Assembly: GCA_965262615.1 (NCBI GenBank)
Contig: OZ253545.1
Span: 756,776-820,775, forward strand
Direction of reading: 5' to 3'
Source of the DNA: Alphaproteobacteria bacterium
GTDB taxonomy: Bacteria; Pseudomonadota; Alphaproteobacteria; GM7ARS4; G965262615
Length of the DNA: 64,000 nt
A model generated the notes under the pieces. It saw only the letters and a program-made list of their open reading frames with translations, searched no databases and was not told the origin of the DNA. This document shows, piece after piece, positions 1 to 64,000 of this stretch. Positions within the stretch are counted from its first letter, which is position 1. The number at the start of each line of letters is the position of its first letter. A program made the position numbers and the translations under genes.

Positions 1-2
1 TG

Positions 3-623
3 GTGGCGGGATGTGATGGCACGGCTTTGCTGGCGGGGGCATCGTCACTGTTGCAATCAATTGCCAAAGGCGTTGCACCTCATGATTTTGCCCCATCGGC
101 GGCAGCCGCTTTGATGGCTGCACACATAAAGAACGAGCGCACCATTCATGTCTTGCTGAGTTATGGCGATGTGTGTGGTGGACTCACGCGCTGGCTCATG
201 CAGTTATACGGCGAATCTCTGGGCAAGAATGGCACAGGCATGACACCCATTGCGTGTCGTGGCACCAGCGATGAACACAGTCAGTTGCAGTTGTGGTGCG
301 ATGGACCTCAAGACAAGGTGTTCACGATTTTGGCGCGCGCCTATGGTGATGTGATGGGTGAGCGGCATGCACTGGATACGATGTTAGATGCTCATTGGCG
401 CGCGGTGCGCGATGAATTGACGGCGCAAAACAATCCATTGCGTCTTCTCACATGGTCGCACATGGATGATGAAACGCTGGGGGCGTTGGTGATGCATTGC
501 ATGTTGGAGGTTTATTTTCTTGCCTGTTTGTTGCAAGTGAATGCGTTTGATGAGCCTGCGGTGCGGGCGGTCAAGGAGCGGGTGGTGCGGTTTTACGATG
601 ATGCAAAAATGGAGGCTTCATAG
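3..623 (+). CDS. pgi: glucose-6-phosphate isomerase, C-terminal part (5' end lies outside the window)
   Basis: The ORF is open at the window edge. PGI-like signatures are visible: TSDEHSQLQL (compare G-S/T-x-D-Q-H-S-x-x-Q) and VNAFDEPAV (compare N-x-F-D-Q-x-G-V) near the C-terminus. Confidence 0.6.
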   Translation: MAGCDGTALLAGASSLLQSIAKGVAPHDFAPSAAAALMAAHIKNERTIHVLLSYGDVCGGLTRWLMQLYGESLGKNGTGMTPIACRGTSDEHSQLQLWCDGPQDKVFTILARAYGDVMGERHALDTMLDAHWRAVRDELTAQNNPLRLLTWSHMDDETLGALVMHCMLEVYFLACLLQVNAFDEPAVRAVKERVVRFYDDAKMEAS

Positions 624-624
624 C

Positions 625-2427
625 ATGGCAATTCGGGCGTTATCGGATCGGGTGATTAGTTTGATTGCGGCGGGGGAGGTGATTGTGCGTCCTGCCTCAG
701 CCATGCGAGAATTGGTGGAGAACAGTCTGGATGCGTCGGCAACGCGTGTGGCGGTGCGCATTGAGGGTGGCGGAGCGTCTCTCATTGAGGTGGAAGATGA
801 TGGCACGGGCATTGTTGCCGATGAATTGGCGTTGGCGGTGGCGCGCCATGCCACATCCAAGCTGCGAGATGATGACATTGAATCCATTGCCACAATGGGA
901 TTTCGCGGCGAAGCACTGGCGGCAATGGGCGCGGTGTCCCATTTGACTGTTGCCTCGCGCGCCAAAGACAGTGAGCACGGAGCATCCATCAGCGTCAATT
1001 ATGGCAAGAGTGAAGAGATGCGTCCGTTGGCGATGGCGCAGGGGACAAAGGTGTCATTGCAAGATTTATTTGCCAAAGTGCCTGCGCGTCTCAAATTTTT
1101 GAAAAAGCCGCAGACAGAAAACGGACACCATCTGGATGCCTTGCAACGCTTGGCGATTGCCTTTCCCGATGTGGTTTTTTCCCTGCATTTTGACGGCAAG
1201 CAGAAACTGATGCTGCCCGCCAGTGATGTGGCGGCACGGGTGCGTGAGATTCTGGGCGAGGAATTGATGGACAACAGTCTTTTGTGTGAGGGCGGTCGTG
1301 ATCATAGCCATGTGAAGGGGTATGCGTCTTTGCCGACATATTCGGCGGCGAGCAGTTCGTTGTTGTATTGTTATGTGAATCGCCGTCCTGTGCGGGATCG
1401 GCTGGTGACGGCGGCGGTGCGCGCGGCCTATGGCGATAGTCTGCCGCGCGGCCGCCATCCGATGGGCGTGCTCTTTCTTTCCATTGCGTCGGAGTGGGTG
1501 GATATGAATGTGCATCCCACCAAGGCGGAGGTGCGTTTTCGCGATCCCTATGGGGTGCGCACACTGATTGTTCACACCATTCGTGATGCCATCGGACGCG
1601 GCGGGGCGCGCGTGGCATCGTCTGTTCATGAGCGCGCCGCCGCCATCGTCCATAAGACCAAAGCAACACCACCACCGATGCCTGCAAGTATGCCTGCAAG
1701 GCGTTCCTCACAACCAATGGACGAGACACCGTCATTGCCTCTGGTGATGTCATCGCAGCCATCGCCGCCGTCATCTCCGCCTGCCGATTTTGCCGCATCG
1801 CCACAGGAGACCACTCCTTTGACGCAGTCGCCGTTGGGGGACGCGGTGGCACAAATTCATGACATGTACATCGTGGCACAAACGGCGCGCGGCATGGTGC
1901 TGGTGGATCAGCATGCCGCCCATGAGCGTATTGTGTATGAAAAACTCAAACAACAATGGCGGGCGGGAGAGGTGACTTCGTATGCTTTGCTGGTGCCGGT
2001 TGTTGTTCATATGGCACGCGCCGAACAGATGGCGGTGCTGCAAGCCAAAGAAATGCTGTTCAAGTGGGGATTTGCGGTGGATGAATTTGGCAAGGAAGCC
2101 ATCACCGTGCGCACCGTGCCTCAGCTATTGAAAGATGTTGCCATTGAAAAGCTCATCAAAGAACTGGCGCAATGCCTGCTACCAAACGGCAGTGATGACG
2201 AAAAACAGCGAGCCGAGGAACAAATTGAGCGGACGCAAGAGGCGGTTCTTTCATTGGTGGCGTGTCATGGTTCGGTGCGTGCGGGGAGAGTCATGAACAA
2301 AAGCGAGATGAATGCCCTGTTGCGCTCCATTGAACAGACACCATTGGCGGGGCAATGCAATCACGGCCGCCCTGTGTATGTGGAATTCAGCAGCCAACAG
2401 TTGGGACGCTTTTTTGACCGTCACTGA
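625..2427 (+). CDS. mutL: DNA mismatch repair protein MutL
   Basis: GHKL ATPase N-terminus (IAAGEVIVRPASAMRELVENSLDA, EDDGTGI, GFRGEAL), a Pro/Ser-rich linker, and a C-terminal dimerisation domain (DQHAAHERIVYE, CHGSVRAG, QCNHGRP). ATG 625 was chosen because the conserved N-terminus MAIRALSDRVI begins there; the tracked ORF start at 541 overlaps pgi. Confidence 0.95.
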   Translation: MAIRALSDRVISLIAAGEVIVRPASAMRELVENSLDASATRVAVRIEGGGASLIEVEDDGTGIVADELALAVARHATSKLRDDDIESIATMGFRGEALAAMGAVSHLTVASRAKDSEHGASISVNYGKSEEMRPLAMAQGTKVSLQDLFAKVPARLKFLKKPQTENGHHLDALQRLAIAFPDVVFSLHFDGKQKLMLPASDVAARVREILGEELMDNSLLCEGGRDHSHVKGYASLPTYSAASSSLLYCYVNRRPVRDRLVTAAVRAAYGDSLPRGRHPMGVLFLSIASEWVDMNVHPTKAEVRFRDPYGVRTLIVHTIRDAIGRGGARVASSVHERAAAIVHKTKATPPPMPASMPARRSSQPMDETPSLPLVMSSQPSPPSSPPADFAASPQETTPLTQSPLGDAVAQIHDMYIVAQTARGMVLVDQHAAHERIVYEKLKQQWRAGEVTSYALLVPVVVHMARAEQMAVLQAKEMLFKWGFAVDEFGKEAITVRTVPQLLKDVAIEKLIKELAQCLLPNGSDDEKQRAEEQIERTQEAVLSLVACHGSVRAGRVMNKSEMNALLRSIEQTPLAGQCNHGRPVYVEFSSQQLGRFFDRH

Positions 2428-2697
2428 ATTGGTGCTTTGAATTGGTGCTTTGAATTGATGCTTTGAATTGATGCTTTGAATTGGTGCTTTGAATTGATGC
2501 TTTGAATTGGTGCTTTGAATTGGTGCTTTGAATTGGTGCTTTGAATTGATGCTTTGAATTGATGCTTTGAATTGGTGCTTTGAATTGATGCTTTGAATTG
2601 GTGCTTTGAATTGATGCTTTGAATTGGTGCTTTGAATTGGTGCTTTGAATTGGTGCTTTGAATTGATGCTTTGAATTGGTGCTTTGAATTGATGCTT
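2425..2697. repeat. perfect head-to-tail tandem array of a 13-bp unit TGAATTG[G/A]TGCTT, 21 copies
   Basis: Counted directly. The units start at 2425 and recur every 13 bp up to 2685. The only variable position is base 8, and the G/A pattern is GGAAGAG GGAAGAG AGGGAGA. The first unit contains the mutL stop codon, and the array ends 42 nt upstream of the putative xoxF -35 box. Confidence 0.97.
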
Positions 2698-2738
2698 TTA
2701 ATAACCATTCTCAATTTGTTAAATTGTTAAAAAATCTC

Positions 2739-2766
2739 TTGACCTCATCTTTAAGAGCCATACAAT
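2739..2766 (+). promoter_or_regulatory. putative sigma70-type promoter of xoxF (TTGACC, 16-nt spacer, TACAAT)
   Basis: TTGACC at 2739-2744 and TACAAT at 2761-2766, about 108 nt upstream of the xoxF ATG. Motif match only. Confidence 0.4.
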
Positions 2767-2873
2767 GCATTCATGGGTGATGGTTCCTTTCTGTCACTCT
2801 ACATCATCGGATTCCGTGAGTGTGGCTTTGCTGTGTGAATGGTTTCCGATCAACCCAAGAAGGAGGTATTAGC

Positions 2874-4724
2874 ATGAAATATGCTATCCGTAGTCTTCTG
2901 AGTCTGGTTGCTTTGTCTTTCGTTGTGACATCTGCTCATGCGAATGACTGGTTGTTGGACAATCAGAAAGACCCTAAACAGTGGGTTATGCCGACAGGCA
3001 ATTATGACGCGCATCGCTTTTCTCGGTTGACACAAATCAACCGCGGGAATGTGCATCGTCTGAAAATGGCCTGGAACTTCTCAACGGGCGTTCTTCGTGG
3101 TCACGAAGGCGGACCTTTGGTGGTGGACAATATGATGTATATTCATACGCCCATCCCCAATAAAGTGTTCGCTTTGGACCTTGATGAAGATGCGCGCATC
3201 GTTTGGGAGTACAATCCCGTCAAGGGCGGCAGATACCCCAGTGGAGACACTGAAGAGCGCGTGATTTCGGTCATGTGCTGTGATAATGTCAACAGAGGTG
3301 TTGCGTACACCGAAGGCGAAGGTGCTGGTGACGGTACTGTCTTCTTGCACGCTGCCGACACCACTTTGATTGCTTTGGATGCTGAAGATGGCGAAGTCAA
3401 ATGGCAAGTCACCAACATGGATCCAGGAACAGGCAATCGTGGTGTGTCCGCCTCTACCGGCACAGGTGTCCCGTTCATCATCAAAGATAAAGTTGGCATT
3501 GGTTGCTCTGGCGCTGAATTCGGCGTCCGTTGTAGCTGGACCATGTATCGCATGTCCGATGGATCGCGCGTGTGGCGCGCCTATTCCATGGGTCCCGATG
3601 ATGATATCCTGGTGGATCCCAATCGCACCACTCACATGCTGCAACCCGTCGGTCGTGACTCCAGCGTTAACAGCTGGAAAGGCGATCAGTGGGAAATCGG
3701 CGGTGGCTCCATCTGGGGCTGGTATGCATGGGATCCTCGCGTGGATCTGCTCTACTACGGCACAGGTAACCCCAGCACATGGAATCCTGTTGTCCGTCCA
3801 GGAGACAACCGTTGGTCTATGACCATCATGGCGCGCAATCCTGACACAGGTGTCGCCAAGTGGTTCTATCAAATGACCCCCCATGATGAGTGGGATTATG
3901 ACGGTGTCAATGAGATGATTCTCGCCGACATTCCTGTCAAAGGGCGCAAGCGTCATGCCTTGGTTCACTTCGATCGCAATGGCTTCGCTTACACCATGGA
4001 CAGAGTCACAGGTGAACTGCTCATCGCGGAAAAATATGATCCTGCCGTCAACTGGGCGACCCATGTCGATATGAAGACTGGACGTCCTCAAGTGGTGGAT
4101 GCATATTCCACGCATCACAATGGTGAAGATGTCAATACAACTGACATCTGTCCCGCCGCGCTCGGTACGAAAGACCAGCAACCCGCCAGCTTCTCGCCGA
4201 AGTCTGGGTTGTTCTATGTGCCGACCAATCATGTCTGCATGGACTATGAACCGGTGGGTAATCCTGTCTACACGGCAGGGAATGCCTATGTGAATGCAGT
4301 CTTGAGCATGTATCCGGCACCAGGTGGTACTCACTTGGGTCGATTCGTCGCTTGGGATGCGGGAACTGGACAAGAAGTATGGGGCATTGACGAACCCTTC
4401 TCAGTGTGGTCTGGCGCTTTGTCAACCGCTGGAGATGTGGTCTTCTACGGAACGCTTGAGGGTTACTTCAAAGCGGTCGATGCTCGTAACGGCGATGAAC
4501 TCTATAGGTTCAAAACCGCGTCCGGTATCATCGGCAATGTGCATACATGGATGCATGACGACAAGCAATACATCGGCATCTTTTCGGGTGTTGGTGGCTG
4601 GGCTGGAATCGGCCTTGCCGCTGGACTCACCGATCCGAGTGCTGGTCTCGGTGCTGTCGGGGCTTACCAAAGTCTGCACAACTACACCAAACTTGGTGGT
4701 GTCCTGAATGTCTTCTCTCTCTAA
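2874..4724 (+). CDS. xoxF: PQQ-dependent methanol dehydrogenase, lanthanide-dependent XoxF type
   Basis: Signal peptide ([13 protein letters not shown]), a vicinal Cys-Cys ([10 protein letters not shown]), and full-length resemblance to MxaF/XoxF ([44 protein letters not shown]). [10 protein letters not shown] carries the extra Asp (DYDG) where Ca-dependent MxaF has DYAG. AGGAGG at 2861-2866 lies 7 nt before ATG 2874. Confidence 0.93.
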
Positions 4725-4744
4725 GAGGGGATTATGGGAAGAGT

Positions 4745-4772
4745 GGGGCTCGAAGTTAACGCTTCGAGCCCC
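4745..4772 (+). other. intercistronic stem-loop between xoxF and xoxG (11-bp perfect stem GGGGCTCGAAG/CTTCGAGCCCC, 6-nt loop)
   Basis: Inverted repeat read directly: left arm 4745-4755, right arm 4762-4772. No T-run follows, so it is not a canonical intrinsic terminator. It could be an mRNA processing or stability element. Confidence 0.55.
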
Positions 4773-4796
4773 CACTCACATCAAAGGAGATCAATT

Positions 4797-5495
4797 ATGA
4801 TGAAAAATTTTATGAGAACAGCAACCCGTTTGAGTGCCCAATTGGGTGTATTGTGTGCCTTCCTCTTTGTGAATCCTTTGCTGGCGCAAGAACAGAAGGT
4901 GCTTGAACCGGAATTTGATGCCAACGGCAACCCCATTCCTGTGACCATTGACATTGAGTATGATAGCAAAAATCGTCCCGTTGGTCTTCCCGCTGTGGAG
5001 CCACAATACAATGATGAGGAGGGAGATCCCGCCTATTACTATGTCATCAATGGAAATCCTCCTGGAGAGCCTCCCGATTATGAAGGTATGGAACTCAAGG
5101 ATGTGCTTTATTTTGTTGATCCCAAAGCCAAGACTGTGGAAGAGCGAGAACCCATCTCCGGATGGATGGATTTTGCCACCTACGACGGCTGGCGGCGTTA
5201 TCATGAGTCGTGTCATGTGTGTCATGGTCCCGATGGCATGGGGAGCACTTATGCGCCCGCCATCACTGAGAGCATGAAGACGATGAACTGGGAGTATTTT
5301 GCCAATGTGGTCATCAATGGTCGTGGACGCGCTGAGGGGGCGGCGGCGGGAAATGTCATGCCGGCATTTGGCGAGGATGGCAATGTCGCGCCCTATGTGG
5401 AGGATCTCTATCGCTATTTGAAAATGCGCGCCGATGGCAAGGTGCGGCGTGGTGTACGCATGCCGCGGCTGCCCAAATACAAAGAGCCCAGCTAA
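4797..5495 (+). CDS. xoxG: periplasmic c-type cytochrome, XoxG-like (cytochrome cL family)
   Basis: Signal peptide, a single CxxCH haem motif (SCHVCHG), and a position immediately downstream of xoxF. AAGGAGA precedes ATG 4797. Confidence 0.8.
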   Translation: MMKNFMRTATRLSAQLGVLCAFLFVNPLLAQEQKVLEPEFDANGNPIPVTIDIEYDSKNRPVGLPAVEPQYNDEEGDPAYYYVINGNPPGEPPDYEGMELKDVLYFVDPKAKTVEEREPISGWMDFATYDGWRRYHESCHVCHGPDGMGSTYAPAITESMKTMNWEYFANVVINGRGRAEGAAAGNVMPAFGEDGNVAPYVEDLYRYLKMRADGKVRRGVRMPRLPKYKEPS

Positions 5496-5516
5496 GCCAG
5501 ACTTCATCAAGGTGAG

Positions 5517-6338
5517 ATGATGCGTTGTCTTGGATTCCTTGTTTGCTTCGTGGGGATGCTGTGGAGCACGCAGATTCATGCGCGTGCCACCTCTATTCAG
5601 GCGGTGGATGCCGAGACTTTGCGCGTCTGTGCTGACCCCGCCAACATGCCCTTTTCCAACAAGGAGCAAGAAGGCTTTGAAAATGACATCGCTCGCTTGC
5701 TGGCACAATGGCTGAAGAAAGACCTCTCCTATGATTGGTTTCCTCAAGCCATTGGCTATGTGCGCAACACTCTGAACAAGAAACGCTGCGATGTTTTTAT
5801 CGGCATGCCCACGGGCAGTGATTTGGTTCTCAACACCAATCCTTATTATCGCTGGGGGTATAGCATGGTGTATCGCAGTGATGCGGGCATTGAGGTGGAT
5901 CGCCCTGACCATCCGCAGCTGGCGGAATTGCGGATTGGCGCAGTGGCGGGAACGCCGCCCAACTATGTGCTGCACCTGCACAACTTGATGGGACGGGTGC
6001 GTCCTTACAAATTGATTTTTGACACCCGTCTGCGCTCCATTGCTCATGAGATGGTTTTGGATTTGAAAAATGGCTTTGTGGATATTTTATTCATGGCGGA
6101 TATTTTGGCTGCCCATTATGCTCGTGAGGAGGGACTGGACATCACCATGATTCCCATCACCAGCACGGAGCAAAATGATTATGGCAAGGTGGAATTTTTG
6201 ATGGCGATGGGGGTGCGTCACGGCGAGAATGATTGGAAGCGGTTGCTCAACAGTTTTTTGCGTGAGGAAAAAGATGCCATTGGTGCCATTTTGCAAAAGC
6301 ACCAAATTCCCGTGCGTCCCGTTCGCCCAGCGCGCTAA
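5517..6338 (+). CDS. xoxJ: quinoprotein-dehydrogenase-associated periplasmic solute-binding protein (XoxJ/MxaJ family)
   Basis: Signal peptide, the motif LRVCADPANMPFSN typical of MoxJ-like type 3 binding proteins, and gene order xoxF-G-J. Confidence 0.8.
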   Translation: MMRCLGFLVCFVGMLWSTQIHARATSIQAVDAETLRVCADPANMPFSNKEQEGFENDIARLLAQWLKKDLSYDWFPQAIGYVRNTLNKKRCDVFIGMPTGSDLVLNTNPYYRWGYSMVYRSDAGIEVDRPDHPQLAELRIGAVAGTPPNYVLHLHNLMGRVRPYKLIFDTRLRSIAHEMVLDLKNGFVDILFMADILAAHYAREEGLDITMIPITSTEQNDYGKVEFLMAMGVRHGENDWKRLLNSFLREEKDAIGAILQKHQIPVRPVRPAR

Positions 6339-6339
6339 T

Positions 6340-7272
6340 CTATTTGCGGGTGAGCTGGCGAAAAATATCTTCTAAATCTGATTGGCGGGTTGTGATGTCA
6401 CGAATGACAATGCCGCTCGCACGGCAGGCATCCAGCAGAGGCGCAACGGAGGTCTCCCGACTGGCATAGGGAATGCGGATGTGAAAATCATCGGTGCGCT
6501 CGCCTCCCAGTTGGTGCAGTTGCTGGCTGATATCGCTGATTTTTTGCTCGCTGGTGATGATGAGTTCTTTTTGGTCAATGCGCGCCAACAGGTTGGCTTT
6601 GGCATCACAGGCGATGACTTTGCCCTTGTCAATGATGGCGATGGTGTCGCAGAGCTCTTCGGCTTCCTCCAGATAGTGGGTGGTGAGAATGATGGTGGTG
6701 CCTTGACTGTTGAGCTCACGCACCCGCTCCCACAATTTTTGCCGCAATTCAATGTCCACGCCGGCGGTGGGTTCATCCAGCACGAGGATGGGCGGCTGAT
6801 GCACCATGGCTTTGGCAATCATCAGCCGCCGCCGCATTCCGCCTGACAGACTGCGCGGGTAGGAATCTGCCTTATCTCTCAATTCCAGCATCGTGAGCAA
6901 TTCATCGGTGTGGCGATTTTTTTTGGTGACACCATAGAGTCCCGCGTGCAGTTCCAAAATTTGACGGGGTGTGAAAAAGGGGTCTAGGTTCAATTCTTGT
7001 GGCACGATGCCGATGTGCATTTTGGCATTGCGATGATCCTCATCAATGTCAATATCCCAGATATGAATCTTGCCGCTGGTTTTGCGCACGAGTCCTGCCA
7101 GAATATTGATGAAGGTGGATTTGCCCGCCCCATTGGGACCCAGCAGAGCGAACAGGGAGCCGCGCGGGATGTCCAATTGCAATTGGTCAAGTGCCACAAA
7201 GGCGGATTTGCCCTTGCGATAGATTTTGCTCAACCGATGGGCACGCACCGCGATGTCTGGTGTTGGGGTCAT
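6340..7272 (-). CDS. ABC transporter ATP-binding protein (ABC-2/DrrA-like)
   Basis: Walker A GPNGAGKST, ABC signature LSGGMRRR, Walker B ILVLDEPT, and a C-terminal accessory domain. No permease gene follows it. Confidence 0.85.
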   Translation of the reverse strand: MTPTPDIAVRAHRLSKIYRKGKSAFVALDQLQLDIPRGSLFALLGPNGAGKSTFINILAGLVRKTSGKIHIWDIDIDEDHRNAKMHIGIVPQELNLDPFFTPRQILELHAGLYGVTKKNRHTDELLTMLELRDKADSYPRSLSGGMRRRLMIAKAMVHQPPILVLDEPTAGVDIELRQKLWERVRELNSQGTTIILTTHYLEEAEELCDTIAIIDKGKVIACDAKANLLARIDQKELIITSEQKISDISQQLHQLGGERTDDFHIRIPYASRETSVAPLLDACRASGIVIRDITTRQSDLEDIFRQLTRK

Positions 7273-7646
7273 AGTTCACGCAATTGGGAGCGAATGGCTT
7301 TGAGCTGCCCAAGGATGGTGCTCAGTTCGTGCGCAATATCGGGCGTGGGATTTGCGGTGGGCGGCTTTGTTTCTTCTTGTGGCGCGGCGGCTTTGGGGGC
7401 TGGCTGTGTGTTCTCCTCGGTGAGGATTTTTTGCGCGCCTTTGATGGTGTAGCCGTCTGTGTAGAGCAATTGTTTGATGCGCTGCAGCAGTTGCATCATG
7501 GCATCATCGTAGTAGCGTCTGTTGTCTCCTGGCTTGACGGGGACGAGCTGGTCAAATTGCGTCTCCCAGTAGCGCAGGACATGTTGCGGCAGTTCCAGTG
7601 TGGTGGCGGCTTCGCCGATGGTTTTGTAGTGTTTGTCGTCACTCAT
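7269..7646 (-). CDS. MerR-family transcriptional regulator
   Basis: N-terminal HTH (YKTIGEAATTLELPQHVLRYWE...RRYY). It overlaps the ihfA stop, the usual ihfA-merR arrangement in Alphaproteobacteria. Confidence 0.8.
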   Translation of the reverse strand: MSDDKHYKTIGEAATTLELPQHVLRYWETQFDQLVPVKPGDNRRYYDDAMMQLLQRIKQLLYTDGYTIKGAQKILTEENTQPAPKAAAPQEETKPPTANPTPDIAHELSTILGQLKAIRSQLREL

Positions 7647-7938
7647 GATGTGACCGTTTTTTCAATTGGCTGGAGGGGCGAAAACTGATGGTGCGCTTGG
7701 CGGGCACATAAATTTGCTCTCCCGTGGCGATACTGCGCGCCATGCGGGGTGCTTTGTGATAAATGGTGAAGCTGCCGAAATCACGAATTTTGACGCTGCG
7801 ATGATGCGCCAGCTCGGAAGTGATGATATCAAAGCAATCGCGCACCATGAGCTGACACAGATTTTTAGAAAGTCCCATGTGTTGATGCAACCGCTCGGCG
7901 ATGATGTCACGGGTGAGGGTGTTTTGCGTTGGCTTCAT
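7639..7938 (-). CDS. ihfA: integration host factor subunit alpha (HU/IHF family)
   Basis: 99 aa with IHF/HU-type sequence (LTRDIIAERL...VKIRDFGSF...R.ARS..TGE...V.AKR...FRPS). Confidence 0.8.
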   Translation of the reverse strand: MKPTQNTLTRDIIAERLHQHMGLSKNLCQLMVRDCFDIITSELAHHRSVKIRDFGSFTIYHKAPRMARSIATGEQIYVPAKRTISFRPSSQLKKRSHHE

Positions 7939-7956
7939 GATTGCATTGTGTGGCGG

Positions 7957-8754
7957 TTAGGAGGGAGTGTCAAGCGACTGGTGTTGCCAGCCGAGACTTT
8001 GTCCGCCATCCACACTGATGGTTTGTCCCGTGACGGCATCATTGTGCAACAAAAAAGAGACGGCGTGAGCCACAGTGGCAGGAGTGCCGCCGTGCCCAAG
8101 AGGCATACGCAGGCATTGTTGGTGAAAATCAGCGGCGGATTGTTGCTCATCAGGCAAAATGGGACCTGGCGCGACTTCATTGACTCGCACCTGTGGCGCA
8201 AATGCCAGTGCCATGCAACGAGTCATGCCGTGCAGCACATATTGACTCATGGCGTAGGTGGCAAAATGAGGCGTCATGTTAAACACGCGCTGGTCGCTGA
8301 TGTGAATGATACAGCCGCGCTGGGTCTCAGGCAGAGAGCGGACAAAATGCTGCGATAAAAAAAACACCGCCTTGGCATTGATAGCCATGGTCTCATCCCA
8401 CTGAGCGGGCGTTGCATCGCGGTAGGTGTCTGGCAAAAAGATTGACGCATTGTTAATCAGCGCACCGAGTTCTTGATGATGACGATGAGCTTCCTTCACG
8501 ATGGCATCGGTGTCATCGCGCACATCACCTATGATGACGCTGGCTTTGCGTCCTTTTTGTTCAATCTCGGCTTGCAAGGTGCGCGCCTCATCGGCGGAAC
8601 GGTGGGCATGAATGGCAATATCCCAGCCCTCGTTCGCCAGATGCAGAGCGATGGCGCGTCCAATACGGCGCGCACCACCCGTGATGAGCGCGATTTTCGG
8701 CACGGGCGGCAGAGTTGTATGTGTCATTCCATCAATATGAAGTGAATCACTCAT
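7957..8754 (-). CDS. SDR-family oxidoreductase (pteridine-reductase-like)
   Basis: Rossmann motif TGGARRIG, and a catalytic region YAMSQYVLHG (Y-x-x-x-K replaced by a Y..S..H context). The sub-family assignment is tentative. Confidence 0.7.
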   Translation of the reverse strand: MSDSLHIDGMTHTTLPPVPKIALITGGARRIGRAIALHLANEGWDIAIHAHRSADEARTLQAEIEQKGRKASVIIGDVRDDTDAIVKEAHRHHQELGALINNASIFLPDTYRDATPAQWDETMAINAKAVFFLSQHFVRSLPETQRGCIIHISDQRVFNMTPHFATYAMSQYVLHGMTRCMALAFAPQVRVNEVAPGPILPDEQQSAADFHQQCLRMPLGHGGTPATVAHAVSFLLHNDAVTGQTISVDGGQSLGWQHQSLDTPS

Positions 8755-10808
8755 GAGACTTTAGCTTGTTTTCTTTTGAGTTTTTTCTTGGCAATGGCAC
8801 GGCTTCCGCCGCCACTCAATAAATGGTTTTCTTGTAGCTCGCGAATGGTGTCGCGTAGTCTTGCCGCGTTTTCAAATTCTAAATGCTCCGCCGCGGCAAT
8901 CATGTCTTTGGTGAGCCGCGCCACCGCTTGTTCCACCGATTCGCCCTCTTGTTGGGCATCATTTCTTGCGACTTGCAAATTCATTTCGCCGTAGTCGCGC
9001 TCGCACATGTCATCAATAATATTGCTGACGCTCTTTTGCACCGATTGCGGCGAGATGTTGTGTTTTTTGTTATATGCCAGTTGTTTTTCTCGTCTGCGCG
9101 CGGTTTCATCAAGCGCGTGCTGCATGGACGGGGTGACGCTGTCACCATACAGAATCGCTTGTCCATCCTGATGGCGAGCGGCGCGTCCGATGGTTTGCAC
9201 CAATGATGTGTGGGAGCGCAAAAAACCCTCCTTGTCGGCATCCAAAATGGCAACAAGGCTGCATTCGGGAATGTCCAAGCCCTCGCGCAACAGATTGATG
9301 CCAATGAGCACATCAAACACGCCCAAGCGCAAATCACGAATGATGGCAATGCGCTCCAGTGTGTCAATGTCCGAGTGCAGATAGCGGGCATTGATGCCGC
9401 ACTCGCCCACATACTCACTCAGTTTCTCCGCCATGCGCTTGGTGAGTGTGGTGACAAGCGCGCGCTGTCCCTTGCCAATCACCTGGCGCAAGCTGGCAAT
9501 GAGGTCATCCACCTGCGTGGATGCCGCCCGCACATGGCACACGGGATCCATCAATCCTGTGGGGCGCACGATTTGCTCAACGCATGTATGGGTTGCTTGC
9601 TCCCGCTCCCATGTGGCGGGGGTGGCAGAGACAAAAACAGTCGGCGGACGCATGCCATCCCATTCGGCAAACATCAGCGGACGATTGTCCATGCACGAGG
9701 GCAGGCGAAAGCCATGCGCCGATAAGGTCTCTTTGCGGCTGCGATCCCCCTTGTACATCGCTCCCAGCTGCGGCACGCTCACATGGGATTCATCCACAAT
9801 GAGCAGGGATTCGTCTGGAAAGTATTCAAACAATGTGGGCGGCGGCGCACCGCGTGTTCGTCCCGTGAGATGGCGCGAGTAGTTCTCAATGCCTTGACAA
9901 CTGCCGGTGGCGGCAATCATCTCCAAATCATAATGAGTGCGCTGACGCAACCGTTCCGCCTCCAGCAGCTGATTGTTGCCCTCCAATTGGGCAAGGCGTT
10001 CTTGCAGTTCTTGGCGAATGGTGGTCATGGCTCGCTTGAGGGCTGGCTTGGGCGTGACATAGTGGCTGTTGGCATAAATGCGAATAAAATTCAGCGTCGC
10101 ACTGATGCTGCCGTCCAGCGGGTCGCATTCGTGAATGGTCTCCACCTCATCGCCAAACAAGGACAATCGCCAGATTTTATCCTCATAGTGAGAGGGAAAG
10201 ACTTCAATGGAATCGCCGCGCGCTCTGAATGTGCCGCGCTTGAGTTCTATGTCATTGCGGCGATAGTGCAGTTCGGTCAGGCGTTTGAGAAAGGCACTGC
10301 GCGGCAGAGTCATGCCGCGAGCGATGTCAATCACCATTGAGCCATAGGTTTCGCGGTCACCAATGCCGTAGATGCACGAGACGCTGGCGATGATAATCAC
10401 ATCAGACCGTTCAAACAGGGCGCGAGTGGCATCATGACGCATGCGGTCAATCTGTTCGTTGATGGTGGATTCCTTTTCTATGTAGGTGTCCGAAGAGGGA
10501 ACATAGGCTTCGGGCTGATAGTAGTCATAATAAGAGACGAAATAATGAACGCCATTGTGAGGGAAAAAATTCTTCATCTCGCCATAGAGTTGCGCCGCCA
10601 GAATTTTGTTGGGCGCAAGAATGAGGGTGGGCTTTTTGTAACGCTCAATGACATTCGCCATCGTGAATGTTTTGCCGGAGCCCGTGACTCCCAGCAGCAC
10701 TTGGCTTTTTTTGCCTTGCTTGAGTCCATCCAGCAGAGCGTCACAGGCGGCGGGCTGGTCGCCAGCGAGGACAAAATCGGACTCTATGACAAAATCATTG
10801 TGTTGCAT
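8751..10808 (-). CDS. uvrB: excinuclease ABC subunit B
   Basis: AGDQP, GVTGSGKTFT, DESH box (IVDESHV), helicase C motifs, and a C-terminal UVR domain (FENAARLRDTIRELQ). ATG 10808 (MQHNDFV...) fits the conserved N-terminus; the tracked start 10835 is an alternative. Confidence 0.95.
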   Translation of the reverse strand: MQHNDFVIESDFVLAGDQPAACDALLDGLKQGKKSQVLLGVTGSGKTFTMANVIERYKKPTLILAPNKILAAQLYGEMKNFFPHNGVHYFVSYYDYYQPEAYVPSSDTYIEKESTINEQIDRMRHDATRALFERSDVIIIASVSCIYGIGDRETYGSMVIDIARGMTLPRSAFLKRLTELHYRRNDIELKRGTFRARGDSIEVFPSHYEDKIWRLSLFGDEVETIHECDPLDGSISATLNFIRIYANSHYVTPKPALKRAMTTIRQELQERLAQLEGNNQLLEAERLRQRTHYDLEMIAATGSCQGIENYSRHLTGRTRGAPPPTLFEYFPDESLLIVDESHVSVPQLGAMYKGDRSRKETLSAHGFRLPSCMDNRPLMFAEWDGMRPPTVFVSATPATWEREQATHTCVEQIVRPTGLMDPVCHVRAASTQVDDLIASLRQVIGKGQRALVTTLTKRMAEKLSEYVGECGINARYLHSDIDTLERIAIIRDLRLGVFDVLIGINLLREGLDIPECSLVAILDADKEGFLRSHTSLVQTIGRAARHQDGQAILYGDSVTPSMQHALDETARRREKQLAYNKKHNISPQSVQKSVSNIIDDMCERDYGEMNLQVARNDAQQEGESVEQAVARLTKDMIAAAEHLEFENAARLRDTIRELQENHLLSGGGSRAIAKKKLKRKQAKVS

Positions 10809-10891
10809 GGAGAAATCCCTTGCACGAGGCGACAAACGGCATTATGAAACAAATGAAGCATTTTCCCCAGATGTGTGACTTACTTTCATAG

Positions 10892-12115
10892 ATGACCGCA
10901 TTCATGCCCACCATAGCGACACGGCTTCATTCTATCAAGCCGTCACCCACTCTGCAAATGACCAAAGAGGTGAATCGGCTGCGCCGCGAGGGCGTTGATG
11001 TCATTGGCTTGGGGGCGGGTGAGCCAGATTTTGACACGCCAGACTTCATCAAAGCCGCCGCCATCAAAGCCATTGAGGAGGGCAAGACCAAATACACAGC
11101 GGTGGACGGCATTAGCGATTTGCGGGAAGCAATCGCGGCGCGCTTTAAGAGACGATATCGTGTAAATTGTGTTGTTGACAATGTCCTTGTGGGCTGTGGG
11201 GCGAAGCATATTTTGTTCAATGCCTTGCTGGCATCATTGAACGAGGGGGACGAGGTGATTATTCCCGCACCTTACTGGGTGTCTTATCCCGACATGGTGC
11301 GGCTGGCGGGGGGCAAGCCCGTGATTGTGCCGTGCGGCGCGGCGCAAGGCTTCAAACTCACACCTGATGCCTTGCGCGCCGCTCTCACACCTCGCAGCAA
11401 GTGGCTGATTGTGAACTCTCCCAGCAATCCAACGGGAGCGATTTACAGTCATGAGGAATTGGCATCCTTGCTGGCGGTGGTGCGGCAGCATGACTCTGTG
11501 TGCGTGTTGAGCGATGAGATCTATGAGGGAATTATTTATGATGACGCGCCCTTTGCCTCGTGTACGGCGGTGGCGCGAGATGTCTCAGAAGAGCTCATTG
11601 AGCGGGTGTTGGTGGTGAATGGGGTGTCCAAAGCCTATGCCATGACGGGGTGGCGCATTGGCTACGGCGTTGGCTCGGCGAAGCTCATCAAGGGCATGGC
11701 GAAAATTCAATCCCAGAGCACTTCCAATGCGTGCAGTGTGAGTCAATATGCGTCATTGGCGGCATTGACGGGGGATGATGGCTTTATGGCGGCGCGCACC
11801 GCGGCATTCTCGGCTCGGCGCGATAGGGTGGTGACCGCACTCAATGACATGGCGGGAATTGAGTGTGATGTGCCGCGCGGGGCGTTTTATGTCTTTCCTT
11901 CCTGTGCGGGGGTGCTGGGCAAGAAGGATGGTGGCGATGTCATTGCCTCGTCTTTGGATTTTGCCTCTTACCTGCTGCGAGCAGCGCGAGTGGCGGTGGT
12001 GGCGGGGGAGGCGTTTGGCATGGAGGGACACATTCGCATCTCCTACGCCACCGATGATGATTCCCTTAAAACCGCCATGAAACGAATAGCAGACGCAGTC
12101 GCCCAGCTACGATAG
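10892..12115 (+). CDS. pyridoxal-phosphate-dependent (aspartate) aminotransferase, class I
   Basis: GAGEPDFDTP, NSPSNPTG, and the PLP-Lys context GVSKAYAMTGWRIGY. Confidence 0.88.
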   Translation: MTAFMPTIATRLHSIKPSPTLQMTKEVNRLRREGVDVIGLGAGEPDFDTPDFIKAAAIKAIEEGKTKYTAVDGISDLREAIAARFKRRYRVNCVVDNVLVGCGAKHILFNALLASLNEGDEVIIPAPYWVSYPDMVRLAGGKPVIVPCGAAQGFKLTPDALRAALTPRSKWLIVNSPSNPTGAIYSHEELASLLAVVRQHDSVCVLSDEIYEGIIYDDAPFASCTAVARDVSEELIERVLVVNGVSKAYAMTGWRIGYGVGSAKLIKGMAKIQSQSTSNACSVSQYASLAALTGDDGFMAARTAAFSARRDRVVTALNDMAGIECDVPRGAFYVFPSCAGVLGKKDGGDVIASSLDFASYLLRAARVAVVAGEAFGMEGHIRISYATDDDSLKTAMKRIADAVAQLR

Positions 12116-12140
12116 CCCATGCAAAACCGCGTTTTTTGTT

Positions 12141-12785
12141 TTATTTGATATATCCCTGGGCAATTAAAATAGTGACAGTAATGCCCCCAAACCACATCAA
12201 GATGTTTACTTTGCCTGTGAGAACTTGCATCTTTGTGTCCAAAGATTGAATTGATTTGATGACATCTGACATAGTCCAGACCTCTGAAGAAATGAGAGAC
12301 TCCACATCGGCTCCACCAAGCTCTGTTTTGCCTTGAAGGGGACCCGAATAGCGTTTTATGCTGGGTTTTGCCAATCTGTGTATTTCCAAAGTGAGAAAGT
12401 CTTCTTTGAAGGTAAAGGTGACGCGGCGGGAAGTTGGGTTGACAATCCTAGCAAACAATCTGCCGTGAAAACCTGGATCAATTTGTGCACCTGTTGTGGC
12501 ATAAATTCCTTTTCTGGCAAGACCAGAGGTCAGATCAAAACGAGCGGCGTGGCTCTGATTGATTGCGATTATTTCATGAGTGCCGATAATGGCAGAGTCA
12601 CCAGCCTCAACAATGATAAAACCTTTTTCAGAAATATCTTCTATTTTCTTTCCTTGAATGGTTGCTCCCTGTTTGCCCACGCGCAAATCGTAGGATGCGG
12701 GCTGCAATTGCCTGTCTTCATAATCAGAAATCTCAATCCCGCCATTATCAAGAGCTTCTTTAATCCCTTTGTCTGACAAAATCAT
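12141..12785 (-). CDS. dCTP-deaminase/dUTPase-fold protein with a C-terminal transmembrane anchor (paralog 1)
   Basis: MILSDKGI, QPASYDLRVG, TSGLARKGI and IDPGFHG resemble Dcd. The C-terminal hydrophobic stretch is ILMWFGGITVTILIAQGYI. The region is A+T-rich. Confidence 0.6.
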   Translation of the reverse strand: MILSDKGIKEALDNGGIEISDYEDRQLQPASYDLRVGKQGATIQGKKIEDISEKGFIIVEAGDSAIIGTHEIIAINQSHAARFDLTSGLARKGIYATTGAQIDPGFHGRLFARIVNPTSRRVTFTFKEDFLTLEIHRLAKPSIKRYSGPLQGKTELGGADVESLISSEVWTMSDVIKSIQSLDTKMQVLTGKVNILMWFGGITVTILIAQGYIK

Positions 12786-12820
12786 TGCGGCACCCTCTTT
12801 TGTTGATGCAATGTTCTTTT

Positions 12821-12914
12821 AATATACTATTTTTTGCTTGGTCTTACAAGAATGAACGGAAATTACTTTGAAGACGGTTTGTCCCGTTGTTCAAAAAGAG
12901 GTTCGCTGACCGCA
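12821..12914 (-). promoter_or_regulatory. conserved upstream element of paralog 1: sigma70-like promoter (TTGTAA, 17-nt spacer, TATATT) plus an upstream imperfect inverted repeat
   Basis: On the minus strand, -35 is TTGTAA (12844-12849) and -10 is TATATT (12821-12826). The same element recurs 825 bp away. Confidence 0.45.
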
Positions 12915-12965
12915 TTTTTTAATCTTTTTTCAGCTGCGATAACTCATATAAAACTTCGTTTTGTT

Positions 12966-13610
12966 TTATCTGAAAGATGCCATAATTCCCATCAAAGCGA
13001 GCATGACAGGAAAAAGCCACATCAACATTTTTACTTGAATTGCGAGCTCTCGCACCTCTCTGCTGGAAGATTGAACCGATTTGATGATGTCTGGCACAGT
13101 CCATACCTCTGAAGAAAAGAAATGCTCCACATCACCTCCATCAAACTCCGTTTTGCCTTGATAGGGACCCGAATAAGGCTTTGTGCTGGGTTCTAACAAT
13201 TGGTGTATTTCCAAAGTGAGAAAGTCCTGTTTGAAGGTGAAGGTGACGGGATGAGGCATCAAATTGGTAATGCCAACAAACAATCTGCCGTGATACCCCG
13301 GGTCCACTTGTGTGCCTGTTGTGGCATAAATTCCTCTTCTGGCATGACCAGAGGTCAGACCAAAACGAGCCGCGTGACTCGCATCCATTCTGATGACCTC
13401 ATGAGTGCTGAGAAGGGCAGAGTCACCAGCCTCAACAACGATAAAACCTCGTTCAGAAATATCTTCTATTTTCTTCCCCTTAAGAGTTGCCACCTGCCTG
13501 CCAACGCGCAAATCGTAGGACGCCGGCTGCAACTGCTTGTCCTCATAACCAGAGATCTCAATCCCTTTATCCCTGAGAGCTTGTTTGATTCCGTTGTCCG
13601 ATAAAACCAT
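12966..13610 (-). CDS. dCTP-deaminase/dUTPase-fold protein with a C-terminal transmembrane anchor (paralog 2)
   Basis: Same length (214 aa) and motifs as paralog 1 (QPASYDLRVG, TSGHARRGI, VDPGYHG). The C-terminal hydrophobic stretch is LMWLFPVMLALMGIMASF. Confidence 0.6.
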   Translation of the reverse strand: MVLSDNGIKQALRDKGIEISGYEDKQLQPASYDLRVGRQVATLKGKKIEDISERGFIVVEAGDSALLSTHEVIRMDASHAARFGLTSGHARRGIYATTGTQVDPGYHGRLFVGITNLMPHPVTFTFKQDFLTLEIHQLLEPSTKPYSGPYQGKTEFDGGDVEHFFSSEVWTVPDIIKSVQSSSREVRELAIQVKMLMWLFPVMLALMGIMASFR

Positions 13611-13645
13611 TGCACGATCCTTTTTTCTTGAAACGACACCCCGCC

Positions 13646-13739
13646 ACTATACTATTTTTTGCTTGGTCTTACAAGAATGAACGGCAATTACTTTGAAGAC
13701 GGTTTGTCTTGCCGTTCAAAAAGAGGTTCGCTGACCGCA
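13646..13739 (-). promoter_or_regulatory. conserved upstream element of paralog 2: promoter (TTGTAA, 17-nt spacer, TATAGT) plus a 9-bp perfect inverted repeat GAACGGCAA/TTGCCGTTC
   Basis: Copy of 12821-12914. The inverted-repeat arms, read on the plus strand within 13678-13717, flank a 22-nt spacer. The element overlaps the 3' end of the 94-aa ORF. Confidence 0.45.
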
Positions 13740-14000
13740 AAATAGTTTTAGTTCATACAAAATTTTGTCAATGAGCAAATCACGCACCGCCAGATAGGGT
13801 GTGTAATAATCCACCGCAACAACGCGCTCCATATCAATATCGTCACAATCCCATTTTTGATCCACAACGATGGCAAACATGGATGACGCACTGATGTCTT
13901 CATCCAAAAAATCACTGACGCTGTCGCCATCAATGGTCTTGACATGCTGGCGCACCAAATTCAGCAAAGCGGTAAAATCTTGAGGGTTCAGCTCGCACAT
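13716..14000 (-). CDS. hypothetical small acidic protein (94 aa)
   Basis: The ATG lies 3 nt after the stop of the upstream 244-aa gene (TGA-gcc-ATG). The protein is strongly acidic (DGDSVSDFLDEDISA, DCDDIDME). I recognise no domain. Confidence 0.5.
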   Translation of the reverse strand: MCELNPQDFTALLNLVRQHVKTIDGDSVSDFLDEDISASSMFAIVVDQKWDCDDIDMERVVAVDYYTPYLAVRDLLIDKILYELKLFCGQRTSF

Positions 14001-14003
14001 GGC

Positions 14004-14738
14004 TCAATAGGTCTTGCGTTCTTCTTCCAGTTTTTTGGCATCGTAATGGGCGATGAAATTCTCGTAAGGAATAAAATCGTAGCGCGCGTAATGACTGGCA
14101 TAAGGCTCGCGTCCCATGACCTTGTCATATTTCGTCTTAAATTGGGGTGGTGCTAAAATATAGAATTTCGTTCTAAAGGGTTCTAATTGATAGAGGCGAG
14201 AAATGGCATTTTCCATCGTTCCAATGCTATCCACCACTTCATAGGCTCTTTGCGGGAATGGTTTATCTTTTTTGTCAAAAAAAATGACATCAATGTTTCT
14301 GGCTTCGGCAAGAATATCACCATAGGTAAATGGTGGGAGTTCCGACAAAGTGACAAGGTTTTTGAGAGGCACACCATTGAATTGAGCCGCTTTATCGGCG
14401 GTGAATGTGTGGTATTCGTCCAAGTTACCCAGCTCAATACACACGCCTTCCATGTGAGCGTGCATACGCTCGTCATCTTTTTTGATGGTGGCGAGGGGTG
14501 TTTCTTCGTATTGTCTGTCCTTGAGGGCAAAGATGCCGATGCCCAGCTTTTTGAACGCGGTGTCGGGGTTTTTCATATCTCTGTAAAGCACACCTCTGAG
14601 ACCCGCCTTCCAGTCATCTGACCGCTTGGCTTCAGGATAATAGCGTTCAATGGTGTCGTAGATAACTTCCCATGAGGCAACGCCATCATGGTCTTGTAGC
14701 AATCGGCGCATGGCTTCTATTTTTGTTGCGTCACTCAT
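14004..14738 (-). CDS. hypothetical protein: N-terminal winged-helix (Mrr-N/HARE-like) and C-terminal putative PD-(D/E)xK-like nuclease domain
   Basis: The N-terminus WEVIYDTIERYYP...WKAGLRGVLYRDMK...FKKLGIGIFAL resembles wHTH modules of restriction proteins. The C-terminal pattern is HAHMEGVCIELG ... NIDVIFFDKK ... RAYEVVDS. The functional call is tentative. Confidence 0.45.
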   Translation of the reverse strand: MSDATKIEAMRRLLQDHDGVASWEVIYDTIERYYPEAKRSDDWKAGLRGVLYRDMKNPDTAFKKLGIGIFALKDRQYEETPLATIKKDDERMHAHMEGVCIELGNLDEYHTFTADKAAQFNGVPLKNLVTLSELPPFTYGDILAEARNIDVIFFDKKDKPFPQRAYEVVDSIGTMENAISRLYQLEPFRTKFYILAPPQFKTKYDKVMGREPYASHYARYDFIPYENFIAHYDAKKLEEERKTY

Positions 14739-14777
14739 GAAATTATGACTTTAATAAAAAATGTTCGGTAAGGCGAA

Positions 14778-15683
14778 TTATTTTTTTATAATCAATTTTT
14801 TGTGGTGTTTTTTGGCAATGACTGTGGCAAGGAGAATCAATCCTGCCGCGGTGGCAATGGAGCCGCCGCCATTGAAGGCTCGTCCTTCCGTCAGCACCAC
14901 CAGCGGCACATACAACGCGACAACATAGCCCAATAAAACCGATGTGACCGCGATGAGCATCGCCATAATTAATTGCGTGATGGCGTCGCCTCCCAGCACC
15001 GCCGCGGTGGTGACTGGAATGGCAAACAGTGCAATGGTCACCACCGCTCCTGTTGCCTGAAAACACGCCGCCGCCGCGATTGCCGTGAGCCCTGCCAACA
15101 CATACCGCCAGCGCGCTGTGGACATACCAATGGACTCGGCATAAATGGGGTCAAAAATCACCACCATCAATTCCTTGCGTAGCGGCAGCACAATCGCCGC
15201 CACCAGCACCAACACCAACGCCAACATCCAAATCTCATAGGGCACAAACCACACATCAGACCACGCCACGCCATTCAACAAAGACGGCATCATGATGCCC
15301 TCCAAATTGCCATACAACGCATGCTCAACATCAATATGAAAATGAGACAGCTGCAATCGCTCCAGAAAAAAAACGCCCAAGGCGAAAAAACTGGTGAGCG
15401 TCATGCCCATCGCCCCTTGGGTGTTCAAAACGGTGTGTTTCTCCAGCCACTCGCTCAAGAGCAACGAGAGCATGGCAGCCAGCGTGGCACACAGCAAAAT
15501 CATGGACGGTGACAGCGTGTGACTCACCACCGCCGCCGCCACAATGCCCGGCAACACCGCATGGCTCACCGCATTGGCATACAACAATCCCTGACGCAAA
15601 AACAAAAAATGCCCCATCAAACAGGCAATCATCGCGGTGAGCAACGCCGCGAGCAAGGCGGGAATGTCCAACGCCAGACTCAT
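14778..15683 (-). CDS. metal (Mn/Zn/Fe) ABC transporter permease
   Basis: Polytopic membrane protein of the ABC-3 (MntD/ZnuB/SitD) type. ATG 15683 overlaps the upstream permease stop (ATGA). The 432-aa tracked ORF is an out-of-context N-terminal extension. Confidence 0.85.
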   Translation of the reverse strand: MSLALDIPALLAALLTAMIACLMGHFLFLRQGLLYANAVSHAVLPGIVAAAVVSHTLSPSMILLCATLAAMLSLLLSEWLEKHTVLNTQGAMGMTLTSFFALGVFFLERLQLSHFHIDVEHALYGNLEGIMMPSLLNGVAWSDVWFVPYEIWMLALVLVLVAAIVLPLRKELMVVIFDPIYAESIGMSTARWRYVLAGLTAIAAAACFQATGAVVTIALFAIPVTTAAVLGGDAITQLIMAMLIAVTSVLLGYVVALYVPLVVLTEGRAFNGGGSIATAAGLILLATVIAKKHHKKLIIKK

Positions 15684-16549
15684 CGCACGGATCGCCACCG
15701 CCCATACCACGAGACAAGCCGTGCCACAACAAGGGCGAGCACAAACAAACTCAAAGCCGTGAGCGTGATCATGCTGCCCGCAGGAACGCCCGCCTGCCAC
15801 GAGGAAATGGCAACGCCCACCGCCGAGCTCAATGCTCCCAATATAATTGCCATCACCAACGCGCCTCCCATAGAGCGATGCAGCAACAACGCCGCCGCTG
15901 GCGGAATGATGGTGAGAGACAAGACCAAAATCAATCCCGCCGCCGTCAAGCCGCTCATCACCACCGCCAGCACCAAACACAGCAAGATGAACTCCAAACG
16001 CCGACGATTCCAGCCGATGGAATCGGTGAACACAGGGTCCATCAGCATCACGGTAAAGGCGGGGCGATAGAACCACAACAGCACCGCACTCACCAACGCC
16101 AGCACCGCCATGCGAATGCCATCCTGCAGGGTGATGGTGGCAGCCGAGCCCAGCAATAAATCCTCCAAGCCCGCCTGAGACGACACAGGAAGCGTCTGAA
16201 TGGCACTCAAAAGCACAATGCCCACGCCAAACGACCAGCCAATGATGGAACTGAGCATACTGTCATCGCGCAGACCACTGTGACGCTTGATAAAGGAAAA
16301 AATCCACAATCCCACCATGCCGCCGCCAATGCCGCCCACCGTCAGCCACGGCAAGGAGCGTTCCGATATGCCAAAGCCATAGAGCAACAAAAAAGCAAAC
16401 GCCATGCCCGGCAGGGTGCAGTGGGTAATCAAATCCACCGCCATGGAACGGCGAGCCAGCAGGGTGAACAATCCCACCGCCGCCGCCGTGCCGCCGAAAA
16501 TCGCACTCACCAGTGCCACGAGCAAACTGTTGTAGGGGATGTCCATCAT
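15680..16549 (-). CDS. metal (Mn/Zn/Fe) ABC transporter permease
   Basis: ABC-3 family permease features. It lies within a four-gene operon with overlapping stop and start codons. Confidence 0.85.
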   Translation of the reverse strand: MMDIPYNSLLVALVSAIFGGTAAAVGLFTLLARRSMAVDLITHCTLPGMAFAFLLLYGFGISERSLPWLTVGGIGGGMVGLWIFSFIKRHSGLRDDSMLSSIIGWSFGVGIVLLSAIQTLPVSSQAGLEDLLLGSAATITLQDGIRMAVLALVSAVLLWFYRPAFTVMLMDPVFTDSIGWNRRRLEFILLCLVLAVVMSGLTAAGLILVLSLTIIPPAAALLLHRSMGGALVMAIILGALSSAVGVAISSWQAGVPAGSMITLTALSLFVLALVVARLVSWYGRWRSVR

Positions 16550-17271
16550 GACAGCAACGAGAAGCCATAGGCTTGGCTGATGTGGGACGGTGTCATGACC
16601 TCACGACACGCCCCGCACATCATGGAGTGGGGGCTCATGAGCCAGACATTGTCAAAGAATTCGGCGATTTTCGCCAAATCATGATGCACCGCCAGCATGG
16701 CAACGCCATCGCTCTTCATGGATTGAAACAGCTCATTGATGATGGTGCGGCTGGCATCATCAATGCCGTTGTAGGGTTCGTCCAGAATGTAGAGCTGGGC
16801 TTGCATGGCAAGACTGCGGGCAATGAGCACTCGTTGTCGCTGTCCGCCGGAGAGGTCGCCAATGGGTTGGTGTGCCGCATCCGCCATGCCCACCCGACCA
16901 AGCCACTCCAGTGCCTCGTCTTTGTGATGCCGCCGAATCAAACCGCCGATGCCAATGCGAGGGTAGAGTCCCATGAGGGTCACATCCAGTGCCGAAAGAG
17001 GAAAGTGCCAATCAATATCCTGCAGCTGCGGAATGTAGGCGATGCGGGAGCGATGAGCATCAATGCCTTTGCCAAAAACACGCACAGAGCCCGATGAAGG
17101 GGTCATCAATCCCATGATGGCTTTGAGAAGCGTGGATTTTCCCACGCCGTTGGGTCCCACAATGGCGGTGAGGCTGGGCTGCGTGATGGCGGCATTGACG
17201 CGCTGAAAAACAATCTGCTGACCATAGGCACAAGTCAGATCACGAACAGAAAGAATGGCAGCTGCGGGCAT
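16546..17271 (-). CDS. metal ABC transporter ATP-binding protein
   Basis: Walker A GPNGVGKST, signature LSGGQRQR, Walker B LYILDEP. Confidence 0.9.
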   Translation of the reverse strand: MPAAAILSVRDLTCAYGQQIVFQRVNAAITQPSLTAIVGPNGVGKSTLLKAIMGLMTPSSGSVRVFGKGIDAHRSRIAYIPQLQDIDWHFPLSALDVTLMGLYPRIGIGGLIRRHHKDEALEWLGRVGMADAAHQPIGDLSGGQRQRVLIARSLAMQAQLYILDEPYNGIDDASRTIINELFQSMKSDGVAMLAVHHDLAKIAEFFDNVWLMSPHSMMCGACREVMTPSHISQAYGFSLLS

Positions 17272-17274
17272 GAC

Positions 17275-18348
17275 TCAGGGTTGAGTCGGCATTTCGGGCG
17301 TTGCGGCGATGGTTGTTTGTTGTGGTTTTTGCGGTGCGGCGTTGTTTTGCTTCTGTGCCAGTTGAGCGTTTTGCGGCTGAATGGCTTTGAGGATGGTTCT
17401 CACATTGTGCGCGATCATTCCCAGATAAGTTCCTGCGCGCGTTCCTGGCGCACCCATAGAATCGGCATAGAGGATGCCGCCCATCGTGATGTCGTGTCCT
17501 CTGGCTTTGCTGCCCTCAATGAGCGCCTCAACATAGCGCGGATTGACCGAGCTTTCGGCAAACAGTGCGGGGATACTGCGATTGACGGTGAGTTCCACGA
17601 GGCGATTGATGTCATGGAGTCCTGCTTCACTTTCGGTGCTCATTCCTTGAATCCCGCGCACATCAAAGTTGTATCGTCTGCCGAAATAGAAGAACGCGTC
17701 ATGAGCGGTGAGCAGCACTCGTTCCTGGTCTGACAGATTTTGCAAGGAGCGGGCGATGGTTTCGTGCAGTCGGGCGGTGGCTTTTTGAAAGACGCGCAAC
17801 CGCGCCAGATAAAAGGCGGCATTGTCCAGATCATTGTCGGCGATGCGATTGACCGCCTCACCGATGGCATGACTCCAGATGACGGGGTCCATCCACAGGT
17901 GCGGGTCAATGTGTCCCTCGTCACTGAGATGCAGGCTGCGTTCGGGCACGAGATCCAAGATGGTGACGACTTGTTTGCCGTGCTGTTGCAACCGTCCGAT
18001 GGGTCTTTTGAGGGGCGCTTCCAGCGAGGGCCCCGTCCAGATAATCATGTCGGCGGCGGCGAGCAGAGCCATATCCGAACGGGTGGGACGATACAAATGA
18101 GGGTCAACGCCCTCCCGCATCAGCGCAACCACCTCAATGCGTTTGCCGCCGATGCGTCCGATGGGGTCGCTGAGCATGGTGGTGGTGGTGACAACCAGTT
18201 GCGTGTACGGGTCGCTCTGCAGCCGTTGCAGACGCTCATCGCCACCGTAGCCCAGCAGCAACAACGCACACACCCCACACACCACCGCGTAGGCAACCAC
18301 AAAGGGACGCTGATTCATTGTCATCAGTTGGCGCATCAATTGGCTCAC
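17275..18348 (-). CDS. metal ABC transporter substrate-binding protein (TroA/MntA/ZnuA family) with a Gln/Pro-rich C-terminal tail
   Basis: TroA-like motifs (DPHLYRPT, DPHLWMDP, AHDAFFYFGRRY) and an N-terminal membrane/signal segment. Confidence 0.85.
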   Translation of the reverse strand: MSQLMRQLMTMNQRPFVVAYAVVCGVCALLLLGYGGDERLQRLQSDPYTQLVVTTTTMLSDPIGRIGGKRIEVVALMREGVDPHLYRPTRSDMALLAAADMIIWTGPSLEAPLKRPIGRLQQHGKQVVTILDLVPERSLHLSDEGHIDPHLWMDPVIWSHAIGEAVNRIADNDLDNAAFYLARLRVFQKATARLHETIARSLQNLSDQERVLLTAHDAFFYFGRRYNFDVRGIQGMSTESEAGLHDINRLVELTVNRSIPALFAESSVNPRYVEALIEGSKARGHDITMGGILYADSMGAPGTRAGTYLGMIAHNVRTILKAIQPQNAQLAQKQNNAAPQKPQQTTIAATPEMPTQP

Positions 18349-18367
18349 AGACTCCTTTATGGGCTAG

Positions 18368-18390
18368 TTGCGAATGATTGTCAATAGCAA
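18368..18390. promoter_or_regulatory. candidate Fur/Mur-type operator upstream of the metal ABC operon
   Basis: Imperfect palindrome TTGCGAATGATTGTCAATAGCAA, with 16 of 23 positions self-complementary by my count. It lies 20-42 nt upstream of the first possible start codon. Motif resemblance only. Confidence 0.3.
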
Positions 18391-18486
18391 GTAGAGGTAT
18401 TATGACACATAATCCACACAATTACAAAGTGTAATCTTAATTTTTTGTTGGAATTGTCAATCGTGAGGCAGGGGCGCAAGGAGGGC

Positions 18487-18891
18487 TTATTCTTTGTCAA
18501 ATGGTGGTTCTGTGTTTGCAAAATCAATCCTTTCTATGGATGGTATCCGAAATGTAAATGCTGTGCGTCCTTGAAATGAGCTCACGGCAAAATCTCCTTC
18601 GCCAATAATATCCATTCCTATGAGAATGTCGATCTCACCAGATAAACTTTCTGATTCACTCACGAGATGATTTTCAAACATCACACCATTGGGAAGAACG
18701 ATATTCACACGATATGCCGCAACTCTTTGAGGTTCTACCGTGCTGGGGGTTCTGACAAGAGCGACACCCACTTGCCGCAAGGCACATTTTTTTGCCACAT
18801 GCTTTGTGACTGATGTGTGTGTTGCTCCCGTATCCCAGATGGCTTTGAACTGAATTTTTTGTGCATGGGCATGGGCGTGTGCCACACCCAC
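18487..18891 (-). CDS. retropepsin-like (clan AA) aspartic protease
   Basis: Catalytic motif WDTGATHTSV, followed by ILIGMDII (a flap/GxD-like region). The apparent start is GTG, followed by a His-Ala repeat (HAHAHA). Confidence 0.65.
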   Translation of the reverse strand: MGVAHAHAHAQKIQFKAIWDTGATHTSVTKHVAKKCALRQVGVALVRTPSTVEPQRVAAYRVNIVLPNGVMFENHLVSESESLSGEIDILIGMDIIGEGDFAVSSFQGRTAFTFRIPSIERIDFANTEPPFDKE

Positions 18892-18942
18892 ACATCACTT
18901 GAGAGCTCACTCAAGCGAGTGTTTGCATCAATGGTAAAAGCT

Positions 18943-19215
18943 TTAATGGGCGGGTTTCTTTGCGCCATCAATAAAGGAAAACCGAGTTTGAAATGTTTGA
19001 TGGATGCTACGCGGATCCTCCGAACACTCCTGCACCAAGAATGTCCCCAGCTCATGCTTTTTGCTGGTGACCTTGATGGCTTCCTTCACATCATCATAAG
19101 CACCAATGACTTGTTGGTCTTTAATCACAACAAACTTGCCGTTGTATTTTTTGACCAACGCCTCGTGATTCTCCAAAAAATAATCAAAATCCCGATCCAA
19201 CTTCCTGTCCAACAT
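18943..19215 (-). CDS. small protein, DUF5678-like (putative partner of the aspartic protease)
   Basis: YNGKFVVIKDQQVIGAYDDVKEAIKV resembles the short DUF5678-type domain. It sits directly upstream of the protease on the same strand. Confidence 0.45.
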   Translation of the reverse strand: MLDRKLDRDFDYFLENHEALVKKYNGKFVVIKDQQVIGAYDDVKEAIKVTSKKHELGTFLVQECSEDPRSIHQTFQTRFSFIDGAKKPAH

Positions 19216-19400
19216 GATTAATTCCCTTCGTCAGTGTGTGTTGTTTGTTGCAGAGAGCGTCACCATTCCTCAAGATAAGATGAAAAATGAACCAGCACAA
19301 GAGAAAGGCGGGGGAATTCTTTGAAGATGCCATGGACTTTTTAATTGATTGCAGTTACAATCAAAATCTTATTTCGTTGGAAACATGAAGGAGGCTGGAT

Positions 19401-20759
19401 ATGAAATGCAAAATTAAGGATTGGGAAATAGGCGAGTTTGACAGTCGCAAACATAAGATAAATTTTGATCCCCCATATCAAAGAACTGAGAAGGCTTGGG
19501 ATGAAAAAATGCAACAGTTGTTGATTGACTCCATCATCAATGGCTATGACATCCCTAAGATTTATCTCCACAAATTAGCGGATGGTGGGTACGATGTTAT
19601 TGATGGCAAGCAACGCCTAACGGCTATATTTCGCTTTCTTAACAATGAATTTGGACTTGCCATTGCTAAGGGGAAAAATAATGGCTTTGAACTGACTGCG
19701 CCGTCTTTAAATGATTTTGAAGCCCGAGACCCTGAGCAAGGGAATATTTTTGATGATTTATCAACAGCATGGCGCGATAAAATCATGGATTTTTCTGTTA
19801 CAGTAACCATTGTTAGTGATGCTGATGAACTGGAAGTTAAAGGCTTTTTTGCTCGCTTGAACAAAGGGAAACAAGTTAATAATACAGAGCTCAGGCGTTC
19901 AATTGGCGGGACTCTTATGAATTCAATTAAAAGGCTGGCAAAGGATGATTTCTTCACAAAGAAAACGAAATTGTCCAATGACAGATTGATGATGGAAGAT
20001 ATTGCCACTAAATTTATTCTGATTGAAGATCTTGCCAATTTTTCTCATCCAGAACACAAACCGTATCAGGATTTGAAAAGGGAAGATCTTGATAAAGTTG
20101 TTAGACGCTACAAACAAGAAGAGGATAGCCAAAAAGTCAAAACATTGGAAAAAATTAAAACATTGGAAAAAATGGCAAAATCCAATCTTCAAGTAATGAA
20201 AGATGTATTTGAAGATAATTCGCCCCTATTGGCACAAAGCTCTATTCAGCTTTATTATCTCTTTATAAGAAAAATAAAGCTTGAATATGGTCACGAAAAT
20301 TTGAAAGGCTTGCTCAAGTCCTTTTTAGAGGATTTTGAGGTTGAGCGTCTGCTTGTAAGAGCCAAAACGAAAAGTGATGATGTTAAACCCGTAAATTTGA
20401 ATGAGGAAGAATTGTTTCGGGAACATAGAATACGGCGATTTATTTTAGACCAATCTAAATCCAACGATAAGAAAAGCTTGGAGCGACGAGTAGATACTCT
20501 GACAGGCTTTTTCATTGAAAAACATCCTGATGTTTTTGTTGTTGTTCGCAAAGATGAAAAGAGGCTTTTTACAAAGGATGAAAGGTTTATCATTTTTAAG
20601 CTGAGTGGTGGAAAATGTGCCAATTGTGGAAAAATATTTAAGGATTTTTCCGACTTTGATGCTGACCATGTCATTTCATGGGCAAAGGGGGGTCCCACCA
20701 CCATCGCCAATGCCCAAGCTTTGTGCAAAAGTTGCAACAGAAGCAAAGGCGCGCGCTAA
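19401..20759 (+). CDS. DUF262 (ParB/Srx-fold, DGQQR-type) + C-terminal HNH endonuclease; GmrSD-like type IV restriction candidate
   Basis: N-terminus FDPPYQR...LIDSIINGYDIPKIY...VIDGKQRLTAI, C-terminus DADHVISWAKGGPTTIANAQALCKSCNRSKG. GGAGG precedes the ATG. The sequence is strongly A+T-rich and carries an 18-bp in-frame tandem duplication at 20139-20174 (KTLEKI/KTLEKM). Confidence 0.8.
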   Translation: MKCKIKDWEIGEFDSRKHKINFDPPYQRTEKAWDEKMQQLLIDSIINGYDIPKIYLHKLADGGYDVIDGKQRLTAIFRFLNNEFGLAIAKGKNNGFELTAPSLNDFEARDPEQGNIFDDLSTAWRDKIMDFSVTVTIVSDADELEVKGFFARLNKGKQVNNTELRRSIGGTLMNSIKRLAKDDFFTKKTKLSNDRLMMEDIATKFILIEDLANFSHPEHKPYQDLKREDLDKVVRRYKQEEDSQKVKTLEKIKTLEKMAKSNLQVMKDVFEDNSPLLAQSSIQLYYLFIRKIKLEYGHENLKGLLKSFLEDFEVERLLVRAKTKSDDVKPVNLNEEELFREHRIRRFILDQSKSNDKKSLERRVDTLTGFFIEKHPDVFVVVRKDEKRLFTKDERFIIFKLSGGKCANCGKIFKDFSDFDADHVISWAKGGPTTIANAQALCKSCNRSKGAR

Positions 20760-20809
20760 AAATCATTTTCCCCTTGGCATGATGCCGCGGTTCATTACAA
20801 TACGGCATT

Positions 20810-21193
20810 ATGGGTGCATTTGGTGAAGATTTGAGGCGGCTTCATCCCGCTGATTTCAGCATCACTTTTGAGGATGTGGTGAAGCGGTTTCGTGCGGCAC
20901 TGCTGGCTCAAAAGGTTGAGCTGCCCAACAAAAATGACCATGACAGGGATGAATTGCGGTGTGAGACTCATCACGCCATTCTTGATTGGGTCAATAGCAA
21001 CCCAGACATAAGCCCCAGCTTTGTTGTGGGCAAAACGCCCGAGCTGTATTCAAGGGATTGCTGGCATCACCTAGACGAGATGCGAGAAACCACCATCTTC
21101 TTACTGGCTGAACATGTGCTGGTTGATGCTCTGCACTATGAATTGATTGAATGGCTTGCCAATGGCGAGATGCCCATCACTCACACATCGTGA
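20810..21193 (+). CDS. hypothetical protein (127 aa)
   Basis: An open frame with backbone-like composition. I recognise no motif. It overlaps the folD 3' end by 13 nt in a convergent arrangement. Confidence 0.3.
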
Positions 21194-22047
21194 ATTAGTT
21201 TTGCGGCTTTCAATGTATTATGGAGTAGACAGGCGATGGTCATGGGACCGACGCCGCCGGGCACGGGGGTGATGAATTTCGCGCGCTTCACCGCCTCATC
21301 AAAATTCACATCTCCCACGAGGCGTTTTTTGCCATTTTCTTCAATGCGATTGATTCCCACATCCAACACACACGCGCCCTCTTTGATCCAATCGCCCCGC
21401 ACCATGCGTGGTCTGCCCACGGCTGCCACCAGAATATCGGCGGAGCGACACAACTCGGGCAAATCGCGCGTGCGGGAATGGGCAATGGTGACGGTCGCCG
21501 ATTCTTTCAGCAACAACGCCGCCATCGGTTTGCCCACAATGTTGGAGCGTCCCACGATGACGGCATTCTTGCCGCTGAGATCCCCCAGTGCATCCTTTGC
21601 CATCATCCAGCATCCCAGAGGCGTGCACGGAATCAAGCCCTCCAAGCCGCTCCACAGACGACCGGTATTGACGGGATGAAAGCCATCAACATCCTTATCC
21701 GCCACAATGGTATTCAAAACCAACGCCTCATCAATATGAGAGGGCAACGGCAACTGCACCAAAATACCATGCACACCTGCATCATCATTGAGACTTTGCA
21801 CAAGGGCGAGCAGTGTTTTCTCATCGGTGTCATCGGGCAGACGATGCTCAAAGGAGTTCATGCCCGCCTGTTTTGTCTCCCGCACCTTGTTACGCACATA
21901 GACTTCGCTGGCGGGATTCTCTCCCACCAGCACCACCGCCAAACCGGGCGTGATGCCATGCTTTTTGTGCAACGCGCCCACTTCCGTGCCCACCGTATCA
22001 CACAGCGAGCGGGCAATCTGTTTGCCATCAATAATGGTGGCACTCAT
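21181..22047 (-). CDS. folD: bifunctional methylenetetrahydrofolate dehydrogenase/methenyltetrahydrofolate cyclohydrolase
   Basis: [50 protein letters not shown]. Confidence 0.95.
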
Positions 22048-22337
22048 GGCATCATTCCTTGCATGAGGGCAGCATAGAGCAGGTCGCGCACAAAAACAAT
22101 CACAATCACCGCCGCCACAGGGCTGATATCAACGCCATTGATGAGCGGAATGGCGCGCCGAAACGGTGATAAAATCCCATCACCCAGACGACACAGCACA
22201 TCACACAGCTGGTATAAAAAACGGACTTCATCAACCACCCGTGATAGCAACAGCCAGTGCGCCAAAACCGATAAAATCACCACCCACAAGGCAAGAGATA
22301 AAATCGTATCAACCATATGGAAGAGAGCCAGCATCAT
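22044..22337 (-). CDS. yggT: YggT-family membrane protein
   Basis: 97 aa with two TM segments and the motif P....IP...G.D.SP. The yggT-folD adjacency is common. Confidence 0.7.
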
Positions 22338-22382
22338 GTGTTATGTTGTAGTTTGAGTTGGCTCATCAAGCAAGAGACCACG

Positions 22383-22802
22383 ATGACGCAAAATCACTAT
22401 TACGACCTCTTTATCAAAGACCTCACCGTCTCCACCTGCATCGGCGTCAATGAGGACGAGCAGGGCGCGCCGCAGCGTCTTGTCATCACCATTCACATGC
22501 TGGCACACGATGAATGCACCCACAGCAACGACCAATTGGCGCGCGTGGTGTGTTATAATTCGGTGGTGGAGGATATGCACCAATTGCTTGCCCGCCGTGC
22601 TCAGCGTGGCTTGCTAGAGACATTGGCGGCGGAGATGATGGATCATATTTTGCAAGATGAGCGCATTGTGGCGGTGCGATTGCGTTTGGAGAAGCCCGAT
22701 GTGCGCCCCGATGCGCGAGCGGTGGGAATTGCGTGCCATCGCATCAAGCCTCATGTGGATGAGGCACTGTGCCATCGGTTGTGGGCGAGTCATCGTGGGT
22801 GA
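22383..22802 (+). CDS. dihydroneopterin aldolase family protein (FolB-like, methanopterin cluster)
   Basis: The N-terminus DLFIKDLTVSTCIGVNEDEQGAPQRLVITI is typical of FolB. It is the first gene of a co-directional, overlapping cofactor cluster. Confidence 0.7.
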   Translation: MTQNHYYDLFIKDLTVSTCIGVNEDEQGAPQRLVITIHMLAHDECTHSNDQLARVVCYNSVVEDMHQLLARRAQRGLLETLAAEMMDHILQDERIVAVRLRLEKPDVRPDARAVGIACHRIKPHVDEALCHRLWASHRG

Positions 22803-23460
22803 TGCGTGGATTATCAAAATTGGCGGCTCGCTGGCATCCCATCGCTTGCTGACGGCATGGCTGACGGCATCATGCACGGCGGCACGGGTGCGTCCTGTGG
22901 TGATTGTCGCGGGAGGCGGCGTGTTTGCCCGTGCCTTTCAGCCTCTGCAACAGACCCACGCCATCTCTATGGAGGATAGCCATCACCTTGCCATCGCTGC
23001 CACCGAACTCTATGGACAATTTTTGACGGTGCTCAATCCCATCATCAAGAAGGCGCGCAACCGAGACGAGATGATGCAAGCCGCGGTGGAAAAGCGTCCT
23101 GCATTGTTGTTGCCTTCCGAGTTATTGCGTCAGCACTCCATGCCTCCTCATTGGCAGGTGACTTCCGACTCCATTGCCGCATTGTGTGCTCGCTATGTGG
23201 AGGCGGCGGCGTTGTTTTTTGTCAAAGCGCGCGCTGCGCCCGGCAAACGGGTTTCTCTGGCTCAATTGCAGAGTGACCAATTGCTGGATCGCGGTGTGAG
23301 TTTGCACGCGCCATCGGTGTGTTCTTGGATGTGTCTGTGTGTGGATGATGTCAATCACTGTTCCGCTTTGGCAACGGGGGATGGACAAGAAGCCGCAAGC
23401 GTTGCATCCGTCATTGATACTGACCATTATCTTGAGTGGCAGGAGATGAATGATGGCTAA
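22795..23460 (+). CDS. amino-acid-kinase-fold protein of methanopterin-linked C1 gene islands
   Basis: WIIKIGGSL and VVIVAGGG are the two glycine-rich motifs of the Asp/Glu/UMP kinase fold. The start is uncertain: GTG 22795 or ATG 22753/22759. Confidence 0.55.
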   Translation: MGDAWIIKIGGSLASHRLLTAWLTASCTAARVRPVVIVAGGGVFARAFQPLQQTHAISMEDSHHLAIAATELYGQFLTVLNPIIKKARNRDEMMQAAVEKRPALLLPSELLRQHSMPPHWQVTSDSIAALCARYVEAAALFFVKARAAPGKRVSLAQLQSDQLLDRGVSLHAPSVCSWMCLCVDDVNHCSALATGDGQEAASVASVIDTDHYLEWQEMNDG

Positions 23461-23998
23461 AACACAGCAGCAGCGATGGGCATGGGCACTCACGGGCTCG
23501 GGGCATTTTTTTCAAGAGACATTTGAGATTATTGCCTCATTGCCTGAGGTGGATGTGTTCATGAGTCCTGCCGCCGATGAATTGCTGTCCATGTATCGGG
23601 TGCGTGACAGTCTGCCGTCTCATGTGCGAATTTTTCGCGACTCCACTGCGTCTGCCGTGCCTGTGGGGCGGTTTTATGAAAATCTCTATCACACATTGGT
23701 GATGGCGCCCGTCTCTAGTAATACTGTTGCCAAATGTGTGTATGGCATATCGGATTCATTGGTGAGCAATGTTTTTGCTCAGGCGGGCAAGTGTCGTGTG
23801 GAGTGTGTGGTGTTTCCTTGTGACACGGCACAAGAATTGATATCGGCGGCGCCCAAAGGAGATGTGACCGTTTATCCGCGCGCCATTGACCTTGATAATG
23901 TGACGCGCCTGCAGGCGTTTGAACGCACGCGAGTGGCATTGTCATTTGCGAATTTTCGTCAATTGATTGCGCACCGGGCAGATGAGATGGCATCATGA
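23450..23998 (+). CDS. flavoprotein of the AfpA/DmrB (archaeal-type dihydromethanopterin reductase) family
   Basis: WAWALTGSGH ... MAPVSSNTVAKCVYGISDSLVSN is a homo-oligomeric flavoprotein/PPCDC-like pattern. Its context is the methanopterin cluster. Confidence 0.6.
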   Translation: MMAKTQQQRWAWALTGSGHFFQETFEIIASLPEVDVFMSPAADELLSMYRVRDSLPSHVRIFRDSTASAVPVGRFYENLYHTLVMAPVSSNTVAKCVYGISDSLVSNVFAQAGKCRVECVVFPCDTAQELISAAPKGDVTVYPRAIDLDNVTRLQAFERTRVALSFANFRQLIAHRADEMAS

Positions 23999-25341
23999 GC
24001 AAGAATCGTTTTCTTTTTCTCACGGGGCATCTGGTGCATGAGCCACTGTGTGCATTGGCTGAGCGGCTGCCTGATGACGAATTCATGTGGGAGGTGCGAG
24101 ATATGGGGGTGCAGGTGGCATCGCTCATGACCAATAGTGTCATCAAGAGACGCTTGACCGACCTTGATGATGTGTCTCACATCATGCTGCCGGGCTTGAT
24201 GCGCGGTGAGACGGAAGAGCTGCGTCAGCATTTTGGCGTGACGGTGGTGCGCGGTCCCGATGATTTTCGTGACATTCCGCAGTGGCTGGGTGCGCCGCCG
24301 CCTGTGGTTGATTTGGGAGAGCATGACTGTCTTATTTTTGCGGAAATCACCGATGCGCCATTGCTTGCGCCGCAGGACATTCTTGCCACGGCTCGTGTCT
24401 TTGCGGCACAGGGTGCTGATGTCATTGATGTGGGGTGCTTGCCTGATGTTGCCTTTGACCATTTGGAAAGCGTCATTGCGCTGTTGTGCGATGATGGACA
24501 CACGGTGAGCATTGATTCGGCTGATTATGATGACCTGAGGCGCGGCGTGGCGGCGGGGGCATCGTATATTTTGAGCCTGCATGAAGGCACGGTGGCAAAA
24601 GCTCATGAGGATGGGCTGATTCCCCAAGCCACGCCCATTCTCATTCCCCAAGCGGGGGAGGATATGGATTCTCTTGAGCGCGCCATTGCGTGGTGTCATG
24701 CGCGCACGATTGAGTGTCTTGCCGACCCTATTCTGACGCCTCTGCCACAGGGGTTGATGAATTCGTTGGTGCGTTATCATCAATTGCGGCAGCGTCATGA
24801 GTCAGTTCCCATCTTTATGGGAGTTGGCAATGTGACGGAGCTGCACGATGCCGATTCTGCGGGTGTGGTGTCACTGTTGATGGGGGTGGCTGCCGAATTG
24901 AATGTGGCGGGCGTGTTGATGGTGGCGGTGAGTCCTCACTGTCGGCGCGCCATTGCTGAGGCGGACAGAGCCCGCCGTATTCATCATTATGCCCGCCGTC
25001 ATCAGTGTCTGTCCGTGCGCATTGATGACGGACTCATGGCGTTGCACGATAAAAAACCCGCATGGCAAGAGCCTCATGCCATTGAGGCGATGGCGAAAAA
25101 AATTACCGACCCCAACTATCGCATCATGCTGAGCTCGGAGGGCATTCATGTGTTTAACCGAGACATTTACATTGTGGCACAAAGCGTGGATGATGCCTTT
25201 GACCAGCTGCAGATGAGCTTCGACCTCTCTCATGCTTATTATATGGGCGTGCAATTGGCGCGAGCGGAAATAGCGTGGCGGCTTGGCAAAAATTATCAGC
25301 AGGATCAAGACCTTCACTGGGGCGTGGCGGTGTCATCATGA
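23995..25341 (+). CDS. dihydropteroate-synthase-like pterin-binding protein (methanopterin biosynthesis type)
   Basis: AQGADVIDVG ... SIDS pterin-binding barrel motifs follow an N-terminal extra domain. ATGA overlaps occur on both sides. Confidence 0.65.
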   Translation: MSKNRFLFLTGHLVHEPLCALAERLPDDEFMWEVRDMGVQVASLMTNSVIKRRLTDLDDVSHIMLPGLMRGETEELRQHFGVTVVRGPDDFRDIPQWLGAPPPVVDLGEHDCLIFAEITDAPLLAPQDILATARVFAAQGADVIDVGCLPDVAFDHLESVIALLCDDGHTVSIDSADYDDLRRGVAAGASYILSLHEGTVAKAHEDGLIPQATPILIPQAGEDMDSLERAIAWCHARTIECLADPILTPLPQGLMNSLVRYHQLRQRHESVPIFMGVGNVTELHDADSAGVVSLLMGVAAELNVAGVLMVAVSPHCRRAIAEADRARRIHHYARRHQCLSVRIDDGLMALHDKKPAWQEPHAIEAMAKKITDPNYRIMLSSEGIHVFNRDIYIVAQSVDDAFDQLQMSFDLSHAYYMGVQLARAEIAWRLGKNYQQDQDLHWGVAVSS

Positions 25342-25928
25342 GTTGTATTTTTGAGGGCATTGTCACCACGCTGGACGATGACGCATCGCCCTATCACGCG
25401 CCCTTTGGCATTGTGATGGAACAATCCCTTGTGCGGATTGCGCCGTTTCGTCCGTCTCGCAGTTTGGATTTTTTGCTCACCAGACGGTGCGCCGTTTTTA
25501 ACATGACCGACCATCCGTTGATTTTTGCGGGATGTTTGACGGGGCGTAAAATATTTGATGTCACCCCCGCCGTCACCATTGAGGGGTTTGGGCTCGCCGC
25601 CGCCGTCAGACGTTTGGAATTGCAATTGGAAAATGTGGTGGAGGATGAGACGCGTCCCAAGTTATTTTTTCGCATTCGCCATGAGACAAAAGGTGCGGCA
25701 TGGGAGGGGCATCATCGGGGGCGGGCGGCGATTATTGAGGCATGCGTCTTACTATCACGCCTGCATATTCTGCCGTCTCAACAGGTTGAGGACACCATGC
25801 ACCGCCTCGCCGACATCGTGCAGCGCACCGCAGGCAAGGAAGAAAAGACCGCATGGCAATGGCTGGAAGCGCATCATCAACAATGGAAAGAAAAACATGG
25901 CTCGGTTGCTGGTCAGTGTGCAAAATAA
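25338..25928 (+). CDS. DUF447-family protein (methanopterin/methanofuran cluster)
   Basis: Size and context match. The N-terminus is EGIVTT...D..P..APFG. ATG 25338 overlaps the preceding stop. Confidence 0.5.
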   Translation: MSCIFEGIVTTLDDDASPYHAPFGIVMEQSLVRIAPFRPSRSLDFLLTRRCAVFNMTDHPLIFAGCLTGRKIFDVTPAVTIEGFGLAAAVRRLELQLENVVEDETRPKLFFRIRHETKGAAWEGHHRGRAAIIEACVLLSRLHILPSQQVEDTMHRLADIVQRTAGKEEKTAWQWLEAHHQQWKEKHGSVAGQCAK

Positions 25929-26640
25929 ACACGAAGCCGTCATGGCTCATGAGGCGGGGGTTGTCATGATTGATGCCAAAGATGCGGCGCGTGGCAGCTT
26001 TGCCCCTTGTGACCTCACCACCTTGCAAGACATCGCGCGCGTCTGTCCCCATGCCACCTTGAGCGCGGCGTTGGGACCATGTTTTTCTCAAGATGAAGTC
26101 AATTCTTGTCGGCAGCTGGAGCTTGAGGTGGCACAGAAGGAAACATTTTCCTTTGGCAAAATCGCCTATGATGATTCGTTTAATGAGTGCATGACATCGG
26201 CTGTATCGTCATCATCATCCTTGCGGCGCATTGCGTTGGTGTGTGTGGATTGCGTCTCATCATCTCGTGATGAAGAATTTGTCATCCACGCCCATCGGCA
26301 CGGCTTTGCGGGGGTGATGATGGACACATGGCACAAAAATCATGGTGACTTGTTGCGGCATCGCTCCCTTGAGCAATTGCGTCATTTTATCGCCGCCGCG
26401 CATGGGTTGGGTCTTTTGTGTGGTTTGGCGGGAGGATTGTCATCGCCGCAGTTGATTTTTTTGGCGCGTCACACCGCAGTGGATTATGTGGGGACACGCG
26501 GGGGCGTTTGTGAAGGGACGCGCGAGGGCATCATTGATGCGCCGCGCGTGGCATCCTTGAACAAACAAATCAATGAAACGGCGGGAGCTGCCCCATTGAT
26601 GGCGGCACCATCGCCACAGGACGCACTCACCTCGTCATGA
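25897..26640 (+). CDS. (5-formylfuran-3-yl)methyl phosphate synthase-like protein (MfnB/DUF556)
   Basis: MARLLVSVQNKHEA..A...G..MIDAKD resembles the MfnB N-terminus, and MMDTWHK resembles the Schiff-base Lys region. It is a TIM-barrel-sized protein. Confidence 0.6.
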   Translation: MARLLVSVQNKHEAVMAHEAGVVMIDAKDAARGSFAPCDLTTLQDIARVCPHATLSAALGPCFSQDEVNSCRQLELEVAQKETFSFGKIAYDDSFNECMTSAVSSSSSLRRIALVCVDCVSSSRDEEFVIHAHRHGFAGVMMDTWHKNHGDLLRHRSLEQLRHFIAAAHGLGLLCGLAGGLSSPQLIFLARHTAVDYVGTRGGVCEGTREGIIDAPRVASLNKQINETAGAAPLMAAPSPQDALTSS

Positions 26641-27557
26641 AATGAGCGATAGCGACACTTCAAATCGTCCGCCACCTCGCGAATGAGAAAATCCCCAATG
26701 CCACACCCCACAATGACGCTGTTGTCTTTGAGCAGTGGATGCAGGCATTGCTTGATGTCATTTTTGCACAGTTCCTTGAATGCGTGTGCCAGTGCAAGGG
26801 CATCTTCGTGAGTGACGGCGGCGGCATCACACCCCACCATGCGAAGCATGCGCCGAATGCTGTCTTGCTGAGTTTTGGGCTTGCCATCGCAGGTGTCCCA
26901 TTGGTCGTATTCTTCGGGCAGTGTGCCCAGAATGCGAAAAACATCGGCGGTGGTGGCAAAGTGTTCCGCCATCAACGAAATGGTCTCCCCGCGCCACGCA
27001 ATGTGGGATGCCAGAGCCATCAGAGGTGTGCGAATGACACCGCGATAAACAAGCAACTTGCGCCGCAGGCGATCAAAATCACTGAGAGGAGCGTTGTCAT
27101 GAAGGGGATGGCAATCGGTGGTGGTGCTGCCGCAATCCACCATCACGGTGGAAGGATTCTGTGCAAAGCGATGGCGAAGCCAGCTCATCGTGGCGTGCCA
27201 ATTCATTGAGGCAATACAATCGGGCGAGATCGTGTCATCGCTGCTGACAAATCCCTTGTCACTGGCATAGATTAAAAGCGGCTGCACCATCTGTGTCATT
27301 TGTTTGATAATTTGCCTCACGCCCTCATGGCGTGAGGCAAAGCAATCTGCCATCTCGCCGCTCATGGTGAGCAAGTGGGTGGCGGATTGGTCATCGTCCC
27401 ATTGTTGCAACAGGGGTTTGACGGTGCTGGTGAGCAGAGCGGCATCGCGCCACAGGGCACAGGGATATTGCGCCGCATGCAATGTGTCGTCATGTTTGTG
27501 CCAGCGCGCCACTTTGATGTGCGCACCGCCGATGTCCCATGCGATGAGGCTGGTCAT
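26484..27557 (-). CDS. hydantoinase/ASKHA-fold protein of the H4MPT-linked C1-transfer pathway
   Basis: The N-terminus IAWDIGGAHIKVA is an ASKHA phosphate-1 motif. ATG 27557 overlaps the upstream stop (ATGA). The 3' end overlaps the MfnB-like gene convergently. Confidence 0.6.
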   Translation of the reverse strand: MTSLIAWDIGGAHIKVARWHKHDDTLHAAQYPCALWRDAALLTSTVKPLLQQWDDDQSATHLLTMSGEMADCFASRHEGVRQIIKQMTQMVQPLLIYASDKGFVSSDDTISPDCIASMNWHATMSWLRHRFAQNPSTVMVDCGSTTTDCHPLHDNAPLSDFDRLRRKLLVYRGVIRTPLMALASHIAWRGETISLMAEHFATTADVFRILGTLPEEYDQWDTCDGKPKTQQDSIRRMLRMVGCDAAAVTHEDALALAHAFKELCKNDIKQCLHPLLKDNSVIVGCGIGDFLIREVADDLKCRYRSFHDEVSASCGDGAAINGAAPAVSLICLFKDATRGASMMPSRVPSQTPPRVPT

Positions 27558-28486
27558 GTGAGGTAGAGCCTCGCCCAATCGGGCGGCAAATCAACAATTG
27601 AAGTGGTGATGCGGGCATTGATATCCGCCACCCACCATCGCTCGTCTTGTTCAATCACATCCACCCCCACCATGCCACTGAGCGGCATGACCGCTCCCAT
27701 CGTGCGTGCCAGTTGCTCGCCTTTGGCGCGTGCCTCATCATCACCGATGGCGACATCAATGGTTTGCAGAGTCATGCGTCCTTGTCCATCGGTCACCATG
27801 TGCTGGCGATTGACGGCAAGACAGGTGACGCGTTCCGCACCATAAAACAATGAAAGACTCAATGTGTCCCCCGCCATGAAGGGTGTGGCAATCCAATGGA
27901 CATGATCATCGGCATCGTGCGGCGGGCGAAACGCGCGGCAATCACGGTCGCTCACATGAACATTAAAAAGACACCCCGCGCCGTCATCAGGCTTGATGAC
28001 CCACCCCGCAGCGTTTGGTCGTGAGGGCAGTGCGTACACATCATAGACGGGAATCATATCAAGGTGGGCTGAGAGGTGTTTATAGCTGCGCTTTTTGCTA
28101 CTGGCAATATTGATGGATGTCTTATCACTGAGCCACAGACGACAAGAGGCGGGTGCAATATCGCAACATGAGAGCAGCGCGCCATCGGTCTCTGGCGCAA
28201 TGGGCAACAGGGCATCATACTGATGGCAATGCTTGCGCCATTGCTCAAAAGGATTGTCATCGTGAATCATGACGGCGGCATCTTCATGAGCAGGATGCGG
28301 CGGCAGGCGATCATCACGGCTATAGCCGAGCGTGATGTCGTGCTGGCGAAATTCACGCAGCAGCGCGCCCAGCATGGCATCGCCCTCGGCAAGCAAGGAT
28401 GGCGGCACGAGCTCTTGTCTCATGCCGCCGCCCCCCACATACTCCACGATGAAGAGTTTTGTCGGTTTTGTCATTGGAGAAATCAT
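27554..28486 (-). CDS. ATP-grasp ligase (MfnD / methanopterin-glutamate-ligase-like)
   Basis: WVIKPDDGAGC and a GMVGVDVI...W.V.DINAR-type C-terminal ATP-grasp pattern, within the cluster context. Confidence 0.6.
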   Translation of the reverse strand: MISPMTKPTKLFIVEYVGGGGMRQELVPPSLLAEGDAMLGALLREFRQHDITLGYSRDDRLPPHPAHEDAAVMIHDDNPFEQWRKHCHQYDALLPIAPETDGALLSCCDIAPASCRLWLSDKTSINIASSKKRSYKHLSAHLDMIPVYDVYALPSRPNAAGWVIKPDDGAGCLFNVHVSDRDCRAFRPPHDADDHVHWIATPFMAGDTLSLSLFYGAERVTCLAVNRQHMVTDGQGRMTLQTIDVAIGDDEARAKGEQLARTMGAVMPLSGMVGVDVIEQDERWWVADINARITTSIVDLPPDWARLYLT

Positions 28487-28515
28487 TGACGCACTTTAAC
28501 AGAGAGGATTTTTTT

Positions 28516-29190
28516 GTGGTAGCGGTGCTGGACGCGCGTCATCGCTGTGTGGTCAAGGCGAATGCGGCGCGTGGGCGGGGCGGATACTATCCATTGCGCC
28601 ATCATGCTATTGCCTTGCCCACCACCGAACGGGTGGTGGATTATTTTCACAAAATGGGAATCAGGAAATTTTATCTTGCCGAATTGACCATGATTCGCGA
28701 TGGCATCACGCGCCGCCAAGCTTCTGCGGTCATGCGTCTGGCGCGCCGTCTCCGACATTGCGAATTTTGGCTGGACGGCGGATTTCGTGTCTGGCAGGAT
28801 GCTCGTTATTTTTTGCCGCAGCGCAACATTCATATCATCGCCGCCAGTGAGACTTTGCGCGCCATGCGTCAGTATGATGTGCTACGGCGCATGTTTGGCA
28901 CGCGGCTCATTGTGTCACTGGACTATGAAGCCCATGGACGCTTGCGCGGTCTGGATGCCTTGCGTCTTGCCTCATCCGTGTGGTGGAAACAGCGAGTGAT
29001 TGTCATGGCATTAAGATTGATTGGCACAGCCCGTGGCATGAAATCATCGCCTCTTTGCACATTGCGCGTGCATGGACGCTCTGTGATCCTCATTCAAGGC
29101 GGCGGTGTGCGATGCGCGCAAGATGTGGATTTTCTCAAAACGCACAACGCCAAAGGCGCACTCATCGCCAGTGCATTGTATGAAACATAA
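28516..29190 (+). CDS. HisA/HisF-family (beta/alpha)8-barrel protein of the methanopterin cluster
   Basis: The V..LD...G.VV-type N-terminus (VVAVLDARHRCVVKA) and C-terminal GGGVR...D pattern. GTG 28516 is preceded by AGAGAGGA; the tracked start 28459 is a TTG that overlaps the divergent gene. Confidence 0.55.
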   Translation: MVAVLDARHRCVVKANAARGRGGYYPLRHHAIALPTTERVVDYFHKMGIRKFYLAELTMIRDGITRRQASAVMRLARRLRHCEFWLDGGFRVWQDARYFLPQRNIHIIAASETLRAMRQYDVLRRMFGTRLIVSLDYEAHGRLRGLDALRLASSVWWKQRVIVMALRLIGTARGMKSSPLCTLRVHGRSVILIQGGGVRCAQDVDFLKTHNAKGALIASALYET

Positions 29191-29344
29191 TATTTCTTTT
29201 GCTGTTATCTTGACACTCTTTTCTTTTATTACATAATGATTTTGCAGGTGGTTCGCTTCTCAAGGCTGGGATGTCCGACACCTGCCAATTTGTTGTGAAC
29301 GGTGCATGATTTTTTTTGAAACGGAACGGTTCATCGCCGAAAGG

Positions 29345-31048
29345 TTATGGCGTGGGTTTCAATAGGGCGATGGCTTCTTGGTTGTCTTTGAGTACTGCAT
29401 TTTGTTGCAAGACTTCATAGGGGGGGCAACCAAACCTGTCTTCGGCTTTAACATCCGCGCCCGCTTTTATGAGTTCTCCAATGGCATCAATGCTTATATT
29501 CATGAGTGCGGCATAATGAAGTGGTGTGTGACCATTATTGTTTCTGACATTAAGATCTGCTCCTGCTTTAGTGAGCTCTCTGATGAGATGAGCATTGTCA
29601 CTTAATGCAGCAGCGTGAAGTGGTGCGAAGCCATCTTCGCTTTTTGCATGAATGTCTGCTCCCGCCCTGATGAGTTCTTTGATGACATGAACATTGCCAC
29701 TATTTGAAACAACAACATGAAGTGGTGTGTGACCAATGTTGTTTTTGGCATTGACATCTGCCCCTGTGTTGATGAGTTCTTTGATGACATGGACATTGTC
29801 ATTGTGTTCAGCAGCAGTATGAAGAGGTGTAACATCATTGTTGGTTTTGGCATTGATATCTGCCCCTGCGTTGATGAGTTCTTTGAAGATATGAGCATTG
29901 TCATTGTTTTTAGCAGCTAGATGAAGTGGTGTGCCACCATCGTTGTTTTTAGCATGAATGTCTGCTCCTGCGTTGATGAGTTCCTTGATGACATGAGGAT
30001 TGTCATTTTTCCCAGCAGCATAATGAAGTGGTGTGAGATCATTGTTTTTGTTCTTGGCATTAACATCTGCTCCTGCTTTAATGAGTTCTTTGATGACATG
30101 AACATTGACATTGTTTGCAGCAGCATAATGAAGTGGTGTGAGATCATTGTTGTTGCTTTTGTCGTGAATATCTGCTCCTGCATTGATGAGTTCTTTGATG
30201 ACATGAACATTGACATTGTTTACAGCAGCAACATGAAGTGGTGTGTGACCATTGTTTTCTCTAGCACTAACATCTGCTCCCGCTTCAATGAGCTCCCTAA
30301 TAGCCTTAATGCTTGCACCATGTAATGTGGCACCATGAAGTGGTGTGCTACCATTGTTGTCTTTTGCATTGACATCTGCTCCTGCGTTGATGAGTTCTTT
30401 GATTATATGAGGATTGTCTTTTAAAGCAGCAACATGAAGTGGTGTAGAACCATTTTCGTTTTTGGCATTGACATCTGCTCCTGCGTTGATGAGTTCTTTT
30501 ATGAGTTCTTTGGTGACCTGAGGATTGTCATCGATGACATCAGGATTGTCATTGTATCCAGTAGTAGCATAATGAAGTGGAGTGAGACCATCGTTGCTTT
30601 TGGCATGGGTGTCTGCTCCCGCTTTTATGAGTTCTTTGAGGGCATAAGAATTGTTATTGAATGCGGCACAATGAAGTGGAGTGAGACCATCGTTGCTTTT
30701 GGCATGGATGTCTGCTCCCGCTTTTATGAGTTCCCCAATAACTTTAATGCTGATATTTGTGAACGCAGCACAATGAAGTGGTGTGCCGCCCCATTTGTCT
30801 TTGGCATGAATGTCTGCCCCTGCATTGATGAGTTTTTTGATGACATGAGGATTGCGATTGTTTGTAGCGGCACAATGAAGTGGTGTGCTATCATTGTTAC
30901 CTTCGGCATTGACATCAACCCCAGCTGCAATGAATTTTTGCAATTGCTCAAGCGTTAGTTCTTTCCAAAAATGGTCGTCTTGCCACTTACTCCATCCACC
31001 ATCAGCGATGTTTCGCAATTGAGCGAGTAGTTTTTCTTTGATGCCCAT
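29345..31048 (-). CDS. ankyrin-repeat protein (about 14 ANK repeats)
   Basis: I counted fourteen x-TPLH-x-A(A) cores, each followed by VIKELINAGADxxAK (33-aa periodicity). No signal peptide is evident. The sequence is A+T-richer than its flanks. Confidence 0.9.
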   Translation of the reverse strand: MGIKEKLLAQLRNIADGGWSKWQDDHFWKELTLEQLQKFIAAGVDVNAEGNNDSTPLHCAATNNRNPHVIKKLINAGADIHAKDKWGGTPLHCAAFTNISIKVIGELIKAGADIHAKSNDGLTPLHCAAFNNNSYALKELIKAGADTHAKSNDGLTPLHYATTGYNDNPDVIDDNPQVTKELIKELINAGADVNAKNENGSTPLHVAALKDNPHIIKELINAGADVNAKDNNGSTPLHGATLHGASIKAIRELIEAGADVSARENNGHTPLHVAAVNNVNVHVIKELINAGADIHDKSNNNDLTPLHYAAANNVNVHVIKELIKAGADVNAKNKNNDLTPLHYAAGKNDNPHVIKELINAGADIHAKNNDGGTPLHLAAKNNDNAHIFKELINAGADINAKTNNDVTPLHTAAEHNDNVHVIKELINTGADVNAKNNIGHTPLHVVVSNSGNVHVIKELIRAGADIHAKSEDGFAPLHAAALSDNAHLIRELTKAGADLNVRNNNGHTPLHYAALMNISIDAIGELIKAGADVKAEDRFGCPPYEVLQQNAVLKDNQEAIALLKPTP

Positions 31049-31188
31049 TGGTTAGGTTCTCCTCATTGCTTGTGTTATCCACCATACCACACATCGTGTG
31101 CATATTTTTCAACATAAAGCTTCGTTAATGTGCATACAAGAGGTTGCACTTTATATCCAAGCTGCTAATGTGAATTCAGGATCAGCTT

Positions 31189-32496
31189 ATGAAGCCTTTG
31201 CAGCAAGCCCATCCGTCATTGCGTGAACACATTCCCCTCAAGGAATTCGAGGCGGTGCGCTCCATGACCGACCACCTCATAGAACCCCTGTCGCCCGAAG
31301 ACATGGTGGTGCAATCCATGACCGATGCCAGCCCCGCCAAGTGGCACATCGCCCATGTGAGCTGGTTCTTTGAAGAATTTTTGCTCGTGCCTTTTTGTCC
31401 CAACTATCAACGCTATCATCCTCATTACGCCTTTTTTTATAACTCCTATTATAATGCGGTGGGGGAGCGGTGGGTGCGCCCTCACAGAGGATTGCAGACC
31501 AAGCCATCCATTGATGAGGTCATTGAGTATCGCCATCACATCACCCACACCATGACCTCTTTCATTCACCAATGTCAAAAGGGTGACATCAAGGCTGATT
31601 TTTTGCCTGATATCATTCACCGCATTCACATTGGGATTCATCACGAACAGCAGCATCAGGAATTGTTGCTCATGGATATTTTGCATGTGTTTTCGCACAA
31701 TCCTCTGTCGCCTGCGTATCGTCCGTCCACGCCGGCGGTGATGCGTGATGCCACGCCTCTCACCTGGCACGATTATGAGGGCGGCATGACCGCCATTGGG
31801 CATGACGGCGATGACTTTTGTTATGATCACGAAAAACCGTATCATCGCTGTTTTCTCAATCCCTACCAGCTGGCGCATCGTCCTGTGACCAATGGCGAGT
31901 GGCTGGACTTCATTGAGGATGGCGGCTATGAGCGTCATGAATTGTGGCTCTCGGACGGATGGGATTATGTGTCGCATCATGATGTGCGCCATCCTCTGTA
32001 TTGGCAGCGGCACAGCGAAGGCGAGTGGAGCGTCATGACGCTGCACGGCATGATGCCCATCAATCTTCATGCCTCTGTGGTGCATATCAGCTATTATGAG
32101 GCAATGGCGTTTGCCCGCTGGATGGATGCCCGTCTGCCCACCGAAGCCGAATGGGAACACGCCGCACGGCAAAGTCATCACACGGGGGCTTTTTTGGAAG
32201 ATGAGTGCCTCTATTCTCAAGCCCTGCCCCATGACGATGGCAGCATGCAGACGATGCTGGGCGGCGTTTGGGAATGGACCATGAGCGCGTTTCTGCCCTA
32301 TCACGGCTACCGAGCTCCTGAAGGGGCGATTGGCGAATACAACGCCAAATTTATGTCGGGACAAATGATTATGCGCGGCGGCAGCTTTGGCACGGCACGG
32401 CAGCACATGCGTCATTCCTATCGTAACTTTTTTTATCCTGCCATGCGCTGGCAGTTTGGAGGCGTGAGACTCGCGCGTGATGAAGCTCGTTCATGA
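31189..32496 (+). CDS. egtB: ergothioneine biosynthesis protein EgtB (hercynine-sulfoxide synthase; DinB-like + FGE-sulfatase domains)
   Basis: SPAKWHIAHVSWFFE, HHEQQHQELL, and the FGE-like C-terminus (WEW...RGGS). The stop overlaps the egtD start. Confidence 0.85.
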   Translation: MKPLQQAHPSLREHIPLKEFEAVRSMTDHLIEPLSPEDMVVQSMTDASPAKWHIAHVSWFFEEFLLVPFCPNYQRYHPHYAFFYNSYYNAVGERWVRPHRGLQTKPSIDEVIEYRHHITHTMTSFIHQCQKGDIKADFLPDIIHRIHIGIHHEQQHQELLLMDILHVFSHNPLSPAYRPSTPAVMRDATPLTWHDYEGGMTAIGHDGDDFCYDHEKPYHRCFLNPYQLAHRPVTNGEWLDFIEDGGYERHELWLSDGWDYVSHHDVRHPLYWQRHSEGEWSVMTLHGMMPINLHASVVHISYYEAMAFARWMDARLPTEAEWEHAARQSHHTGAFLEDECLYSQALPHDDGSMQTMLGGVWEWTMSAFLPYHGYRAPEGAIGEYNAKFMSGQMIMRGGSFGTARQHMRHSYRNFFYPAMRWQFGGVRLARDEARS

Positions 32497-33452
32497 CACA
32501 AATTCACACCCAACATAATAACCAACACGACCAATTTCGGCGTGATGTCATTGATGGACTCTCGCACCAAAAAAAGTCCATCCCCAGTAAGTATCTCTAC
32601 GATACCCAAGGCGCGCGTCTGTTTGAAAAAATCTGCGACCTGGATGAGTATTATCTGACTCGTGCCGAACTGCGTCTGCTCAAGCGTCATGCCGATGATT
32701 TGCGCGCCATGACCACCGACTCTGTCTGTATTGTGGAATTCGGCAGTGGGGCGACCAGAAAAATTCGCATTTTGCTGGATGCCTTCGGCGGCGGTGTCAC
32801 CTACATTCCTGTGGATATTTGTCAGCACTATTTGGATGAATCGGTGTCTGATTTGCGTGAGGATTTTGCCGACATGGCGATTGTGCCGTTTTTGGGTGAT
32901 TTTAATGAGCCACTGGCATTGCCTCTTCCACACGGCAGGCATCATTTGTTGGGATTTTTCTCTGGCTCTACCATTGGCAATTTGACCCAAGACCAACGGG
33001 TGCATTTTTTGTGCAATGCGCGTGAGACCCTTGGTGATGGCAGTCACTTGTTGCTGGCGGCGGATTTGCGAAAAAGTGAGGAGATTTTGCACTGTGCCTA
33101 CAATGACAAAGAAGGCGTGACGGCGGCGTTTAATCTCAATTTGCTGGCGCGCGCCAATCGCGATCTCAATGCCGATTTTGACCTGCGCTCCTTCAAACAC
33201 GAGAGCATCTGGAATGATGCCGATGGACGCATAGAGATGCATCTGGTGTCACTGCAACAGCAGAATGTGCGCATTGATGGTCATTCGTTTTCTTTTGCCG
33301 AAGGTGAGACGATTCACACGGAGAATTCTCACAAATTCACCCGTCCTCAATTGGAAGAGCTGGTTGCGCGGTGCGGTTGGCATCTTGAGCATCACTGGCT
33401 GGACGATGAGCTGCCCTTTAGTTTGAATGTCTTGACGGCGGCTGAAAAATAA
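32493..33452 (+). CDS. egtD: L-histidine N-alpha-methyltransferase EgtD
   Basis: IPSKYLYDTQGARLFEKICDLDEYYLTRAE, VEFGSGATRK and the ENSHKF-type C-terminus. Confidence 0.85.
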   Translation: MTQIHTQHNNQHDQFRRDVIDGLSHQKKSIPSKYLYDTQGARLFEKICDLDEYYLTRAELRLLKRHADDLRAMTTDSVCIVEFGSGATRKIRILLDAFGGGVTYIPVDICQHYLDESVSDLREDFADMAIVPFLGDFNEPLALPLPHGRHHLLGFFSGSTIGNLTQDQRVHFLCNARETLGDGSHLLLAADLRKSEEILHCAYNDKEGVTAAFNLNLLARANRDLNADFDLRSFKHESIWNDADGRIEMHLVSLQQQNVRIDGHSFSFAEGETIHTENSHKFTRPQLEELVARCGWHLEHHWLDDELPFSLNVLTAAEK

Positions 33453-33505
33453 TGGTCTTGTCATGCCCATTCTATCCTATATGATAGGTAGAGGGTGAGT
33501 GAGAT

Positions 33506-34648
33506 ATGAGTAGCAGAGCAACGGTAGAGAATATCAATCCAACAATTCTGCGGCAGTGTCGCGAGCAGATGGGACTGAGCTTGGGTGATGTCCGCAAAAA
33601 AATCGCTTCAATTGAAAAAATTGAAAACGGCGATAAGAAGCCCACCTTTAATCAAATTGATCAACTTGCTGAACTCTATCTTGTGCCAAGATGGGTTTTT
33701 ATTGCTGATAATTTGCCGCACGAATATCAATTTGATAAATCCATTCCCGCCTTTCGTCAATTTAAGGATTCCAATCATGATGTTTTTTCTGATTATAAGG
33801 TGCGCGCTCTGGTGACGCGTCTTGAGCGTATGCGTGAATTTGCCATTGAATTACGCCGTGATATGGATGAACCCATTGCTAGATTTAAACCACCCGCACA
33901 AGGGAGCACAATAGAACAGACGGCGGCGAATGTGCGTCGGTGGCTTGGTGTGACCGATGATGAACACCTTGAATTTGATGATTGGAGAGGCAAAATTGAA
34001 CAAAAAAATATTTTTGTTTTCAAAACGAATTCAATGAGCAATTGGTCAACAATAAGGCTTGATGAATTTTGTGGTTTTGCTTTGTATCATTCCGTATTCC
34101 CTGTTATTGTCATCAATGGTTCAGATTGGAAAAAAACACAGTCCTTTACGCTTTTTCATGAATTGGGTCATGTTATGAGGAAGCAGAATGCCATGGATGG
34201 ATGGAATTCCTATGGCGATGTAGAGCAATGGTGTAATGAATTGGCGGGTTGTGTTTTGATGCCAAGAAAATCTTTGGAAAAACAAGAATTATTGTCTTTT
34301 GATATAGACAATATAGAACAAATTGAAACGGCAGCTCGGAAATTCAAGGTGAGCATCTACGCTTTTTTGGTGAGGTTGCGTCAATTGGGTCAAATCAACA
34401 GGACGCAGTATTCCGATTTTGAAGAACAAATGAGGGAAATCCATGAGCAGGAAAAGCTTGAGAAAAAAAAGGGGGAAGTGCGAATTCCGCGCAGGATTCC
34501 TCATGAAGTGATTCAACAGTATGGCAGCATCTACTTGAAGACATTGTTCCAAGCTTATTACGAAAAAGAGATTGGCTTGCATAGATTGTGCCAATTGTTG
34601 AGTGTCAAGAGAGCTTCATACATCAAAGATATAGAGGAAAAATTATGA
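33506..34648 (+). CDS. XRE-type HTH + ImmA/IrrE (COG2856) zinc metallopeptidase domain protein
   Basis: N-terminal HTH (LRQCREQMGLSLGDVRKKI) and the HExxH motif FHELGHV. Confidence 0.8.
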   Translation: MSSRATVENINPTILRQCREQMGLSLGDVRKKIASIEKIENGDKKPTFNQIDQLAELYLVPRWVFIADNLPHEYQFDKSIPAFRQFKDSNHDVFSDYKVRALVTRLERMREFAIELRRDMDEPIARFKPPAQGSTIEQTAANVRRWLGVTDDEHLEFDDWRGKIEQKNIFVFKTNSMSNWSTIRLDEFCGFALYHSVFPVIVINGSDWKKTQSFTLFHELGHVMRKQNAMDGWNSYGDVEQWCNELAGCVLMPRKSLEKQELLSFDIDNIEQIETAARKFKVSIYAFLVRLRQLGQINRTQYSDFEEQMREIHEQEKLEKKKGEVRIPRRIPHEVIQQYGSIYLKTLFQAYYEKEIGLHRLCQLLSVKRASYIKDIEEKL

Positions 34649-35145
34649 GGATTTTTTCTGTAAGCAATAGAGTGCATTTTTGTTTGGATGCCAATGTTTT
34701 TATGACAGCTTGGGATGACACTCATCCAATTGGTATTTTTCAACCTTTGTGGCGTGAGATGGCAAACAAGAGAGACCGTATGATTTTGCTTAAACCTATT
34801 TATGATGAAATTGATCCCACAAGGAAAAAGAGTGAATTGAGAATGTGGTTAAAAGATAACAATTTTGTTCCCATACATATTGATGAGAAAAAAGTTCTTC
34901 AACAATTTCTAATTTTAGGAAGAAAATATGAGATAAGGGAACATCCCAAAGGAGTAGGGACGAATGATTTAGTACTAATCGCTTATGCTAAGACTCACGG
35001 CAAAACAGTCGTCACTCTTGAGGCAGTACAGGAGAAATTGCCCCAAAAAAAGTGGAAGTACAAAATTCCTGCTGTTTGCAAGCAAGAGCAAGTTCCTTGT
35101 ATCAATTTTATTGAGATGTTGCGGCGATTGAAAATTAAAGTTTAA
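34645..35145 (+). CDS. DUF4411 (PIN-like) protein, partner of the ImmA/XRE gene
   Basis: FCLDANVFM (N-terminal acidic PIN-like motif) and NDLVLIAYAK. Its ATG overlaps the upstream stop (ATGA). Confidence 0.65.
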   Translation: MRIFSVSNRVHFCLDANVFMTAWDDTHPIGIFQPLWREMANKRDRMILLKPIYDEIDPTRKKSELRMWLKDNNFVPIHIDEKKVLQQFLILGRKYEIREHPKGVGTNDLVLIAYAKTHGKTVVTLEAVQEKLPQKKWKYKIPAVCKQEQVPCINFIEMLRRLKIKV

Positions 35146-35168
35146 GAACCGGTTCTGGCACATTTTGT

Positions 35169-35244
35169 TGGCTCCGGCGGCAGGACTTGAACCTGCGACC
35201 CAGCGGTTAACAGCCGCTTGCTCTACCAACTGAGCTACACCGGA
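35169..35244 (-). tRNA. tRNA-Asn (anticodon GTT), CCA encoded
   Basis: Folded by hand. The acceptor stem is TCCGGTG/CGCCGGA, the D-arm TAGCTCAGTTGGTAGAGC, the anticodon loop CTGTTAA, and the T-arm GGTTCAAGTCC. It ends in CCA and is 76 nt long. Confidence 0.93.
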
Positions 35245-35304
35245 CCACCACGATGACTCTAGCAAAAAGGCGGGTCATCGCCAAGATGCTTGAGGCAAAA
35301 AAAG

Positions 35305-35375
35305 AGGCGCGAGTCGGAATCGAACCGGCCTAGACGGATTTGCAGTCCGCTGCATAACCACTCTGCCATCGCGCC
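35305..35375 (-). tRNA. tRNA-Cys (anticodon GCA), CCA not encoded
   Basis: GGCGCGATGGCAGAGTGGTTATGCAGCGGACTGCAAATCCGTCTAGGCCGGTTCGATTCCGACTCGCGCCT closely parallels E. coli tRNA-Cys. The anticodon loop is CTGCAAA. Confidence 0.92.
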
Positions 35376-35387
35376 ACCATCCTTGTT

Positions 35388-36374
35388 TTAGCGTTCATCG
35401 TCTTGTGAGGCAAGAGAGGCATCACGCCATGCCATCATTCGTGCCATGAGATGAGCGCGGTCATCGGCAATCACGCCCGCGCCCTCACACACCGCCGCCA
35501 TGTGATTCACATCGTCACCACAATACAAAACCACATCATGCCCCGCACGGCGCGCCGCGAATGCACGCTCCCCCATATCCATGCCATCCAAAGCTCCCAT
35601 CGCCACATCATCGGTGATGATGATGCCGCCAAAGCCAATCTCTTGACGAATGACCTCACCCACCATTGTGGATGAATAGGTGACGGGCTGGTGACAATCA
35701 AAGGCATCATAGCGAATGTGTGCCGTCATGAGCCAGCCGTGTTCATGATGCGCCAGACTTTTGAAAGGAATCATATCATGGTTTCGCAATTCATCCTTGC
35801 TGGCATCCACAATGGGCAGGTCTTTGTGAGAATCCAGGCGCGCCCGTCCGTGTCCGATGGCGTGTTTCATGACCCACAACAGACCGTGATTATGCGCCGC
35901 CATAATCCATTGCTCCCCCAGTGCACAGACGGTGGCAGGGTCGGAACTAAAGGCACGAGAGCCAATGATGTCATTGGCATAAGTTTGCGGCACATCCAAA
36001 ACCGGCGCCGTGACCATATCAATGCCCACAGCGTGACAGTCGTGAGCGATTGTCTGCACGGTGCGCGCCAGTTTGGTGACGGCATCTTCGCGACCCTCCT
36101 CATAAAGTCGCCCCACATCAGCCGCCGCGGGCAGCTGCTGCCAATGAGGAGGCTTCATTCGCTGCACCTTGCCGCCTTCTTGGTCTATCATGATGAGGGC
36201 ATGAGGCACGCAATCACGCAATTGGGCAATCAACTGACGCAAGCGGTCAGGATCGCGACAGTGGCGTTCAAATAAAATAAAACCACACGGCGGCATTCGG
36301 GTGAAAAGAGCGCGTTCCGATGAAGTGAGATGGTCATCGCGGCAGCTGAGAATCGCCGCTCGCGCACCCTCCAT
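35388..36374 (-). CDS. nagZ: beta-N-acetylhexosaminidase (GH3)
   Basis: IDQEGGKVQR, and the KHAIGHGRARLDSH and IITDDV motifs. ATG 36374 overlaps the SPOR-gene stop by 1 nt. Confidence 0.88.
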   Translation of the reverse strand: MEGARAAILSCRDDHLTSSERALFTRMPPCGFILFERHCRDPDRLRQLIAQLRDCVPHALIMIDQEGGKVQRMKPPHWQQLPAAADVGRLYEEGREDAVTKLARTVQTIAHDCHAVGIDMVTAPVLDVPQTYANDIIGSRAFSSDPATVCALGEQWIMAAHNHGLLWVMKHAIGHGRARLDSHKDLPIVDASKDELRNHDMIPFKSLAHHEHGWLMTAHIRYDAFDCHQPVTYSSTMVGEVIRQEIGFGGIIITDDVAMGALDGMDMGERAFAARRAGHDVVLYCGDDVNHMAAVCEGAGVIADDRAHLMARMMAWRDASLASQDDER

Positions 36375-37348
36375 CACAATGCGCTGGGCTTGATGGGAAC
36401 ACAGCCAAAGCCCGCCGCCTGCAAGCTCACACACAAAATGCGCGCTTTTTCTTCATCATCAAAAGGACCCAAACGCAAACGATAGAGGATGCCACTGCTG
36501 CCATAATTCACAATGTTCACCGCAGGCGATAGGTTTTGCAACAAGGACGGATAGTGAGTTTTCAGACGCAACCACTCATTTTCCAATTGAAACTGATGAC
36601 TAAAAGCTCCCAGCTGCACCTGATAGACATTGTTGGCAAAGGCTGTGCGCTTGAAGTCACGAGGCAGCTCATCATGATGAGGGGTGGTGGGCTGTTTTTC
36701 CTCTGAGGCGGCAGGAGTTTCGGCTTGAGCAACGATGGTGGGTTTTTGCATGGGGGACAGATGGGGAGGCGTAACGGTTGCCACTTTGGCGGGGGTCACA
36801 GAGCCACGAGGTTGTGGGGCAATCGTTGCCGAAGGGACGGCAACACCTTGTGATGATGCAGATGGTGGCGACAGTGAGCCAGAGGGAGTTGGCATTGTTT
36901 GACCGTTGGCTTTGTCCGCCAAAGCGGCGGCTTCATCAAAAGCCGCATCGCGCTGTTCTTTATTGACCATCGCATCTGACGCATCGTCTCGTGGCATCTC
37001 CACACGCACCTCTGAATTTTGTGGCATCACCGTGGGGACCATGTCGTCATTCATCATGATTTCTTGTGGTGACTCACTTTCGTCCCCTGAGAAAAGGTCA
37101 CTGATAAATGACAGCATTGACAAAGTGCCAAAGAGGGCTAACACCAGTAAAACATTGATGACCGCAAAGCCCTTGATGTCGGCTCTGGCAATCCAGTTGC
37201 GCATGGCTTGCATGGGCGTGAGATCTTCATCATCAAATGCAAATTGATTGGTTCTGATGTCTTGAGATTGGGGCCCTTGCGACTGCTGCTGGCGTAACGC
37301 CGCCATGCGATCATTCAAACTGCCGCCACCTGTGGGTGTTTCAGCCAT
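36374..37348 (-). CDS. SPOR-domain protein (membrane-anchored, Pro/Ala/Ser-rich linker)
   Basis: One TM segment (FAVINVLLVLALFGTL) and a C-terminal SPOR-like region (YQVQLGAFSH...LRLGPFDDEEKARILC). AAGGAGA precedes ATG 37348. The argS-SPOR-nagZ order is typical of Alphaproteobacteria. Confidence 0.75.
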   Translation of the reverse strand: MAETPTGGGSLNDRMAALRQQQSQGPQSQDIRTNQFAFDDEDLTPMQAMRNWIARADIKGFAVINVLLVLALFGTLSMLSFISDLFSGDESESPQEIMMNDDMVPTVMPQNSEVRVEMPRDDASDAMVNKEQRDAAFDEAAALADKANGQTMPTPSGSLSPPSASSQGVAVPSATIAPQPRGSVTPAKVATVTPPHLSPMQKPTIVAQAETPAASEEKQPTTPHHDELPRDFKRTAFANNVYQVQLGAFSHQFQLENEWLRLKTHYPSLLQNLSPAVNIVNYGSSGILYRLRLGPFDDEEKARILCVSLQAAGFGCVPIKPSAL

Positions 37349-39059
37349 GATCGTCTCCTTCGTCACTGCGCAGTTCATCTCGGGGTTCAATTCCCAACAG
37401 CTTGAGGCACTGGGCGAGGATATCTTTGGTCAGAGTCACCAGCGCAAGGCGAGCTCGCAGGCGGTTGGGATTGGTATCATCAAGCAGGCGCATCGTTTCA
37501 TCCTCTCTGCCTTTATACCACAGCCGATGAAAATGTTCAGCCAGAGCAGTCACATAATACACCAAGCGATGAGGTTCTCTGTGGTGCACCACGCCAAGAA
37601 CCGTGTCATAAAAGCGTGCCAATTGGCGCATCAAAGCAAGCTCTGCCGATGAGGTCAAGCTGGAAAAATCGGCTGTCTTCATCTGTGTCATATGGGATTT
37701 TTCACCAGCCGCCGCAAGACGCAACACAGAGGCACAGCGAGCATGGGCATAATGAACATAAAAAACAGGATTATCCCGAACCGCCTTGCGAGCCAGGGCG
37801 ATATCAAAGTCCAAAGGGGCATCACTGCGGCGCGTCAGCATCAAAAAGCGCACCGCATCCTTGCCCACCGCTTGCGTCAGCTCGCCGATGCTCATGGTTG
37901 TTCCCTCTCGCTTGGAGAGAACCAGCAGCTCATCGCCTTTTTTCAAACGCACCATTGCCACCAAAATGACCGTTAGAATGTCTGTGCGTCCATGCAGTGT
38001 TGCCAGCGCGCCTTGCAGACGCTTCACATAGCCACTGTGATCACTGCCCCACACATTGATGAGCTGATTGTAGCCGCGAGCTATTTTATCCTCATGATAG
38101 GCAATGTCAGAAGCAAAATAGGTGGGGCTGCCGTCTTCCTTGACGATGGCGCGATCTTGGTCATCGCCGTAGCTGGTGCTGCGAAACAGCAACTGGGGAC
38201 GGCTGTGCCAGTCGGCAGATTCTCTGCCCTTGGGGCGAGCCAGAATGCCTTCATAGACCGCTTCCTTGCCGTCCTTGACGGTGCTTTGGTGCAGGCGCGC
38301 CAGACTGTCATTGACCGCACCTTTGGCGATCATTTCGCGTTCGGAGAAAAAGACATCGTGTGTGATGCCCACCAATGTCAATTCATCGCAAATGAGGCTG
38401 AGCATGGCGCGCACCGCCTCTTTTTTCAGCTCTTCGTCATCATCAATGTCATGTTTTTGTGCGAACTGTTTGACTTCATCGCTGTTGTATAAATCTTTCG
38501 GCGGTTCTTGCTGTTTTTGCTGTTGATGCCAGCGAATGGATTGCAGCAGCACATCAATTTGTCCGCCGGCATCATTGAGGTAGTATTCTTTGGTGACCTC
38601 ATGCCCTGTGAAGGCGAGCACATTGGCAAGCACATCTCCCGTGATGGCGCCGCGCAGATGACCAATGTGCAACAAGCCTGTGGGATTGGCAGACACATAT
38701 TCCACATTCACCTTGCTGCCGCGTCCGATGGTAATGGCGCGCCATGTGGCGTGATGAATCATGTCATGCAGCTGATGCTGCCAGAACTCATGGGTGCAGG
38801 TCATATTGATAAATCCGTTCCCCGCAGCTGAGGCGTGGGCAATGATGGCGTGAGATTCCAATGCGGCAGCTAGAGTCTCGGCGATGGCGCGAGGATTTTG
38901 CTTCACCTGTTTTGCCAGCACAAAGGCAATGTTGCTGGCAACTTCTCCTTGAGTGTCAGGGGGAGGATCCGACAGCGCAATGGCATCGGTGTCCAGAGAA
39001 AATGAGTCAGCAATGGCAGCGCGCAATGCCTCTTTGATGGCGTTTTGATAGGAACTCAT
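37341..39059 (-). CDS. argS: arginine--tRNA ligase
   Basis: The class I HIGH motif (PTGLLHIGHLRG) and the MSTR/KMSK-like loop (SKREGTTMS) are present, and the length is 572 aa. Confidence 0.93.
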   Translation of the reverse strand: MSSYQNAIKEALRAAIADSFSLDTDAIALSDPPPDTQGEVASNIAFVLAKQVKQNPRAIAETLAAALESHAIIAHASAAGNGFINMTCTHEFWQHQLHDMIHHATWRAITIGRGSKVNVEYVSANPTGLLHIGHLRGAITGDVLANVLAFTGHEVTKEYYLNDAGGQIDVLLQSIRWHQQQKQQEPPKDLYNSDEVKQFAQKHDIDDDEELKKEAVRAMLSLICDELTLVGITHDVFFSEREMIAKGAVNDSLARLHQSTVKDGKEAVYEGILARPKGRESADWHSRPQLLFRSTSYGDDQDRAIVKEDGSPTYFASDIAYHEDKIARGYNQLINVWGSDHSGYVKRLQGALATLHGRTDILTVILVAMVRLKKGDELLVLSKREGTTMSIGELTQAVGKDAVRFLMLTRRSDAPLDFDIALARKAVRDNPVFYVHYAHARCASVLRLAAAGEKSHMTQMKTADFSSLTSSAELALMRQLARFYDTVLGVVHHREPHRLVYYVTALAEHFHRLWYKGREDETMRLLDDTNPNRLRARLALVTLTKDILAQCLKLLGIEPRDELRSDEGDDHG

Positions 39060-40165
39060 GAGATGGATGTCTCCATCAATGACCTTGCTAGACGCTCAGT
39101 CATGCCCGCGATGTAGTCACAGATGATTTGTGCACGCGCGTTTTCATCAACTGCTTTCATTCGTCCTTGCCAATGTTCAGGCAATTTTTTATCTCCCTTC
39201 ATATAGAGAGAAAACAAATCGCGAATTAAGTCTTTGCCTTGATTCATTTTGTCCAGGACGGGATTTGATAGATAGACCTTTTTTTTGAGAAAACCTTGCA
39301 ACAGGTCAAGAGACTGCTGTGCCTCAGTAGAGAATTGCACCAGCTGATGGTGCTCGCAGTTGCGAACGGTGGTGTCACAGACATCGCTAATGAGGCGAGC
39401 AATCAGACGGCGAATGGTTTCATGCTGGCGGCGTTTTTGCGGCAGTGAGCCATAGAGGCGGGTGACCTCTTGGATAATATCATCAAGCAGAGGGATGAAG
39501 GTGAGATCATCCAGCTGAAAAAAACCAAAGCGCAGGCTGTCATCAATATCGTGTCCGTTGTAGGCGATGTCATCGGCAGTGGCTGCCAGCTGTGCCTCCA
39601 ATGAGGGTGAAGCTTTGAGGGGCAAGTCATACAGTGTGACATAGTGCATCATGCGGGTGTCATTCTCATCAACGGGATTGTGCTTGGCAATGCCGTCAAT
39701 GGTTTCCCATGAGAGATTGAGTCCGTCAAACGAGGCGTAACGCTGTTCCAAGCTTGCCACGATATGAAGGGATTGGGTGTTGTGATGAAAGCCGCCATAG
39801 GGCACCATCACTTCTTGCAGAGCCTGTTCGCCTGCATGACCAAATGGAGGATGTCCCAAATCATGCGCCAATGCCACCGCTTCGGTCAATGGCACATTGA
39901 GTTCCAGACGCTGCGCCATTGCCGTGCTCACCTGTGCCACCTCCAGCGAATGAGTCAAACGGGTGCGATGGTGATCATTGCCTTCGTGAGGAATGAACAC
40001 TTGCGTCTTATACTGCAAGCGGCGAAAGGCGGAACTGTGAATAATCCGATCGCGATCTCGTTGCCAGCACGAGCGATAGGAATCTTCATCTTCTGCATAG
40101 TGGCGTCCCTTGCTTTGCGTGACGGCAAGATGTTTTAAGGATGATTGATTGGGTACTTGCGTCAT
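39056..40165 (-). CDS. dgt: dGTP triphosphohydrolase-like HD-domain protein
   Basis: FRRLQYKTQVF, HRTRLTHSLEV and AHDLGHPPFGH. Confidence 0.88.
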   Translation of the reverse strand: MTQVPNQSSLKHLAVTQSKGRHYAEDEDSYRSCWQRDRDRIIHSSAFRRLQYKTQVFIPHEGNDHHRTRLTHSLEVAQVSTAMAQRLELNVPLTEAVALAHDLGHPPFGHAGEQALQEVMVPYGGFHHNTQSLHIVASLEQRYASFDGLNLSWETIDGIAKHNPVDENDTRMMHYVTLYDLPLKASPSLEAQLAATADDIAYNGHDIDDSLRFGFFQLDDLTFIPLLDDIIQEVTRLYGSLPQKRRQHETIRRLIARLISDVCDTTVRNCEHHQLVQFSTEAQQSLDLLQGFLKKKVYLSNPVLDKMNQGKDLIRDLFSLYMKGDKKLPEHWQGRMKAVDENARAQIICDYIAGMTERLARSLMETSIS

Positions 40166-40203
40166 CGTGTTTACCTTTTTACATTACATGAAGGCGAAAG
40201 ATA

Positions 40204-40545
40204 ATGAAAGAACCAGCTGTGACATTGACTCATAATGCCATCAAACGCATCACCCATGTGGCTCAGCGTGAGGGTCGTGGTGCGGTGGTGTTGCGGATTA
40301 GTATTGAGGGGGGGGGCTGTCAGGGATTCTCCTACCATTTTGCCTTTGAGGATGCTCCCGCTCAAGACGATTGCGTTTTTGATTACGGCGATGCCCGCCT
40401 CGTCATTGATGAAGTCTCGCTGCCACTGATGCAAGGCGCGGTGGTGGATTTCATTGAAGATCTCATGGGAGCGCGCTTTCATATTGAAAATCCTCAAGCG
40501 TCCTCCTCGTGCGGTTGCGGCACTTCCTTTAGCATTGAGGAATGA
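40204..40545 (+). CDS. erpA: iron-sulfur cluster insertion protein (ErpA/IscA family)
   Basis: GGGCQGFSY and the C-terminal SCGCGTSF motif. Confidence 0.9.
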   Translation: MKEPAVTLTHNAIKRITHVAQREGRGAVVLRISIEGGGCQGFSYHFAFEDAPAQDDCVFDYGDARLVIDEVSLPLMQGAVVDFIEDLMGARFHIENPQASSSCGCGTSFSIEE

Positions 40546-41342
40546 CACAAACCTTCACCATTGCCAGTTGGAATGTCAATTCGGTGCGGATGCGTGCGCC
40601 ATTGGTGGAACGCTGGCTGCGAGACCATGCGGTGGATGTCTTGTTGTTGCAGGAGCTCAAAGCTTTGGAGGAGCAGTGTCCTGTGTCGTTGTTTGAAGAG
40701 GCGGGATACAACAGTGCCATTTTTGGACAAAAAAGCTGGAACGGTGTGGCAATTTTGGCGCGTCAGCCTCTGGAAGATGTGCGCTTGGGATTGCATGATG
40801 ACGGACGCACCCAAGAAGCTCGTTATATTGAAGCGGTGACCCCCTTTGGTGACTCCATGATTCGCGTGGCATCCGTCTATGTGCCCAATGGCAATCCGAT
40901 GGATGGCCCTTCCTTTGCCAAAAAGCGCACCTTCATGGCGGATTTGACTCATCGGTGGCAGCAGCTGGCATCCCTTGAGGAGGTGTGCGTGCTGGCAGGA
41001 GATTACAACATTCTCAATGATGAACGCGACTGCTGGAATGACTTGGAAAAATGGCGCAATGACGCATTGGGAGCAGTGGAAGCACAGCAATGGTATCGTC
41101 AGTTATTGTATGGCGGTTTGACCGATGCCTTGCGCCACTGTCATGACGAGGGAGGCTTGTATAGTTTTTGGAACTACAAGGGAGGCTCGGTGCAGAGCGA
41201 CAGAGGCTTATTGATTGATCGCTTTTTGCTGTCGCCTCAGGCGACCGAGCATCTCAAGGATGTCACCATTGATAAAGACCCTCGCCATGCGGAAAAAGCC
41301 TCTGACCACACGGTGCTGGTGTGTCATTTAGATATGCCTTGA
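40542..41342 (+). CDS. xthA: exodeoxyribonuclease III
   Basis: IASWNVNSVR, LLLQELK, the catalytic DHxP-type C-terminus (SDHTVLV), and a length of 266 aa. Confidence 0.9.
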   Translation: MTQTFTIASWNVNSVRMRAPLVERWLRDHAVDVLLLQELKALEEQCPVSLFEEAGYNSAIFGQKSWNGVAILARQPLEDVRLGLHDDGRTQEARYIEAVTPFGDSMIRVASVYVPNGNPMDGPSFAKKRTFMADLTHRWQQLASLEEVCVLAGDYNILNDERDCWNDLEKWRNDALGAVEAQQWYRQLLYGGLTDALRHCHDEGGLYSFWNYKGGSVQSDRGLLIDRFLLSPQATEHLKDVTIDKDPRHAEKASDHTVLVCHLDMP

Positions 41343-41349
41343 GGATGCT

Positions 41350-42498
41350 TTATATCAGTTTCAGTTTCAATTTCAAATATTCCATGCCGCGATCGCCTTT
41401 GATGCGATTACAATTGCCACAGAGCAATTGAAGGTTTTCAATGTGATCCGTGCCGCCTTTTTTTCGTGCGATGATATGATCCACTTCGAACTGGCGCAAT
41501 TCAAAATGCTCATTGCACCCGGCACAATTGCCAGCTTGTGCGCCATACAGTGTCTTGGCATGGCTGCGAGGCGGCGGCAGTTTTCCCATATCGGTGCGCT
41601 GCGGAATGTCGGTGCGATGAGCTCCTTTATAAAAGATCCCCACTTCCTTTTTCATGCGTTGTTTCACGAGCTCGGCGGCTTTGGGTGATATATCTATGCC
41701 GACCCATTGTCGCTCTTCCAGTTCGGCGGCAATGCAGGCGGTGGCACAGCCACAGAACGGATCAAGCACAAGATCGCCATTATTGCTACTGGCAGTGATG
41801 ATGCGTTTCAGCAAGGCAAGAGGCTTTTGTGTCGGATATCCCGTGCGTTCTTTAGCTTGAGTATTGATAGATGGTATATCCTCCCACCAATCACGAGGCA
41901 GACGACCACTCTCATCATCTTTCCAGCCACTTTTCTCGCCAAAGACCAGAATCTTTTTTTGATTGAAGACAAAATTGGCACTTTTACAATATCTAAAAAT
42001 GATATCATGTTTTCGTTTGAAGTCTCCTTTGGTATTGCTCCCACCCCATTTATAGCACCAAACAATCTCATTCCTAAAATTTTTACGACCGAATATGGCA
42101 TCCATGAGCAATTTGAGGTAGTGGGACATGGTGGGGTCACAGTGCAGATAAATGCTTCCTGTTGGTTTCAATACCCGATGCATCTCCAACAAGCGCGCCG
42201 CCATGTATACGAGATAGGATTTGTCATTGGATGTCATTGTTGCCAGCAATACACGATAGAGGGCTGGATGTTTCGCCTCAATGAGGTTAATCCACTCAAC
42301 ATCAATATCACTGAGAGCCCATGTATCTTTAAATTCCGCGCCCGCCGCCTCCGACCCTATGGGAGCGGCATAGTTGGCATTTGAGTTGAATGGTGGGTCT
42401 AGGTAAATGAGGTCAACGCATTCAGAGTTCATGCCTCGCAGGATGAACAGATTATCGGATGTCCATATGGTTTGGCTGGCGAAATTTGGCTCGTTCAT
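41350..42498 (-). CDS. beta-class N6-adenine/N4-cytosine DNA methyltransferase fused to a C-terminal HNH endonuclease domain
   Basis: Motif [11 protein letters not shown] precedes motif [12 protein letters not shown], the permuted order of the N6_N4_Mtase family. The C-terminus is CAGCNEHF...[31 protein letters not shown]. The ATG overlaps the ilvD stop (ATGA). The sequence is A+T-rich. Confidence 0.8.
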
Positions 42499-44330
42499 AG
42501 CAGTTGGCGCACTGCCCCATTGGAAGCCGATGTTGTGAGGGCGGCGTAGGCTTTGAGAGCTTGGCTCACTTTGCGAGGACGGGGTTTGGCGGGTTGCCAG
42601 CCGCCGTCTTTGGAAGCGTCCATTTTTTTGCGCCGTTGCTTGAGTTCTTCATCGCTGATGTCCAGCCGAATGGTGCGCTTGGGTATGTCAATGATGATGG
42701 TGTCGCCTTGTTCCACCAGAGCGAGCGCGCCGCCTTCGGCGGCTTCGGGGGAAATGTGTCCGATGGAAAGACCCGATGTGCCGCCCGAAAAGCGTCCATC
42801 GGTGATGAGGGCGCAGTCCTTGCCCAGATCTTTGGCTTTGAGATAAGAGGTGGGATAGAGCATTTCTTGCATGCCGGGTCCGCCTTTGGGTCCCTCATAG
42901 CGAATGACAAGAACCTCCCCAGCCCGCACATCATCATTCAGGATGGCTTCCACCGCATCCTCTTGGCTTTCAAAAATATGTGCGGGCCCACGAAATGTCA
43001 GCAGTGATTCATCCACGCCAGCGGTTTTGACAATGCAGCCATCGGTAGCAATGTTGCCAGTGAGAACCGCCAGACCGCCATCCTTGCTGTAGGCGTGTTC
43101 AATGGAGCGAATACAGCCAAGGGCGCGATTATCATCAAGACTGTTGTAGTAGGTGTTTTGACTAAATGCCGTCTGCGTGGGCACGCCGCCAGGGGCAGCC
43201 AGATAAAACTGACGCACATCATCGCAGCCATTGGTGATGTCATGGGCGTCCGCCAGCGAGCCGATGGATTGTTCCATGACGGTGGGGCAGTCTTCATGCA
43301 GCAGTTTGGCTTTTTTGAGTTCCCCCAGAACCGCCATGACACCGCCGGCGCGATGAAAATCCTCCATATGAAAATGGGAGCTGGGGGCGATTTTACACAC
43401 ATTGGGAATTGTGCGTGACAGGCGGTCAATGTCGTTCATGCCAAATGAAATGTCACCCTCCCGTGCGGCAGCCAGCAGATGCAGCACCGTGTTGGTAGAG
43501 CCCCCCATAGCGATATCCACCGCCATGGCGTTTTCAAAAGAAGGGAAGGCGGCAATGCGGCGCGGCAGGACAGAATCATCATCGTGTTCATAGTAGCGTT
43601 TGGTGAGAGCCACGATGCGCCGCCCTGCGTCCTTGAACAATTGCCCTCGCTTGTGATGGGTGGCGAGCAGACTGCCATTGCCGGGCTGCGCCAATCCGAT
43701 GGCTTCGGTCAGACAATTCATGGAATTGGCGGTGAACATGCCGGAACACGAACCACATGTGGGACACGCACTGCGCTCATACCGCAGTGATTCATCATCA
43801 CTGACATTGGGATTGGCACTCTGAACCATGGCATCAATGAGGTCAATGCTGCGCTCCTTGCCATTGGTTTCAATTTTGCCGGCTTCCATGGGACCGCCCG
43901 AGACAAAAATGGTGGGAATGTTGAGCCGCATCGCCGCCATCAGCATGCCGGGGGTGATTTTGTCACAATTGGAGATGCACACCAGTCCATCGGCACAGTG
44001 GGCATTTGCCATGAATTCCACCGCATCGGCGATAATTTCGCGCGAAGGGAGAGAATACAGCATACCGTCATGCCCCATGGCAATGCCGTCATCCACGGCG
44101 ATGGTGTTGAATTCTCGCCCGATGCCGCCCGCCTCATAGATGGCATCCGCCACCAAGCCGCCCAAGTCTTTGAGATGCACATGCCCGGGCACAAATTGCG
44201 TAAAACTATTGGCGATGGCGATGATGGGCTTGCCGAAATCATCATCGCTCATGCCGGTGGCGCGCCACAATCCTCGCGCGCCTGCCATGGTGCGTCCGTG
44301 GGTTGAGGTGCGTGAGCGATAGACTCCCAT
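42495..44330 (-). CDS. ilvD: dihydroxy-acid dehydratase
   Basis: [24 protein letters not shown] parallels E. coli [35 protein letters not shown] is also present, along with the C-terminal TDGRFSGGT. An upstream in-frame ATG at 44348 is an alternative start. Confidence 0.95.
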
Positions 44331-44350
44331 GACTAATGATTGTTGCAATC

Positions 44351-46969
44351 TCAGGCTGAACTGTCAAGCAATGAGGCAAGGGTGGATTCGTTGGCATCAC
44401 AAGCCTCAAGGCGAGTTTTGTGCTGTGCAATCACATCTTCCGAGGCGCGCGTGATGAAGGCTTCATTGGCGAGTTTTTTTTGCAGTTGGGCGCGTTCTTT
44501 TTGCACCTCCGTCAGGTTCTTTTGCAATGTTGTCATGACGGCATTGCTTCGCAGTGCGTGAGGCAAAACCAGTGTGGCGTGATTGTGCTGCGTGCGAATG
44601 GTCACACGCCAATCGTCATCCTTGCCGTTTTCACGCAAGGGATTCAGGCGCGCCAGACGGCACAACGCCTCCTCATACCGATGACACAATTCGTGCCAAT
44701 GGGAGGATGGCTCTATTGTCAGATGCCACAAATCATTGGGTTTGACATTCATCAAAGAGCGCATGGTGCGAATACGACCAATGAGATGGATGAACTCATT
44801 CACCCCAATGTCAATCTTCTCATGAGGTGGCAGTGTGACGGGTTCTGGAAATGATTGCGTCACCAGCAACCCCTCATCGTCACTGGCATGATGCCACAAT
44901 TCCGCACTGACAAATGGCATAAACGGATGCATCAGACGCAGCAAACAGTGCAAAACATATCCCGTCACATGGCGCGTCTCATGGCTGTGCTGAGCGCGTA
45001 GAAGCGGTTTTGCCAGTTCCACATACCAGTCGCAAAAATCATCACGGGTGAGATGGAGCAGATGATGGGTTGCCATGTCAAAGCGTCCGTTTTCAATGGC
45101 GTGGGTGATGGCGCGGGTGGCATCATTGAGACGGCTCACCATCCACAAATTGAGAGGCTCTTGAAGGGTTTCATTGCGCCACGGCTCGGCGCGACATTCA
45201 TTCATCAGGCAAAAACGGGTGACATTCCACAGCTTGGTGGCAAAGTGACGATAGCCCTTCAGGCGCGCCTCATCCATGCGAATGTCTCGCCCCGGTGTGG
45301 TGAGTGCGGCAAGCGTAAAGCGAAGCGAGTCTGCTCCGTAGTCATCCACCAGCTGCAACGGGTCAATCACATTGCCTTTGGATTTGGACATTTTTTGCCC
45401 TTTGGCATCGCGCACCAGCGCATGAACATAGACTTTGCGAAAAGGAATCGTGTCGGTCAATTCCAGTGACATCATCATCATGCGGGCGACCCAAAAAAAG
45501 ATAATATCAAATCCCGTCACCAAGACGGAGGTGGGATAGTACTGTTTCATGTCATCGCTGTCATTGGGCCATCCCAAAGTGGAGAAGGGCCACAGGGAGG
45601 AAGAAAACCATGTGTCCAGCACATCGGAATCTTGGGTGAGGGTGACAGGCGCGCTGTGGTGTTGTTGTGCTTTTTGCCTCGCTTCTTCCTCGCTCATGGC
45701 AACAAAAATGTGTCCTTGTTCATCGTACCATGCGGGGATGCGGTGTCCCCACCAGATTTGGCGCGAGATGCACCACGGCTGAATGTCGGCGAGCCATTGT
45801 TGATAGGTCTTGTTCCACTTGTCGGGAATGAAGATGGTGTCGCCTTTTTGCATGGCTTCGCTGGCGCGCTGTGCCATTTTTTTGGTGTCCACGAACCATT
45901 GGGAAGTGAGGTGCGGCTCAATGATCGCTCCAGAGCGATCGCCATGAGGCGTGGGGATGAGGCTCTCTTCTTCTTTGAGCAGTAGATTTTGTTGTGCCAA
46001 CTCTTTGAGGATGAGGGCGCGCGCCGCAAAGCGATCCATGCCGCGCCATCGCTCGGGGACTTCATCATTGTAGCGGGCGTGTCCATCAAAGACCGACGGC
46101 ATGGGCAAGTTATGACGCTCCCCGACGGCAAAGTCATTGAAGTCATGAGCGGGCGTGATTTTCACCGCGCCTGAGCCTTTTGTCGGGTCGGCATGGGAAT
46201 CGGCAATGATGGGGAGAGTGCGATCAAAAAGCGGCAGACGGCACTCCTTGCCGATGAGAGGTCGGTAGCGTTCATCATCGGGATGCACCGCAACGGCACT
46301 GTCACCCGCCATGGTCTCAGGACGGGTGGTGGCAATGACAATAGAGCCGCCGCCAATCAACGGGTAGCTGATATGCCACAAATGACCCTTCACATCGCGC
46401 GTCTCCACCTCCAAATCGGAAATGGCGGTCGCCAGCACAGGGTCCCAATTGACAAGACGCAAGCCTCTATAAATGAGACCTTTGTGATAGAGCCGAACAA
46501 ATGCTGTGCGAACGGCGTGAGAGAGTCCGTCATCCAGCGTGAAGCGGGCGCGCTCCCACGCAGCGGATGCACCCAGTCGTTGCAATTGATTGACGATATG
46601 ATGCCCCGACTCTTCTTTCCACTGCCAGACGCGCTTCAAAAATGCCTCTCTGCCCATGCTGTGGCGGTCTTTGTTCTCGGTCTCCAATTGACGCTCCACC
46701 AGAGCTTGTGTGGCAATGCCGGCGTGGTCGGTGCCGGGCTGCCAGAGGGTTTTGCAGCCTCCCATGCGATGATAACGCACCAAAATATCTTGCAAGGTGG
46801 TGTTGAGGGCATGACCCATGTGCAGCCTGCCGGTCACATTGGGCGGCGGCATCATGATACAAAACGCTTCGCCATCGCCCGTGGCGGCAAAGGCGTTGTG
46901 ACTCATCTCTTGGGAAAAATGATCGTGTTCAAAGCGGGAGGGATCAAAATTCTTTGGAAGCGTTGTCAT
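44351..46969 (-). CDS. valS: valine--tRNA ligase
   Basis: [15 protein letters not shown] (HIGH motif), KMSKSKGN, a C-terminal coiled coil, and a length of 872 aa. Confidence 0.96.
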
Positions 46970-47813
46970 GATTTGTTTTTTTCTTCAGTGCTTGATCAAC
47001 CGCTTGCTCCACTAATTGGGGCATGTGTGCCTCCAGCCATTCTTTGGCTTTGAGCTCAATGACATCATCTATTTTTTCTTCTTTGGTGAAGATATGACTG
47101 ATTTTGCCCTTCAATTGATTCATGACAGACGCCTTGACAGATGCCTCATGAGAAACGCCGCCGCTATCCGCCGTGCCAATGAGAGGCAGGCTGATAATGG
47201 TGCCGTTGTCATCAATCATGTCGGTGAGCTCAAGGCACGGAGTGGTCTCGGTGATGGTGTTTTGCGGCGCAGCAGGGAGCTCTTTAACACTTTCTTTGGT
47301 GACGGGCTTTTTGAAAACGGCGACATCTTCTTGTGGGGGAGGCTCTTCAGCTTTTTTCATGACCGGAGGCGAGAGGATTTTTTCTGTGGGAAATTCACTG
47401 GGCGTGTCGGCTTTCACCTCGCTGGAAGGTTCACTGGGCGGCGTATCGGTTTTCACTGTGCTGAAAAGTTGATTGGGCGGCGTGTCTGTTTTACCGCCGC
47501 GAAAAACCGCCGCTTGCGGTGAGGCAGAAAATTTTTTCCTGGTCAGAGAACGAGCAGGAGCTGATGGCGAAGGGGGCTCAGCAGGTTTTGCAGCAACAGG
47601 GGCAGCAGGCGGCGCGGGTGCGGCAGGAGGCGGCGGCGGTGAAACAGGAGGCGCAGTCTCCACAGGGGGTGCAGTCTCCACAGGGGGTGGTTGAGAGGCA
47701 GAGGGCGGCACAGAAGCGTCATCATTTTGATCAATGATGCGACTGACCGCACGCAAAATATCTTCGGTGGATTCAAAGCGATCAATTTTGGATGTTTGAT
47801 TGGAATCGTCCAT
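46944..47813 (-). CDS. PopZ-like / DUF2497 protein (acidic N-terminus, Pro-rich linker, conserved C-terminal helix region)
   Basis: The N-terminus EDILRAVSRIIDQNDD and C-terminus EWLEAHMPQLVEQAVDQAL parallel Caulobacter PopZ. It sits next to valS, as in other Alphaproteobacteria. An 18-bp perfect tandem duplication lies at 47653-47688 (PPVETA x2). Confidence 0.65.
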   Translation of the reverse strand: MDDSNQTSKIDRFESTEDILRAVSRIIDQNDDASVPPSASQPPPVETAPPVETAPPVSPPPPPAAPAPPAAPVAAKPAEPPSPSAPARSLTRKKFSASPQAAVFRGGKTDTPPNQLFSTVKTDTPPSEPSSEVKADTPSEFPTEKILSPPVMKKAEEPPPQEDVAVFKKPVTKESVKELPAAPQNTITETTPCLELTDMIDDNGTIISLPLIGTADSGGVSHEASVKASVMNQLKGKISHIFTKEEKIDDVIELKAKEWLEAHMPQLVEQAVDQALKKKTNHDNASKEF

Positions 47814-47851
47814 GCTCAGTGCTCTTGAAGGTGTTCTTTGGTGGTTTCAAT

Positions 47852-49135
47852 TTAGTCTTTTGCGCGTGGAATGGCAAGAGTTTGTGGTGTGAGCGCGCCG
47901 ACCGCTTGCAACAGGCGGTAATGATAGAGGGCACGGTCGCGTTTGCTACGCACCAAATCGCTTTGCGATTGAAACAGCTCTTGTTCGGCATTGAGAACAT
48001 CCAGCACATCTCTTTGTCCCAGTTCTTCTTCGCTTTGCACCCCATCCAGAGCGAGGCGATTGGCTTTGACCTGATTGCGCAATGCCCGCACACGAGCCGA
48101 TGAGGCTTGCCACTGATGCCATGCGGTGGTGGCTTCCTGTTTGATGCGCTCTTTGGCATTGTGATAGAGATACTCTTTGCTACGGCGCAGGCTGCGTTTT
48201 TCGTCAATGGTGGCGTAATCGCTGGCACTGAAAATGTTCATCCGCAGGCGAGCGGTGGCAGTGAGAGAGTCACTGCGGCTGCCCTTGTTGAACGAATCAA
48301 ACTGACGACCCACACTGCCTTCCAATTCAAATGACGGCAGCAACGCAGCAAATGATTCACTCACTTCTTCGCGAGCCGCCTGCCACTCATGACGATGCTT
48401 GCGAATGGTGGGATGAGATTGAGCGCGCGTCAACGCGTCTCCGAGCGATGAAGGGGCTTGTCCGATGAGGGGGGGCTCTTGATCGGCAGGGTTTGTGTCA
48501 TCAAGCTGCGTGACCTGAATAAAGCGAGCCCGTGTTGCGGCTAAAGTTGCTTGCGCAGCAGCCGTGGTGGCGCGTGCCGATGCCAGACGCGCCTCAGACT
48601 GAGAGACATCCGTCTGCGTGCTGTCGCCCAGCTCATATCGCTGTGTGACTTCATCTTTTTCCCGTGTGAGCAATTGTTCGTTGTGGCGCGCCAGTTTGAC
48701 CAGTTCTTGGTCTTGCACAAGATTGAGATAGGCGGTGATGGCTTCCAGCAGAATTTCTTGCATGACCTCAAGGGTTTGAGCGATTTGTGCTTCTTGATTT
48801 TCTTCGGCTTTGCGAATGCGAGCGATTTTCGCACCCCCTTCAAAAATAGGTTGGGTAACGCTGATGGATGCGGCGCGTGGGTTTCTGTTTTCATCGGCAC
48901 TGAAGAAAGCGGTTTTGCTCTCCACTTTGGATGTTCCCACACTGGCTTGAGCCGACACGGTGGGCAAGTATGCCAGATACTGCCGCCAGACTCGTGACGA
49001 TGCGGCATCACGCTCCTCCCGCATCGCCAGCAGGCGCGGATGATTAAAATAAGCGGACGCAAAACTTTCTTGAAAGCCAACCCCGTGACTATCAGAAATC
49101 CATGCCAGTGCGACAATAAAAGCGAGAATTTTCAT
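47852..49135 (-). CDS. tolC: TolC-family outer-membrane efflux protein
   Basis: Signal peptide and two internally repeated OEP halves, with a characteristic N-terminus (FQESFASAYFNHPRLLA). Confidence 0.85.
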   Translation of the reverse strand: MKILAFIVALAWISDSHGVGFQESFASAYFNHPRLLAMREERDAASSRVWRQYLAYLPTVSAQASVGTSKVESKTAFFSADENRNPRAASISVTQPIFEGGAKIARIRKAEENQEAQIAQTLEVMQEILLEAITAYLNLVQDQELVKLARHNEQLLTREKDEVTQRYELGDSTQTDVSQSEARLASARATTAAAQATLAATRARFIQVTQLDDTNPADQEPPLIGQAPSSLGDALTRAQSHPTIRKHRHEWQAAREEVSESFAALLPSFELEGSVGRQFDSFNKGSRSDSLTATARLRMNIFSASDYATIDEKRSLRRSKEYLYHNAKERIKQEATTAWHQWQASSARVRALRNQVKANRLALDGVQSEEELGQRDVLDVLNAEQELFQSQSDLVRSKRDRALYHYRLLQAVGALTPQTLAIPRAKD

Positions 49136-49794
49136 GAAACAAAAGCAAATGAGGACGATGTGTGCGCCATTGCCAAAGGAGGGGAATCCAGATTGCTCGC
49201 CACCATCACCGCACCGCCTCGGGCGCGGTGGCGCATCATGGAACAGCTGATGCCATCGTTCACCAGCACCATCAGCACCCCCCGTGATGTCAATTGTTGG
49301 GTGAGGTGGCGCATGGACACCCCCTCATCCACAAAGCCCGCCAACACAATGATGTCATAGGGCGCATGAGGAAGGCAGCCGCTCAGTAAATGACCTTGAT
49401 GAAAATGAATGTGCTCATCGCCGTGTGTTTGCTGCTTCAGATGCTCAATATCTGCATCCAGCAGCGTGACACTGAGATTTAATTGACGCGCAATGGCTGT
49501 GCCATATAAAGAAGGCTCACCAATAATCAGGATGTTGCGGGCATCGGGCACTGCCAGCAATGCCTCTTGCATCAGGCGGGCAAATGTCAAAACTTTGAGC
49601 AGGCAACGCTCCGCCGTGATGGGTATATTCCGATCGCTATAGGCGATGGCTTGTTGTTTCAGAGGCAGATAGCGTTCTCGCTGCACGCTGGCGATGGCTT
49701 CCAGCAGTCGGTCATGAAAAATCCCTTGCGGACGCAGCTGTCCGTCAATCATTGTGCGCCTTTGCCCGTCACGATTTTTGTCAAAGCGATCCAT
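49132..49794 (-). CDS. pcm: protein-L-isoaspartate O-methyltransferase family protein
   Basis: N-terminus MIDGQLRPQGIFHDRLLEAIASVQRERYLP and a SAM-binding-like ILIIGEPSLYG. Its position after tolC is typical. Confidence 0.7.
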   Translation of the reverse strand: MDRFDKNRDGQRRTMIDGQLRPQGIFHDRLLEAIASVQRERYLPLKQQAIAYSDRNIPITAERCLLKVLTFARLMQEALLAVPDARNILIIGEPSLYGTAIARQLNLSVTLLDADIEHLKQQTHGDEHIHFHQGHLLSGCLPHAPYDIIVLAGFVDEGVSMRHLTQQLTSRGVLMVLVNDGISCSMMRHRARGGAVMVASNLDSPPLAMAHTSSSFAFVS

Positions 49795-49848
49795 TCTTTT
49801 TTGTCAAATCACTATTGTATGCTATAAAGAGTCGTTGGATAACACAAG

Positions 49849-51102
49849 ATGAATAAAACAGAAAATCAAGAGACTCTGGTGCTGGCGCGCCGCTATCGTC
49901 CTGCTCGCTTCACCGATGTGATTGGACAGGATGTCTCCGCTCGCATTTTGATGAACAGCTGTGAGACGGGACGAGTGGCTCATGCCTTTTTATTGAGTGG
50001 CATCAGGGGCACAGGCAAGACAACGCTGGCGCGCATCATGGCACTCGCGCTCAATTGTCAGGAGACCGACCGACCCAATCCTCATCCGTGTGGCACATGT
50101 GATTCGTGTCGCGCCATTCTGGAAGGACGCGCCGTGGATGTGATTGAACTGGACGCCGCCAGTCATACCGGTGTGGATCACATGCGCGATCTGCTGGACA
50201 GGCTTTCCTATGGCGCGGTGGCGGCACGCACCAAGGTGTATATTTTGGATGAAGCTCACATGTTGAGCAAGGGGGCGGTCAATGCATTGTTGAAAACATT
50301 GGAAGAGCCACCGTCTGGCGTGGTTTTTATTCTTGCCACCACCGAATTGGATCGCATTCCTGCCACCATTCGCTCTCGCTGTCAGCATCATGTTTTGCGC
50401 CGTGTGTCTCATGGAACTTTGCAAAAGCATTTTTTGCACATTGCTAGCCAAGAAAATCTCACCTTGCATGAAGATGCCGCCGCCTTGCTGGCGATGCTGG
50501 CGGAGGGGTCGGTGCGCGATGGTCTCTCCTTACTGGATACGGCGATTGCCGCAAGTGACAAGGGAGTCATCACCGCCGCCATCGTCCGAGACATGGTGGG
50601 AATGGCACAGCAGACGCAAACGCAGCAATTGCTGGATCATATTCTTGCCGCCAACACTAGCGACGCCCTCACCCATGCGCGCGCCCTCTATCAAGAGGGC
50701 TCCGAGCCCGAACAATTGGCGCGTGAGCTGTTGCGATTGTGTCATGAATCATTGGTGCATCATGTGATGGAACAACAGACACCAGATGATGCCTTGCTGG
50801 TGCGTTACAGTCGTTTGTGGCAAATTCTTTTGCACAATTATGAGGACATCACGCACGCTCCTCATCCGATGGCAACACTGGAGATGGGCATTGTGCGGGC
50901 GACTCATGCACTCAATGTGGCAGGCATGGATGATATGGTGAGACATGTGGCACAGCAATTGCGACATGGTGCGCCGTCACCGCCGCCCCATGCCCCAAAA
51001 AAAGATACCACCGCACCTCAAGCCTTATCCACTGATGAGGCATCTCTCACTGAGGCGGCATTGACACTTTTTCCTGATGCCACCGTTGAGCCCTCGTCCT
51101 GA
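49849..51102 (+). CDS. dnaX: DNA polymerase III subunit gamma/tau (short, 417 aa)
   Basis: RYRPARF, GIRGTGKTT, the Zn module CGTCDSC, DEAHML, and SRCQ (sensor 1/2). Confidence 0.9.
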   Translation: MNKTENQETLVLARRYRPARFTDVIGQDVSARILMNSCETGRVAHAFLLSGIRGTGKTTLARIMALALNCQETDRPNPHPCGTCDSCRAILEGRAVDVIELDAASHTGVDHMRDLLDRLSYGAVAARTKVYILDEAHMLSKGAVNALLKTLEEPPSGVVFILATTELDRIPATIRSRCQHHVLRRVSHGTLQKHFLHIASQENLTLHEDAAALLAMLAEGSVRDGLSLLDTAIAASDKGVITAAIVRDMVGMAQQTQTQQLLDHILAANTSDALTHARALYQEGSEPEQLARELLRLCHESLVHHVMEQQTPDDALLVRYSRLWQILLHNYEDITHAPHPMATLEMGIVRATHALNVAGMDDMVRHVAQQLRHGAPSPPPHAPKKDTTAPQALSTDEASLTEAALTLFPDATVEPSS

Positions 51103-51719
51103 TGGCGCAGAGCTTGCTGCACCGACTCATTGATTCTCTTGCGCGCCTGCCTGGTTTGGGTCCTCGTTCGGCACGGCGCATTGCGTTTCATCTCTTGCGT
51201 CATAGGGATTCTCTCATGACACCTCTGGCGCACATCCTCACCCAAAGCGCACAGCAGATTATGGCGTGTCGCCACTGTGGCAACTGGGATGAGTGCGATC
51301 CGTGTCATTTGTGTGATGATGAAAGCCGTGACAGCCACTCATTGTGTGTGGTGGAGCAAGTATCAGACTTATGGGCTTTGGAGCGGGCGGCGATGTATCA
51401 GGGGCGTTATTTTGTTTTGGGAGGCACTTTATCGGTCTATCGCGAAATGAATCCCGAATTGTTGCGCCTGCCTCAATTGGTGCAATGGATTGAGCGTCAT
51501 GATGTGCAAGAGGTCATTCTTGCCACCAATGCCACTGTGGATGGACAAATGACCGCCGACTACATTGTGTCTATGCTCACCGAGCATTATGGGGAGCGTT
51601 TGCGGGTGTCTCACTTGGCGCGCGGGCTTCCTGTGGGAGGCGAACTGGACTATTTGGATGATGGCACTCTGGCGGCGGCTTTCACCGAGCGCATTCGCTC
51701 TGAGGTGGAGTCAAAATAA
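51102..51719 (+). CDS. recR: recombination protein RecR
   Basis: LPGLGPRSARRIAFHLL (HhH motif), the C4 zinc finger CRHCGNW...CHLC, and a Toprim region. Confidence 0.93.
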   Translation: MAQSLLHRLIDSLARLPGLGPRSARRIAFHLLRHRDSLMTPLAHILTQSAQQIMACRHCGNWDECDPCHLCDDESRDSHSLCVVEQVSDLWALERAAMYQGRYFVLGGTLSVYREMNPELLRLPQLVQWIERHDVQEVILATNATVDGQMTADYIVSMLTEHYGERLRVSHLARGLPVGGELDYLDDGTLAAAFTERIRSEVESK

Positions 51720-52636
51720 TGCGTTTTGCGTTGTGGTGTGTGGGTGTGCTGAGTTTGTCTGCGTTTGACGCGCTCGCCGATACGCCACTGTCTTTTGCAC
51801 TGGATGAGGGGGAGTCTGTGGAGATTGGGGCACAGGGAGATATTACTTGGTCAGAGGTGCATCACAGTTTGACGGCGCGCAAATCGGCTTTTGTGGCACA
51901 GGGGCAGCAGCGCGTGGATGCCGACACCATCTTTTTCTTTTTCGCCGATGACCCATCGCAAGATGGCATGGATTCTTTGCAATTGGTCTCAATGGATGCG
52001 GCAGGAGAAGTGCATATTCAAAACGCTCGTAGCCGCGCCACGGCACAGCGTGCCAATTATCATGCGACAACGCGCGTTCTCACTCTTTATGCCGATGAGG
52101 CAGAAGAGGTCTGGCTTTATTTTCCCGACAGAAAGTTTGAACTCACCGCCAAGCAGCAATTGGTTTATGATGACATCAAAGGGCGCGCCCATGCCACAGG
52201 AGGCACGCTTTTTACCCATCACCAATTCACGCTGCACAGTGATGAGCTCATTGCTTTCATGACGGATGCGCCCAATCGTGCCATGGCGGCGTTGCGTGCC
52301 AATCATGGCGTGATTTTGCGTCATCCCCAAGGGCAGTTGCAAGGCAAGCACGGCGTGTACGACCTTGCCGCCAATGTGGTCACCATGAGTGGCGATGTGC
52401 GTCTGACCAGTGACGGTAAGGAATTTGCGGGTGATTACGGAATTTTTAATTTGCGGACGGGAGTCAGTCGCTTGGTTTCATTTGCCGAAGCCGAGCATTT
52501 GCGCGCCCGCTACAAAGCCCCCATTGAGCGCACCGTTCGCACTGAGATGGGCAGTGACTCAAAACGCCCCACGGCTGTCATCACCATCAATCCCAACGGT
52601 GCACAAGAAAACGAACCATCCAGCGAGCAGCAATGA
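51719..52636 (+). CDS. lptA: LptA/OstA-family periplasmic LPS-transport protein (long form)
   Basis: Signal peptide, and repeated OstA-like beta-jellyroll patterns (A..A.Y......L.L.G.V.L). lptB lies downstream. Confidence 0.6.
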   Translation: MRFALWCVGVLSLSAFDALADTPLSFALDEGESVEIGAQGDITWSEVHHSLTARKSAFVAQGQQRVDADTIFFFFADDPSQDGMDSLQLVSMDAAGEVHIQNARSRATAQRANYHATTRVLTLYADEAEEVWLYFPDRKFELTAKQQLVYDDIKGRAHATGGTLFTHHQFTLHSDELIAFMTDAPNRAMAALRANHGVILRHPQGQLQGKHGVYDLAANVVTMSGDVRLTSDGKEFAGDYGIFNLRTGVSRLVSFAEAEHLRARYKAPIERTVRTEMGSDSKRPTAVITINPNGAQENEPSSEQQ

Positions 52637-52858
52637 TTAGCCTCTGCGAACGGGCTTGCCTTTAAGTGCCTGTTCATACTCCCATTTGGCGGCAGATGCT
52701 CGCGTGACCCTATGCCCCACTTGGAAAATATGACCTTTTTTGCCGTATGTTCGCTTATGCTCCTCTTCGCGTCGTTGAAGATCATTGGTGATGCCCGTAT
52801 GGATGATCCTGTTACCTTTTTTGAAATGGTACTTATAGATGCACTTATCCTGATACAT
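52637..52858 (-). CDS. mini GIY-YIG-like protein (73 aa), paralog A
   Basis: CIYKYHF..GNRIIHTGITNDLQRREEEH...KWEYEQ follows the GIY...YIG...R...H...E order. AAGGAG lies 7 nt before ATG 52858 (the tracked start 52876 is a TTG). The stop codon abuts the lptA stop. Confidence 0.55.
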   Translation of the reverse strand: MYQDKCIYKYHFKKGNRIIHTGITNDLQRREEEHKRTYGKKGHIFQVGHRVTRASAAKWEYEQALKGKPVRRG

Positions 52859-52893
52859 GACAAACTCCTTCAGCAAGATGGGGTGCTGATTCC

Positions 52894-52921
52894 AGTATAG
52901 TCTTTATTTGTGTTTTTTCAA
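52894..52921 (-). promoter_or_regulatory. near-consensus sigma70 promoter for paralog A (TTGAAA, 16-nt spacer, TATACT)
   Basis: On the minus strand, -35 is at 52916-52921 and -10 at 52894-52899. Confidence 0.5.
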
Positions 52922-52938
52922 TTGAGCAGGAATAATTA

Positions 52939-53151
52939 TTAGTGAATAGGCGTTCCTTGCCGTGCTTGTTCATGTTCCCATTTGACAGCATCGTATCGCG
53001 TCACTCTGTCCCCCACTCTCTCAACAGAACATTGGGAATTTTCCTGCTCATATTCTTTTTCAATGAGTTCAATATCTTTGGTGATGCCCGCATAGACAAT
53101 CTTGCCATCTACTTTCAAAAAGTAACGATAAATGCACCTGTCCTTATACAT
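52939..53151 (-). CDS. mini GIY-YIG-like protein (70 aa), paralog B (degenerate motifs)
   Basis: CIYRYFL..DGKIVYAGITKDIELIEKEY...KWEHEQ. The Arg and His positions of paralog A are replaced. GAGGGAG precedes ATG 53151. Confidence 0.5.
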   Translation of the reverse strand: MYKDRCIYRYFLKVDGKIVYAGITKDIELIEKEYEQENSQCSVERVGDRVTRYDAVKWEHEQARQGTPIH

Positions 53152-53186
53152 GACAAACTCCCTCAATAAAATGGACTGCTGATGCC

Positions 53187-53215
53187 AATATAGTCTTTAT
53201 TTGTGTTTTTTTCAA
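53187..53215 (-). promoter_or_regulatory. near-consensus sigma70 promoter for paralog B (TTGAAA, 17-nt spacer, TATATT)
   Basis: On the minus strand, -35 is at 53210-53215, abutting the stop codon of the 167-aa gene, and -10 is at 53187-53192. Confidence 0.5.
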
Positions 53216-53719
53216 TTATGAATTTGCATAATATGCCTGAATTTTTTTCAAAATGAGCAAAGTAATTTTAGCAAATTGATTGATATCAAAGGTGACTTCC
53301 CACTTCGCTTCTATTTTATTATTGGGATTTTCACCCGTCATGGTGACAGAAGACGCATAGTGGTAAGCATATGCGTGAATAACCTTATGACATAATGGCA
53401 AAAAATAAATTGTTTCTTTTTCTTTCTTACCTTCTTTGCTGGTCATCAGAATCGTGCCACATTTCTCGTCATCAAAAGTACTGAGAATTTTTTCTTTTTG
53501 CTTTCTTTTTTCCTCATTTTTGTCGGCAAGTGTTTGTTCGTTTAATTTACGCATAAAGACGGCGATGATGATGAGCGATTTGGTGGCTGTTTCATTCAAT
53601 GTGTCGTGATGGGAAGGTGTGTTCAATGACTGCATATTTTCTTTTGCCGCAAGAATGGCTTGCAAAAGATAAAGTTCCTTGTGCAATTCGGCAACATTGA
53701 AAAGGAATTGAGCATTCAT
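53216..53719 (-). CDS. hypothetical protein (167 aa), no recognisable domain
   Basis: An uninterrupted ORF in very A+T-rich DNA with a central Lys/Glu-rich segment (KNEEKRKQKEK). It is the first gene of the lptA|lptB islet. Confidence 0.45.
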   Translation of the reverse strand: MNAQFLFNVAELHKELYLLQAILAAKENMQSLNTPSHHDTLNETATKSLIIIAVFMRKLNEQTLADKNEEKRKQKEKILSTFDDEKCGTILMTSKEGKKEKETIYFLPLCHKVIHAYAYHYASSVTMTGENPNNKIEAKWEVTFDINQFAKITLLILKKIQAYYANS

Positions 53720-53795
53720 GTCACCATCATAGACAATGCAATGATGATTGTGAAGTTGGCATCACTGTGCTAGTGTGCGTTTCGTTGTGTGATTG

Positions 53796-54590
53796 ATGGC
53801 GACAGGAAAAACAAAAAAACGCAATCTATCGGTGGTTCGCGAGGGACTGGCGGTTGAGCACATCACCTATGAGGTGGGTCGTCGGCGCATTGTGCGGGAT
53901 GTGAGTTTGCATGTGGGGCGCGGCGAGGTGGTGGCGTTGTTGGGCCCCAATGGGGCGGGTAAGACCAGCACCTTTCATTCCATCACGGGTGTGGTGCGTC
54001 CGCGACGAGGAACGGTGTGGCTGGATGGCTATGATGTGACGGGCTTGCCGATGTATCGCCGTTCTCGCTTGGGTCTTGGTTATTTGCCGCAGGAGTCTTC
54101 CATTTTTCGCGGCATGAGTGTCAGTGACAACATCATGGCGATTTTGGAGATTGTGGAGAGTGATGCCCTCAAGCGTCGCACCACATTGGATGAGTTGCTG
54201 GCGGAGTTTTCCATTTCGCACTTGGCGGAGGCGGAGTCTGTGTCGTTATCGGGTGGTGAGCGTCGGCGTTTGGAGATTGCTCGCTGTCTTGCGTCAGAGC
54301 CTCGCTACATGTTGTTGGATGAGCCGTTGGCGGGGATTGATCCCATTGCGGTCAATGATATTCGTCACTTGGTGGCGCGTCTGAAAAATCGGGGTCTGGG
54401 GGTTTTGATCACCGACCATAATGTGCAGGAGACCCTTGCCATCTCAGATCGCGCCTACATCATTCATGACGGCACGATTTTGCGCGAGGGCACGCCTGAT
54501 GACATCATCAAGGATGAGACCGTTCGCAGCGTGTATTTGGGTGATGATTTCTCGCCGTCTCATTTTGCCACTCTTCGTGCTCGGCGGTGA
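53796..54590 (+). CDS. lptB: LPS export ABC transporter ATP-binding protein
   Basis: GPNGAGKTS, LSGGERRRLEIAR, LLDEP, and the LptB-like YLGDDF C-terminus. Confidence 0.9.
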   Translation: MATGKTKKRNLSVVREGLAVEHITYEVGRRRIVRDVSLHVGRGEVVALLGPNGAGKTSTFHSITGVVRPRRGTVWLDGYDVTGLPMYRRSRLGLGYLPQESSIFRGMSVSDNIMAILEIVESDALKRRTTLDELLAEFSISHLAEAESVSLSGGERRRLEIARCLASEPRYMLLDEPLAGIDPIAVNDIRHLVARLKNRGLGVLITDHNVQETLAISDRAYIIHDGTILREGTPDDIIKDETVRSVYLGDDFSPSHFATLRARR

Positions 54591-55888
54591 GTGGGGGTTC
54601 GGTTGTTTTAGCGGCACCGTCTTCCCATCAGGGCAAGACTTCTGTGACATTGGCATTGATTGCGGCGTGGAAGAGGCGCGAGCTGCGCGTGGGCGCATGC
54701 AAGGTGGGTCCTGACTATATTGATAGCGGATTGCATCGGCGCGTGGGAGCGGATGTCACAATTAATTTGGACCTGTGGGCGATGCGCGATGAGGTGTGCC
54801 GTCATGGATGGCACGAGTTGGAGGATGCCAGCGATCGCATCGTGGTGGAAGGCGTGATGGGATTGTTTGACAAAGGCGGCAGAGGCTGCTGCACCGCCGA
54901 TGTGGCGGCGTATTTGGGGTTGGGGGTGATTTTGGTGGTGGATGCCGCCCACATGGCGCAATCGGCTGCCGCCTTGCTGGAAGGATTTGCTCACCACAGA
55001 GACGATTGCGCGGTGCGGGGGGTGATTTTCAATCGCGTGGGCAGTGCCCGCCATGGGTCTTATTTGCGTGAGGCGGCTCATAGTGCCAATGTGCCGTTGT
55101 TGGGATTGTTGCCGTCCGAGCCATCCATTGCCATTGCGTCTCGCCATCTGGGATTGCATCAGGGGCATGAGATGTCCGACCGCTTGGTGCACGATTTGGC
55201 TCACTGGCTGGAGAGCAACGCCGATGTGTCCGCCATTGAAAAAACGAGTGATTCATCGTCACTGAGTGGGTCATCATCTCACCACAAGTCGTTGGTGTCT
55301 CTTTGTGATGTGAGTCATGTGGCGGTGGCGCGCGATGAGGCGTTTTCTTTTTGTTATGAGTGGCTCACGCGCGGTTGGCAGCGGGCGGGCATGCGCGTCT
55401 CTCACTTTTCGCCGTTGGCGGGCGAGATGCCTCATAAAGATTGTGATGCGGTGATGCTGGTGGGCGGCTATCCCGAGCATCACTTGGAGGCATTGGGGGA
55501 TGGTTTTTTCGCCACCATGAGGGAGCTCGCGGCGCGCGGCGTTCCCATTTATGGGGAGTGTGGCGGATTTATGGTTCTGGGGCGCAGTGTGACCGATGGC
55601 GATGGGGTGCGTCATGAGATGGCGAATTTGTTGCCTGTGGATTTCTCGTTCGTCTCGCCGCGCCGTTCATTGGGCTATCGCCGTTGTCGGTTGGTGCATG
55701 ATTGTTTTTTGGGGACGAAGGGCAGGGTGTTGCGGGGGCATGAGTTTCATTACGGACGCATCACCCATCAAGAGGGTGCGCCGCTTTTTCGCATGGAACA
55801 CGATGACGGCGAAGGCTGGCATGATGCTGGTTGTCGGGTGGGGTCGGTGATGGGGAGTTTTTTTCATTTGATAGATTTTGAATCGTGA
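54587..55888 (+). CDS. cobB: cobyrinic/hydrogenobyrinic acid a,c-diamide synthase family protein (CobB/CbiA)
   Basis: N-terminal P-loop-like SSHQGKTSVTLAL and PDYID, with a C-terminal glutamine amidotransferase region (YGECGGFMVLG). The GTG start overlaps the lptB stop. Confidence 0.8.
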   Translation: MSGGSVVLAAPSSHQGKTSVTLALIAAWKRRELRVGACKVGPDYIDSGLHRRVGADVTINLDLWAMRDEVCRHGWHELEDASDRIVVEGVMGLFDKGGRGCCTADVAAYLGLGVILVVDAAHMAQSAAALLEGFAHHRDDCAVRGVIFNRVGSARHGSYLREAAHSANVPLLGLLPSEPSIAIASRHLGLHQGHEMSDRLVHDLAHWLESNADVSAIEKTSDSSSLSGSSSHHKSLVSLCDVSHVAVARDEAFSFCYEWLTRGWQRAGMRVSHFSPLAGEMPHKDCDAVMLVGGYPEHHLEALGDGFFATMRELAARGVPIYGECGGFMVLGRSVTDGDGVRHEMANLLPVDFSFVSPRRSLGYRRCRLVHDCFLGTKGRVLRGHEFHYGRITHQEGAPLFRMEHDDGEGWHDAGCRVGSVMGSFFHLIDFES

Positions 55889-55930
55889 TTGCGGTATGAT
55901 GGTGGGTGATTCAACGACAAAAGGGAGGCG

Positions 55931-56887
55931 ATGATGGCAAAAGCAACGAAACTGGCTCTGGTGGGAGCGGGGCAGATTGGTGGCACACTGGCGCACTTGG
56001 CGGCGCAGGATGTGTTTGATGAGATTGCCCTTTATGACATCGCGGGGGATATGGCGCGCGGCAAGGCATTGGATTTGATGCAAGCCGGCGCGGTGGAAGG
56101 TTTTGAGGCACACATTCACGGCGGCGATGAGGATTCTTTGGTGCGTGATGCCGATGTGGTGATTGTCACTTCGGGCTTGCCGCGCAAACCCGGCATGAGC
56201 CGCGATGATTTGATTGAAAGCAATTGTGCCATCATCAAAAAAGTGGGGGCGTTGATTAAGACGCAATCCCCCAAGGCGTTTGTGATTGTGGTGACCAATC
56301 CGTTGGATGTGATGGTGTGGGTGATGCGGCAGGTGACGGGTTTTCCTCATGCACGAGTTGTGGGCATGGCGGGCGTTTTGGACTCGGCGCGTTTTGCTCA
56401 TTTTTTGAGCGCAGCTCTGGGCATCGCCAAGAATGATATTTCCTGCACGGTGCTAGGCGGGCATGGTGATTTGATGGTGCCCCTCATCGGTTATTCATCG
56501 GCTGGGGGTGTCTCGCTGGATGAATGGGTGCACAGCGGGCGGTTGCCACAGGATGTTTTGGATGGCATCATTGAACGCACGCGCGGCGGCGGCGGTGAGA
56601 TTGTCAAACTGCTGGGGACCGGTTCGGCGTTTTATGCGCCCGCAGCATCGGCGTTGCGCATGGCGCGAGCGTTTGTCCGAGACGAAAAACGCCTGCTCAC
56701 CGCGGCGGCATGGCTAAGAGATGCTTATGGCGAGCGCGATGTTTATGCCGGCGTTCCGGTTACAATTGGTGCGGGTGGCGTTGAGCAAATCGTCCAGCTG
56801 AGCCTCAGTGACACGGAGCAAGCGGCATTCAAACAATCGGTGGCGGCGGTGCGAGAATTAGTTGCCGTTGCCGAAAAAATGATATAA
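55931..56887 (+). CDS. mdh: malate dehydrogenase (LDH-like type)
   Basis: LVGAGQIGGTLA, GLPRKPGMSRDDL, VTNPLDVM, VLGGHGD. Confidence 0.95.
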   Translation: MMAKATKLALVGAGQIGGTLAHLAAQDVFDEIALYDIAGDMARGKALDLMQAGAVEGFEAHIHGGDEDSLVRDADVVIVTSGLPRKPGMSRDDLIESNCAIIKKVGALIKTQSPKAFVIVVTNPLDVMVWVMRQVTGFPHARVVGMAGVLDSARFAHFLSAALGIAKNDISCTVLGGHGDLMVPLIGYSSAGGVSLDEWVHSGRLPQDVLDGIIERTRGGGGEIVKLLGTGSAFYAPAASALRMARAFVRDEKRLLTAAAWLRDAYGERDVYAGVPVTIGAGGVEQIVQLSLSDTEQAAFKQSVAAVRELVAVAEKMI

Positions 56888-56899
56888 AAAGGATTCATC

Positions 56900-58063
56900 A
56901 TGACTGTTATTACCAGACCCGCTATTGAAGTAACGCAGGGCAGATACAAATTGTATCTGACATCCTTTACTGCCGAGCATTTTAACATGGCTGATTTTTA
57001 TGATGTTAAGAAATTAAATATTGACGCAGAAGGTGGCTATCAAAGAGGTTTGCAAGAAACGCGCGTCAAAAGGTTTGTTACAGACATTGTCCGAGCCTCT
57101 CACGATTCGAGGGCAGCTACCGAAGATAATAATTTCGGGTCGTGCTTTTATCCCACATCGGTTTTTTTGACAACAGAACATGATGTGAAATATGACGATG
57201 AGAAGAGAGAAATATTATTTGACACAAGCATTTGTCCTTTCAACATTGTGGATGGTCAGCATCGTGTGGAGGCTTTGCGGAAAGCCAGTAACGGGAATAC
57301 CGCTTTGGATGATTTTCCCATGCCCGTCACACTGGCAACCAACCTCAAGGAAGTGGAACAAATGCTTCAATTTTTGATTGTGAATAGCCAACAAAAGAAG
57401 GTTGAAAAAGGAGTGGAGCAACACATTTATGCGCGTTTATGCGATATGCAAACACTTAAACCAATGCCTTTTTTGCCAGGAGTGGTGGAAAGAGAAGTAG
57501 GAAAGGGCTTATATCGTGAGTGTTTTGACATTGTCAAATTTCTGAATAATGAAGAAACTTCTCCTTGGAAAGGAAAAATTGTCATGGCTGATGATGACCC
57601 TAAAAAGAAAGGTGTTAAACAAGCTGCGTTTGTGGGTAGTTTGAAAAGGTATATTTTTGCCCAAGGCAACCTTTTGCATGAGAAAAAGGATGATATTCGT
57701 TATGTGAAAAATTTTCTTTTGAACTACTGGATCGCTTTAACCGAATTCGCATCTCGGGACATTCGTATTGAGTCTGATTCAAATATTTTCAAAACAAATG
57801 GACTAAACTTTTTTCATGAAATTTCTAGCCTTTTTGCAGAAAAGTGCTTGAATAATGATGATGCGACAGTCCCCACAATTAGAGGATATTTTGAGGGGGT
57901 GAACGACTGTGCGTTGGAATTGGGAAATGAAAAGGTGGTAAAATTGATGGCATCTGCAAATTGGGCGAAAGGTGGTGAATTTGGTAAATTGAATCTAGGG
58001 GGCATTAGGGGCAAGGCTAGTGAATATAGTGCAATTTTTAAGAGTTGGGATTTAGGATTCTAG
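56900..58063 (+). CDS. DGQHR-domain protein (DndB-like, ParB/Srx-fold)
   Basis: YQRGLQETRVKRF ... NIVDGQHRVEALR ... EQMLQFLIVNSQQKKV. The ATG lies 12 nt after the mdh stop, preceded by AAGGA. The sequence is A+T-rich. Confidence 0.75.
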   Translation: MTVITRPAIEVTQGRYKLYLTSFTAEHFNMADFYDVKKLNIDAEGGYQRGLQETRVKRFVTDIVRASHDSRAATEDNNFGSCFYPTSVFLTTEHDVKYDDEKREILFDTSICPFNIVDGQHRVEALRKASNGNTALDDFPMPVTLATNLKEVEQMLQFLIVNSQQKKVEKGVEQHIYARLCDMQTLKPMPFLPGVVEREVGKGLYRECFDIVKFLNNEETSPWKGKIVMADDDPKKKGVKQAAFVGSLKRYIFAQGNLLHEKKDDIRYVKNFLLNYWIALTEFASRDIRIESDSNIFKTNGLNFFHEISSLFAEKCLNNDDATVPTIRGYFEGVNDCALELGNEKVVKLMASANWAKGGEFGKLNLGGIRGKASEYSAIFKSWDLGF

Positions 58064-58079
58064 GCAGTGAGCTCAACCT

Positions 58080-58421
58080 TTGAATATTGCTAATTTAACC
58101 CCTCAAGTTGAGCACAAAGTATCCTTTAGTGGCAGAGAGCTTTTGTCCGTTCCTAAAGAGGCGGGTTGCTATGTGCTGACCAATTTTAGTGGTGAGATTT
58201 TTTATATTGGTAGGGCTAAAGATTTGTGCAGACGCATGGCACAGCATTTAGAAAATCCAAAGATGAGACAGCGAATTACTGCAGGCAAGGCAACTCAATT
58301 CCACTATCGCTTGTGTGAGGTCAAAGAGCTTCCCTATCTTGAAAGAGGCTGGATGAACGAGTATAGAATGAATAATGGTGGCAGGTTGCCCCCTTTTAAT
58401 GAGGTGGATGCTGCCATCTAA
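58080..58421 (+). CDS. GIY-YIG nuclease domain protein (113 aa)
   Basis: GCYVLTN..GEIFYIGRAKDLCRRMAQH ... LERGWMNEY..N gives the full motif set. The only in-frame starts before the domain are TTG (58080 or 58143). Confidence 0.65.
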   Translation: MNIANLTPQVEHKVSFSGRELLSVPKEAGCYVLTNFSGEIFYIGRAKDLCRRMAQHLENPKMRQRITAGKATQFHYRLCEVKELPYLERGWMNEYRMNNGGRLPPFNEVDAAI

Positions 58422-58448
58422 GATTTTGCCATCTAATTGGAGGTTTTT

Positions 58449-59618
58449 ATGAATGTTCATGAATATCAGGCGAAACGCCTGCTTGGTCAGTTTGATGTTC
58501 CCACGCCTGTTGGGGATGTTGCTTACAACACGCATGAGGCGGAGCGCATTGCCAATTGGCTTGATGAGGATGTGATGGTGGTGAAGGCTCAGATTCATGC
58601 TGGGGGGCGTGGTTTGGGCGGTGGTGTCAAGGTGGTGAAATCGGTGGCGGATGTGGTGAAGTCTGCCGATGCCATGTTTGGCATGATGCTCAAAACTCCG
58701 CAAACGCCGCCTGAGGGCAAGAAAGTGCGGCGCGTTTATATTGAAAAGGGGGTTAATATAGACAAGGAGATTTATTTTTGCGTTGTGGTCAATAGGGCAA
58801 CGGGCGGGGTGGACATCATCGCCAGCAAGGAAGGCGGCATGGACATTGAGGAAATCGCTCAAAAGAAACCCAAGTCAATCATGAAGGTGTCGTTGCCTGC
58901 GGGGGCGCGTCTTGCCTCGCACCATGTGCGCCGTCTGTGCTACGGGCTGGGGCTCGGCGGACGCTTGGGACGCAAGGCACAAAAAACCATGCTGAATATT
59001 TGGCGCGCCTATGACAATCTGGATGCCTCCATGCTGGAGATCAATCCACTGGTCACCACCAAAGAGGAGGAGGTCTTTGCTCTGGACTGCAAGGCGGACT
59101 TTGACGACAATGCTCTGTTTCGTCAACGGCGGGTGGAAGAAATGCGTGATGATGACGAAATGGACCCCCTTGAGCTGGAAGCCGCGCGTCACAATCTCAA
59201 CTATGTGAAGCTGAACGGCAGCATTGGGCTCATGGTCAATGGCGCGGGACTCTCAATGGCAACGATGGACATCATTGAGAGCATGGGGGGCAAGGCGGCA
59301 AACTTCATGGATGTGGCAGGAGCGGCAACCTCGGAGCGTGTCGCCGCCGCATTCAAACTGATTTATCGCGATGCCGATGTCAAAGGTATTCTCATCAACA
59401 TTTTTGGCGGCATGATGCGCTGCAACTCCATCGCCGAAGGCTTGGTCGCCGCCGCCGGCGAGGTGGGGCTGGAGAAACCGCTGGTGGTGCGTCTGGAGGG
59501 AACAAATGTGGATTTGGGACGCAAAATCCTCAAGGACTCGCCCTATCCCATAGAACCAGTCGCCACCATGTACGAGGCGGCGGAGAAAATCGTGAACGCC
59601 GTCAAAAAAGGAGGCTGA
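58449..59618 (+). CDS. sucC: succinate--CoA ligase (ADP-forming) subunit beta
   Basis: [24 protein letters not shown], and NIFGGMMRC-type motifs. GGAGG precedes ATG 58449. Confidence 0.95.
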
Positions 59619-59619
59619 C

Positions 59620-60498
59620 ATGGCTATTTTACTGGACAAAAACACCAAGATTATTTGTCAGGGCTTCACGGGAGCGCAAGGGACATTTCACTCACAGCAG
59701 GCGTTGGATTATGGAACGAATTTGGTGGGCGGCGTGACGCCCGACAAAGGCGGCAGCAAACACTTGGGACTGCCCGTCTTCAACACGGTGGAAGAGGCGG
59801 TGGAGAAAACAGGATGCACCGCAACGGGCGTTTTTGTGCCGCCACCCTTTGCCGCCGATGCCATCTTGGAGGCGGTGGAGGCTGAGCTGGAACTGGTGGT
59901 GTGCATCACCGATGGTGTGCCGGTCAGCGATATGCAACGAGTCAAAAGTGCCCTTGTGGGCAAAAAAACCCGCCTCGTGGGACCCAATTGTCCGGGCGTT
60001 TTGACTCCTGATGTGGGCAAAATCGGCATCATACCAGGGCATATTTGTCAAAAAGGACGGGTGGGAGTGATTTCTCGCTCCGGCACATTGTCTTATGAGG
60101 CGGCGGTGCAGACCAGTCAGTCGGGGCTGGGGCAATCCACCATCATTGGCATTGGCGGTGACCCTGTCAATGGCACGAACTATGTGGATGCCTTTGAACT
60201 CTTCATGCAGGATGATGAAACCGATGCCATCATCATCATTGGCGAGATTGGCGGTGTGCCAGAGATCAATGTGGCGCATTATATCAAGGACTTGGGCAAA
60301 AAATCCAAACCTGTGGCGGCGTTTGTCGCAGGGGCTGCCGCACCGCCAGGAAGACGATTGGGACACGCAGGGGCAATCGTCTCGTCTGACGATGAAACCG
60401 CTCAAGCCAAAAAAGAAGCTTTGCGTTCCGCAGGCGCAGTGGTGGCTGATATCATCACCGATATCGGCAAAGCCATGCGCCAAGCGATGAACTCATAA
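59620..60498 (+). CDS. sucD: succinate--CoA ligase subunit alpha
   Basis: [23 protein letters not shown], and GHAGAI (phospho-His loop). Confidence 0.95.
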
Positions 60499-60516
60499 CT
60501 CAAGAGGAGACACACC

Positions 60517-61041
60517 ATGAAAGCGCACGCCCTTATTTCTTACATGGGACCCGATAAACCCACGCTTATTTCTTCCATCATTGCGTTGCTGGAGGAGCTG
60601 GGCGGCAGCTTTGGTGATGTCACATTTGCCACTTTGGGTGAGGCGGGGGAGCTCACCTTTATCTACGAAATGCCCGATGGACTTGAGGTGGATGCGCTCA
60701 GAGGCCAATTAGAATCACTGAGTGTGTTGCAAAGCGGCACGGTGCGGGTGGAATCGTTTGCTTTGAAGGCGGAGAAGGGCCCCACCAGCCGCATCACCCA
60801 TCGCATTGTGTTGTCTGGCGAGGATCGCTCTGGACTGCTCAAAAGCATTATTGATGTGTTGGACAAACACGGTGCGGTGATTGTGCGCATGAATGCCGAG
60901 CGACTGCACGGAGCGACAACGGTGCGCTATGCGGCGCGCATTGCACTGTCGGTGCGCGAGGAGCGCGCCCCTGATTGCCTCAGTGACATGGCGCGCCTTG
61001 CGGCTTCTCTCAATATGACCTTGCGCTACGAGACCGCCTGA
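60517..61041 (+). CDS. tandem ACT-domain protein (GcvR-like)
   Basis: It has two roughly 80-aa halves, each starting with a hydrophobic beta strand followed by G.D+.G(L)+..I (GPDKPTLISSII; GEDRSGLLKSII). Confidence 0.6.
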   Translation: MKAHALISYMGPDKPTLISSIIALLEELGGSFGDVTFATLGEAGELTFIYEMPDGLEVDALRGQLESLSVLQSGTVRVESFALKAEKGPTSRITHRIVLSGEDRSGLLKSIIDVLDKHGAVIVRMNAERLHGATTVRYAARIALSVREERAPDCLSDMARLAASLNMTLRYETA

Positions 61042-62092
61042 AGCGTTTGGCTTGCCAGCTTGTTTTCAGCAACAGATGATGCAACACAATATGCCCCCAT
61101 GAGGGCGAGTGGCTTTTGAGTTGTTCTTCAAGGGCGAGCCATTCTGTCATCACGGCGGTGAGGGTGTCATTGTCCCATAGCTGCCATGTGCGCCTGAAGG
61201 CTGCTTTTTGTTTGAAAAAAACGGGGGGTTTGATGGATGACAGTGCCTCCTCCAAACTCATGCCGTCCGCCATCAAATGATAGCCATCCTGCAGACGGCG
61301 CAGATGATAGAGCACAAGGCGCACCAGCTGAATATGGTCATCGTGCGGCACATGATGCACCCGCACATCCTTCCACTGTCCCAGCATGATGGCATGAGGC
61401 AATCGCTCCAAAGACGAAGGAACGCCATGATGAACCGACAGACACGCCACCACATCGCTTTCGCTCACCTCTTTGGTGTCGTGAGCATAGAGCATCACCA
61501 TATCTAAAAATCCTAAGAGGTCATCGCGATTGTCGCTTTTGAGTGCCAGCAATTGACGAGAAGCATCAGGATGAATCGTTTTATCATGTTTTGCGGCGTG
61601 TTCTCGCAAGAGGTCGGAGAGGGTGCGCTCGGAATCTTCGTAACAACCGATGGCGATGAGGTTTTTTTTGTCTTTTTCAAACAGTTGGCGAAGAGGCGAG
61701 CGCGGCGCAAGGGCATCGGCTTTGACAATCACAGGATGCAGCATATGAGGCAACGCTTTGCGAATGGCTTGAGCCGTGGGACTGTCGGCATCATGAGCGG
61801 CATCAATCATGACAAGGCGGGCGTCCCCAAAAAGTGATGGCATGGCACTTTCCATCTCCAGCCATGCGGCAAGGTCATCCACTTCAGCCGCGCGGCATGA
61901 AACAAAGCGCATGGGATCGCTCGTAACTTCTTGCAGAGCATCCCGTGACGGCAGTGACAATTGATGCATCGCCCATTCATCACAGCAGCTGCGCGCCAAT
62001 CCGTGATTGACGCCAAACGCCAACAAGGATTTCACCTCGCCCGCTGCGGTGCGACGGCAATGGTCGCGCAATTGGTAGGATTTCACTTGCAT
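61010..62092 (-). CDS. holA: DNA polymerase III subunit delta
   Basis: The call rests on size, helical composition and the conserved lptE-holA order. I read no sharp motif, so this is mainly a positional call. Confidence 0.55.
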   Translation of the reverse strand: MQVKSYQLRDHCRRTAAGEVKSLLAFGVNHGLARSCCDEWAMHQLSLPSRDALQEVTSDPMRFVSCRAAEVDDLAAWLEMESAMPSLFGDARLVMIDAAHDADSPTAQAIRKALPHMLHPVIVKADALAPRSPLRQLFEKDKKNLIAIGCYEDSERTLSDLLREHAAKHDKTIHPDASRQLLALKSDNRDDLLGFLDMVMLYAHDTKEVSESDVVACLSVHHGVPSSLERLPHAIMLGQWKDVRVHHVPHDDHIQLVRLVLYHLRRLQDGYHLMADGMSLEEALSSIKPPVFFKQKAAFRRTWQLWDNDTLTAVMTEWLALEEQLKSHSPSWGHIVLHHLLLKTSWQAKRFRRSRSARSY

Positions 62093-62562
62093 CAGATGGG
62101 ATCAATGGTGTGAAGCAATTGCATGGTGATGCGACTGGCAAGGATGGTCAATAGGTGTTCTCGCAATCGCTGTTTTGCGTGAGAGTCGGCATAGCTGGTG
62201 CTGCCAATGCGATAGGTGGCACTCTCATGCAGCTGGCGTTTGATGACGATGCGTGTTCCTTGGCGCAAAACCACATCGGCAGAGATGATTAATTCACTGC
62301 CACGCGCCGATGTGTTGGGCTGAATGAATAGTGACTGTGACCTCTCACGCAAAGAAATATCCAACCGATAGGGGGCATCGGGGTGAATGTTGAGTTGCCG
62401 ATCCAATTGCCCTGCCAAAAAAAGATGATGGTCATCATTGTTGGGTGTGAGGGCGATGACCACATTCTTTTTGCGCAATGAATCGCCATAGAGGGGTGTC
62501 AGGCTGCAGCCAGCCATCACCAGCGAAGGCAACAGGACAATCAGTGAGCGGATGACAGGCAT
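62092..62562 (-). CDS. lptE: LPS-assembly lipoprotein LptE
   Basis: A lipobox (LVMAGC|S), a length of 156 aa, and a position upstream of holA. Confidence 0.65.
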   Translation of the reverse strand: MPVIRSLIVLLPSLVMAGCSLTPLYGDSLRKKNVVIALTPNNDDHHLFLAGQLDRQLNIHPDAPYRLDISLRERSQSLFIQPNTSARGSELIISADVVLRQGTRIVIKRQLHESATYRIGSTSYADSHAKQRLREHLLTILASRITMQLLHTIDPI

Positions 62563-63194
62563 TGTTTCATAAATTGTTGTGCCCGCACAATGATGGCATC
62601 ATTGATGCCATGACCAAGACCGTGTTCCAACAGACTGGCAACCGCAATCCCACTGGCTTTGAGCTGAGATTCGGCATCATGCATATGGGTGTAGGCAATG
62701 AGGGGGTCGTCACTGCCATGGGTCAGCAAAACAGGTGGATAGTGGGGCATGGGCGGTGGTGGCTCTGCCAAAATGGACGAAAAACTCATAATCCCCGCCA
62801 CAGGTGATGCACGCCGCAGGCCCACATGCAATGCCAACATTCCTCCTTGGGAAAAACCGCTCACAATCAAATCGGAGGCATTCAGCTCATAATAGGTGAG
62901 CAATTCGTCAAGGTATTGATTGACCAGCGGCGCACTTGCCGTGAGCAATGACACAATGGCACTGGGTTCTAATCCTTGCGTGAGACTAAACCATTGCCTG
63001 CCCATTCCGCCTTCATGAGGGTGTGGCGCATCAGGAGAGACAAACAGGGTATCGGGAAAATGACGCTGCCAAAAAGTCACTAACCCCAGCAAGTCGTTGC
63101 CGTCAGCTCCATAGCCGTGCAACAGCACCACCAGCGAGCGCGGACGGCTCAAGGAGGAAGGCGCATGGTGGGTGACAAGAGAAAATGATGACAT
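62541..63194 (-). CDS. alpha/beta hydrolase (phospholipase/carboxylesterase family)
   Basis: VVLLHGYGADGNDL, the nucleophile elbow GFSQGG, and the C-terminal HG.D..I and GHGI. Alternative starts are ATG 63221 and TTG 63227. Confidence 0.8.
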   Translation of the reverse strand: MSSFSLVTHHAPSSLSRPRSLVVLLHGYGADGNDLLGLVTFWQRHFPDTLFVSPDAPHPHEGGMGRQWFSLTQGLEPSAIVSLLTASAPLVNQYLDELLTYYELNASDLIVSGFSQGGMLALHVGLRRASPVAGIMSFSSILAEPPPPMPHYPPVLLTHGSDDPLIAYTHMHDAESQLKASGIAVASLLEHGLGHGINDAIIVRAQQFMKQCLSSAH

Positions 63195-63258
63195 GGTCTT
63201 TTGCTTACCTTGCTTTATCATACGCAAATGATTATGTCATCTATCAGGAGGCAAAAGG

Positions 63259-63630
63259 ATGGAATCATTACAGATGTATCATAATCCCAATTGCGGGACA
63301 TCTCGGGGCATTTTGGCACACCTGCGAGCGCGTGGCATTGAGCCCACCATTGTGCTGTACATGAATGACCCTCCCAGCAAAGAGACACTGCTTTCACTGC
63401 TCGCCAAGATGGATGAGGTGCGTCCCGCCCATGCCATTTTGCGCCGCCGTGAAAAGCTCTGTAGCGAGATGGGGCTGGAGGGCGATGATGTCAGTGAGGA
63501 GGCGTTGATTGAGGCAATGGTGGGCAATCCAGTATTGATTCAGCGTCCCATTTTGATCAAGGGGGATCGCGCCGTGCTGGCGCGTCAAGCCGAAGTGGTG
63601 GATGACTTTTTGGATGAGGTGCTGGAATGA
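63259..63630 (+). CDS. arsC: arsenate reductase (glutaredoxin-coupled ArsC family)
   Basis: MYHNPNCGTSR...EPTIVLY...PPS...LIQRPIL parallels E. coli ArsC along its whole length. AGGAGG lies 7 nt upstream of the ATG. Confidence 0.88.
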   Translation: MESLQMYHNPNCGTSRGILAHLRARGIEPTIVLYMNDPPSKETLLSLLAKMDEVRPAHAILRRREKLCSEMGLEGDDVSEEALIEAMVGNPVLIQRPILIKGDRAVLARQAEVVDDFLDEVLE

Positions 63631-64000
63631 ACAAAACCGAACGCCGCATTGCCGCCAAGAAGCGCAAAGCCGATGCGGCGCGCGGGATTGCTCCGCAACG
63701 CTCTTCTGAGACGCGCTTGCCGCCGGGGCAGCATCTGGTGGCGCAATTTCCCGTCTTGGATTTAGGTATTCAGCCCGCCATTGATACCGCACAGTGGCGA
63801 TTGACCGTGCATGGCTTGGTGGCACAGCCATTGGATTTGGACTGGCAGTCGTTTCATCGGTTGCCGCAAGAAGAGTTTGTGTCGGACATTCACTGTGTGA
63901 CCAGTTGGTCGCGTTTTGACAATCATTGGCGCGGCGTGGCGGTGCGTCATCTGTTGGAGTCGCTGCGTCCCATGCCTGAGGCGCGCTTTGTCTTCATTCG
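63627..64000 (+). CDS. molybdopterin-dependent (sulfite-oxidase-like) oxidoreductase, N-terminal part (3' end outside window)
   Basis: I translated this myself because it is not in the ORF track (no stop in the window): MNKTERRIAAKKRK...LPPGQHLV.QFPVLDLG...WRLTVHGLV...DIHCVTSWSRFDNHWRGV. The ATG overlaps the arsC stop (ATGA). Confidence 0.7.
   Translation, partial: MNKTERRIAAKKRKADAARGIAPQRSSETRLPPGQHLVAQFPVLDLGIQPAIDTAQWRLTVHGLVAQPLDLDWQSFHRLPQEEFVSDIHCVTSWSRFDNHWRGVAVRHLLESLRPMPEARFVFI

Follow-up and report, generated by a model that had tools for sequence, protein, structure and literature searches.

The Dcd and DCD-DUT enzymes, such as those of E. coli (1xs1), M. tuberculosis (2qxx), B. 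halodurans (4xjc) and M. jannaschii (1ogh), are core proteins of the superfamily covered by Pfam DCD, and carry a catalytic Glu (E138 in E. coli, E145 in M. jannaschii). The archaeal Dcd-type dUTPases, represented by P45 (9ln0/9ln3) and the T. pacificus enzyme (8y1w), are soluble proteins of approximately 155 aa that are naturally devoid of this Glu and nonetheless active. Many phages carry dUTPase-type enzymes against uracil in DNA, and nucleotide-binding domains fused to membrane helices act as effectors in the CBASS and Pycsar systems. The anti-phage dCTP deaminases, among them AvcD, are described in PMC12184417, with reference to Tal 2022 and Hsueh 2022, as Zn-dependent proteins fused to other activities. 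The restriction endonuclease R.NmeDI consists of 351 aa, and its gene overlaps that of its own C5-methyltransferase (PMC2095814).

The locus compared here with these systems, islet A, occupies the slot between a metal ABC permease gene and an aminotransferase gene within a stretch of 64,000 nucleotides, referred to as the window. Four open reading frames on the minus strand were found (Table 1), and the GC content was measured at 0.38–0.47 over positions 12000–14800, versus 0.55–0.59 in the flanks, in agreement with the A+T-rich islet of four genes reported in a first-pass annotation of this DNA. The cargo of the same slot differs among relatives, so its location is indeed variable. The explanation preferred here, to which a probability of about 0.45 is given as a whole, is that of a composite islet in which the Dcd-like product is a membrane-anchored pyrimidine dNTP hydrolase whose likeliest role is in conflict. 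Islet A would comprise two independent accessory elements sharing one variable chromosomal slot; the first (14738–13716) would be the remnant of a type II restriction-modification cassette, with an NmeDI_C-family gene and a lineage-specific acidic ORF, and the second (13739–12141) a self-contained, horizontally mobile gene in two tandem copies.

Table 1. Features of islet A and their positions in the window.
Feature	Position	Strand	Description
DCD-A	12141..12785	minus	214 aa, tail-anchored Dcd/dUTPase-fold, divergent paralog
DCD-A C-terminal hydrophobic (membrane) helix, residues ~193–214	12144..12209	minus	Kyte-Doolittle 1.99
Upstream repeat copy 1	12823..12914	minus	Promoter-like site for DCD-A, hairpin, methyltransferase last codons
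DCD-B	12966..13610	minus	214 aa, tail-anchored Dcd/dUTPase-fold, conserved paralog
DCD-B C-terminal membrane helix, residues ~195–214	12969..13028	minus	Kyte-Doolittle 2.17
DCD-B stalk, residues ~158–194	13029..13139	minus	Helical, heptad-phased coiled coil, from nucleotide lid to membrane helix
Upstream repeat copy 2	13648..13739	minus	Promoter-like site for DCD-B, hairpin, methyltransferase 3' remnant
94-aa acidic ORF	13716..14000	minus	Lineage-restricted, translationally coupled to 244-aa gene
244-aa gene	14004..14738	minus	Winged helix and NmeDI_C-type nuclease-like domain; orphan type II restriction-endonuclease-like

Both Dcd-like proteins matched Pfam PF22769 DCD well above its cutoff of 27, with 66.7 bits (E 3.3e-18) for DCD-A and 68.7 bits (E 7.7e-19) for DCD-B. 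The AlphaFold model of the DCD-B monomer (pLDDT 86.8) displayed a beta-barrel fold that superimposed on dUTPases, DCD-DUT and Dcd enzymes, with Foldseek E values of 1e-15 to 1e-10; together, these results uphold the Dcd/dUTPase fold proposed for the two paralogs. The top three matches of DCD-B were archaeal dUTPases (9ln0 and 9ln3 for P45, and 8y1w, the dUTPase-dUMP complex of T. pacificus), with TM-scores of 0.90–0.93, rmsd values of 1.2–1.6 Å and identities of 30–33%, and the DCD-DUT and Dcd enzymes ranked behind them. The dCTP deaminase equivalog TIGR02274 was matched with 82.9 bits by DCD-A and 88.1 bits by DCD-B, under its cutoff of 92.8. An identity as ordinary dCTP deaminases was rejected on account of these scores and of the missing catalytic Glu. 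The column of E138, fixed by the E. coli Dcd sequence (PDB 1xs1) and the 2v9x entry 'E138D', contains Gly in DCD-B and in 29 of the 33 aligned family members, Arg in DCD-A, and Met in both P. furiosus P45 and the T. pacificus dUTPase. Consequently, the absence of the Glu from both paralogs was confirmed. The accompanying idea that they are possibly non-catalytic was not supported, since the closest solved structures are active though Glu-less and the residues shared across the superfamily for triphosphate binding and hydrolysis are invariant. As judged from the model, the nearest class is that of the active, Glu-less archaeal dUTPases and not a dead dCTP deaminase.

The conservation within the family covers 23 invariant positions across phyla, including S87, R91, D103-P-G, G108, N116 and Y146; the phosphate-binding S87 and R91, D103 of the D-P-G motif and the lid Tyr Y146 were each present in 33/33 members, and the C-terminal nucleotide lid motif, P-Y-x-G-P-Y-Q-x-K, is conserved. 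Further invariant residues (Q101, R109, E134 and H136) are specific to the family. The Trp that precedes D-P-G in characterised dUTPases is replaced by Q101, and their motif-IV Gln by T/S132, in all 33 members. These family-specific residues, together with the missing motif-IV Gln, suggest a base preference unlike that of classical dUTPases, and the two replacements mean that hydrolysis could be impaired or the substrate unexpected. In the preferred explanation, the product would be homotrimeric, like all of its solved relatives, with active sites at the subunit interfaces, and would be tail-anchored in the membrane with its core in the cytoplasm, where S87, R91 and the lid would bind a pyrimidine deoxynucleoside triphosphate and D103 would serve its hydrolysis to the monophosphate and pyrophosphate, with no deamination.

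The C-terminal hydrophobic helix noticed at first in the two paralogs proved to be family-wide. By hydropathy, it was present in each of the 33 aligned members (median Kyte-Doolittle value 2.69 over 17 residues), and its end lay no more than about 5 residues from the C-terminus in every case; the maximum for DCD-A over 17 residues was 1.99, from residue 193. The DCD-B model contains helices at residues 158–168 and 172–213, and nearly all family members have W198. Variants with a longer stalk or a tandem core also terminate in membrane helices, and in soluble relatives the membrane helix is exchanged for other C-terminal domains or an XRE helix-turn-helix is added. The distance from the lid to the Trp in 118 family members was 52, 59, 66, 73, 87 or 45 residues, and 37 of the 39 stalk-length variants differ by multiples of 7. 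Indels that preserve the heptad register are a pattern of signalling helices rather than of passive tethers, and this regularity, together with a lid motif that continues straight into the stalk, would fit a nucleotide-gated membrane effector of abortive infection. The dUTPase-fold trimer would then be mainly a sensor, in which a particular nucleotide, such as dUTP or a phage-modified dNTP, shuts the lid, the coiled coil relays the signal and the three helices perturb the membrane, with hydrolysis serving solely to reset the switch. The remodelled base pocket with its family-specific invariant residues and the C-terminal exchanges of the soluble relatives, which look modular and sensor-effector-like, agree with such a device, and a gene that travels alone must hold sensor and effector in one polypeptide. 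Nevertheless, one helix per subunit, and thus three per trimer, would make a minimal pore, the retention of all hydrolytic residues is needless for a pure sensor, and multiples of seven are expected of any coiled-coil tether; the gated effector was regarded as unlikely.

The Dcd-like family comprises approximately 150 clusters, mainly from uncultured bacteria, with a patchy distribution. In 50 of 56 loci, the gene had a lower GC content than the locus around it (median difference −6.5 points, p = 2e-9). IS transposases, HigBA, AbiEi, restriction-modification genes and prophage-like genes are among its neighbours, as are many housekeeping genes. The association with defence was weak; flanking genes matched 42 PADLOC families, versus 44 for distal genes of the same loci, and no single defence partner recurred in the loci examined. 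None of the four islet proteins matched a family of PADLOC-DB 2.0.0 at E values up to 1, in line with the proposed novelty of the locus relative to known defence catalogues, and no description of the Dcd-like family or experimental work on it was found in a limited literature search. The gene is carried by a few real phages, in one of which (L096) it directly follows a nucleotide kinase gene, related soluble cores are encoded by archaeal viruses, and PHROG 1663 'dCTP deaminase' was matched with an E value of 2.6e-25. Such occurrences, and the bona fide dUTPases among the nearest structures, speak for a nucleotide-hygiene enzyme of mobile elements, that is, a dUTPase (or dCTPase) that protects their DNA from uracil and does not serve immunity, the membrane tether being incidental and perhaps placing it near sites of replication or packaging. 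This was considered improbable, to about the same degree as the gated effector. Only 10 Dcd-like matches occurred among 2.9 million viral contigs, the core with a membrane helix was absent from 50,697 curated phage genomes and the family from 72,556 plasmids, and most copies, those of the window included, are chromosomal with no phage genes nearby. Moreover, the uracil-pocket residues of characterised dUTPases are not conserved, and the tail anchor, the phase-locked stalk and the tandem duplicate with its relaxed or diversifying evolution would be left unexplained.

The 64% identical paralogs were verified as a tandem duplication with a period of 825 bp, which occurs only in the window and in one near-identical relative (L002), single copies being present in the relatives L001, L100, L101 and L102. 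The two copies of the upstream repeat (D3) are 95% identical, and each Dcd-like copy has a ribosome-binding site and a promoter-like site, found by promoter scan as TTGTAA-17-TATATT at 12849..12821 for DCD-A and TTGTAA-17-TATAGT at 13674..13646 for DCD-B. The hairpin in the repeats (AAGAC-AAACC-GTCTT) has no further occurrence in the window. DCD-B presented dN/dS values of 0.17–0.18, and the value for DCD-A against its L002 orthologue was 0.74. DCD-A departs from the family at 14 of 58 conserved columns, with changes clustered in the motif-III strand (G113R, T115V, L117P and P119S) and the lid (P145R and Y150L). The patchy, A+T-rich and mobile-element-borne distribution, the tandem duplication with a fast-evolving copy and the slot shared with a restriction gene favour a role in conflict, which is plausible, on the sequence evidence, for the Dcd-like gene alone, and which might consist in depleting or sanitising nucleotides at the membrane in the course of an infection.

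The 244-aa protein gave a confident model (pLDDT 89.5), in which the N-terminal winged helix (helix, strand, two helices and two strands) resembles histone-H1 globular domains. Pfam PF27126 NmeDI_C was assigned by precomputed annotation to this protein and to 28 of 30 homologues, and the invariant acidic residues of the family include D150 and E167, so that the winged helix and nuclease-like nature first ascribed to it are supported; the Foldseek matches of the model (BsaWI, BstEII and EcoO109I) were weak, with none below E 0.03. Its dN/dS was 0.07–0.14. In the neighbourhoods inspected (Helicobacter, Treponema and another contig), the homologues adjoin DNA methyltransferase genes or fragments, with no Dcd-like gene there, and in L086 the homologue and the methyltransferase gene overlap at stop and start. 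No methyltransferase adjoins the 244-aa gene in the islet or in L100–L102. Nevertheless, traces of one persist, as a tblastn match of 92% over 24 aa to the L002 methyltransferase fragment at 12866–12937 and a second 3' remnant at 13691–13747. L002 keeps a C-terminal fragment of 100 aa, and a deletion of 306 bp in the window relative to L002 removed this remnant, with its junction in upstream repeat copy 2. As read from these sequences, the 244-aa gene would be the nuclease-like survivor of a restriction system whose downstream methyltransferase was deleted, its last codons remaining. The very acidic partner and its tight junction (TGA gcc ATG) were also as first described, the 94-aa product having a pI of 4.15 and 18 D+E versus 8 K+R. 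Only 5 homologues of 82–94 aa were found, all at least 88% identical; the ORF matched no family in Pfam, NCBIfam, PHROGs or PADLOC, and showed no similarity to the methyltransferase. Its dN/dS of 0.21–0.26 at a dS of approximately 0.3 indicates a real coding gene, and its C-terminus shifts with the deletion junction.

In five related genomes (the window, L002 and L100–L102), the endonuclease-like gene is followed on one strand by the small ORF and then by the Dcd-like gene. With dN/dS values of 0.12–0.26 (dS 0.25–0.47), similar to that of the neighbouring ABC permease, DCD-B, the 244-aa gene and its small neighbour are predicted to be functional. This conserved order under purifying selection would speak for an integrated four-gene defence module, as would the endonuclease-like gene, whose persistence with no methyltransferase beside it needs some explanation; in such a module, the nuclease-like and acidic proteins would work with both Dcd-like proteins, as the first-pass annotation had proposed. 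However, the joint presence of the 244-aa and 94-aa genes with the Dcd-like gene is confined to close relatives of the source organism, where linkage may be plain inheritance. In L001, of the same lineage, the Dcd-like gene stands with a different methyltransferase cassette; the Dcd-like gene had no conserved neighbour across approximately 75 loci from other phyla, and the module recurred neither there nor around the 244-aa homologues, which pair with methyltransferases instead. In addition, the methyltransferase remnants reveal an origin by decay of a restriction-modification cassette, and each Dcd-like copy has a promoter-like site of its own. The four-gene module was thus regarded as highly improbable, the narrow co-occurrence and the lack of a conserved partner pointing to a composite islet, although a local functional link within this lineage is conceivable. 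Still less credible is that the islet holds only decaying, functionless remnants, left by a restriction system and by an enzyme that has degenerated. The loss of the methyltransferase, the relaxed constraint and altered conserved positions of DCD-A and the variable C-terminus of the 94-aa ORF would agree with decay; every reading frame, however, is intact, the selection on the three genes equals that on a neighbouring housekeeping gene, and the Dcd-like family is conserved across phyla.

None of the three findings that the first-pass annotation had named as counting against its account (lack of the fold, an intact Glu with no membrane helix, or homologues that are conserved core genes) was made. 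A bolder version of the conflict role, considered doubtful, is that the Dcd-like family represents an unrecognised single-gene immune or exclusion device, in which a trimeric nucleotide-binding head would detect or degrade one specific deoxynucleotide, possibly a phage-modified one, and a register-locked coiled coil would couple it to three membrane helices as the output. If this were true, the conserved DCD-B and the fast-evolving DCD-A, with its altered lid, could form mixed trimers with another specificity. Independently of this, the orphan nuclease and the acidic protein might together be a toxin-inhibitor pair derived from a restriction enzyme.

Compared with the described systems, the 244-aa protein shares the NmeDI_C domain of the R.NmeDI family and has conserved acidic residues that would suit a nuclease core, and its homologues directly adjoin methyltransferase genes. 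Unlike R.NmeDI, it carries an N-terminal winged helix in a shorter chain, has no adjacent methyltransferase in the five related genomes and is coupled to an acidic ORF without a counterpart elsewhere. The anti-phage dCTP deaminases that had been invoked as a precedent differ in fold and chemistry (PMC12184417), and no Zn-dependent cytidine-deaminase-type domain fused to another activity was matched in the islet proteins by Pfam or PADLOC; the lowering of deoxynucleotide pools against phage by AvcD is a possible functional analogy, with no homology. The layout of CBASS/Pycsar-type effectors, a cytoplasmic nucleotide-binding domain and a membrane helix in an accessory gene, is alike, whereas the Dcd-like gene has another fold, a single helix at the extreme C-terminus and no cyclase or signal-producing partner. 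In contrast to the core Dcd and DCD-DUT enzymes, the Dcd-like genes are accessory and horizontally mobile, and their products are predicted to be membrane-anchored and lack the Glu. The archaeal dUTPases are the closest, being Glu-less as well and sharing S-x-x-x-R, D-P-G, the G, the N and the lid P-Y-x-G-x-Y-Q; to this common core, the Dcd-like proteins add R109, E134 and H136, invariant only in their own family, a coiled-coil stalk and a membrane helix.

The islet of four minus-strand genes, singled out in the first-pass annotation as a candidate defence module, was found to contain every ORF described there, in A+T-richer DNA and with the junction TGA gcc ATG between the 244-aa and 94-aa ORFs. 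It is bounded by an aminotransferase gene on one side and a metal ABC transporter operon on the other, with a GC content of 0.38–0.47 over the islet versus 0.55–0.59 in the flanks. The two Dcd-like genes, DCD-A and DCD-B, are tandem duplicates with an 825-bp period, and their proteins are 64% identical.

Features of the islet and of loci discussed with it (window positions unless a comparison locus is named; dN/dS against more divergent relatives, dS 0.25–0.47)
Feature	Position	Strand	dN/dS
Aminotransferase gene, islet flank	10892–12115	+	
DCD-A, 214 aa	12141–12785	-	
92-nt segment before DCD-A	12823–12914		
DCD-B, 214 aa	12966–13610	-	0.18
92-nt segment before DCD-B	13648–13739		
94-aa ORF (small acidic ORF)	13716–14000	-	0.21–0.26
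244-aa ORF (nuclease-like)	14004–14738	-	0.12–0.14
Nuclease-like gene with acidic ORF	13716–14738		
Neighbouring ABC permease			0.14–0.15
Second low-GC stretch	18200–20000		
134-aa retropepsin-like ORF	18487–18891		
Exonuclease-III-like gene	40542–41342		
382-aa N6/N4 DNA methyltransferase	41350–42498	-	
ilvD	42495–44348		
L001, Eco57I-type methyltransferase and 171-aa ORF	4065–5851		
L097 (viral), Dcd-like gene with its neighbours	7284–9302		

The islet is a composite of a decayed restriction-modification cassette and a duplicated, standalone, tail-anchored dUTPase-fold gene. An endonuclease-like gene, a small ORF and two Dcd-like genes occupy this chromosomal slot in the window and in its relative L002, and the same cargo with a single Dcd-like gene was found in L100, L101 and L102. 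In L001, of the same lineage, the 244-aa/94-aa pair beside one Dcd-like gene gives way to a 423-aa methyltransferase of the Eco57I type together with a 171-aa ORF that is uncharacterised; since this cargo differs at the same slot, the slot swaps restriction-type cassettes yet retains the Dcd-like gene. A second low-GC stretch (0.39–0.47) lies past the metal ABC operon and starts with a retropepsin-like ORF, which adjoins the operon in L001 and L002 too.

The restriction origin of the cassette was traced through the 244-aa protein, which, like 28 of 30 homologues, matched the Pfam family NmeDI_C (PF27126); the type II restriction enzyme R.NmeDI has been characterised from Neisseria (PMC2095814). 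The predicted structure (pLDDT 89.5) bore out the N-terminal winged helix proposed earlier, in canonical form, and a comparison of the model with the PDB gave no significant neighbour, only weak matches to BsaWI, BstEII and EcoO109I. Elsewhere, homologues directly adjoin DNA methyltransferase genes or fragments: an intact 268-aa N6/N4 methyltransferase with a stop/start overlap in locus L086, split fragments in Helicobacter pylori, and a D12 methyltransferase fragment with an AlwI-type enzyme in Treponema, the neighbours in the last two being fragments, not intact genes. No methyltransferase is present in the islet. L002 keeps a 100-aa C-terminal fragment homologous to residues 167–251 of the L086 enzyme, which a 306-bp deletion removes in the window, and the final codons of the deleted gene persist upstream of each Dcd-like copy. 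The 94-aa ORF matched no family and has five homologues only, all close and in the same lineage; it was considered as a further methyltransferase fragment and rejected, as it resembles neither intact nor fragmentary methyltransferases and is an ORFan.

The 244-aa gene, the small ORF and DCD-B are real, maintained genes, with dN/dS ratios similar to that of the neighbouring ABC permease. Purifying selection (dN/dS 0.07–0.14) keeps the NmeDI_C-type gene in five related genomes (the window, L002, L100, L101 and L102), none with an adjacent methyltransferase, and there the gene is always translationally coupled to a lineage-only acidic ORF of 82–94 aa. A nuclease-inhibitor pair, or a nuclease other than a classical restriction enzyme, are possibilities here. 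Elsewhere in the window, a 382-aa N6/N4 DNA methyltransferase that carries an HNH nuclease motif at its C-terminus, inserted between an exonuclease-III-like gene and ilvD, is 29% identical to the intact L086 methyltransferase that partners the 244-aa family, and could protect the genome against the orphan nuclease. An orphan nuclease under selection without its methylase constitutes a second, small and directly testable puzzle.

Unlike the other islet genes, DCD-A gave a dN/dS of 0.74 against its L002 orthologue. Of the 58 columns conserved in the family, it deviates from the consensus at 14, which cluster in the motif-III strand and the lid. The 92-nt segments before the two Dcd-like copies are 95% identical, versus 80–83% in the coding parts, and each holds a promoter-like site, the hairpin AAGAC-AAACC-GTCTT and the last methyltransferase codons. 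Gene conversion could account for this similarity, as could conservation of a regulatory element. An uptake sequence or dispersed repeat was discarded as an explanation of the hairpin, which occurs only twice in the window, once per Dcd-like copy, and an Rfam search of the islet matched no family.

DCD-A and DCD-B are members of the Dcd/dUTPase superfamily, matching Pfam DCD well over the cutoff. The AlphaFold model of DCD-B, built from 33 family sequences (pLDDT 86.8), was closest to archaeal monofunctional dUTPases, with TM-scores of 0.90–0.93, rmsd of 1.2–1.6 Å and 30–33% identity; the top matches were P45 of Pyrococcus furiosus (9ln0, 9ln3) and the dUTPase-dUMP complex of Thermococcus pacificus (8y1w), with bifunctional DCD-DUT enzymes and E. 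coli Dcd ranking behind. The E. coli reference was checked as the sequence of 1xs1, and the deaminase Glu column was fixed by the 'E138D' of 2v9x (the Glu of IVLEFYN). In a joint alignment, this column holds Gly in DCD-B and in 29 of 33 family members, Arg in DCD-A, Glu in the B. halodurans DCD-DUT and Met in both archaeal dUTPases. The superfamily-wide residues S87, R91, D103-P-G, G108, N116 and Y146 are invariant in the family; of these, S87 and R91 are the phosphate-binding residues and Y146 is part of the C-terminal lid. The same alignment showed Q101, R109, E134 and H136 to be invariant solely in the tail-anchored family, and both the Trp preceding D-P-G and the motif-IV Gln of characterised dUTPases to be replaced.

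The absence of the deaminase Glu had thus been read correctly from the sequence, and the accompanying suggestion that the proteins are possibly non-catalytic is not the natural reading, as they group with the Glu-less, active dUTPase branch and keep the hydrolytic core residues invariant. The loss of Glu marks the dUTPase branch rather than a dead enzyme, which corrects a tempting misreading. The proteins are not dCTP deaminases, given the missing Glu and NCBIfam equivalog scores of 83 and 88 bits, just below the cutoff of 92.8; nor can they be filed as classical dUTPases, since the characterised pocket residues are absent and hydrolysis is only predicted. Because the base pocket is remodelled, the substrate is not deducible from sequence.

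The C-terminal hydrophobic helix, described earlier for the two window proteins, proved to be a family trait. A strongly hydrophobic 17-residue segment (median Kyte-Doolittle 2.69) ends about five residues or less from the C-terminus in all 33 aligned members and opens with a nearly invariant Trp; residues 1–150 contain no comparable stretch. Since a signal peptide is absent and the helix is terminal, a cytoplasmic head is expected. The DCD-B model shows a helical stalk that joins the lid motif to the Trp, and among 118 family members the lid-to-Trp distance was 52 residues in 77 and 59 in 32, with one or two cases each of 45, 66, 73 and 87. As 37 of 39 length variants are longer or shorter than the common form by a whole multiple of seven residues, and overt heptad repeats are visible in relatives whose stalks are far longer, with the membrane helix still at the end, the stalk is a coiled coil whose register from lid to membrane helix is kept. 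Tandem two-core relatives likewise end in membrane helices.

Of the activities considered for the Dcd-like product, the likeliest is that of a membrane-tethered deoxynucleotide pyrophosphatase, which would be trimeric and have a non-classical base preference; of the biological roles, a conflict-related one is the likeliest. Fold, residues, anchor, stalk and mobility are established by the analysis, and the trimer, the topology, the activity and the role are inferred. The register-locked stalk would also suit a head that mainly senses nucleotides and through the stalk gates the membrane helices, a less likely reading beside the invariant hydrolytic residues. Other architectures of the Glu-less core (P0203, P0209, P0212, P0222, P0232, P0273, P0186, P0219, P0235 and P0240) were seen: a conserved, soluble C-terminal domain of ~90 aa substitutes for the membrane helix in some relatives, and other forms have an XRE helix-turn-helix fused to the N-terminus (Pfam HTH_3, E 7.5e-10), a zinc-ribbon-like segment at the N-terminus, or two cores in tandem with two membrane helices behind them. 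A HicB-antitoxin-like identity of the ~90-aa domain was unsupported by Pfam or a profile search of PDB sequences.

A pattern scan with one genome per species gave 131 relatives, in Planctomycetota, Acidobacteriota, Nitrospirota, Verrucomicrobiota, Alpha- and Gammaproteobacteria (many of them sponge symbionts), Actinomycetota, Chloroflexota and one archaeon, and 1.84 billion representative proteins, searched exhaustively with a profile, yielded 153 clusters at E up to 1e-30. Almost all carriers are metagenome-assembled genomes, some with two copies at separate loci. ORFs were called at 75 loci and their neighbours clustered all against all: no conserved partner emerged, no neighbour cluster occurred in more than 6 loci, and an IS transposase came first, in 6 loci, followed by an AbiEi-like protein in 3. 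Among these loci, the 244-aa and 94-aa proteins recurred only in the near-identical L002. The four-gene module put forward in the first-pass annotation has a low probability.

In 50 of 56 cases, the Dcd-like gene had a lower GC content than its locus, with a median difference of −6.5 points (Wilcoxon p = 2e-9). It is frequently wedged against housekeeping operons, and annotated neighbours include IS elements, HigBA and other toxin-antitoxin pairs, restriction-modification genes and runs of small prophage-like ORFs. The scattered taxa, lack of a partner, low GC and mobile-type neighbours identify an accessory gene that is self-contained and moves horizontally. Within 10 kb, defence-type genes are common, and Pfam and PADLOC bulk scans, read by their top 25 families, found defence and mobile genes in flanking and distal sets alike (42 vs 44 PADLOC families); as they are equally frequent distally, no statistically supported defence-island association is claimed. 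Ten relatives were found among 2.9 million viral contigs, those checked being real phages (terminase, tail fibre), in which the gene precedes an endolysin in one case, follows a nucleotide kinase in another and sits among unknowns in a third. Curated phage genomes held no full-length relative, only soluble cores in archaeal viruses, and a plasmid collection gave no match. In the viral locus L097, the tail-anchored gene is flanked by a nuclease gene and, on the other side, an endolysin gene (PHROG 315, E 4.6e-44); the slot next to the endolysin is a frequent holin position, and this single case may be coincidence. Such mobility would fit an ordinary dUTPase of mobile elements, which the remodelled pocket and the membrane anchor make a doubtful description.

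The Dcd/dUTPase fold is among the best-studied in nucleotide metabolism, and to our knowledge all its characterised members are soluble. Searches of the accessible literature gave no relevant description of a membrane-anchored Dcd/dUTPase protein, of PF22769 or of the matching PDB codes. The present branch (~150 sequence clusters) is conserved, horizontally mobile and almost confined to uncultured bacteria, and combines an intact hydrolytic core, a remodelled base pocket and a phase-preserved coiled coil with a membrane anchor. PADLOC, PHROGs and NCBIfam searches of all four islet proteins returned no defence model, only generic dCTP-deaminase/dUTPase matches. The anti-phage dCTP deaminases, invoked earlier as a precedent, are Zn-dependent, fused enzymes (PMC12184417) with a fold unrelated to that of the islet proteins, and would serve as a functional analogy only. 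Hydrolysis or sensing of a particular deoxynucleotide at the membrane, if true, would extend the nucleotide-based conflict systems by a fold and a layout new to them and would account for the family being missed by E. coli and Bacillus screens, with greater significance if a stalk-coupled membrane output or an immune function were confirmed.

Follow-up and report, generated by a model that had tools for sequence, protein, structure and literature searches.

Divergent, mostly defence-type gene cassettes at fixed slots between housekeeping genes of an uncultured alphaproteobacterium

Introduction

Many hotspots of horizontal gene transfer lack mobile elements, and the core genes that flank them show an excess of homologous recombination (PMC5635113). 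In these hotspots (Oliveira et al. 2017), fixed slots flanked by core genes turn over rapidly without integrases or transposases and with signs of recombination in their flanks, and double homologous recombination in the flanks is the mechanism proposed there. Core defence hotspots (cDHS) have also been described in Pseudomonas aeruginosa, where core markers flank variable anti-phage sets across strains (Johnson et al. 2023, PMC10250203). Sponge symbionts are rich in restriction-modification systems, toxin-antitoxin systems and ankyrin proteins (PMC4850255).

Here we describe a 64-kb window, meaning the whole stretch of DNA analyzed, from the compact chromosome of an alphaproteobacterium that occurs in metagenomes labelled sponge and marine, judging by the runs that share sequence with the window. 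The window resembles the hotspots of Oliveira et al. in all of the respects above; it differs from them in that its cassettes are very small and dense (7 gene-bearing slots in 64 kb) and that recombination in the flanks is inferred here. It shares with the cDHS the core-flanked variable content, but each slot holds one compact module and not a large multisystem island, and the host is an uncultured alphaproteobacterium. An earlier note on this DNA had suggested either an unusual, possibly nuclease-driven insertion mechanism or strong selection for many mini defence modules in a compact genome; the latter fits both gene content and allelic diversity.

Results

Seven gene-bearing low-GC islets lie in the window, each between housekeeping genes, with cassettes of one to four genes and 1.1 to 2.8 kb that total ~13.5 kb, or 21% of the window. 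Some slots fall within otherwise conserved gene strings (lptA/lptB, mdh/sucC, and ilvD/xthA). The compositional contrast proposed from inspection holds on quantitative analysis, as islet genes have a mean GC of 0.427 (0.357 to 0.497; n = 16) versus 0.546 for core genes (0.496 to 0.574; n = 31; Mann-Whitney, p = 3e-8), with GC3 of 0.43 and 0.60, respectively. All islets listed previously are real, and the list omitted an ankyrin islet (29345-31048), an islet with HTH-M78 and DUF4411 genes (33506-35145) and a low-GC feature without a gene, a 13-nt tandem repeat at 2425-2702. The tight junctions noted before, namely the ATGA overlap with ilvD and the gaps of 12 nt behind mdh and 0 nt behind the lptA-like gene, are correct but not unusual, as neighbouring core genes are separated by a median of -1 nt, i.e., a 1-nt overlap (interquartile range, -4 to 20), and islet junctions have a median gap of 26 nt. 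In line with the earlier note, integrases, transposases and recombinases are absent from the ~60 ORFs searched with Pfam, NCBIfam and PADLOC, and the longest direct or inverted flank repeats (6 to 10 nt) are within the null expectation (95th percentiles of 10 and 9). Judging by domain families, the cargo appears to be mostly anti-phage-type nuclease genes.

The islet between mdh and sucC (islet G) encodes on the + strand a DGQHR protein of ParB fold resembling DndB (56900-58063; Pfam DndB, E = 1e-9, plus a PADLOC match to DpdB) together with a GIY-YIG nuclease (58080-58421; E = 1e-7, which passes the Pfam cut-off) whose start is probably 58149, following its relatives. The motifs DGQHR, QR and FxxxN, shared with DndB and DpdB of phosphorothioation and 7-deazaguanine systems, are invariant across 13 homologues. 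Unlike in those systems, there is no dndACDE or dpdA/C in the window or in sister contigs, and the conserved partner is the GIY-YIG nuclease. The two genes are fused in sister contigs L166 and L174 into a single protein of 524 to 526 aa, and the gene pair also occurs in an unrelated termite-gut genome. A description of a ParB-fold and GIY-YIG combination was not found in the literature, and by its domains the pair is a candidate for a new restriction-type module. Islet G is co-oriented within the mdh-sucC-sucD string; between the mdh stop and the sucC start, the + strand has no promoter-like site and terminator-like sites are missing as well, and its genes are probably expressed by read-through from the mdh-sucCD transcript.

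The second member of the ParB/Srx fold, also recognized in the earlier note, lies in the folD/znuA slot (islet B), where a DUF262+HNH gene (19401-20759, + strand; Pfam GmrSD_N/DUF262, E = 2e-18; C-terminal HNH, E = 1.5e-12; PADLOC NsnA-like, 9e-34) is accompanied by an Asp-protease-like gene (18487-18891, - strand) and a 127-aa ORF (20810-21193, + strand). Like type IV GmrSD (PMC4619093), this protein combines an N-terminal DUF262 domain bearing a DGKQR motif with a C-terminal His-Me (HNH) nuclease, and the same logic of ParB-fold sensor plus nuclease, split or fused, recurs in islet G. Both modules may pair a nuclease effector with a ParB-fold sensor of DNA or its modification that is possibly an NTPase. 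They differ from GmrSD in the nuclease, which is PF01844 HNH and not DUF1524 in islet B and GIY-YIG in islet G, and modification dependence is putative here. Within islet B, the hypervariable part is confined to 19244-20566, where no DNA similarity to sister strain L169 is detectable, while the flanks are 95 to 98% identical. The DUF262-HNH protein is 39% identical to that of L169, with ~85% identity over the last ~60 aa (HNH); dS is saturated and dN/dS is 0.18. Depth drops 3- to 10-fold in three runs, with loose ends or alternative sequence from 19217.

The other HNH domain belongs to islet E, between ilvD and xthA, where an N6/N4 DNA methylase (E = 8e-46) is fused to a C-terminal HNH (E = 8e-15; 41350-42498, - strand). 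The count of two HNH domains in the earlier note is therefore right, but its description of them as free-standing is not, as both are parts of larger multidomain defence-type proteins. The islet E start overlaps the ilvD stop; the protein has 96.3% amino acid identity with that of L167, dS is 0.17 versus 0.11 to 0.15 for ilvD and xthA, and dN/dS is 0.09. The islet has full depth in four runs, with no joints that skip it. By these signs, islet E is a stable resident with predicted translational coupling. An apparent empty site at this slot in L168 is actually a 100-N scaffold gap.

Of the three GIY-YIG genes proposed earlier, the islet G gene is clear and the two of islet F only probable. These two small genes, mini1 (52637-52858; 73 aa) and mini2 (52939-53151; 70 aa), both on the - strand, form a tandem array with a 293-bp unit, antisense between the lptA-like gene and lptB, next to a 167-aa ORF with no assigned function (53216-53719, - strand). 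Pfam GIY-YIG matches one at E = 0.012 and the other not at all, and hhalign against the islet G GIY-YIG protein gives 5% probability. The AF2 model of mini1 (pLDDT 79.5) is beta-beta-alpha-beta-alpha, and its top Foldseek matches are the GIY-YIG domains of UvrC and I-TevI, yet with E > 0.5. Each islet F gene has a separate sigma-70-like site (10/12 matches). Among sister strains the number of mini copies ranges from one to three, with two types that are ~45% identical, and duplication or deletion joints are seen in runs X1, X2 and X4.

Islet A, between aspC and a permease gene, starts with two paralogous dCTP-deaminase-like (DCD-like) genes on the - strand (12141-12785 and 12966-13610; 214 aa each; Pfam DCD, E = 3e-18 and 8e-19; PHROG dCTP deaminase, 3e-19). 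They originate from an 825-bp tandem duplication (repeat families D5, D6, and D9), and a 92-nt element (12823-12914 and 13648-13739; copies 95% identical) stands ahead of each gene. In run X4 the main contig has a one-copy form (joint 12103->12931), and depth is lower at copy 1. Most islets are nuclease-type, as the earlier note held; this pair, which falls within the span it covered but was not described there, is not, nor is the ankyrin islet, and the HTH-M78+DUF4411 islet is only partly so. No defence match in PADLOC or PHROG was obtained for the DCD-like pair, the mini genes, the 167-aa ORF or a 94-aa ORF of islet A with no assigned function (13716-14000, - strand).

Beyond this ORF, a 244-aa protein (14004-14738, - strand) starts with a winged helix resembling HARE-HTH and ends in a putative restriction-endonuclease-like domain. 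Its family has 333 cluster representatives; HARE-HTH is detected in 7/26 members, and PDB matches are forkhead-type winged helices. The C-terminal domain conserves H93, E102, D150-V151 and E-x-E, and on this H..E..D..E-x-E pattern the earlier assignment as a PD-(D/E)xK-like nuclease is plausible, though not proven; the pLDDT of the AF2 model (40) is too low to support a fold call. Depth over this part is 3- to 4-fold lower in runs X1 and X2, and in other samples contigs with unlike sequence break exactly at 14778, the permease gene stop. Comparison at this slot covers a distant relative, L170, and Logan contigs only; in L170 the junction is occupied by an AIPR (Abi) gene and a 100-aa ORF.

Islet C holds a 567-aa ankyrin-repeat protein (29345-31048, - strand; Pfam Ank, E = 2e-102; 14 repeats) with 102-nt repeats at the DNA level, not a nuclease and probably a host-interaction factor. 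In L167 this egtB/hisA-like slot has a 176-aa ankyrin protein and a DUF3800 gene instead. Islet D (33506-35145, + strand) encodes an HTH protein with an M78/IrrE-like peptidase (PADLOC RmrA-like) and a PIN-like DUF4411 protein, and in L167 33440-35155 is replaced by 240 bp with an MT-A70 fragment alone.

For comparison among sister strains, contigs free of N gaps were available from long reads (L162, L163, L166, L167, and L169) and from Logan (L174), so that each slot was compared in few contigs, about one to six. Gene order is conserved as valS-tolC-pcm-dnaX-recR-lptA-[F]-lptB-cobB-mdh-[G]-sucCD, as are ilvD-[E]-xthA and folD-[B]-znuA. Core DNA is 97 to 100% identical between sister strains, versus 51 to 90% exactly over 52515-53715 and 56615-58515, and islet contents are deeply divergent alleles or different cargo at the same slots. 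Divergence reaches 100 to 300 nt beyond the islets, covering the 3' ends of mdh and of the lptA-like gene, the drop at islet G starting inside mdh at ~56615; islet G depth is also 3- to 10-fold lower in three runs. The DndB-like alleles are 95, 66, 67, 51, 39 and 41% identical to that of the window, and core genes 96 to 100%; the islet F 167-aa protein is 75 to 84% identical between strains versus 98 to 100% for lptB. Cassette genes have dS 4 to >30 times that of adjacent core genes (DndB-like, 0.54; GIY-YIG, 0.30; 167-aa, 0.19; core, 0.03 to 0.15), with dN/dS <1 throughout (0.18 to 0.52 for the DndB-like, GIY-YIG, 167-aa and DUF262-HNH genes). High dS with purifying dN/dS implies old imported alleles rather than in-place hypermutation.

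Cassette and core phylogenies disagree. L161 has the most divergent core (sucC, 95%; holA, 91%) yet the closest DndB allele (95%), whereas strains with 99% core identity have alleles of 66%, 67% and 39%. In L162 itself, identity is 66% for the DndB-like protein and 88% for the GIY-YIG protein. Slot position is conserved, each allele is under purifying selection, and copy number is polymorphic, with tandem copy-number joints at islets A and F. The earlier note had set vertical inheritance in synteny throughout the clade against its own reading, and this describes the positions and, among contents, the methylase-HNH gene alone; the other contents are exchanged horizontally within the clade.

Discussion

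The islets are probably hotspot slots without mobile elements, with homologous recombination in the flanking core genes replacing what they contain. Each would be a fixed position between two housekeeping genes, occupied by a short accessory cassette, mostly of defence type. DNA arriving from a sister lineage, by transformation, transduction or another route, would pair with the conserved flanking core genes, and host homologous recombination would then exchange the cassette, as allele replacement or as change of cargo; unequal crossing-over would expand or contract the tandem copies. If the modules serve in defence, phage selection would maintain many divergent alleles in the population. In such a scheme, cassettes would carry no mobility genes because none are needed, and the recurrence of nuclease folds would reflect the nuclease nature of most defence effectors rather than a role of nucleases in the insertion. 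By analogy with described hotspots, we class this as a known kind of system and not a new insertion mechanism.

We regard as improbable that the islets are decayed integrative elements, i.e., remnants of islands or prophages that entered site-specifically and later lost integrase and att sites. Islet D does adjoin the 3' end of tRNA-Asn (35169-35244), and tRNA 3' ends are the classical integration target; the lone MT-A70 fragment in L167 could be a sign of decay and turnover, and the islet E methylase resembles phage methylases (45 to 48% identity). However, no islet has an integrase, a duplicated tRNA 3' end or flank repeats, islet D lacking both an integrase and a direct repeat of the tRNA-Asn end, and six of the seven lie away from tRNA genes. 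As allele exchange and copy-number change are ongoing among strains with 97 to 100% identity, inactive remnants are insufficient as an explanation.

Somewhat less probable still is homing-type mobility, in which GIY-YIG or HNH nucleases would cut an empty or alternative allele and repair would copy the cassette in. T-even phages have such free-standing homing endonucleases, seg being GIY-YIG and mob HNH enzymes. As there, conserved genes have small nuclease ORFs between them, at short junctions, and flanks diverge beside the insert, the 100 to 300 nt in mdh and the lptA-like gene resembling a co-conversion tract; homing would also account for insertion without integrases. Unlike in seg and mob, each of the two HNH domains forms the C terminus of a DUF262 or methylase protein, and the GIY-YIG proteins, of 70 to 113 aa, have no DNA-binding domain, one being paired or fused with the DndB-like protein. 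Relatives of the latter nucleases are absent from 50,697 phage records (tblastn) and 38,880 PHROG families, and the islet G profile is closest to the UvrC GIY-YIG domain (3e-8), with SLX1 also near and I-TevI at just 0.014 to 0.15. Presence/absence polymorphism is likewise missing, with no empty site among sister contigs at mdh/sucC (0/6) or lptA/lptB (0/5) and no joint skipping islet E, F or G in four metagenome runs. Slots C and D and the DCD-like genes of islet A turn over with no nuclease needed, and non-nuclease slots (ankyrin, DUF3800, DCD-like, and HTH-M78) are equally devoid of mobility genes, all of which speaks against the nuclease-driven insertion put forward in the earlier note.

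The least credible reading is that the cassettes are inherited vertically and evolve very fast where they stand, by diversifying selection or local hypermutation and without horizontal exchange: slot position and gene architecture are kept in all sister strains, and arms-race selection is known to act on defence genes, but the elevated dS with dN/dS <1, the allele similarities that contradict core similarity (L161 versus L162, L163 and L166) and the qualitatively different cargo at slots A, C and D all oppose it.

For the preferred reading, recombination at the flanks between sister lineages, composition adds a further observation. Islet alleles all have GC of 0.35 to 0.40 across strains, and circulation only within a clade of 0.54 GC requires further explanation; if the alleles are confined to that clade, import from low-GC donors may be continuing, or selection may hold their GC low.

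Low-GC islets between core genes

Seven gene-bearing stretches of low GC lie between core genes of the window and are referred to as islets A (12116-14777), B (18349-21180), C (29191-31188), D (33440-35155), E (41343-42498), F (52637-53792), and G (56888-58436). Mean GC is 0.427 in 16 islet genes versus 0.546 in 31 core genes (p = 3e-8), and GC3 is 0.43 versus 0.60, so the compositional islets claimed in the earlier note are real and strong. Together with a 13-nt tandem repeat (2425-2702), which causes a low-GC dip of its own, the islets make up ~21% of the window.

The islets had been described as small nuclease modules set at unusually tight operon junctions, with no mobility genes. The distances quoted are correct, whereas the tightness is not unusual, as core genes overlap or abut with a median gap of -1 nt, against a median of 26 nt for the islet junctions. 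Nor is all of the content nuclease-type, as it includes two dCTP-deaminase-like (DCD-like) genes, an ankyrin-repeat protein, and an HTH-M78 protein, and neither HNH domain is free-standing, one being fused to DUF262 and one to a methylase. The absence of mobility genes holds: scanning the window against Pfam, NCBIfam, and PADLOC yielded no integrase, transposase, or recombinase, and precomputed Pfam hits revealed no mobile elements at the corresponding positions of sister contigs. When islet boundaries were searched, repeats across them were not above chance, nor was there a common junction motif or terminal repeat beyond chance. An Rfam scan of the window returned two tRNAs only.

Slot contents differ between closely related strains

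Scans of species-representative genomes (best mdh, 60%) and JGI metagenome contigs (best dnaX, 50%) found no close relatives, and as they gave distant relatives only, they were of no use for detecting empty sites. Sister contigs were instead reached by homologous-protein searches with the DndB-like protein of islet G and two core proteins, giving one to five contigs per slot (the junction occupied by an islet, whose content we call the cassette). Slot A was compared with a distant relative, L170, and with contigs from other samples. In short-read scaffolds, 100-N gaps fall at or near islet edges (L161, 2043-2142; L164, 4034-4133 and 6472-6571; L168, 5965-6064), probably because co-existing strains differ there. 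The conclusions therefore rest on the ungapped contigs, namely the long-read L162, L163, L166, L167, and L169, together with the Logan contig L174, none of which has N gaps. An apparently empty islet E site in L168 was discarded, as a 100-N scaffold gap mimics an empty site.

Sister core genes are 96 to 100% identical to those of the window in protein and 97 to 100% in DNA, and each slot lies at its same junction; the contents depart strongly from this core behavior. Content differs at slots B, C, D, F, and G among strains whose cores are 97 to 100% identical, slot A differs from L170, and co-existing strains of one sample carry differing alleles in the same slots, the sample that gave the long-read contigs containing at least three strains. 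Synonymous divergence is 0.54 for the DndB-like gene, 0.30 for the GIY-YIG gene of islet G, and saturated for the DUF262-HNH gene of islet B, compared to 0.03 to 0.15 for core genes, while dN/dS is 0.18 to 0.52, a combination implying that the alleles are old, functional, and imported. In the few sequences compared, the fall in identity already begins within the 3' end of mdh (from ~56615) and within that of the lptA-like gene (from ~52515). Cassette and core also disagree, again in few sequences, as L161 has the most divergent core yet the DndB-like allele most similar to that of the window, and even within one cassette the distances of the DndB-like and GIY-YIG genes differ. The probable explanation of these observations is that cassettes are renewed by housekeeping recombination acting on the conserved flanking genes, without mobile-element machinery. 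All alleles stay low in GC (0.35 to 0.40) inside a 0.54-GC host, which exchange within the clade alone does not explain.

The alternative is homing, in which stand-alone GIY-YIG and HNH nucleases would drive insertion at their own slots, as proposed earlier by analogy to phage endonucleases. Several findings argue against it. No empty sites are seen among sister contigs (0/6 for slot G and 0/5 for slot F), and among the contig junctions listed for four metagenome runs sharing window sequence, none skips islet E, F, or G. Slots with non-nuclease cargo turn over too, and these same findings leave a new, nuclease-driven insertion mechanism unsupported. Unlike seg/mob homing endonucleases, with their DNA-binding domains, the GIY-YIG proteins here are 70 to 113 aa and comprise the catalytic core only, and the HNH domains are parts of fusions. 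Kinship with phage homing endonucleases, pursued by tblastn, PHROG, and PDB profile searches, was not found either: neither tblastn against the phage collection nor PHROG gave a match, and the GIY-YIG profile is UvrC/SLX1-like, with PDB UvrC at 3e-8, far above I-TevI at 0.014. No new insertion mechanism emerges from the window.

Renewal by recombination in the flanks has precedent. Oliveira et al. (PMC5635113) found many horizontal transfer hotspots lacking recognizable mobile elements, with an excess of homologous recombination in flanking core genes, for which they put forward double recombination in the flanks; core defense hotspots are likewise described for Pseudomonas aeruginosa (PMC10250203). 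The slots share with the former the same flanking core pair, differing accessory content, and the lack of an integrase or transposase. Given this known pattern of hotspots without mobile elements, the window adds a new example to an established class, one of unusual density and fine grain. It clearly illustrates how a compact genome can carry and keep renewing a dense set of putative defense modules without mobile elements, probably via flanks and housekeeping recombination, and population-level work on phage-host arms races within symbioses could draw on it, the host being uncultured and seen in sponge and marine metagenomes.

A DndB-like and GIY-YIG pair at the mdh-sucC junction

Islet G carries a DndB-like gene followed by a GIY-YIG gene. 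The DGQHR protein proposed at 56900 is confirmed, with DndB/DGQHR matches above curated thresholds, and 13 sequences share D118-R122, Q48-R49, and F158..N162 without exception. These DGQHR, QR, and FxxxN motifs are common to DndB and Dpd systems; in contrast to those systems, modification genes (dndACDE or dpdA/dpdC) are absent from the window and from contigs L161-L164, L166, and L171-L174, and the conserved neighbor is the GIY-YIG gene. The latter, at 58080, scores 32.4 bits against PF01541 (cutoff, 22.6) and matches the UvrC GIY-YIG domain profile at 3e-8.

The DndB-like gene is present in all six contigs covering the slot, with identities to the window's protein of 95, 66, 67, 51, 39, and 41%, and a GIY-YIG gene or domain is present in five; L164 has an N gap at the expected GIY-YIG position. 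In a sliding comparison, identity falls from ~98% to 51 to 90% across 56615 to 58515, the onset lying within the mdh 3' end. In two strains of the clade the two genes are fused, giving one protein of 524 to 526 aa, and in an unrelated termite-gut genome the pair occurs as overlapping genes. This recurrence, together with the fusion, argues that the two constitute a real two-part module. The pairing of DGQHR with GIY-YIG was not found described in a literature search, and from its domain content the module may reasonably be put forward as a candidate type IV-like restriction system of a new sort. As there is neither a promoter-like site on the strand of the islet nor a terminator-like site between mdh and sucC, the sequence suggests that islet G may be expressed by read-through within the mdh-sucCD string.

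The mdh-sucC junction was also considered as a defense slot across Alphaproteobacteria, an idea that was rejected since the spacing in 80 distant genomes is typically 60 to 250 nt and the few inserts are unrelated. The inserts (L027, 2373-4294; L002, 11008-11685; L054, 11019-11828; L058, 10976-11590), as read from translations rather than scanned, encode a ~220-aa TenA/PqqC-like protein twice and Sel1-repeat, OmpA-like, and flavodoxin-like proteins.

Islets A and B

The 244-aa protein of islet A (14004), proposed earlier as a PD-(D/E)xK nuclease, belongs to a family of 333 cluster representatives and has an N-terminal HARE-HTH-type winged helix. The family alignment reveals conserved H93, E102, D150-V151, and an E-x-E pattern, the latter being E-V-V-D in the window's subfamily. 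This acidic pattern of the C-terminal domain is compatible with a restriction-endonuclease-like fold and stops short of proof, there being no covering match in Pfam or PDB and an AF2 model (pLDDT, 40) too poor for a structure search. In L170, whose ZnuA is 61% identical, the aspC-permease junction has an AIPR abortive-infection gene, which is ParB related, together with a 100-aa ORF (13583-15669 of that contig), implying that this junction has served as an accessory-gene slot across a long evolutionary distance.

Contigs from other samples indicate that the window alleles of islets A and B are minority forms, with unlike sequence starting exactly at the core-gene boundary 14778 and near an allele breakpoint at 19217; these samples also contain islet A with only one copy of the duplicated DCD unit. 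Upstream of each DCD-like gene is a 92-nt element (12823-12914 and 13648-13739), 95% identical between copies whose coding parts are 80 to 83% identical. This element lacks an Rfam match, folds no better than shuffled sequences (z = -1.4), and probably serves as a promoter or 5' leader whose copies gene conversion keeps alike.

The assignment of DUF262 plus HNH in islet B is upheld, both domains scoring above curated thresholds. Sister strain L169 retains the architecture, with a protein of 39% identity, and over 19244-20566 the DNA shows no similarity. However, the last ~60 residues, corresponding to HNH, are ~85% identical, placing a breakpoint inside the gene. The DNA of this end (window, 20567-20759; L169, 6038-6230) is ~95% identical, while the rest of the gene lacks DNA similarity. 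From this comparison, the nuclease module appears kept and the N-terminal and central parts swapped. The protein shares with the GmrSD family an N-terminal DUF262 (PF03235, E = 2e-18) and a DGQQR-type motif, which reads DGKQR here and in the L169 allele. In contrast, its C terminus is a PF01844/PF14279 HNH rather than DUF1524, so the His-Me superfamily is common but the family differs; the best PADLOC match is NsnA.

Islets C, D, and E

In islet C, the ankyrin gene (29345-31048) is built of 102-nt repeats, forming ~14 Ank units. Slot C in L167 (14823-16297 of that contig) holds a 176-aa ankyrin version followed by a DUF3800 gene, so both repeat number and slot content vary between strains. In the same contig slot D is reduced to a 240-bp remnant with an MT-A70 fragment. 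Islet D ends 13 nt from the 3' end of tRNA-Asn; when it was tested as a tRNA-targeted island, no integrase and no repeat of at least 8 nt between its junctions were found.

Islet E is the exception among the slots. Its methylase-HNH gene, an assignment substantiated by matches above curated thresholds, is a stable resident, being 96% identical in L167, with dS like that of its neighbors, a dN/dS of 0.09, and full depth in four runs.

The mini genes of islet F

Two small minus-strand genes of islet F, mini1 (52637-52858) and mini2 (52939-53151), encode paralogues of 73 and 70 aa and form a 293-bp tandem unit. All three GIY-YIG calls in the window had been put on an equal footing; that at 58080 stands, while the two minis are only probable GIY-YIG proteins. 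Mini1 scores 16.3 bits against PF01541, below the cutoff (E = 0.012), mini2 has no hit, and two sister copies have precomputed "weak" GIY-YIG hits. Alignment by hhalign of the mini family with the islet G GIY-YIG family gave 5% probability, and searching PDB with the profile of that family returned nothing significant. A reasonably confident AF2 model of mini1 (pLDDT, 79.5) has a beta-beta-alpha-beta-alpha order, with UvrC and I-TevI GIY-YIG as top Foldseek matches, at E > 0.5. As to the catalytic Tyr..Tyr..Arg..Glu set, in the alignment as read Arg is absent from the two columns after the YIG-like strand in two of four distinct mini2-type sequences, including that of the window; mini1 has Arg-Arg in these columns, and the other two mini2-type sequences have Arg-Arg or Thr.

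Sister strains carry one to three mini copies each, of two types ~45% identical, and the 167-aa partner of the mini genes is 75 to 84% identical between strains. Joints that duplicate the 293-bp unit and joints that delete it both occur in metagenome contigs.

Candidate systems

The association of ParB-fold DUF262 or DGQHR domains with HNH, PD-(D/E)xK, or HEPN nucleases is a known defense design (PMC3632139; PMC4619093), and sponge symbionts are rich in ankyrin proteins, restriction-modification, and toxin-antitoxin systems (PMC4850255). Three candidate systems emerge from the islets: the DndB-like and GIY-YIG pair, the HARE-HTH nuclease-like protein with the DCD-like genes, and the mini GIY-YIG array. 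A joint reading, which we consider improbable, would make the pair an undescribed restriction-type defense system, split or fused like GmrSD, and take the mini array with its 167-aa partner as a second undescribed module, built on small nucleases. The pair would then be kept permanently on inside the mdh-sucCD transcript, with phage pressure maintaining its divergent alleles as specificity variants. In the boldest version, resident nucleases would speed up allele exchange at their own slot by cutting rival alleles, whether these arrive on incoming DNA or lie on sister DNA. Such a homing-like drive would act between alleles rather than between empty and full sites.

Host and additional features of the window

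The segment belongs to a compact alphaproteobacterial chromosome with a core GC of ~0.54, and its housekeeping genes include mutL, uvrB, aspC, a znuABC-type transporter, folD, argS, dgt, ilvD, valS, tolC, dnaX, recR, an lptA-like gene, lptB, cobB, mdh, sucCD, and holA. Also encoded, partly on the basis of Pfam labels on sister contigs, are a PQQ methanol/ethanol-family dehydrogenase (2820-4724), an H4MPT-pathway-type block (22657-29190), and the ergothioneine genes egtB and egtD (31189-33452); the block matches sister-contig genes labeled DUF447, 4HFCP_synth, DUF6513, and ATP-grasp. Public runs with window sequence are labeled sponge and marine metagenome, and the dehydrogenase, ergothioneine, and H4MPT-type genes hint at a C1-utilizing lifestyle in a sponge or marine habitat.

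The tandem repeat at 2425-2702 has the 13-nt unit TGAATTGGTGCTT in perfect register (21.4 copies, 94% matches), begins at the mutL stop codon, and occupies most of the gap up to the PQQ dehydrogenase gene; a 97-aa minus-strand ORF over it is probably spurious. The gene that usually follows lptB is rpoN. Here, lptB is followed by cobB, for cobyrinic acid a,c-diamide synthase (53793-55888), which in L162 is broken into ORFs of 283 and 129 aa, possibly through a frameshift or a long-read error. Short hypervariable patches within core genes (47515-47715, 49015-49315, and 50915-51015) fall in a 289-aa DUF2497-like protein, the tolC/pcm junction, and the dnaX C terminus, and a 42-nt replacement joint (47669 to 47712) is present in three runs.

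Follow-up and report, generated by a model that had tools for sequence, protein, structure and literature searches.

What do three small A+T-rich genes encode that separate lptA from lptB in an alphaproteobacterial genome, and do they belong to the LPS-transport operon at all? We analysed a window of 64,000 nt (the whole stretch of DNA under study; contig OZ253545.1), to which all coordinates below refer. Whereas the E. coli genes are spaced by 6 nt, those in the window lie 1.16 kb apart, and the antisense genes in between have no terminator. An earlier note, made from the letters of this DNA alone, had described an A+T-rich insert of three minus-strand genes at this site, and the ORFs as well as the drop in GC (0.31-0.44 within the insert vs about 0.55 outside) are as it stated. 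The ribosome binding sites (RBSs) and near-consensus promoters that it had read in front of both mini genes are likewise present.

Anatomy of the insert

The region between and including the two flanking genes is composed as follows.

51719-52636, plus strand: LptA/OstA-like gene, 305 aa, left flank (Pfam LptD_N, 2.9e-10)
52637-52858, minus strand: mini GIY-YIG copy A, 73 aa from ATG, pI 10.2, net charge +11, family motif residues all intact
52865-52870, minus strand: RBS of copy A, AAGGAG, 6 nt before ATG, read from the sequence and kept in relatives
52894-52921, minus strand: promoter-like TTGAAA-16-TATACT before copy A, kept in L001, L086, L087 and L088
52924-52935, minus strand: 12-nt remnant TTATTCCTGCTC, the reverse complement of the last codons and stop of lptA, carried inside the array by duplication
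52939-53151, minus strand: mini GIY-YIG copy B, 70 aa from ATG, pI 6.1, net charge -1.3, with R29L, R30I and H34Y
53158-53164, minus strand: RBS of copy B, GAGGGAG, 6 nt before ATG, read from the sequence
53187-53215, minus strand: promoter-like TTGAAA-17-TATATT before copy B, from the promoter scan
52637-53215, minus strand: tandem array of two promoter, RBS and gene units, 293-296 nt each
53216-53719, minus strand: partner gene, 167 aa, from a family of about 170-aa proteins without characterisation
53726-53754, minus strand: promoter-like TTCACA-17-TATGAT before the partner gene, within the 76 nt between it and the divergent lptB
53796-54590, plus strand: lptB, 264 aa, right flank (55% identity to E. 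coli LptB, E 8e-87; Pfam ABC_tran)

The stop codons of copy A (52637-52639) and lptA (52634-52636) abut, and 64 nt lie between the partner gene and copy B. The promoter scan gave 5 sites in the region vs 3.0 +/- 2.0 in shuffled sequences, so that the count alone is not significant; both TTGAAA promoter-like sites are conserved in all related strains. A terminator scan found none in the islet, an Rfam search across the window returned two tRNAs only and no match in the islet, and tblastn revealed no further copies elsewhere in the window. Transposon-like ends were considered and rejected, since the only candidate was an inverted repeat of 15 nt located within the coding sequences of lptA and lptB, and about 5 such seeds are expected by chance.

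The mini proteins as probable GIY-YIG domains

Profile comparisons and a structure model make it very probable that the small proteins represent minimal GIY-YIG domains, with E. coli YhbQ/UPF0213 as their nearest relative. Pfam PF01541 was the top match for 15 of 17 family members (E<=1, best E 6.3e-5), with copy A scoring 16.3 bits, under the gathering cut-off of 22.6, and hhalign of the mini family against E. coli YhbQ gave a probability of 94.3% (E 9.9e-8). The AF2 model of copy A (pLDDT 86.8) shows a beta-beta-alpha-beta-alpha order, with strands at residues 7-14, 17-24 and 43-51 and helices at 27-38 and 53-65, and its best Foldseek matches in the PDB were to the UvrC GIY-YIG domain (TM 0.54, E only 0.8). 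A search of PDB sequences with the mini-family profile gave three matches only, all non-significant (E 0.2-0.44) and 1zg2 among them; a larger profile brought no gain (1zg2 at E 0.44). Similarity of the family to the DndB-linked GIY-YIG protein of the window was marginal (hhalign probability 15%). The GIY-YIG likeness that the earlier note had suggested is supported by both profile-profile comparison and structure prediction.

In an alignment of 92 sequences the residues Y8, Y10, G22, R29/R30, H34 and E60 are each kept in 83-92. Specifically, the GIY and YIG motifs take the form Y8-K-Y10 and (H/Y)20-T-G22 (Y8 in 89, Y10 in 90 and G22 in 91 sequences), 78 sequences have His and 8 have Tyr at position 20, and R29 and R30 (at the catalytic Arg of helix 1) and the metal-binding E60 occur in 83, 88 and all 92, respectively. 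The median pI of the family is 10.1. Copy A, which is 65-68% identical to homologues in other phyla, keeps Y8, Y10, G22, R29, R30, H34 and E60. Copy B carries L29, I30 and Y34 with E60 retained, and is the sole net-negative member among the 92 sequences. The contrast drawn earlier, with the motif order kept in copy A and the Arg and His positions lost in copy B, is thus real in this strain; family-wide, both arginines are lost in no more than 3 full-length copies, each a supernumerary member of an array.

Proteins of the YhbQ/UPF0213 type (PF01541; E. coli b3155; PDB 1zg2, BH0048) share with the mini family the single-domain organisation and the signature (Y/H)TG(I/Y)TxD(L/V)xRRxxxH. They are longer, at about 100 aa (YhbQ 100 aa, BH0048 107 aa) vs about 72 aa, and their YIG tyrosine is mostly His in the mini family. 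At this length the C-terminal helix and Asn region of the YhbQ type appear to be missing; the mini protein ends ~10 residues past helix 2, and the alignments contain no invariant Asn. Unlike YhbQ/UPF0213, the mini family is restricted to sponge-associated genomes, often coupled to a specific partner gene and duplicated in arrays. The sub-gathering Pfam score, the weak Foldseek E-value and a canonical C-terminal Asn that is not evident speak against a GIY-YIG enzyme.

Tandem duplication and variation between strains

The 293-bp tandem duplication described earlier was recovered as a direct repeat with a spacing of 293/296 nt and 72-75% identity, the promoter/5'UTR part being 87% identical between the units and the coding part 69%. 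The last 12 nt of lptA are repeated after each cassette, and in L086 the match to the lptA tail is exact (TCATTGCTGCTC), at the same position as the remnant in the window. Because each unit carries these 12 nt, the duplication arose in place. Copy number and order vary between near-identical strains: the arrays read B-A, A-B', B'-B, A-A' or A alone, with a single copy in the close relative L088 and two motif-intact copies in L001 and L086.

Six related contigs extend as far as the lptA-lptB junction, and every one of them carries the islet (contig L090, the seventh, stops within lptA). The islet is therefore fixed within this narrow lineage; elsewhere the cassette occurs in unrelated contexts. 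ORFs, RBSs and promoter-like sites are intact in the six contigs. An empty lptA-lptB site was found neither in these contigs nor in JGI metagenomes, and of the seamless insertion proposed in the earlier note the left junction with its abutting stops stands, without an empty site to match.

Values of dN/dS range from 0.2 to 0.57, with copy B vs the L087 allele at 0.57. Going by its sequence, copy B is a fast-evolving derivative that lacks Arg29/Arg30, His34 and the positive charge, and it is probably catalytically dead. We propose that each mini gene gained its own promoter in this lineage, and that unequal recombination then duplicated promoter and gene together at the site; since then the units have been shuffled between strains, and the extra copies evolve fast.

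The partner protein and gene pairing across phyla

The 167-aa partner protein, for which no recognisable domain had been noted, has no significant match in Pfam, NCBIfam, PADLOC, PHROGs, a profile search against PDB sequences, or Foldseek searches of PDB and BFVD. Its best Foldseek matches were Cache/PAS/GAF-like with a TM of 0.25, and we assign no fold. The family comprises at least 652 clusters, and its conserved residues R57, C87-G88, C110 and H115-A116 are retained in the window's copy. Members of the wider superfamily occur solo in 80 metagenome loci with no conserved neighbour.

Of 82 loci sampled from other phyla, about 20 have a partner homologue immediately upstream of the mini gene; they come from Nitrospirales, Latescibacterota, Vicinamibacterales, Gammaproteobacteria and others. 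Most of these pairs overlap at stop and start by 4, 7 or 13 nt or leave a gap within about 10 nt, and sampling from the partner side returned the same pair in 2 of 2 cases. Judged by gene order, the conserved unit is the 167-aa gene plus one mini gene and not the A/B pair, and the bystander role that the 167-aa protein had been given beside two mini genes did not hold. The recurrence of the cassette in unrelated phyla and contexts, together with the GC anomaly and the polymorphism in copy number and order among near-identical strains, bears out the view of a foreign, accessory insert.

Other arrangements are common. In about 60 loci the mini gene is solo or has a partner of another kind, e.g. 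a 65-aa membrane protein (26 loci) or an AAA_15/21 ATPase in front of it; three loci show an N-terminal extension on the mini domain. Tandem arrays recur in unrelated genomes (L001, L032, L047, L049, L069), several dispersed copies per genome are found in OZ244244.1 and CBDBBV010000002.1, and a 4.1-kb block with ATPase, HicB and PIN-Phd genes in L008 is bracketed by a pair of 300-nt units that are 99% identical. The DNA flanks of solo mini genes share nothing beyond remnants of partner or TM genes. One solo homologue belongs to a bacterium in culture, Agaribacillus aureus BMA12 (L084). Neither gene strictly depends on the other, and the mini gene is often solo or differently partnered, which speaks against a conflict function; the existence of solo copies, and of arrays in which one partner goes with 2-3 mini genes, speaks against a potent unregulated toxin. 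In one intermediate lineage the partner is paired with a mini-like protein without the catalytic motif, so that catalysis may not be the essential property.

Distribution and genomic neighbourhood

The mini gene was found at 191 or more loci in one-genome-per-species bacteria, covering Acidobacteriota, Nitrospirota, Latescibacterota, Gemmatimonadota, Poribacteria, Spirochaetota, Verrucomicrobiota, and Alpha- and Gammaproteobacteria. The proteins are 55-75% identical across phyla, the GC content of the gene is below that of its flanks in 70 of 80 loci, and the isolation source, wherever stated for mini loci, is sponge. From the 567-aa ankyrin protein of the window and the relatives of its cassette we infer that the host is a sponge symbiont. 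A literature search found no relevant work on a sponge-symbiont GIY-YIG family. In 2.9 million viral contigs the mini gene had one weak relative and the partner likewise one, and a phage origin was rejected on this near-absence.

Association with defence genes was judged by the recurrence of neighbours across loci. Recurrent neighbours were type I RM, Eco57I/MmeI-type enzymes, AbiJ_NTD4, TIR-TPR, C5-methylase, STAND, a HEC-04-like ATPase, HipA/HipB, Fic and PIN/Phd. Mini genes also lie beside housekeeping genes, e.g. transporters and glyoxalase, as do those in the window, where other A+T-rich islets encode dCTP-deaminase-like, GmrSD+HNH and DndB+GIY-YIG proteins. PADLOC-DB v2 gave zero matches for either mini copy, for the partner or for homologues of the three, and NCBIfam and PHROGs likewise contained nothing for the mini protein or the partner.

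Comparison with known systems

Free-standing GIY-YIG homing endonucleases (phage T4 Seg, I-TevI) have in common with the mini genes the catalytic fold, the intergenic insertion and an own promoter. In contrast to these, the window's mini proteins have no DNA-binding domain, they are not phage-borne, and no empty allele was found. Two-gene defence systems of ATPase plus nuclease, namely Septu (PtuA/PtuB) and the PADLOC candidate HEC-04, find a parallel in L003/L023, where the mini gene comes after an AAA_15/21 ATPase of 518-522 aa with matches to the HEC-04 (2.9e-40) and PtuA models; the window differs in having no ATPase, a GIY-YIG rather than an HNH nuclease and a partner unrelated to PADLOC models. 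Type II toxin-antitoxin systems likewise consist of two small genes in the same direction whose stop and start codons often overlap, and they are mobile and found among TA and RM genes. However, no known toxin or antitoxin family was matched, each gene also occurs alone, and the window's genes are 64 nt apart with separate promoter-like sites. The DndB-like plus GIY-YIG islet of the window (56900-58421; a single 524-aa ORF in L088) resembles the insert in its A+T-richness, housekeeping flanks and GIY-YIG domain, but the latter is of the UvrC-like type and scores above threshold in NCBIfam and Pfam.

Possible functions of the cassette

Based on gene content and neighbourhood, we lean with moderate confidence towards a two-component conflict system, either in anti-phage defence or of an addiction (toxin-antitoxin-like) kind; the same confidence extends jointly to the islet being accessory, horizontally acquired and not part of the LPS-transport operon. 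The mini GIY-YIG protein would supply nucleic-acid cleavage, and the partner would control, target or neutralise it. At other loci, a small membrane protein or an AAA_15/21 ATPase may replace the partner.

Several other explanations have to be weighed against this. The unit of promoter and gene (about 300 nt) could be a selfish mobile nuclease, comparable to a free-standing homing endonuclease, that cuts or nicks near its own locus and stimulates recombination, leading to spread, duplication and the collection of cassettes, with the partner as a targeting or helper subunit. We consider this unlikely. It would fit the seamless insertion between conserved genes with an own promoter, the tandem arrays in unrelated genomes and the dispersed copies, the duplicated units around the 4.1-kb block in L008, the N-terminal extension in three loci, which might bind DNA, and the cross-phylum spread within one habitat. 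Against it stand the 72-aa proteins without a DNA-binding domain, the lack of any empty target site or conserved target sequence among those searched, flanks that share no sequence between loci beyond partner genes, near-absence from the viral contigs, and the lack of terminal repeats, with the single inverted repeat that surrounds the islet at chance level. Going further, a 300-nt promoter plus 72-aa GIY-YIG unit might be a minimal self-propagating recombination element without transposase or integrase, which seems slightly less probable still. Cuts or nicks made next to the element would give rise to small defence islets between housekeeping genes, multiply and reorder them, and spread them between phyla inside the sponge microbiome, with the 170-aa protein, membrane protein or ATPase serving as an interchangeable subunit for specificity or control. 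We regard it as just as improbable as the selfish nuclease that the mini protein is a short DNA-repair or stress nuclease of the YhbQ type without a conflict role, co-transferred with an unrelated partner. Its closest characterised relative, YhbQ, is annotated as 'DNA damage response nuclease', many solo copies lie beside housekeeping genes, and the genes are under purifying selection. However, patchy spread across phyla, low GC, copy-number changes between strains and fast-evolving extra copies would be unexpected for a repair gene, and tight coupling to three partner types in RM, Abi and TA neighbourhoods points to conflict.

The earlier note had suggested that copy A is the active and copy B the inactive half of a pair, as nuclease and decoy or as toxin and antidote, and that the two themselves form the system. 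Copy B does lack R29, R30 and H34 in the window while remaining partly constrained (dN/dS 0.57 vs the L087 allele), and its net negative charge against the +11 of copy A makes charge complementarity conceivable. Yet such a design is not conserved: L088 has one copy, L001 and L086 have two motif-intact ones, the order of the slots is variable, loss of both arginines is confined to the 3 supernumerary copies, and it is the 167-aa protein that is the partner conserved across phyla, so that we give this idea little credence. Least probable of all is a decaying remnant with ORFs that no longer function. Copy B is degenerate and the composition A+T-rich, but six related contigs preserve the reading frames together with their RBSs and promoter-like sites, dN/dS is below 1, copy A has kept its 65-68% identity to homologues from other phyla, and the partner's conserved residues are retained.

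Implications

If the conflict function is correct, the cassette would represent a new two-gene conflict module built on the smallest GIY-YIG domain seen here, in which a mini nuclease is paired with a large family (the 652 or more clusters) without any annotation. The strain series, comprising one copy, two intact copies, or an intact and a degenerate copy, can be used to test the effect of extra or dead nuclease copies. An antisense insert without a terminator should furthermore affect the expression of an essential operon. Habitat-confined gene flow across phyla has been proposed for sponge symbionts (PMC8163846), and the mini gene offers a clean marker and test case for it.

Layout of the islet between lptA and lptB

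Our analysis found three minus-strand open reading frames in the islet, as the earlier note had laid out, and confirmed that it is A+T-rich (GC 0.31-0.44 vs ~0.55 outside).

53719-53216, minus: partner, 167 aa
53151-52939, minus: copy B, 70 aa counted from the ATG
52858-52637, minus: copy A, 73 aa

The plus-strand gene upstream of the islet is LptA/OstA-like (Pfam LptD_N, 2.9e-10) and its stop codon touches that of copy A, while the gene downstream encodes LptB with 55% identity to E. coli LptB. The expected contiguity of lptA and lptB holds for E. coli, where the spacing is 6 nt. The copy A and copy B genes belong to a direct repeat spaced at 293/296 nt, in agreement with the proposed tandem duplication, and both genes do lie behind a strong ribosome binding site and a TTGAAA-16/17-TATA(C/T)T site. 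A consensus scan placed a third promoter-like site in front of the 167-aa gene, no terminator-like sites were found on scanning the islet, and the 64-kb window yielded no further copies of the mini gene. The islet is bracketed by a 15-nt inverted repeat (52581-52595 and 53788-53802, 87% complementary), the arms of which are at or within the coding sequence of lptA and lptB; as chance alone should give about five seeds of this kind in 1.6 kb, we judged the repeat coincidental.

The small proteins as very probable minimal GIY-YIG domains

We assign the small proteins to the YhbQ/UPF0213 branch as a minimal form of the GIY-YIG domain, since several independent lines (profiles, a predicted structure and conserved residues) agree, and the relationship proposed in the earlier note is supported. 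Copy A alone scored 16.3 bits against Pfam GIY-YIG, below the cut-off of 22.6, and this domain was the top match in 15 of 17 relatives (best E 6.3e-5). A 35-member mini-family profile aligned to E. coli YhbQ (b3155, fetched from NC_000913.3 and annotated as 'DNA damage response nuclease') with an hhalign probability of 94.3% (E 9.9e-8) across the GIY...YIG...RR...H region. Against PDB sequences the family profile gave three matches only, including UPF0213 structure 1zg2, none of them significant. The AlphaFold2 model of copy A is confident (pLDDT 86.8) and has a beta-beta-alpha-beta-alpha fold, with the UvrC GIY-YIG domain as best PDB structural matches (TM 0.54, weak E). Residues Y8, Y10, G22, R29, R30, E33, H34, W59 and E60 are each kept in 83-92 of 92 family sequences. 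The proteins are strongly basic (median pI 10.1) and, at ~72 aa, stop short of the canonical domain's C-terminal part.

A conserved partner family

The window partner has few close homologues. On an unrelated contig of 104 kb, a 170-aa protein whose gene overlaps a mini gene is a distant homologue. Profile searches over 82 loci, all fetched through the mini gene, placed the partner directly upstream of it in about 20. These pairs occur in Nitrospirales, Latescibacterota, Vicinamibacterales, Gammaproteobacteria, Poriferihabitaceae and others, and partner stop and mini start usually show an overlap of 4, 7 or 13 nt or are no more than ~10 nt apart. Partner remnants are retained at several 'solo' mini loci. 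Sampling from the partner side recovered the pair in two of two cases, 4 nt apart, both adjoining Eco57I/TaqI_C-type enzymes, Fic, HipA/HipB and an IS. Judged from this gene order, the 167-aa protein is a conserved partner of the mini gene and not a bystander.

At 90% identity the family forms 104 clusters within the sponge-type clade; at 50% identity the whole family forms 652. No domain or relative was found for any member in Pfam, NCBIfam, PADLOC or PDB, as had been noted for the window protein. Its AlphaFold2 model is confident (pLDDT 84.6, pTM 0.78), with three N-terminal helices, a mixed sheet and a C-terminal helix, and had no convincing structural neighbour. Invariant or near-invariant residues are R57, C87-G88, C110, I114-H115-A116, Y121 and D145. 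Beyond the sponge-type clade the homologue is a solo gene without conserved neighbour, and in one intermediate lineage it is paired with a mini-like protein of degenerate catalytic motif. Contig L093 (4001-4745) carries a 162-aa partner-like gene and, after a 20-nt gap, a 78-aa mini-like gene with replaced catalytic positions (TSLAGNLCTEQDRL; W-A for W-E), flanked by adh_short and AdoHcyase genes. Among close strains (the window vs contigs L086/L088 and homologues P0018, P0021 and P0022) partner length differs (167, 182, 187, 193 aa) through an insertion repeating the helix 2 segment AVFM(R/G)KL.

Other arrangements and distribution

In 26 loci a gene for a ~65-aa single-pass membrane protein immediately follows the mini gene, and these loci and the partner loci are mutually exclusive. 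Examples are L010 6226-6435 and L007 6217-6474, with the pattern LYLQ..S......A...P ... R.D.......D.LW. In two loci (L003/L023) the mini gene follows an AAA_15/21 ATPase of 518-522 aa that matches PADLOC candidate HEC-04 (2.9e-40) and PtuA models. Three loci encode the mini domain with an N-terminal extension of ~70 aa that had no Pfam match; these may be fusions or the product of upstream start-codon choice.

L025 4691-5119: extended mini ORF
L032 1624-2094: extended mini ORF
L051 5776-6204: extended mini ORF
(142-156 aa in all)

The remaining loci are solo genes, and unrelated genomes repeatedly show the mini gene in tandem, as two or three copies. In L008, two 300-nt units with one mini gene each (99% identical, 5973-6272 and 10376-10675) bracket a 4.1-kb block encoding an AAA_15/21 ATPase, a 193-aa unknown, HicB and PIN + Phd, adjoined by a type I M-S fusion gene; this looks like cassette capture between two unit copies.

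Scanning a single genome for each species confirmed at least 191 mini loci. Wherever a source is given, it is a sponge or a sponge-specific taxon (Poriferihabitaceae, Spongiihabitans, Poribacteria, 'symbiont of Poecilosclerida'), and the remaining carrier taxa would correspond to the usual sponge consortium. Hardly any viral contigs carry the gene, and in 70 of 80 loci it is poorer in GC than its flanks. Genes that recur beside it are HsdM (7 loci), HsdR (6), AbiJ_NTD4 (6), Eco57I/MmeI-type enzymes (4), TIR-TPR (4), C5-methylase (3), STAND NTPases (3) and IS66. The window itself holds further A+T-rich islets:

12141-12785, minus: dCTP-deaminase-like protein, between housekeeping genes
19401-20759, plus: GmrSD_N + HNH enzyme, between housekeeping genes
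29345-31048, minus: 567-aa ankyrin-repeat protein
33506-34648, plus: HTH + Peptidase_M78 protein, between housekeeping genes, adjoining two tRNA genes (35172-35375)
56900-58421, plus: DndB-like + GIY-YIG islet, between mdh and sucC

The DndB-like protein (387 aa, Pfam 1.1e-9) is followed after 16 nt by a 113-aa UvrC-type GIY-YIG protein (Pfam 1.2e-7, above threshold), and in L088 the two are joined as a single 524-aa ORF. Eukaryote-like repeat proteins of the ankyrin type have been reported for sponge symbionts, and the 567-aa protein is the main clue to the window host being one. A 97-aa ORF built from a tandem repeat of 14 aa (INSKHQFKASIQST) occupies another A+T-rich stretch (2421-2714, minus, GC 0.41). 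With its dCTP-deaminase-like, GmrSD_N + HNH and HTH + Peptidase_M78 islets, the genome appears to be dotted with defence-like islets of one gene each. Published work describes sponge symbionts as enriched in defence genes, with lateral exchange of such genes (PMC8163846; PMC5099237), and RHO/CAR/COS/STY bins of the demosponge survey PMC8163846 are among the mini carriers. Both the neighbourhoods and the window islets fit this enrichment.

History of the array

The islet was present, and an empty lptA|lptB site absent, in all six related contigs reaching the junction; L090, also related, breaks off within lptA and says nothing about the site. L086 and L087 encode an LptB identical to that of the window, and those of L001 and L088 cluster with it at 90%. 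Islet content varies: partner-B-A in the window, partner-A-B' in L086, partner-B'-B in L087/L091, partner-A-A' in L001 and partner-A only in L088. Behind every cassette stop the next 12 nt are TCATTGCTGCTC or a 1-2-nt variant, and TCATTGCTGCTC is the reverse complement of the last three lptA codons plus stop. The unit was therefore duplicated at this locus, once a single cassette abutted lptA. The two window units are 87% identical in their promoter/5'UTR parts but only 69% in their coding parts. B-type copies are nearest to same-locus A types (46-54%) and only 44-46% identical to other family members, whereas copy A shares 65-68% with the rest of the family. No others of the 92 sequences carry as little charge as the three B types, and only window copy B is net-negative. 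Both Arg are missing in only three full-length copies (window B, its L087 allele and one L069 array copy), all supernumerary array members.

Possible function

With moderate confidence we take the islet to be an accessory conflict module, in which the basic mini protein would cleave nucleic acid and the upstream partner would regulate, target or neutralise it, a job that the membrane protein or the ATPase may do in other lineages. This reading draws on the conserved catalytic residues, translational coupling and modular partner swapping, as well as on low GC, cross-phylum patchiness, defence/TA-rich neighbourhoods and rapid divergence of extra copies. Against it count that neither databases nor experiments link the module to a conflict role, that mini gene and partner each often occur without the other, that arrays and solo copies fit poorly with a potent toxin, and that one lineage has a motif-less mini protein.

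Among the alternatives, a selfish homing-type nuclease unit is unlikely, and we hold a YhbQ-like repair function, to be read beside the profile match and the annotation of YhbQ, to be equally so. The earlier note's toxin-antidote pair of A and B is quite improbable: the active/inactive contrast is real in the window strain but, given the differing strain content and the confinement of Arg loss to supernumerary copies, it is a derived, strain-level state. Least probable of all is a decaying remnant; dN/dS was 0.2-0.57 in all comparisons, albeit on small counts.

Novelty and consequences

Read as an accessory conflict module, the islet would be a nuclease-based accessory cassette. The GIY-YIG fold itself is already known, but the 72-aa subfamily, the partner family, their pairing, the pairing with the membrane protein and the sponge-confined cross-phylum distribution seem not to have been described so far, judging from Pfam, NCBIfam, PADLOC, PHROGs, PDB and the literature searched. 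For the host, the islet puts 1.16 kb between lptA and lptB, a stretch that holds three antisense genes but no terminator, and a consensus scan found no plus-strand promoter site directly upstream of lptB. Expression of lptB would depend either on read-through crossing the islet antisense to its genes or on a new lptB promoter.
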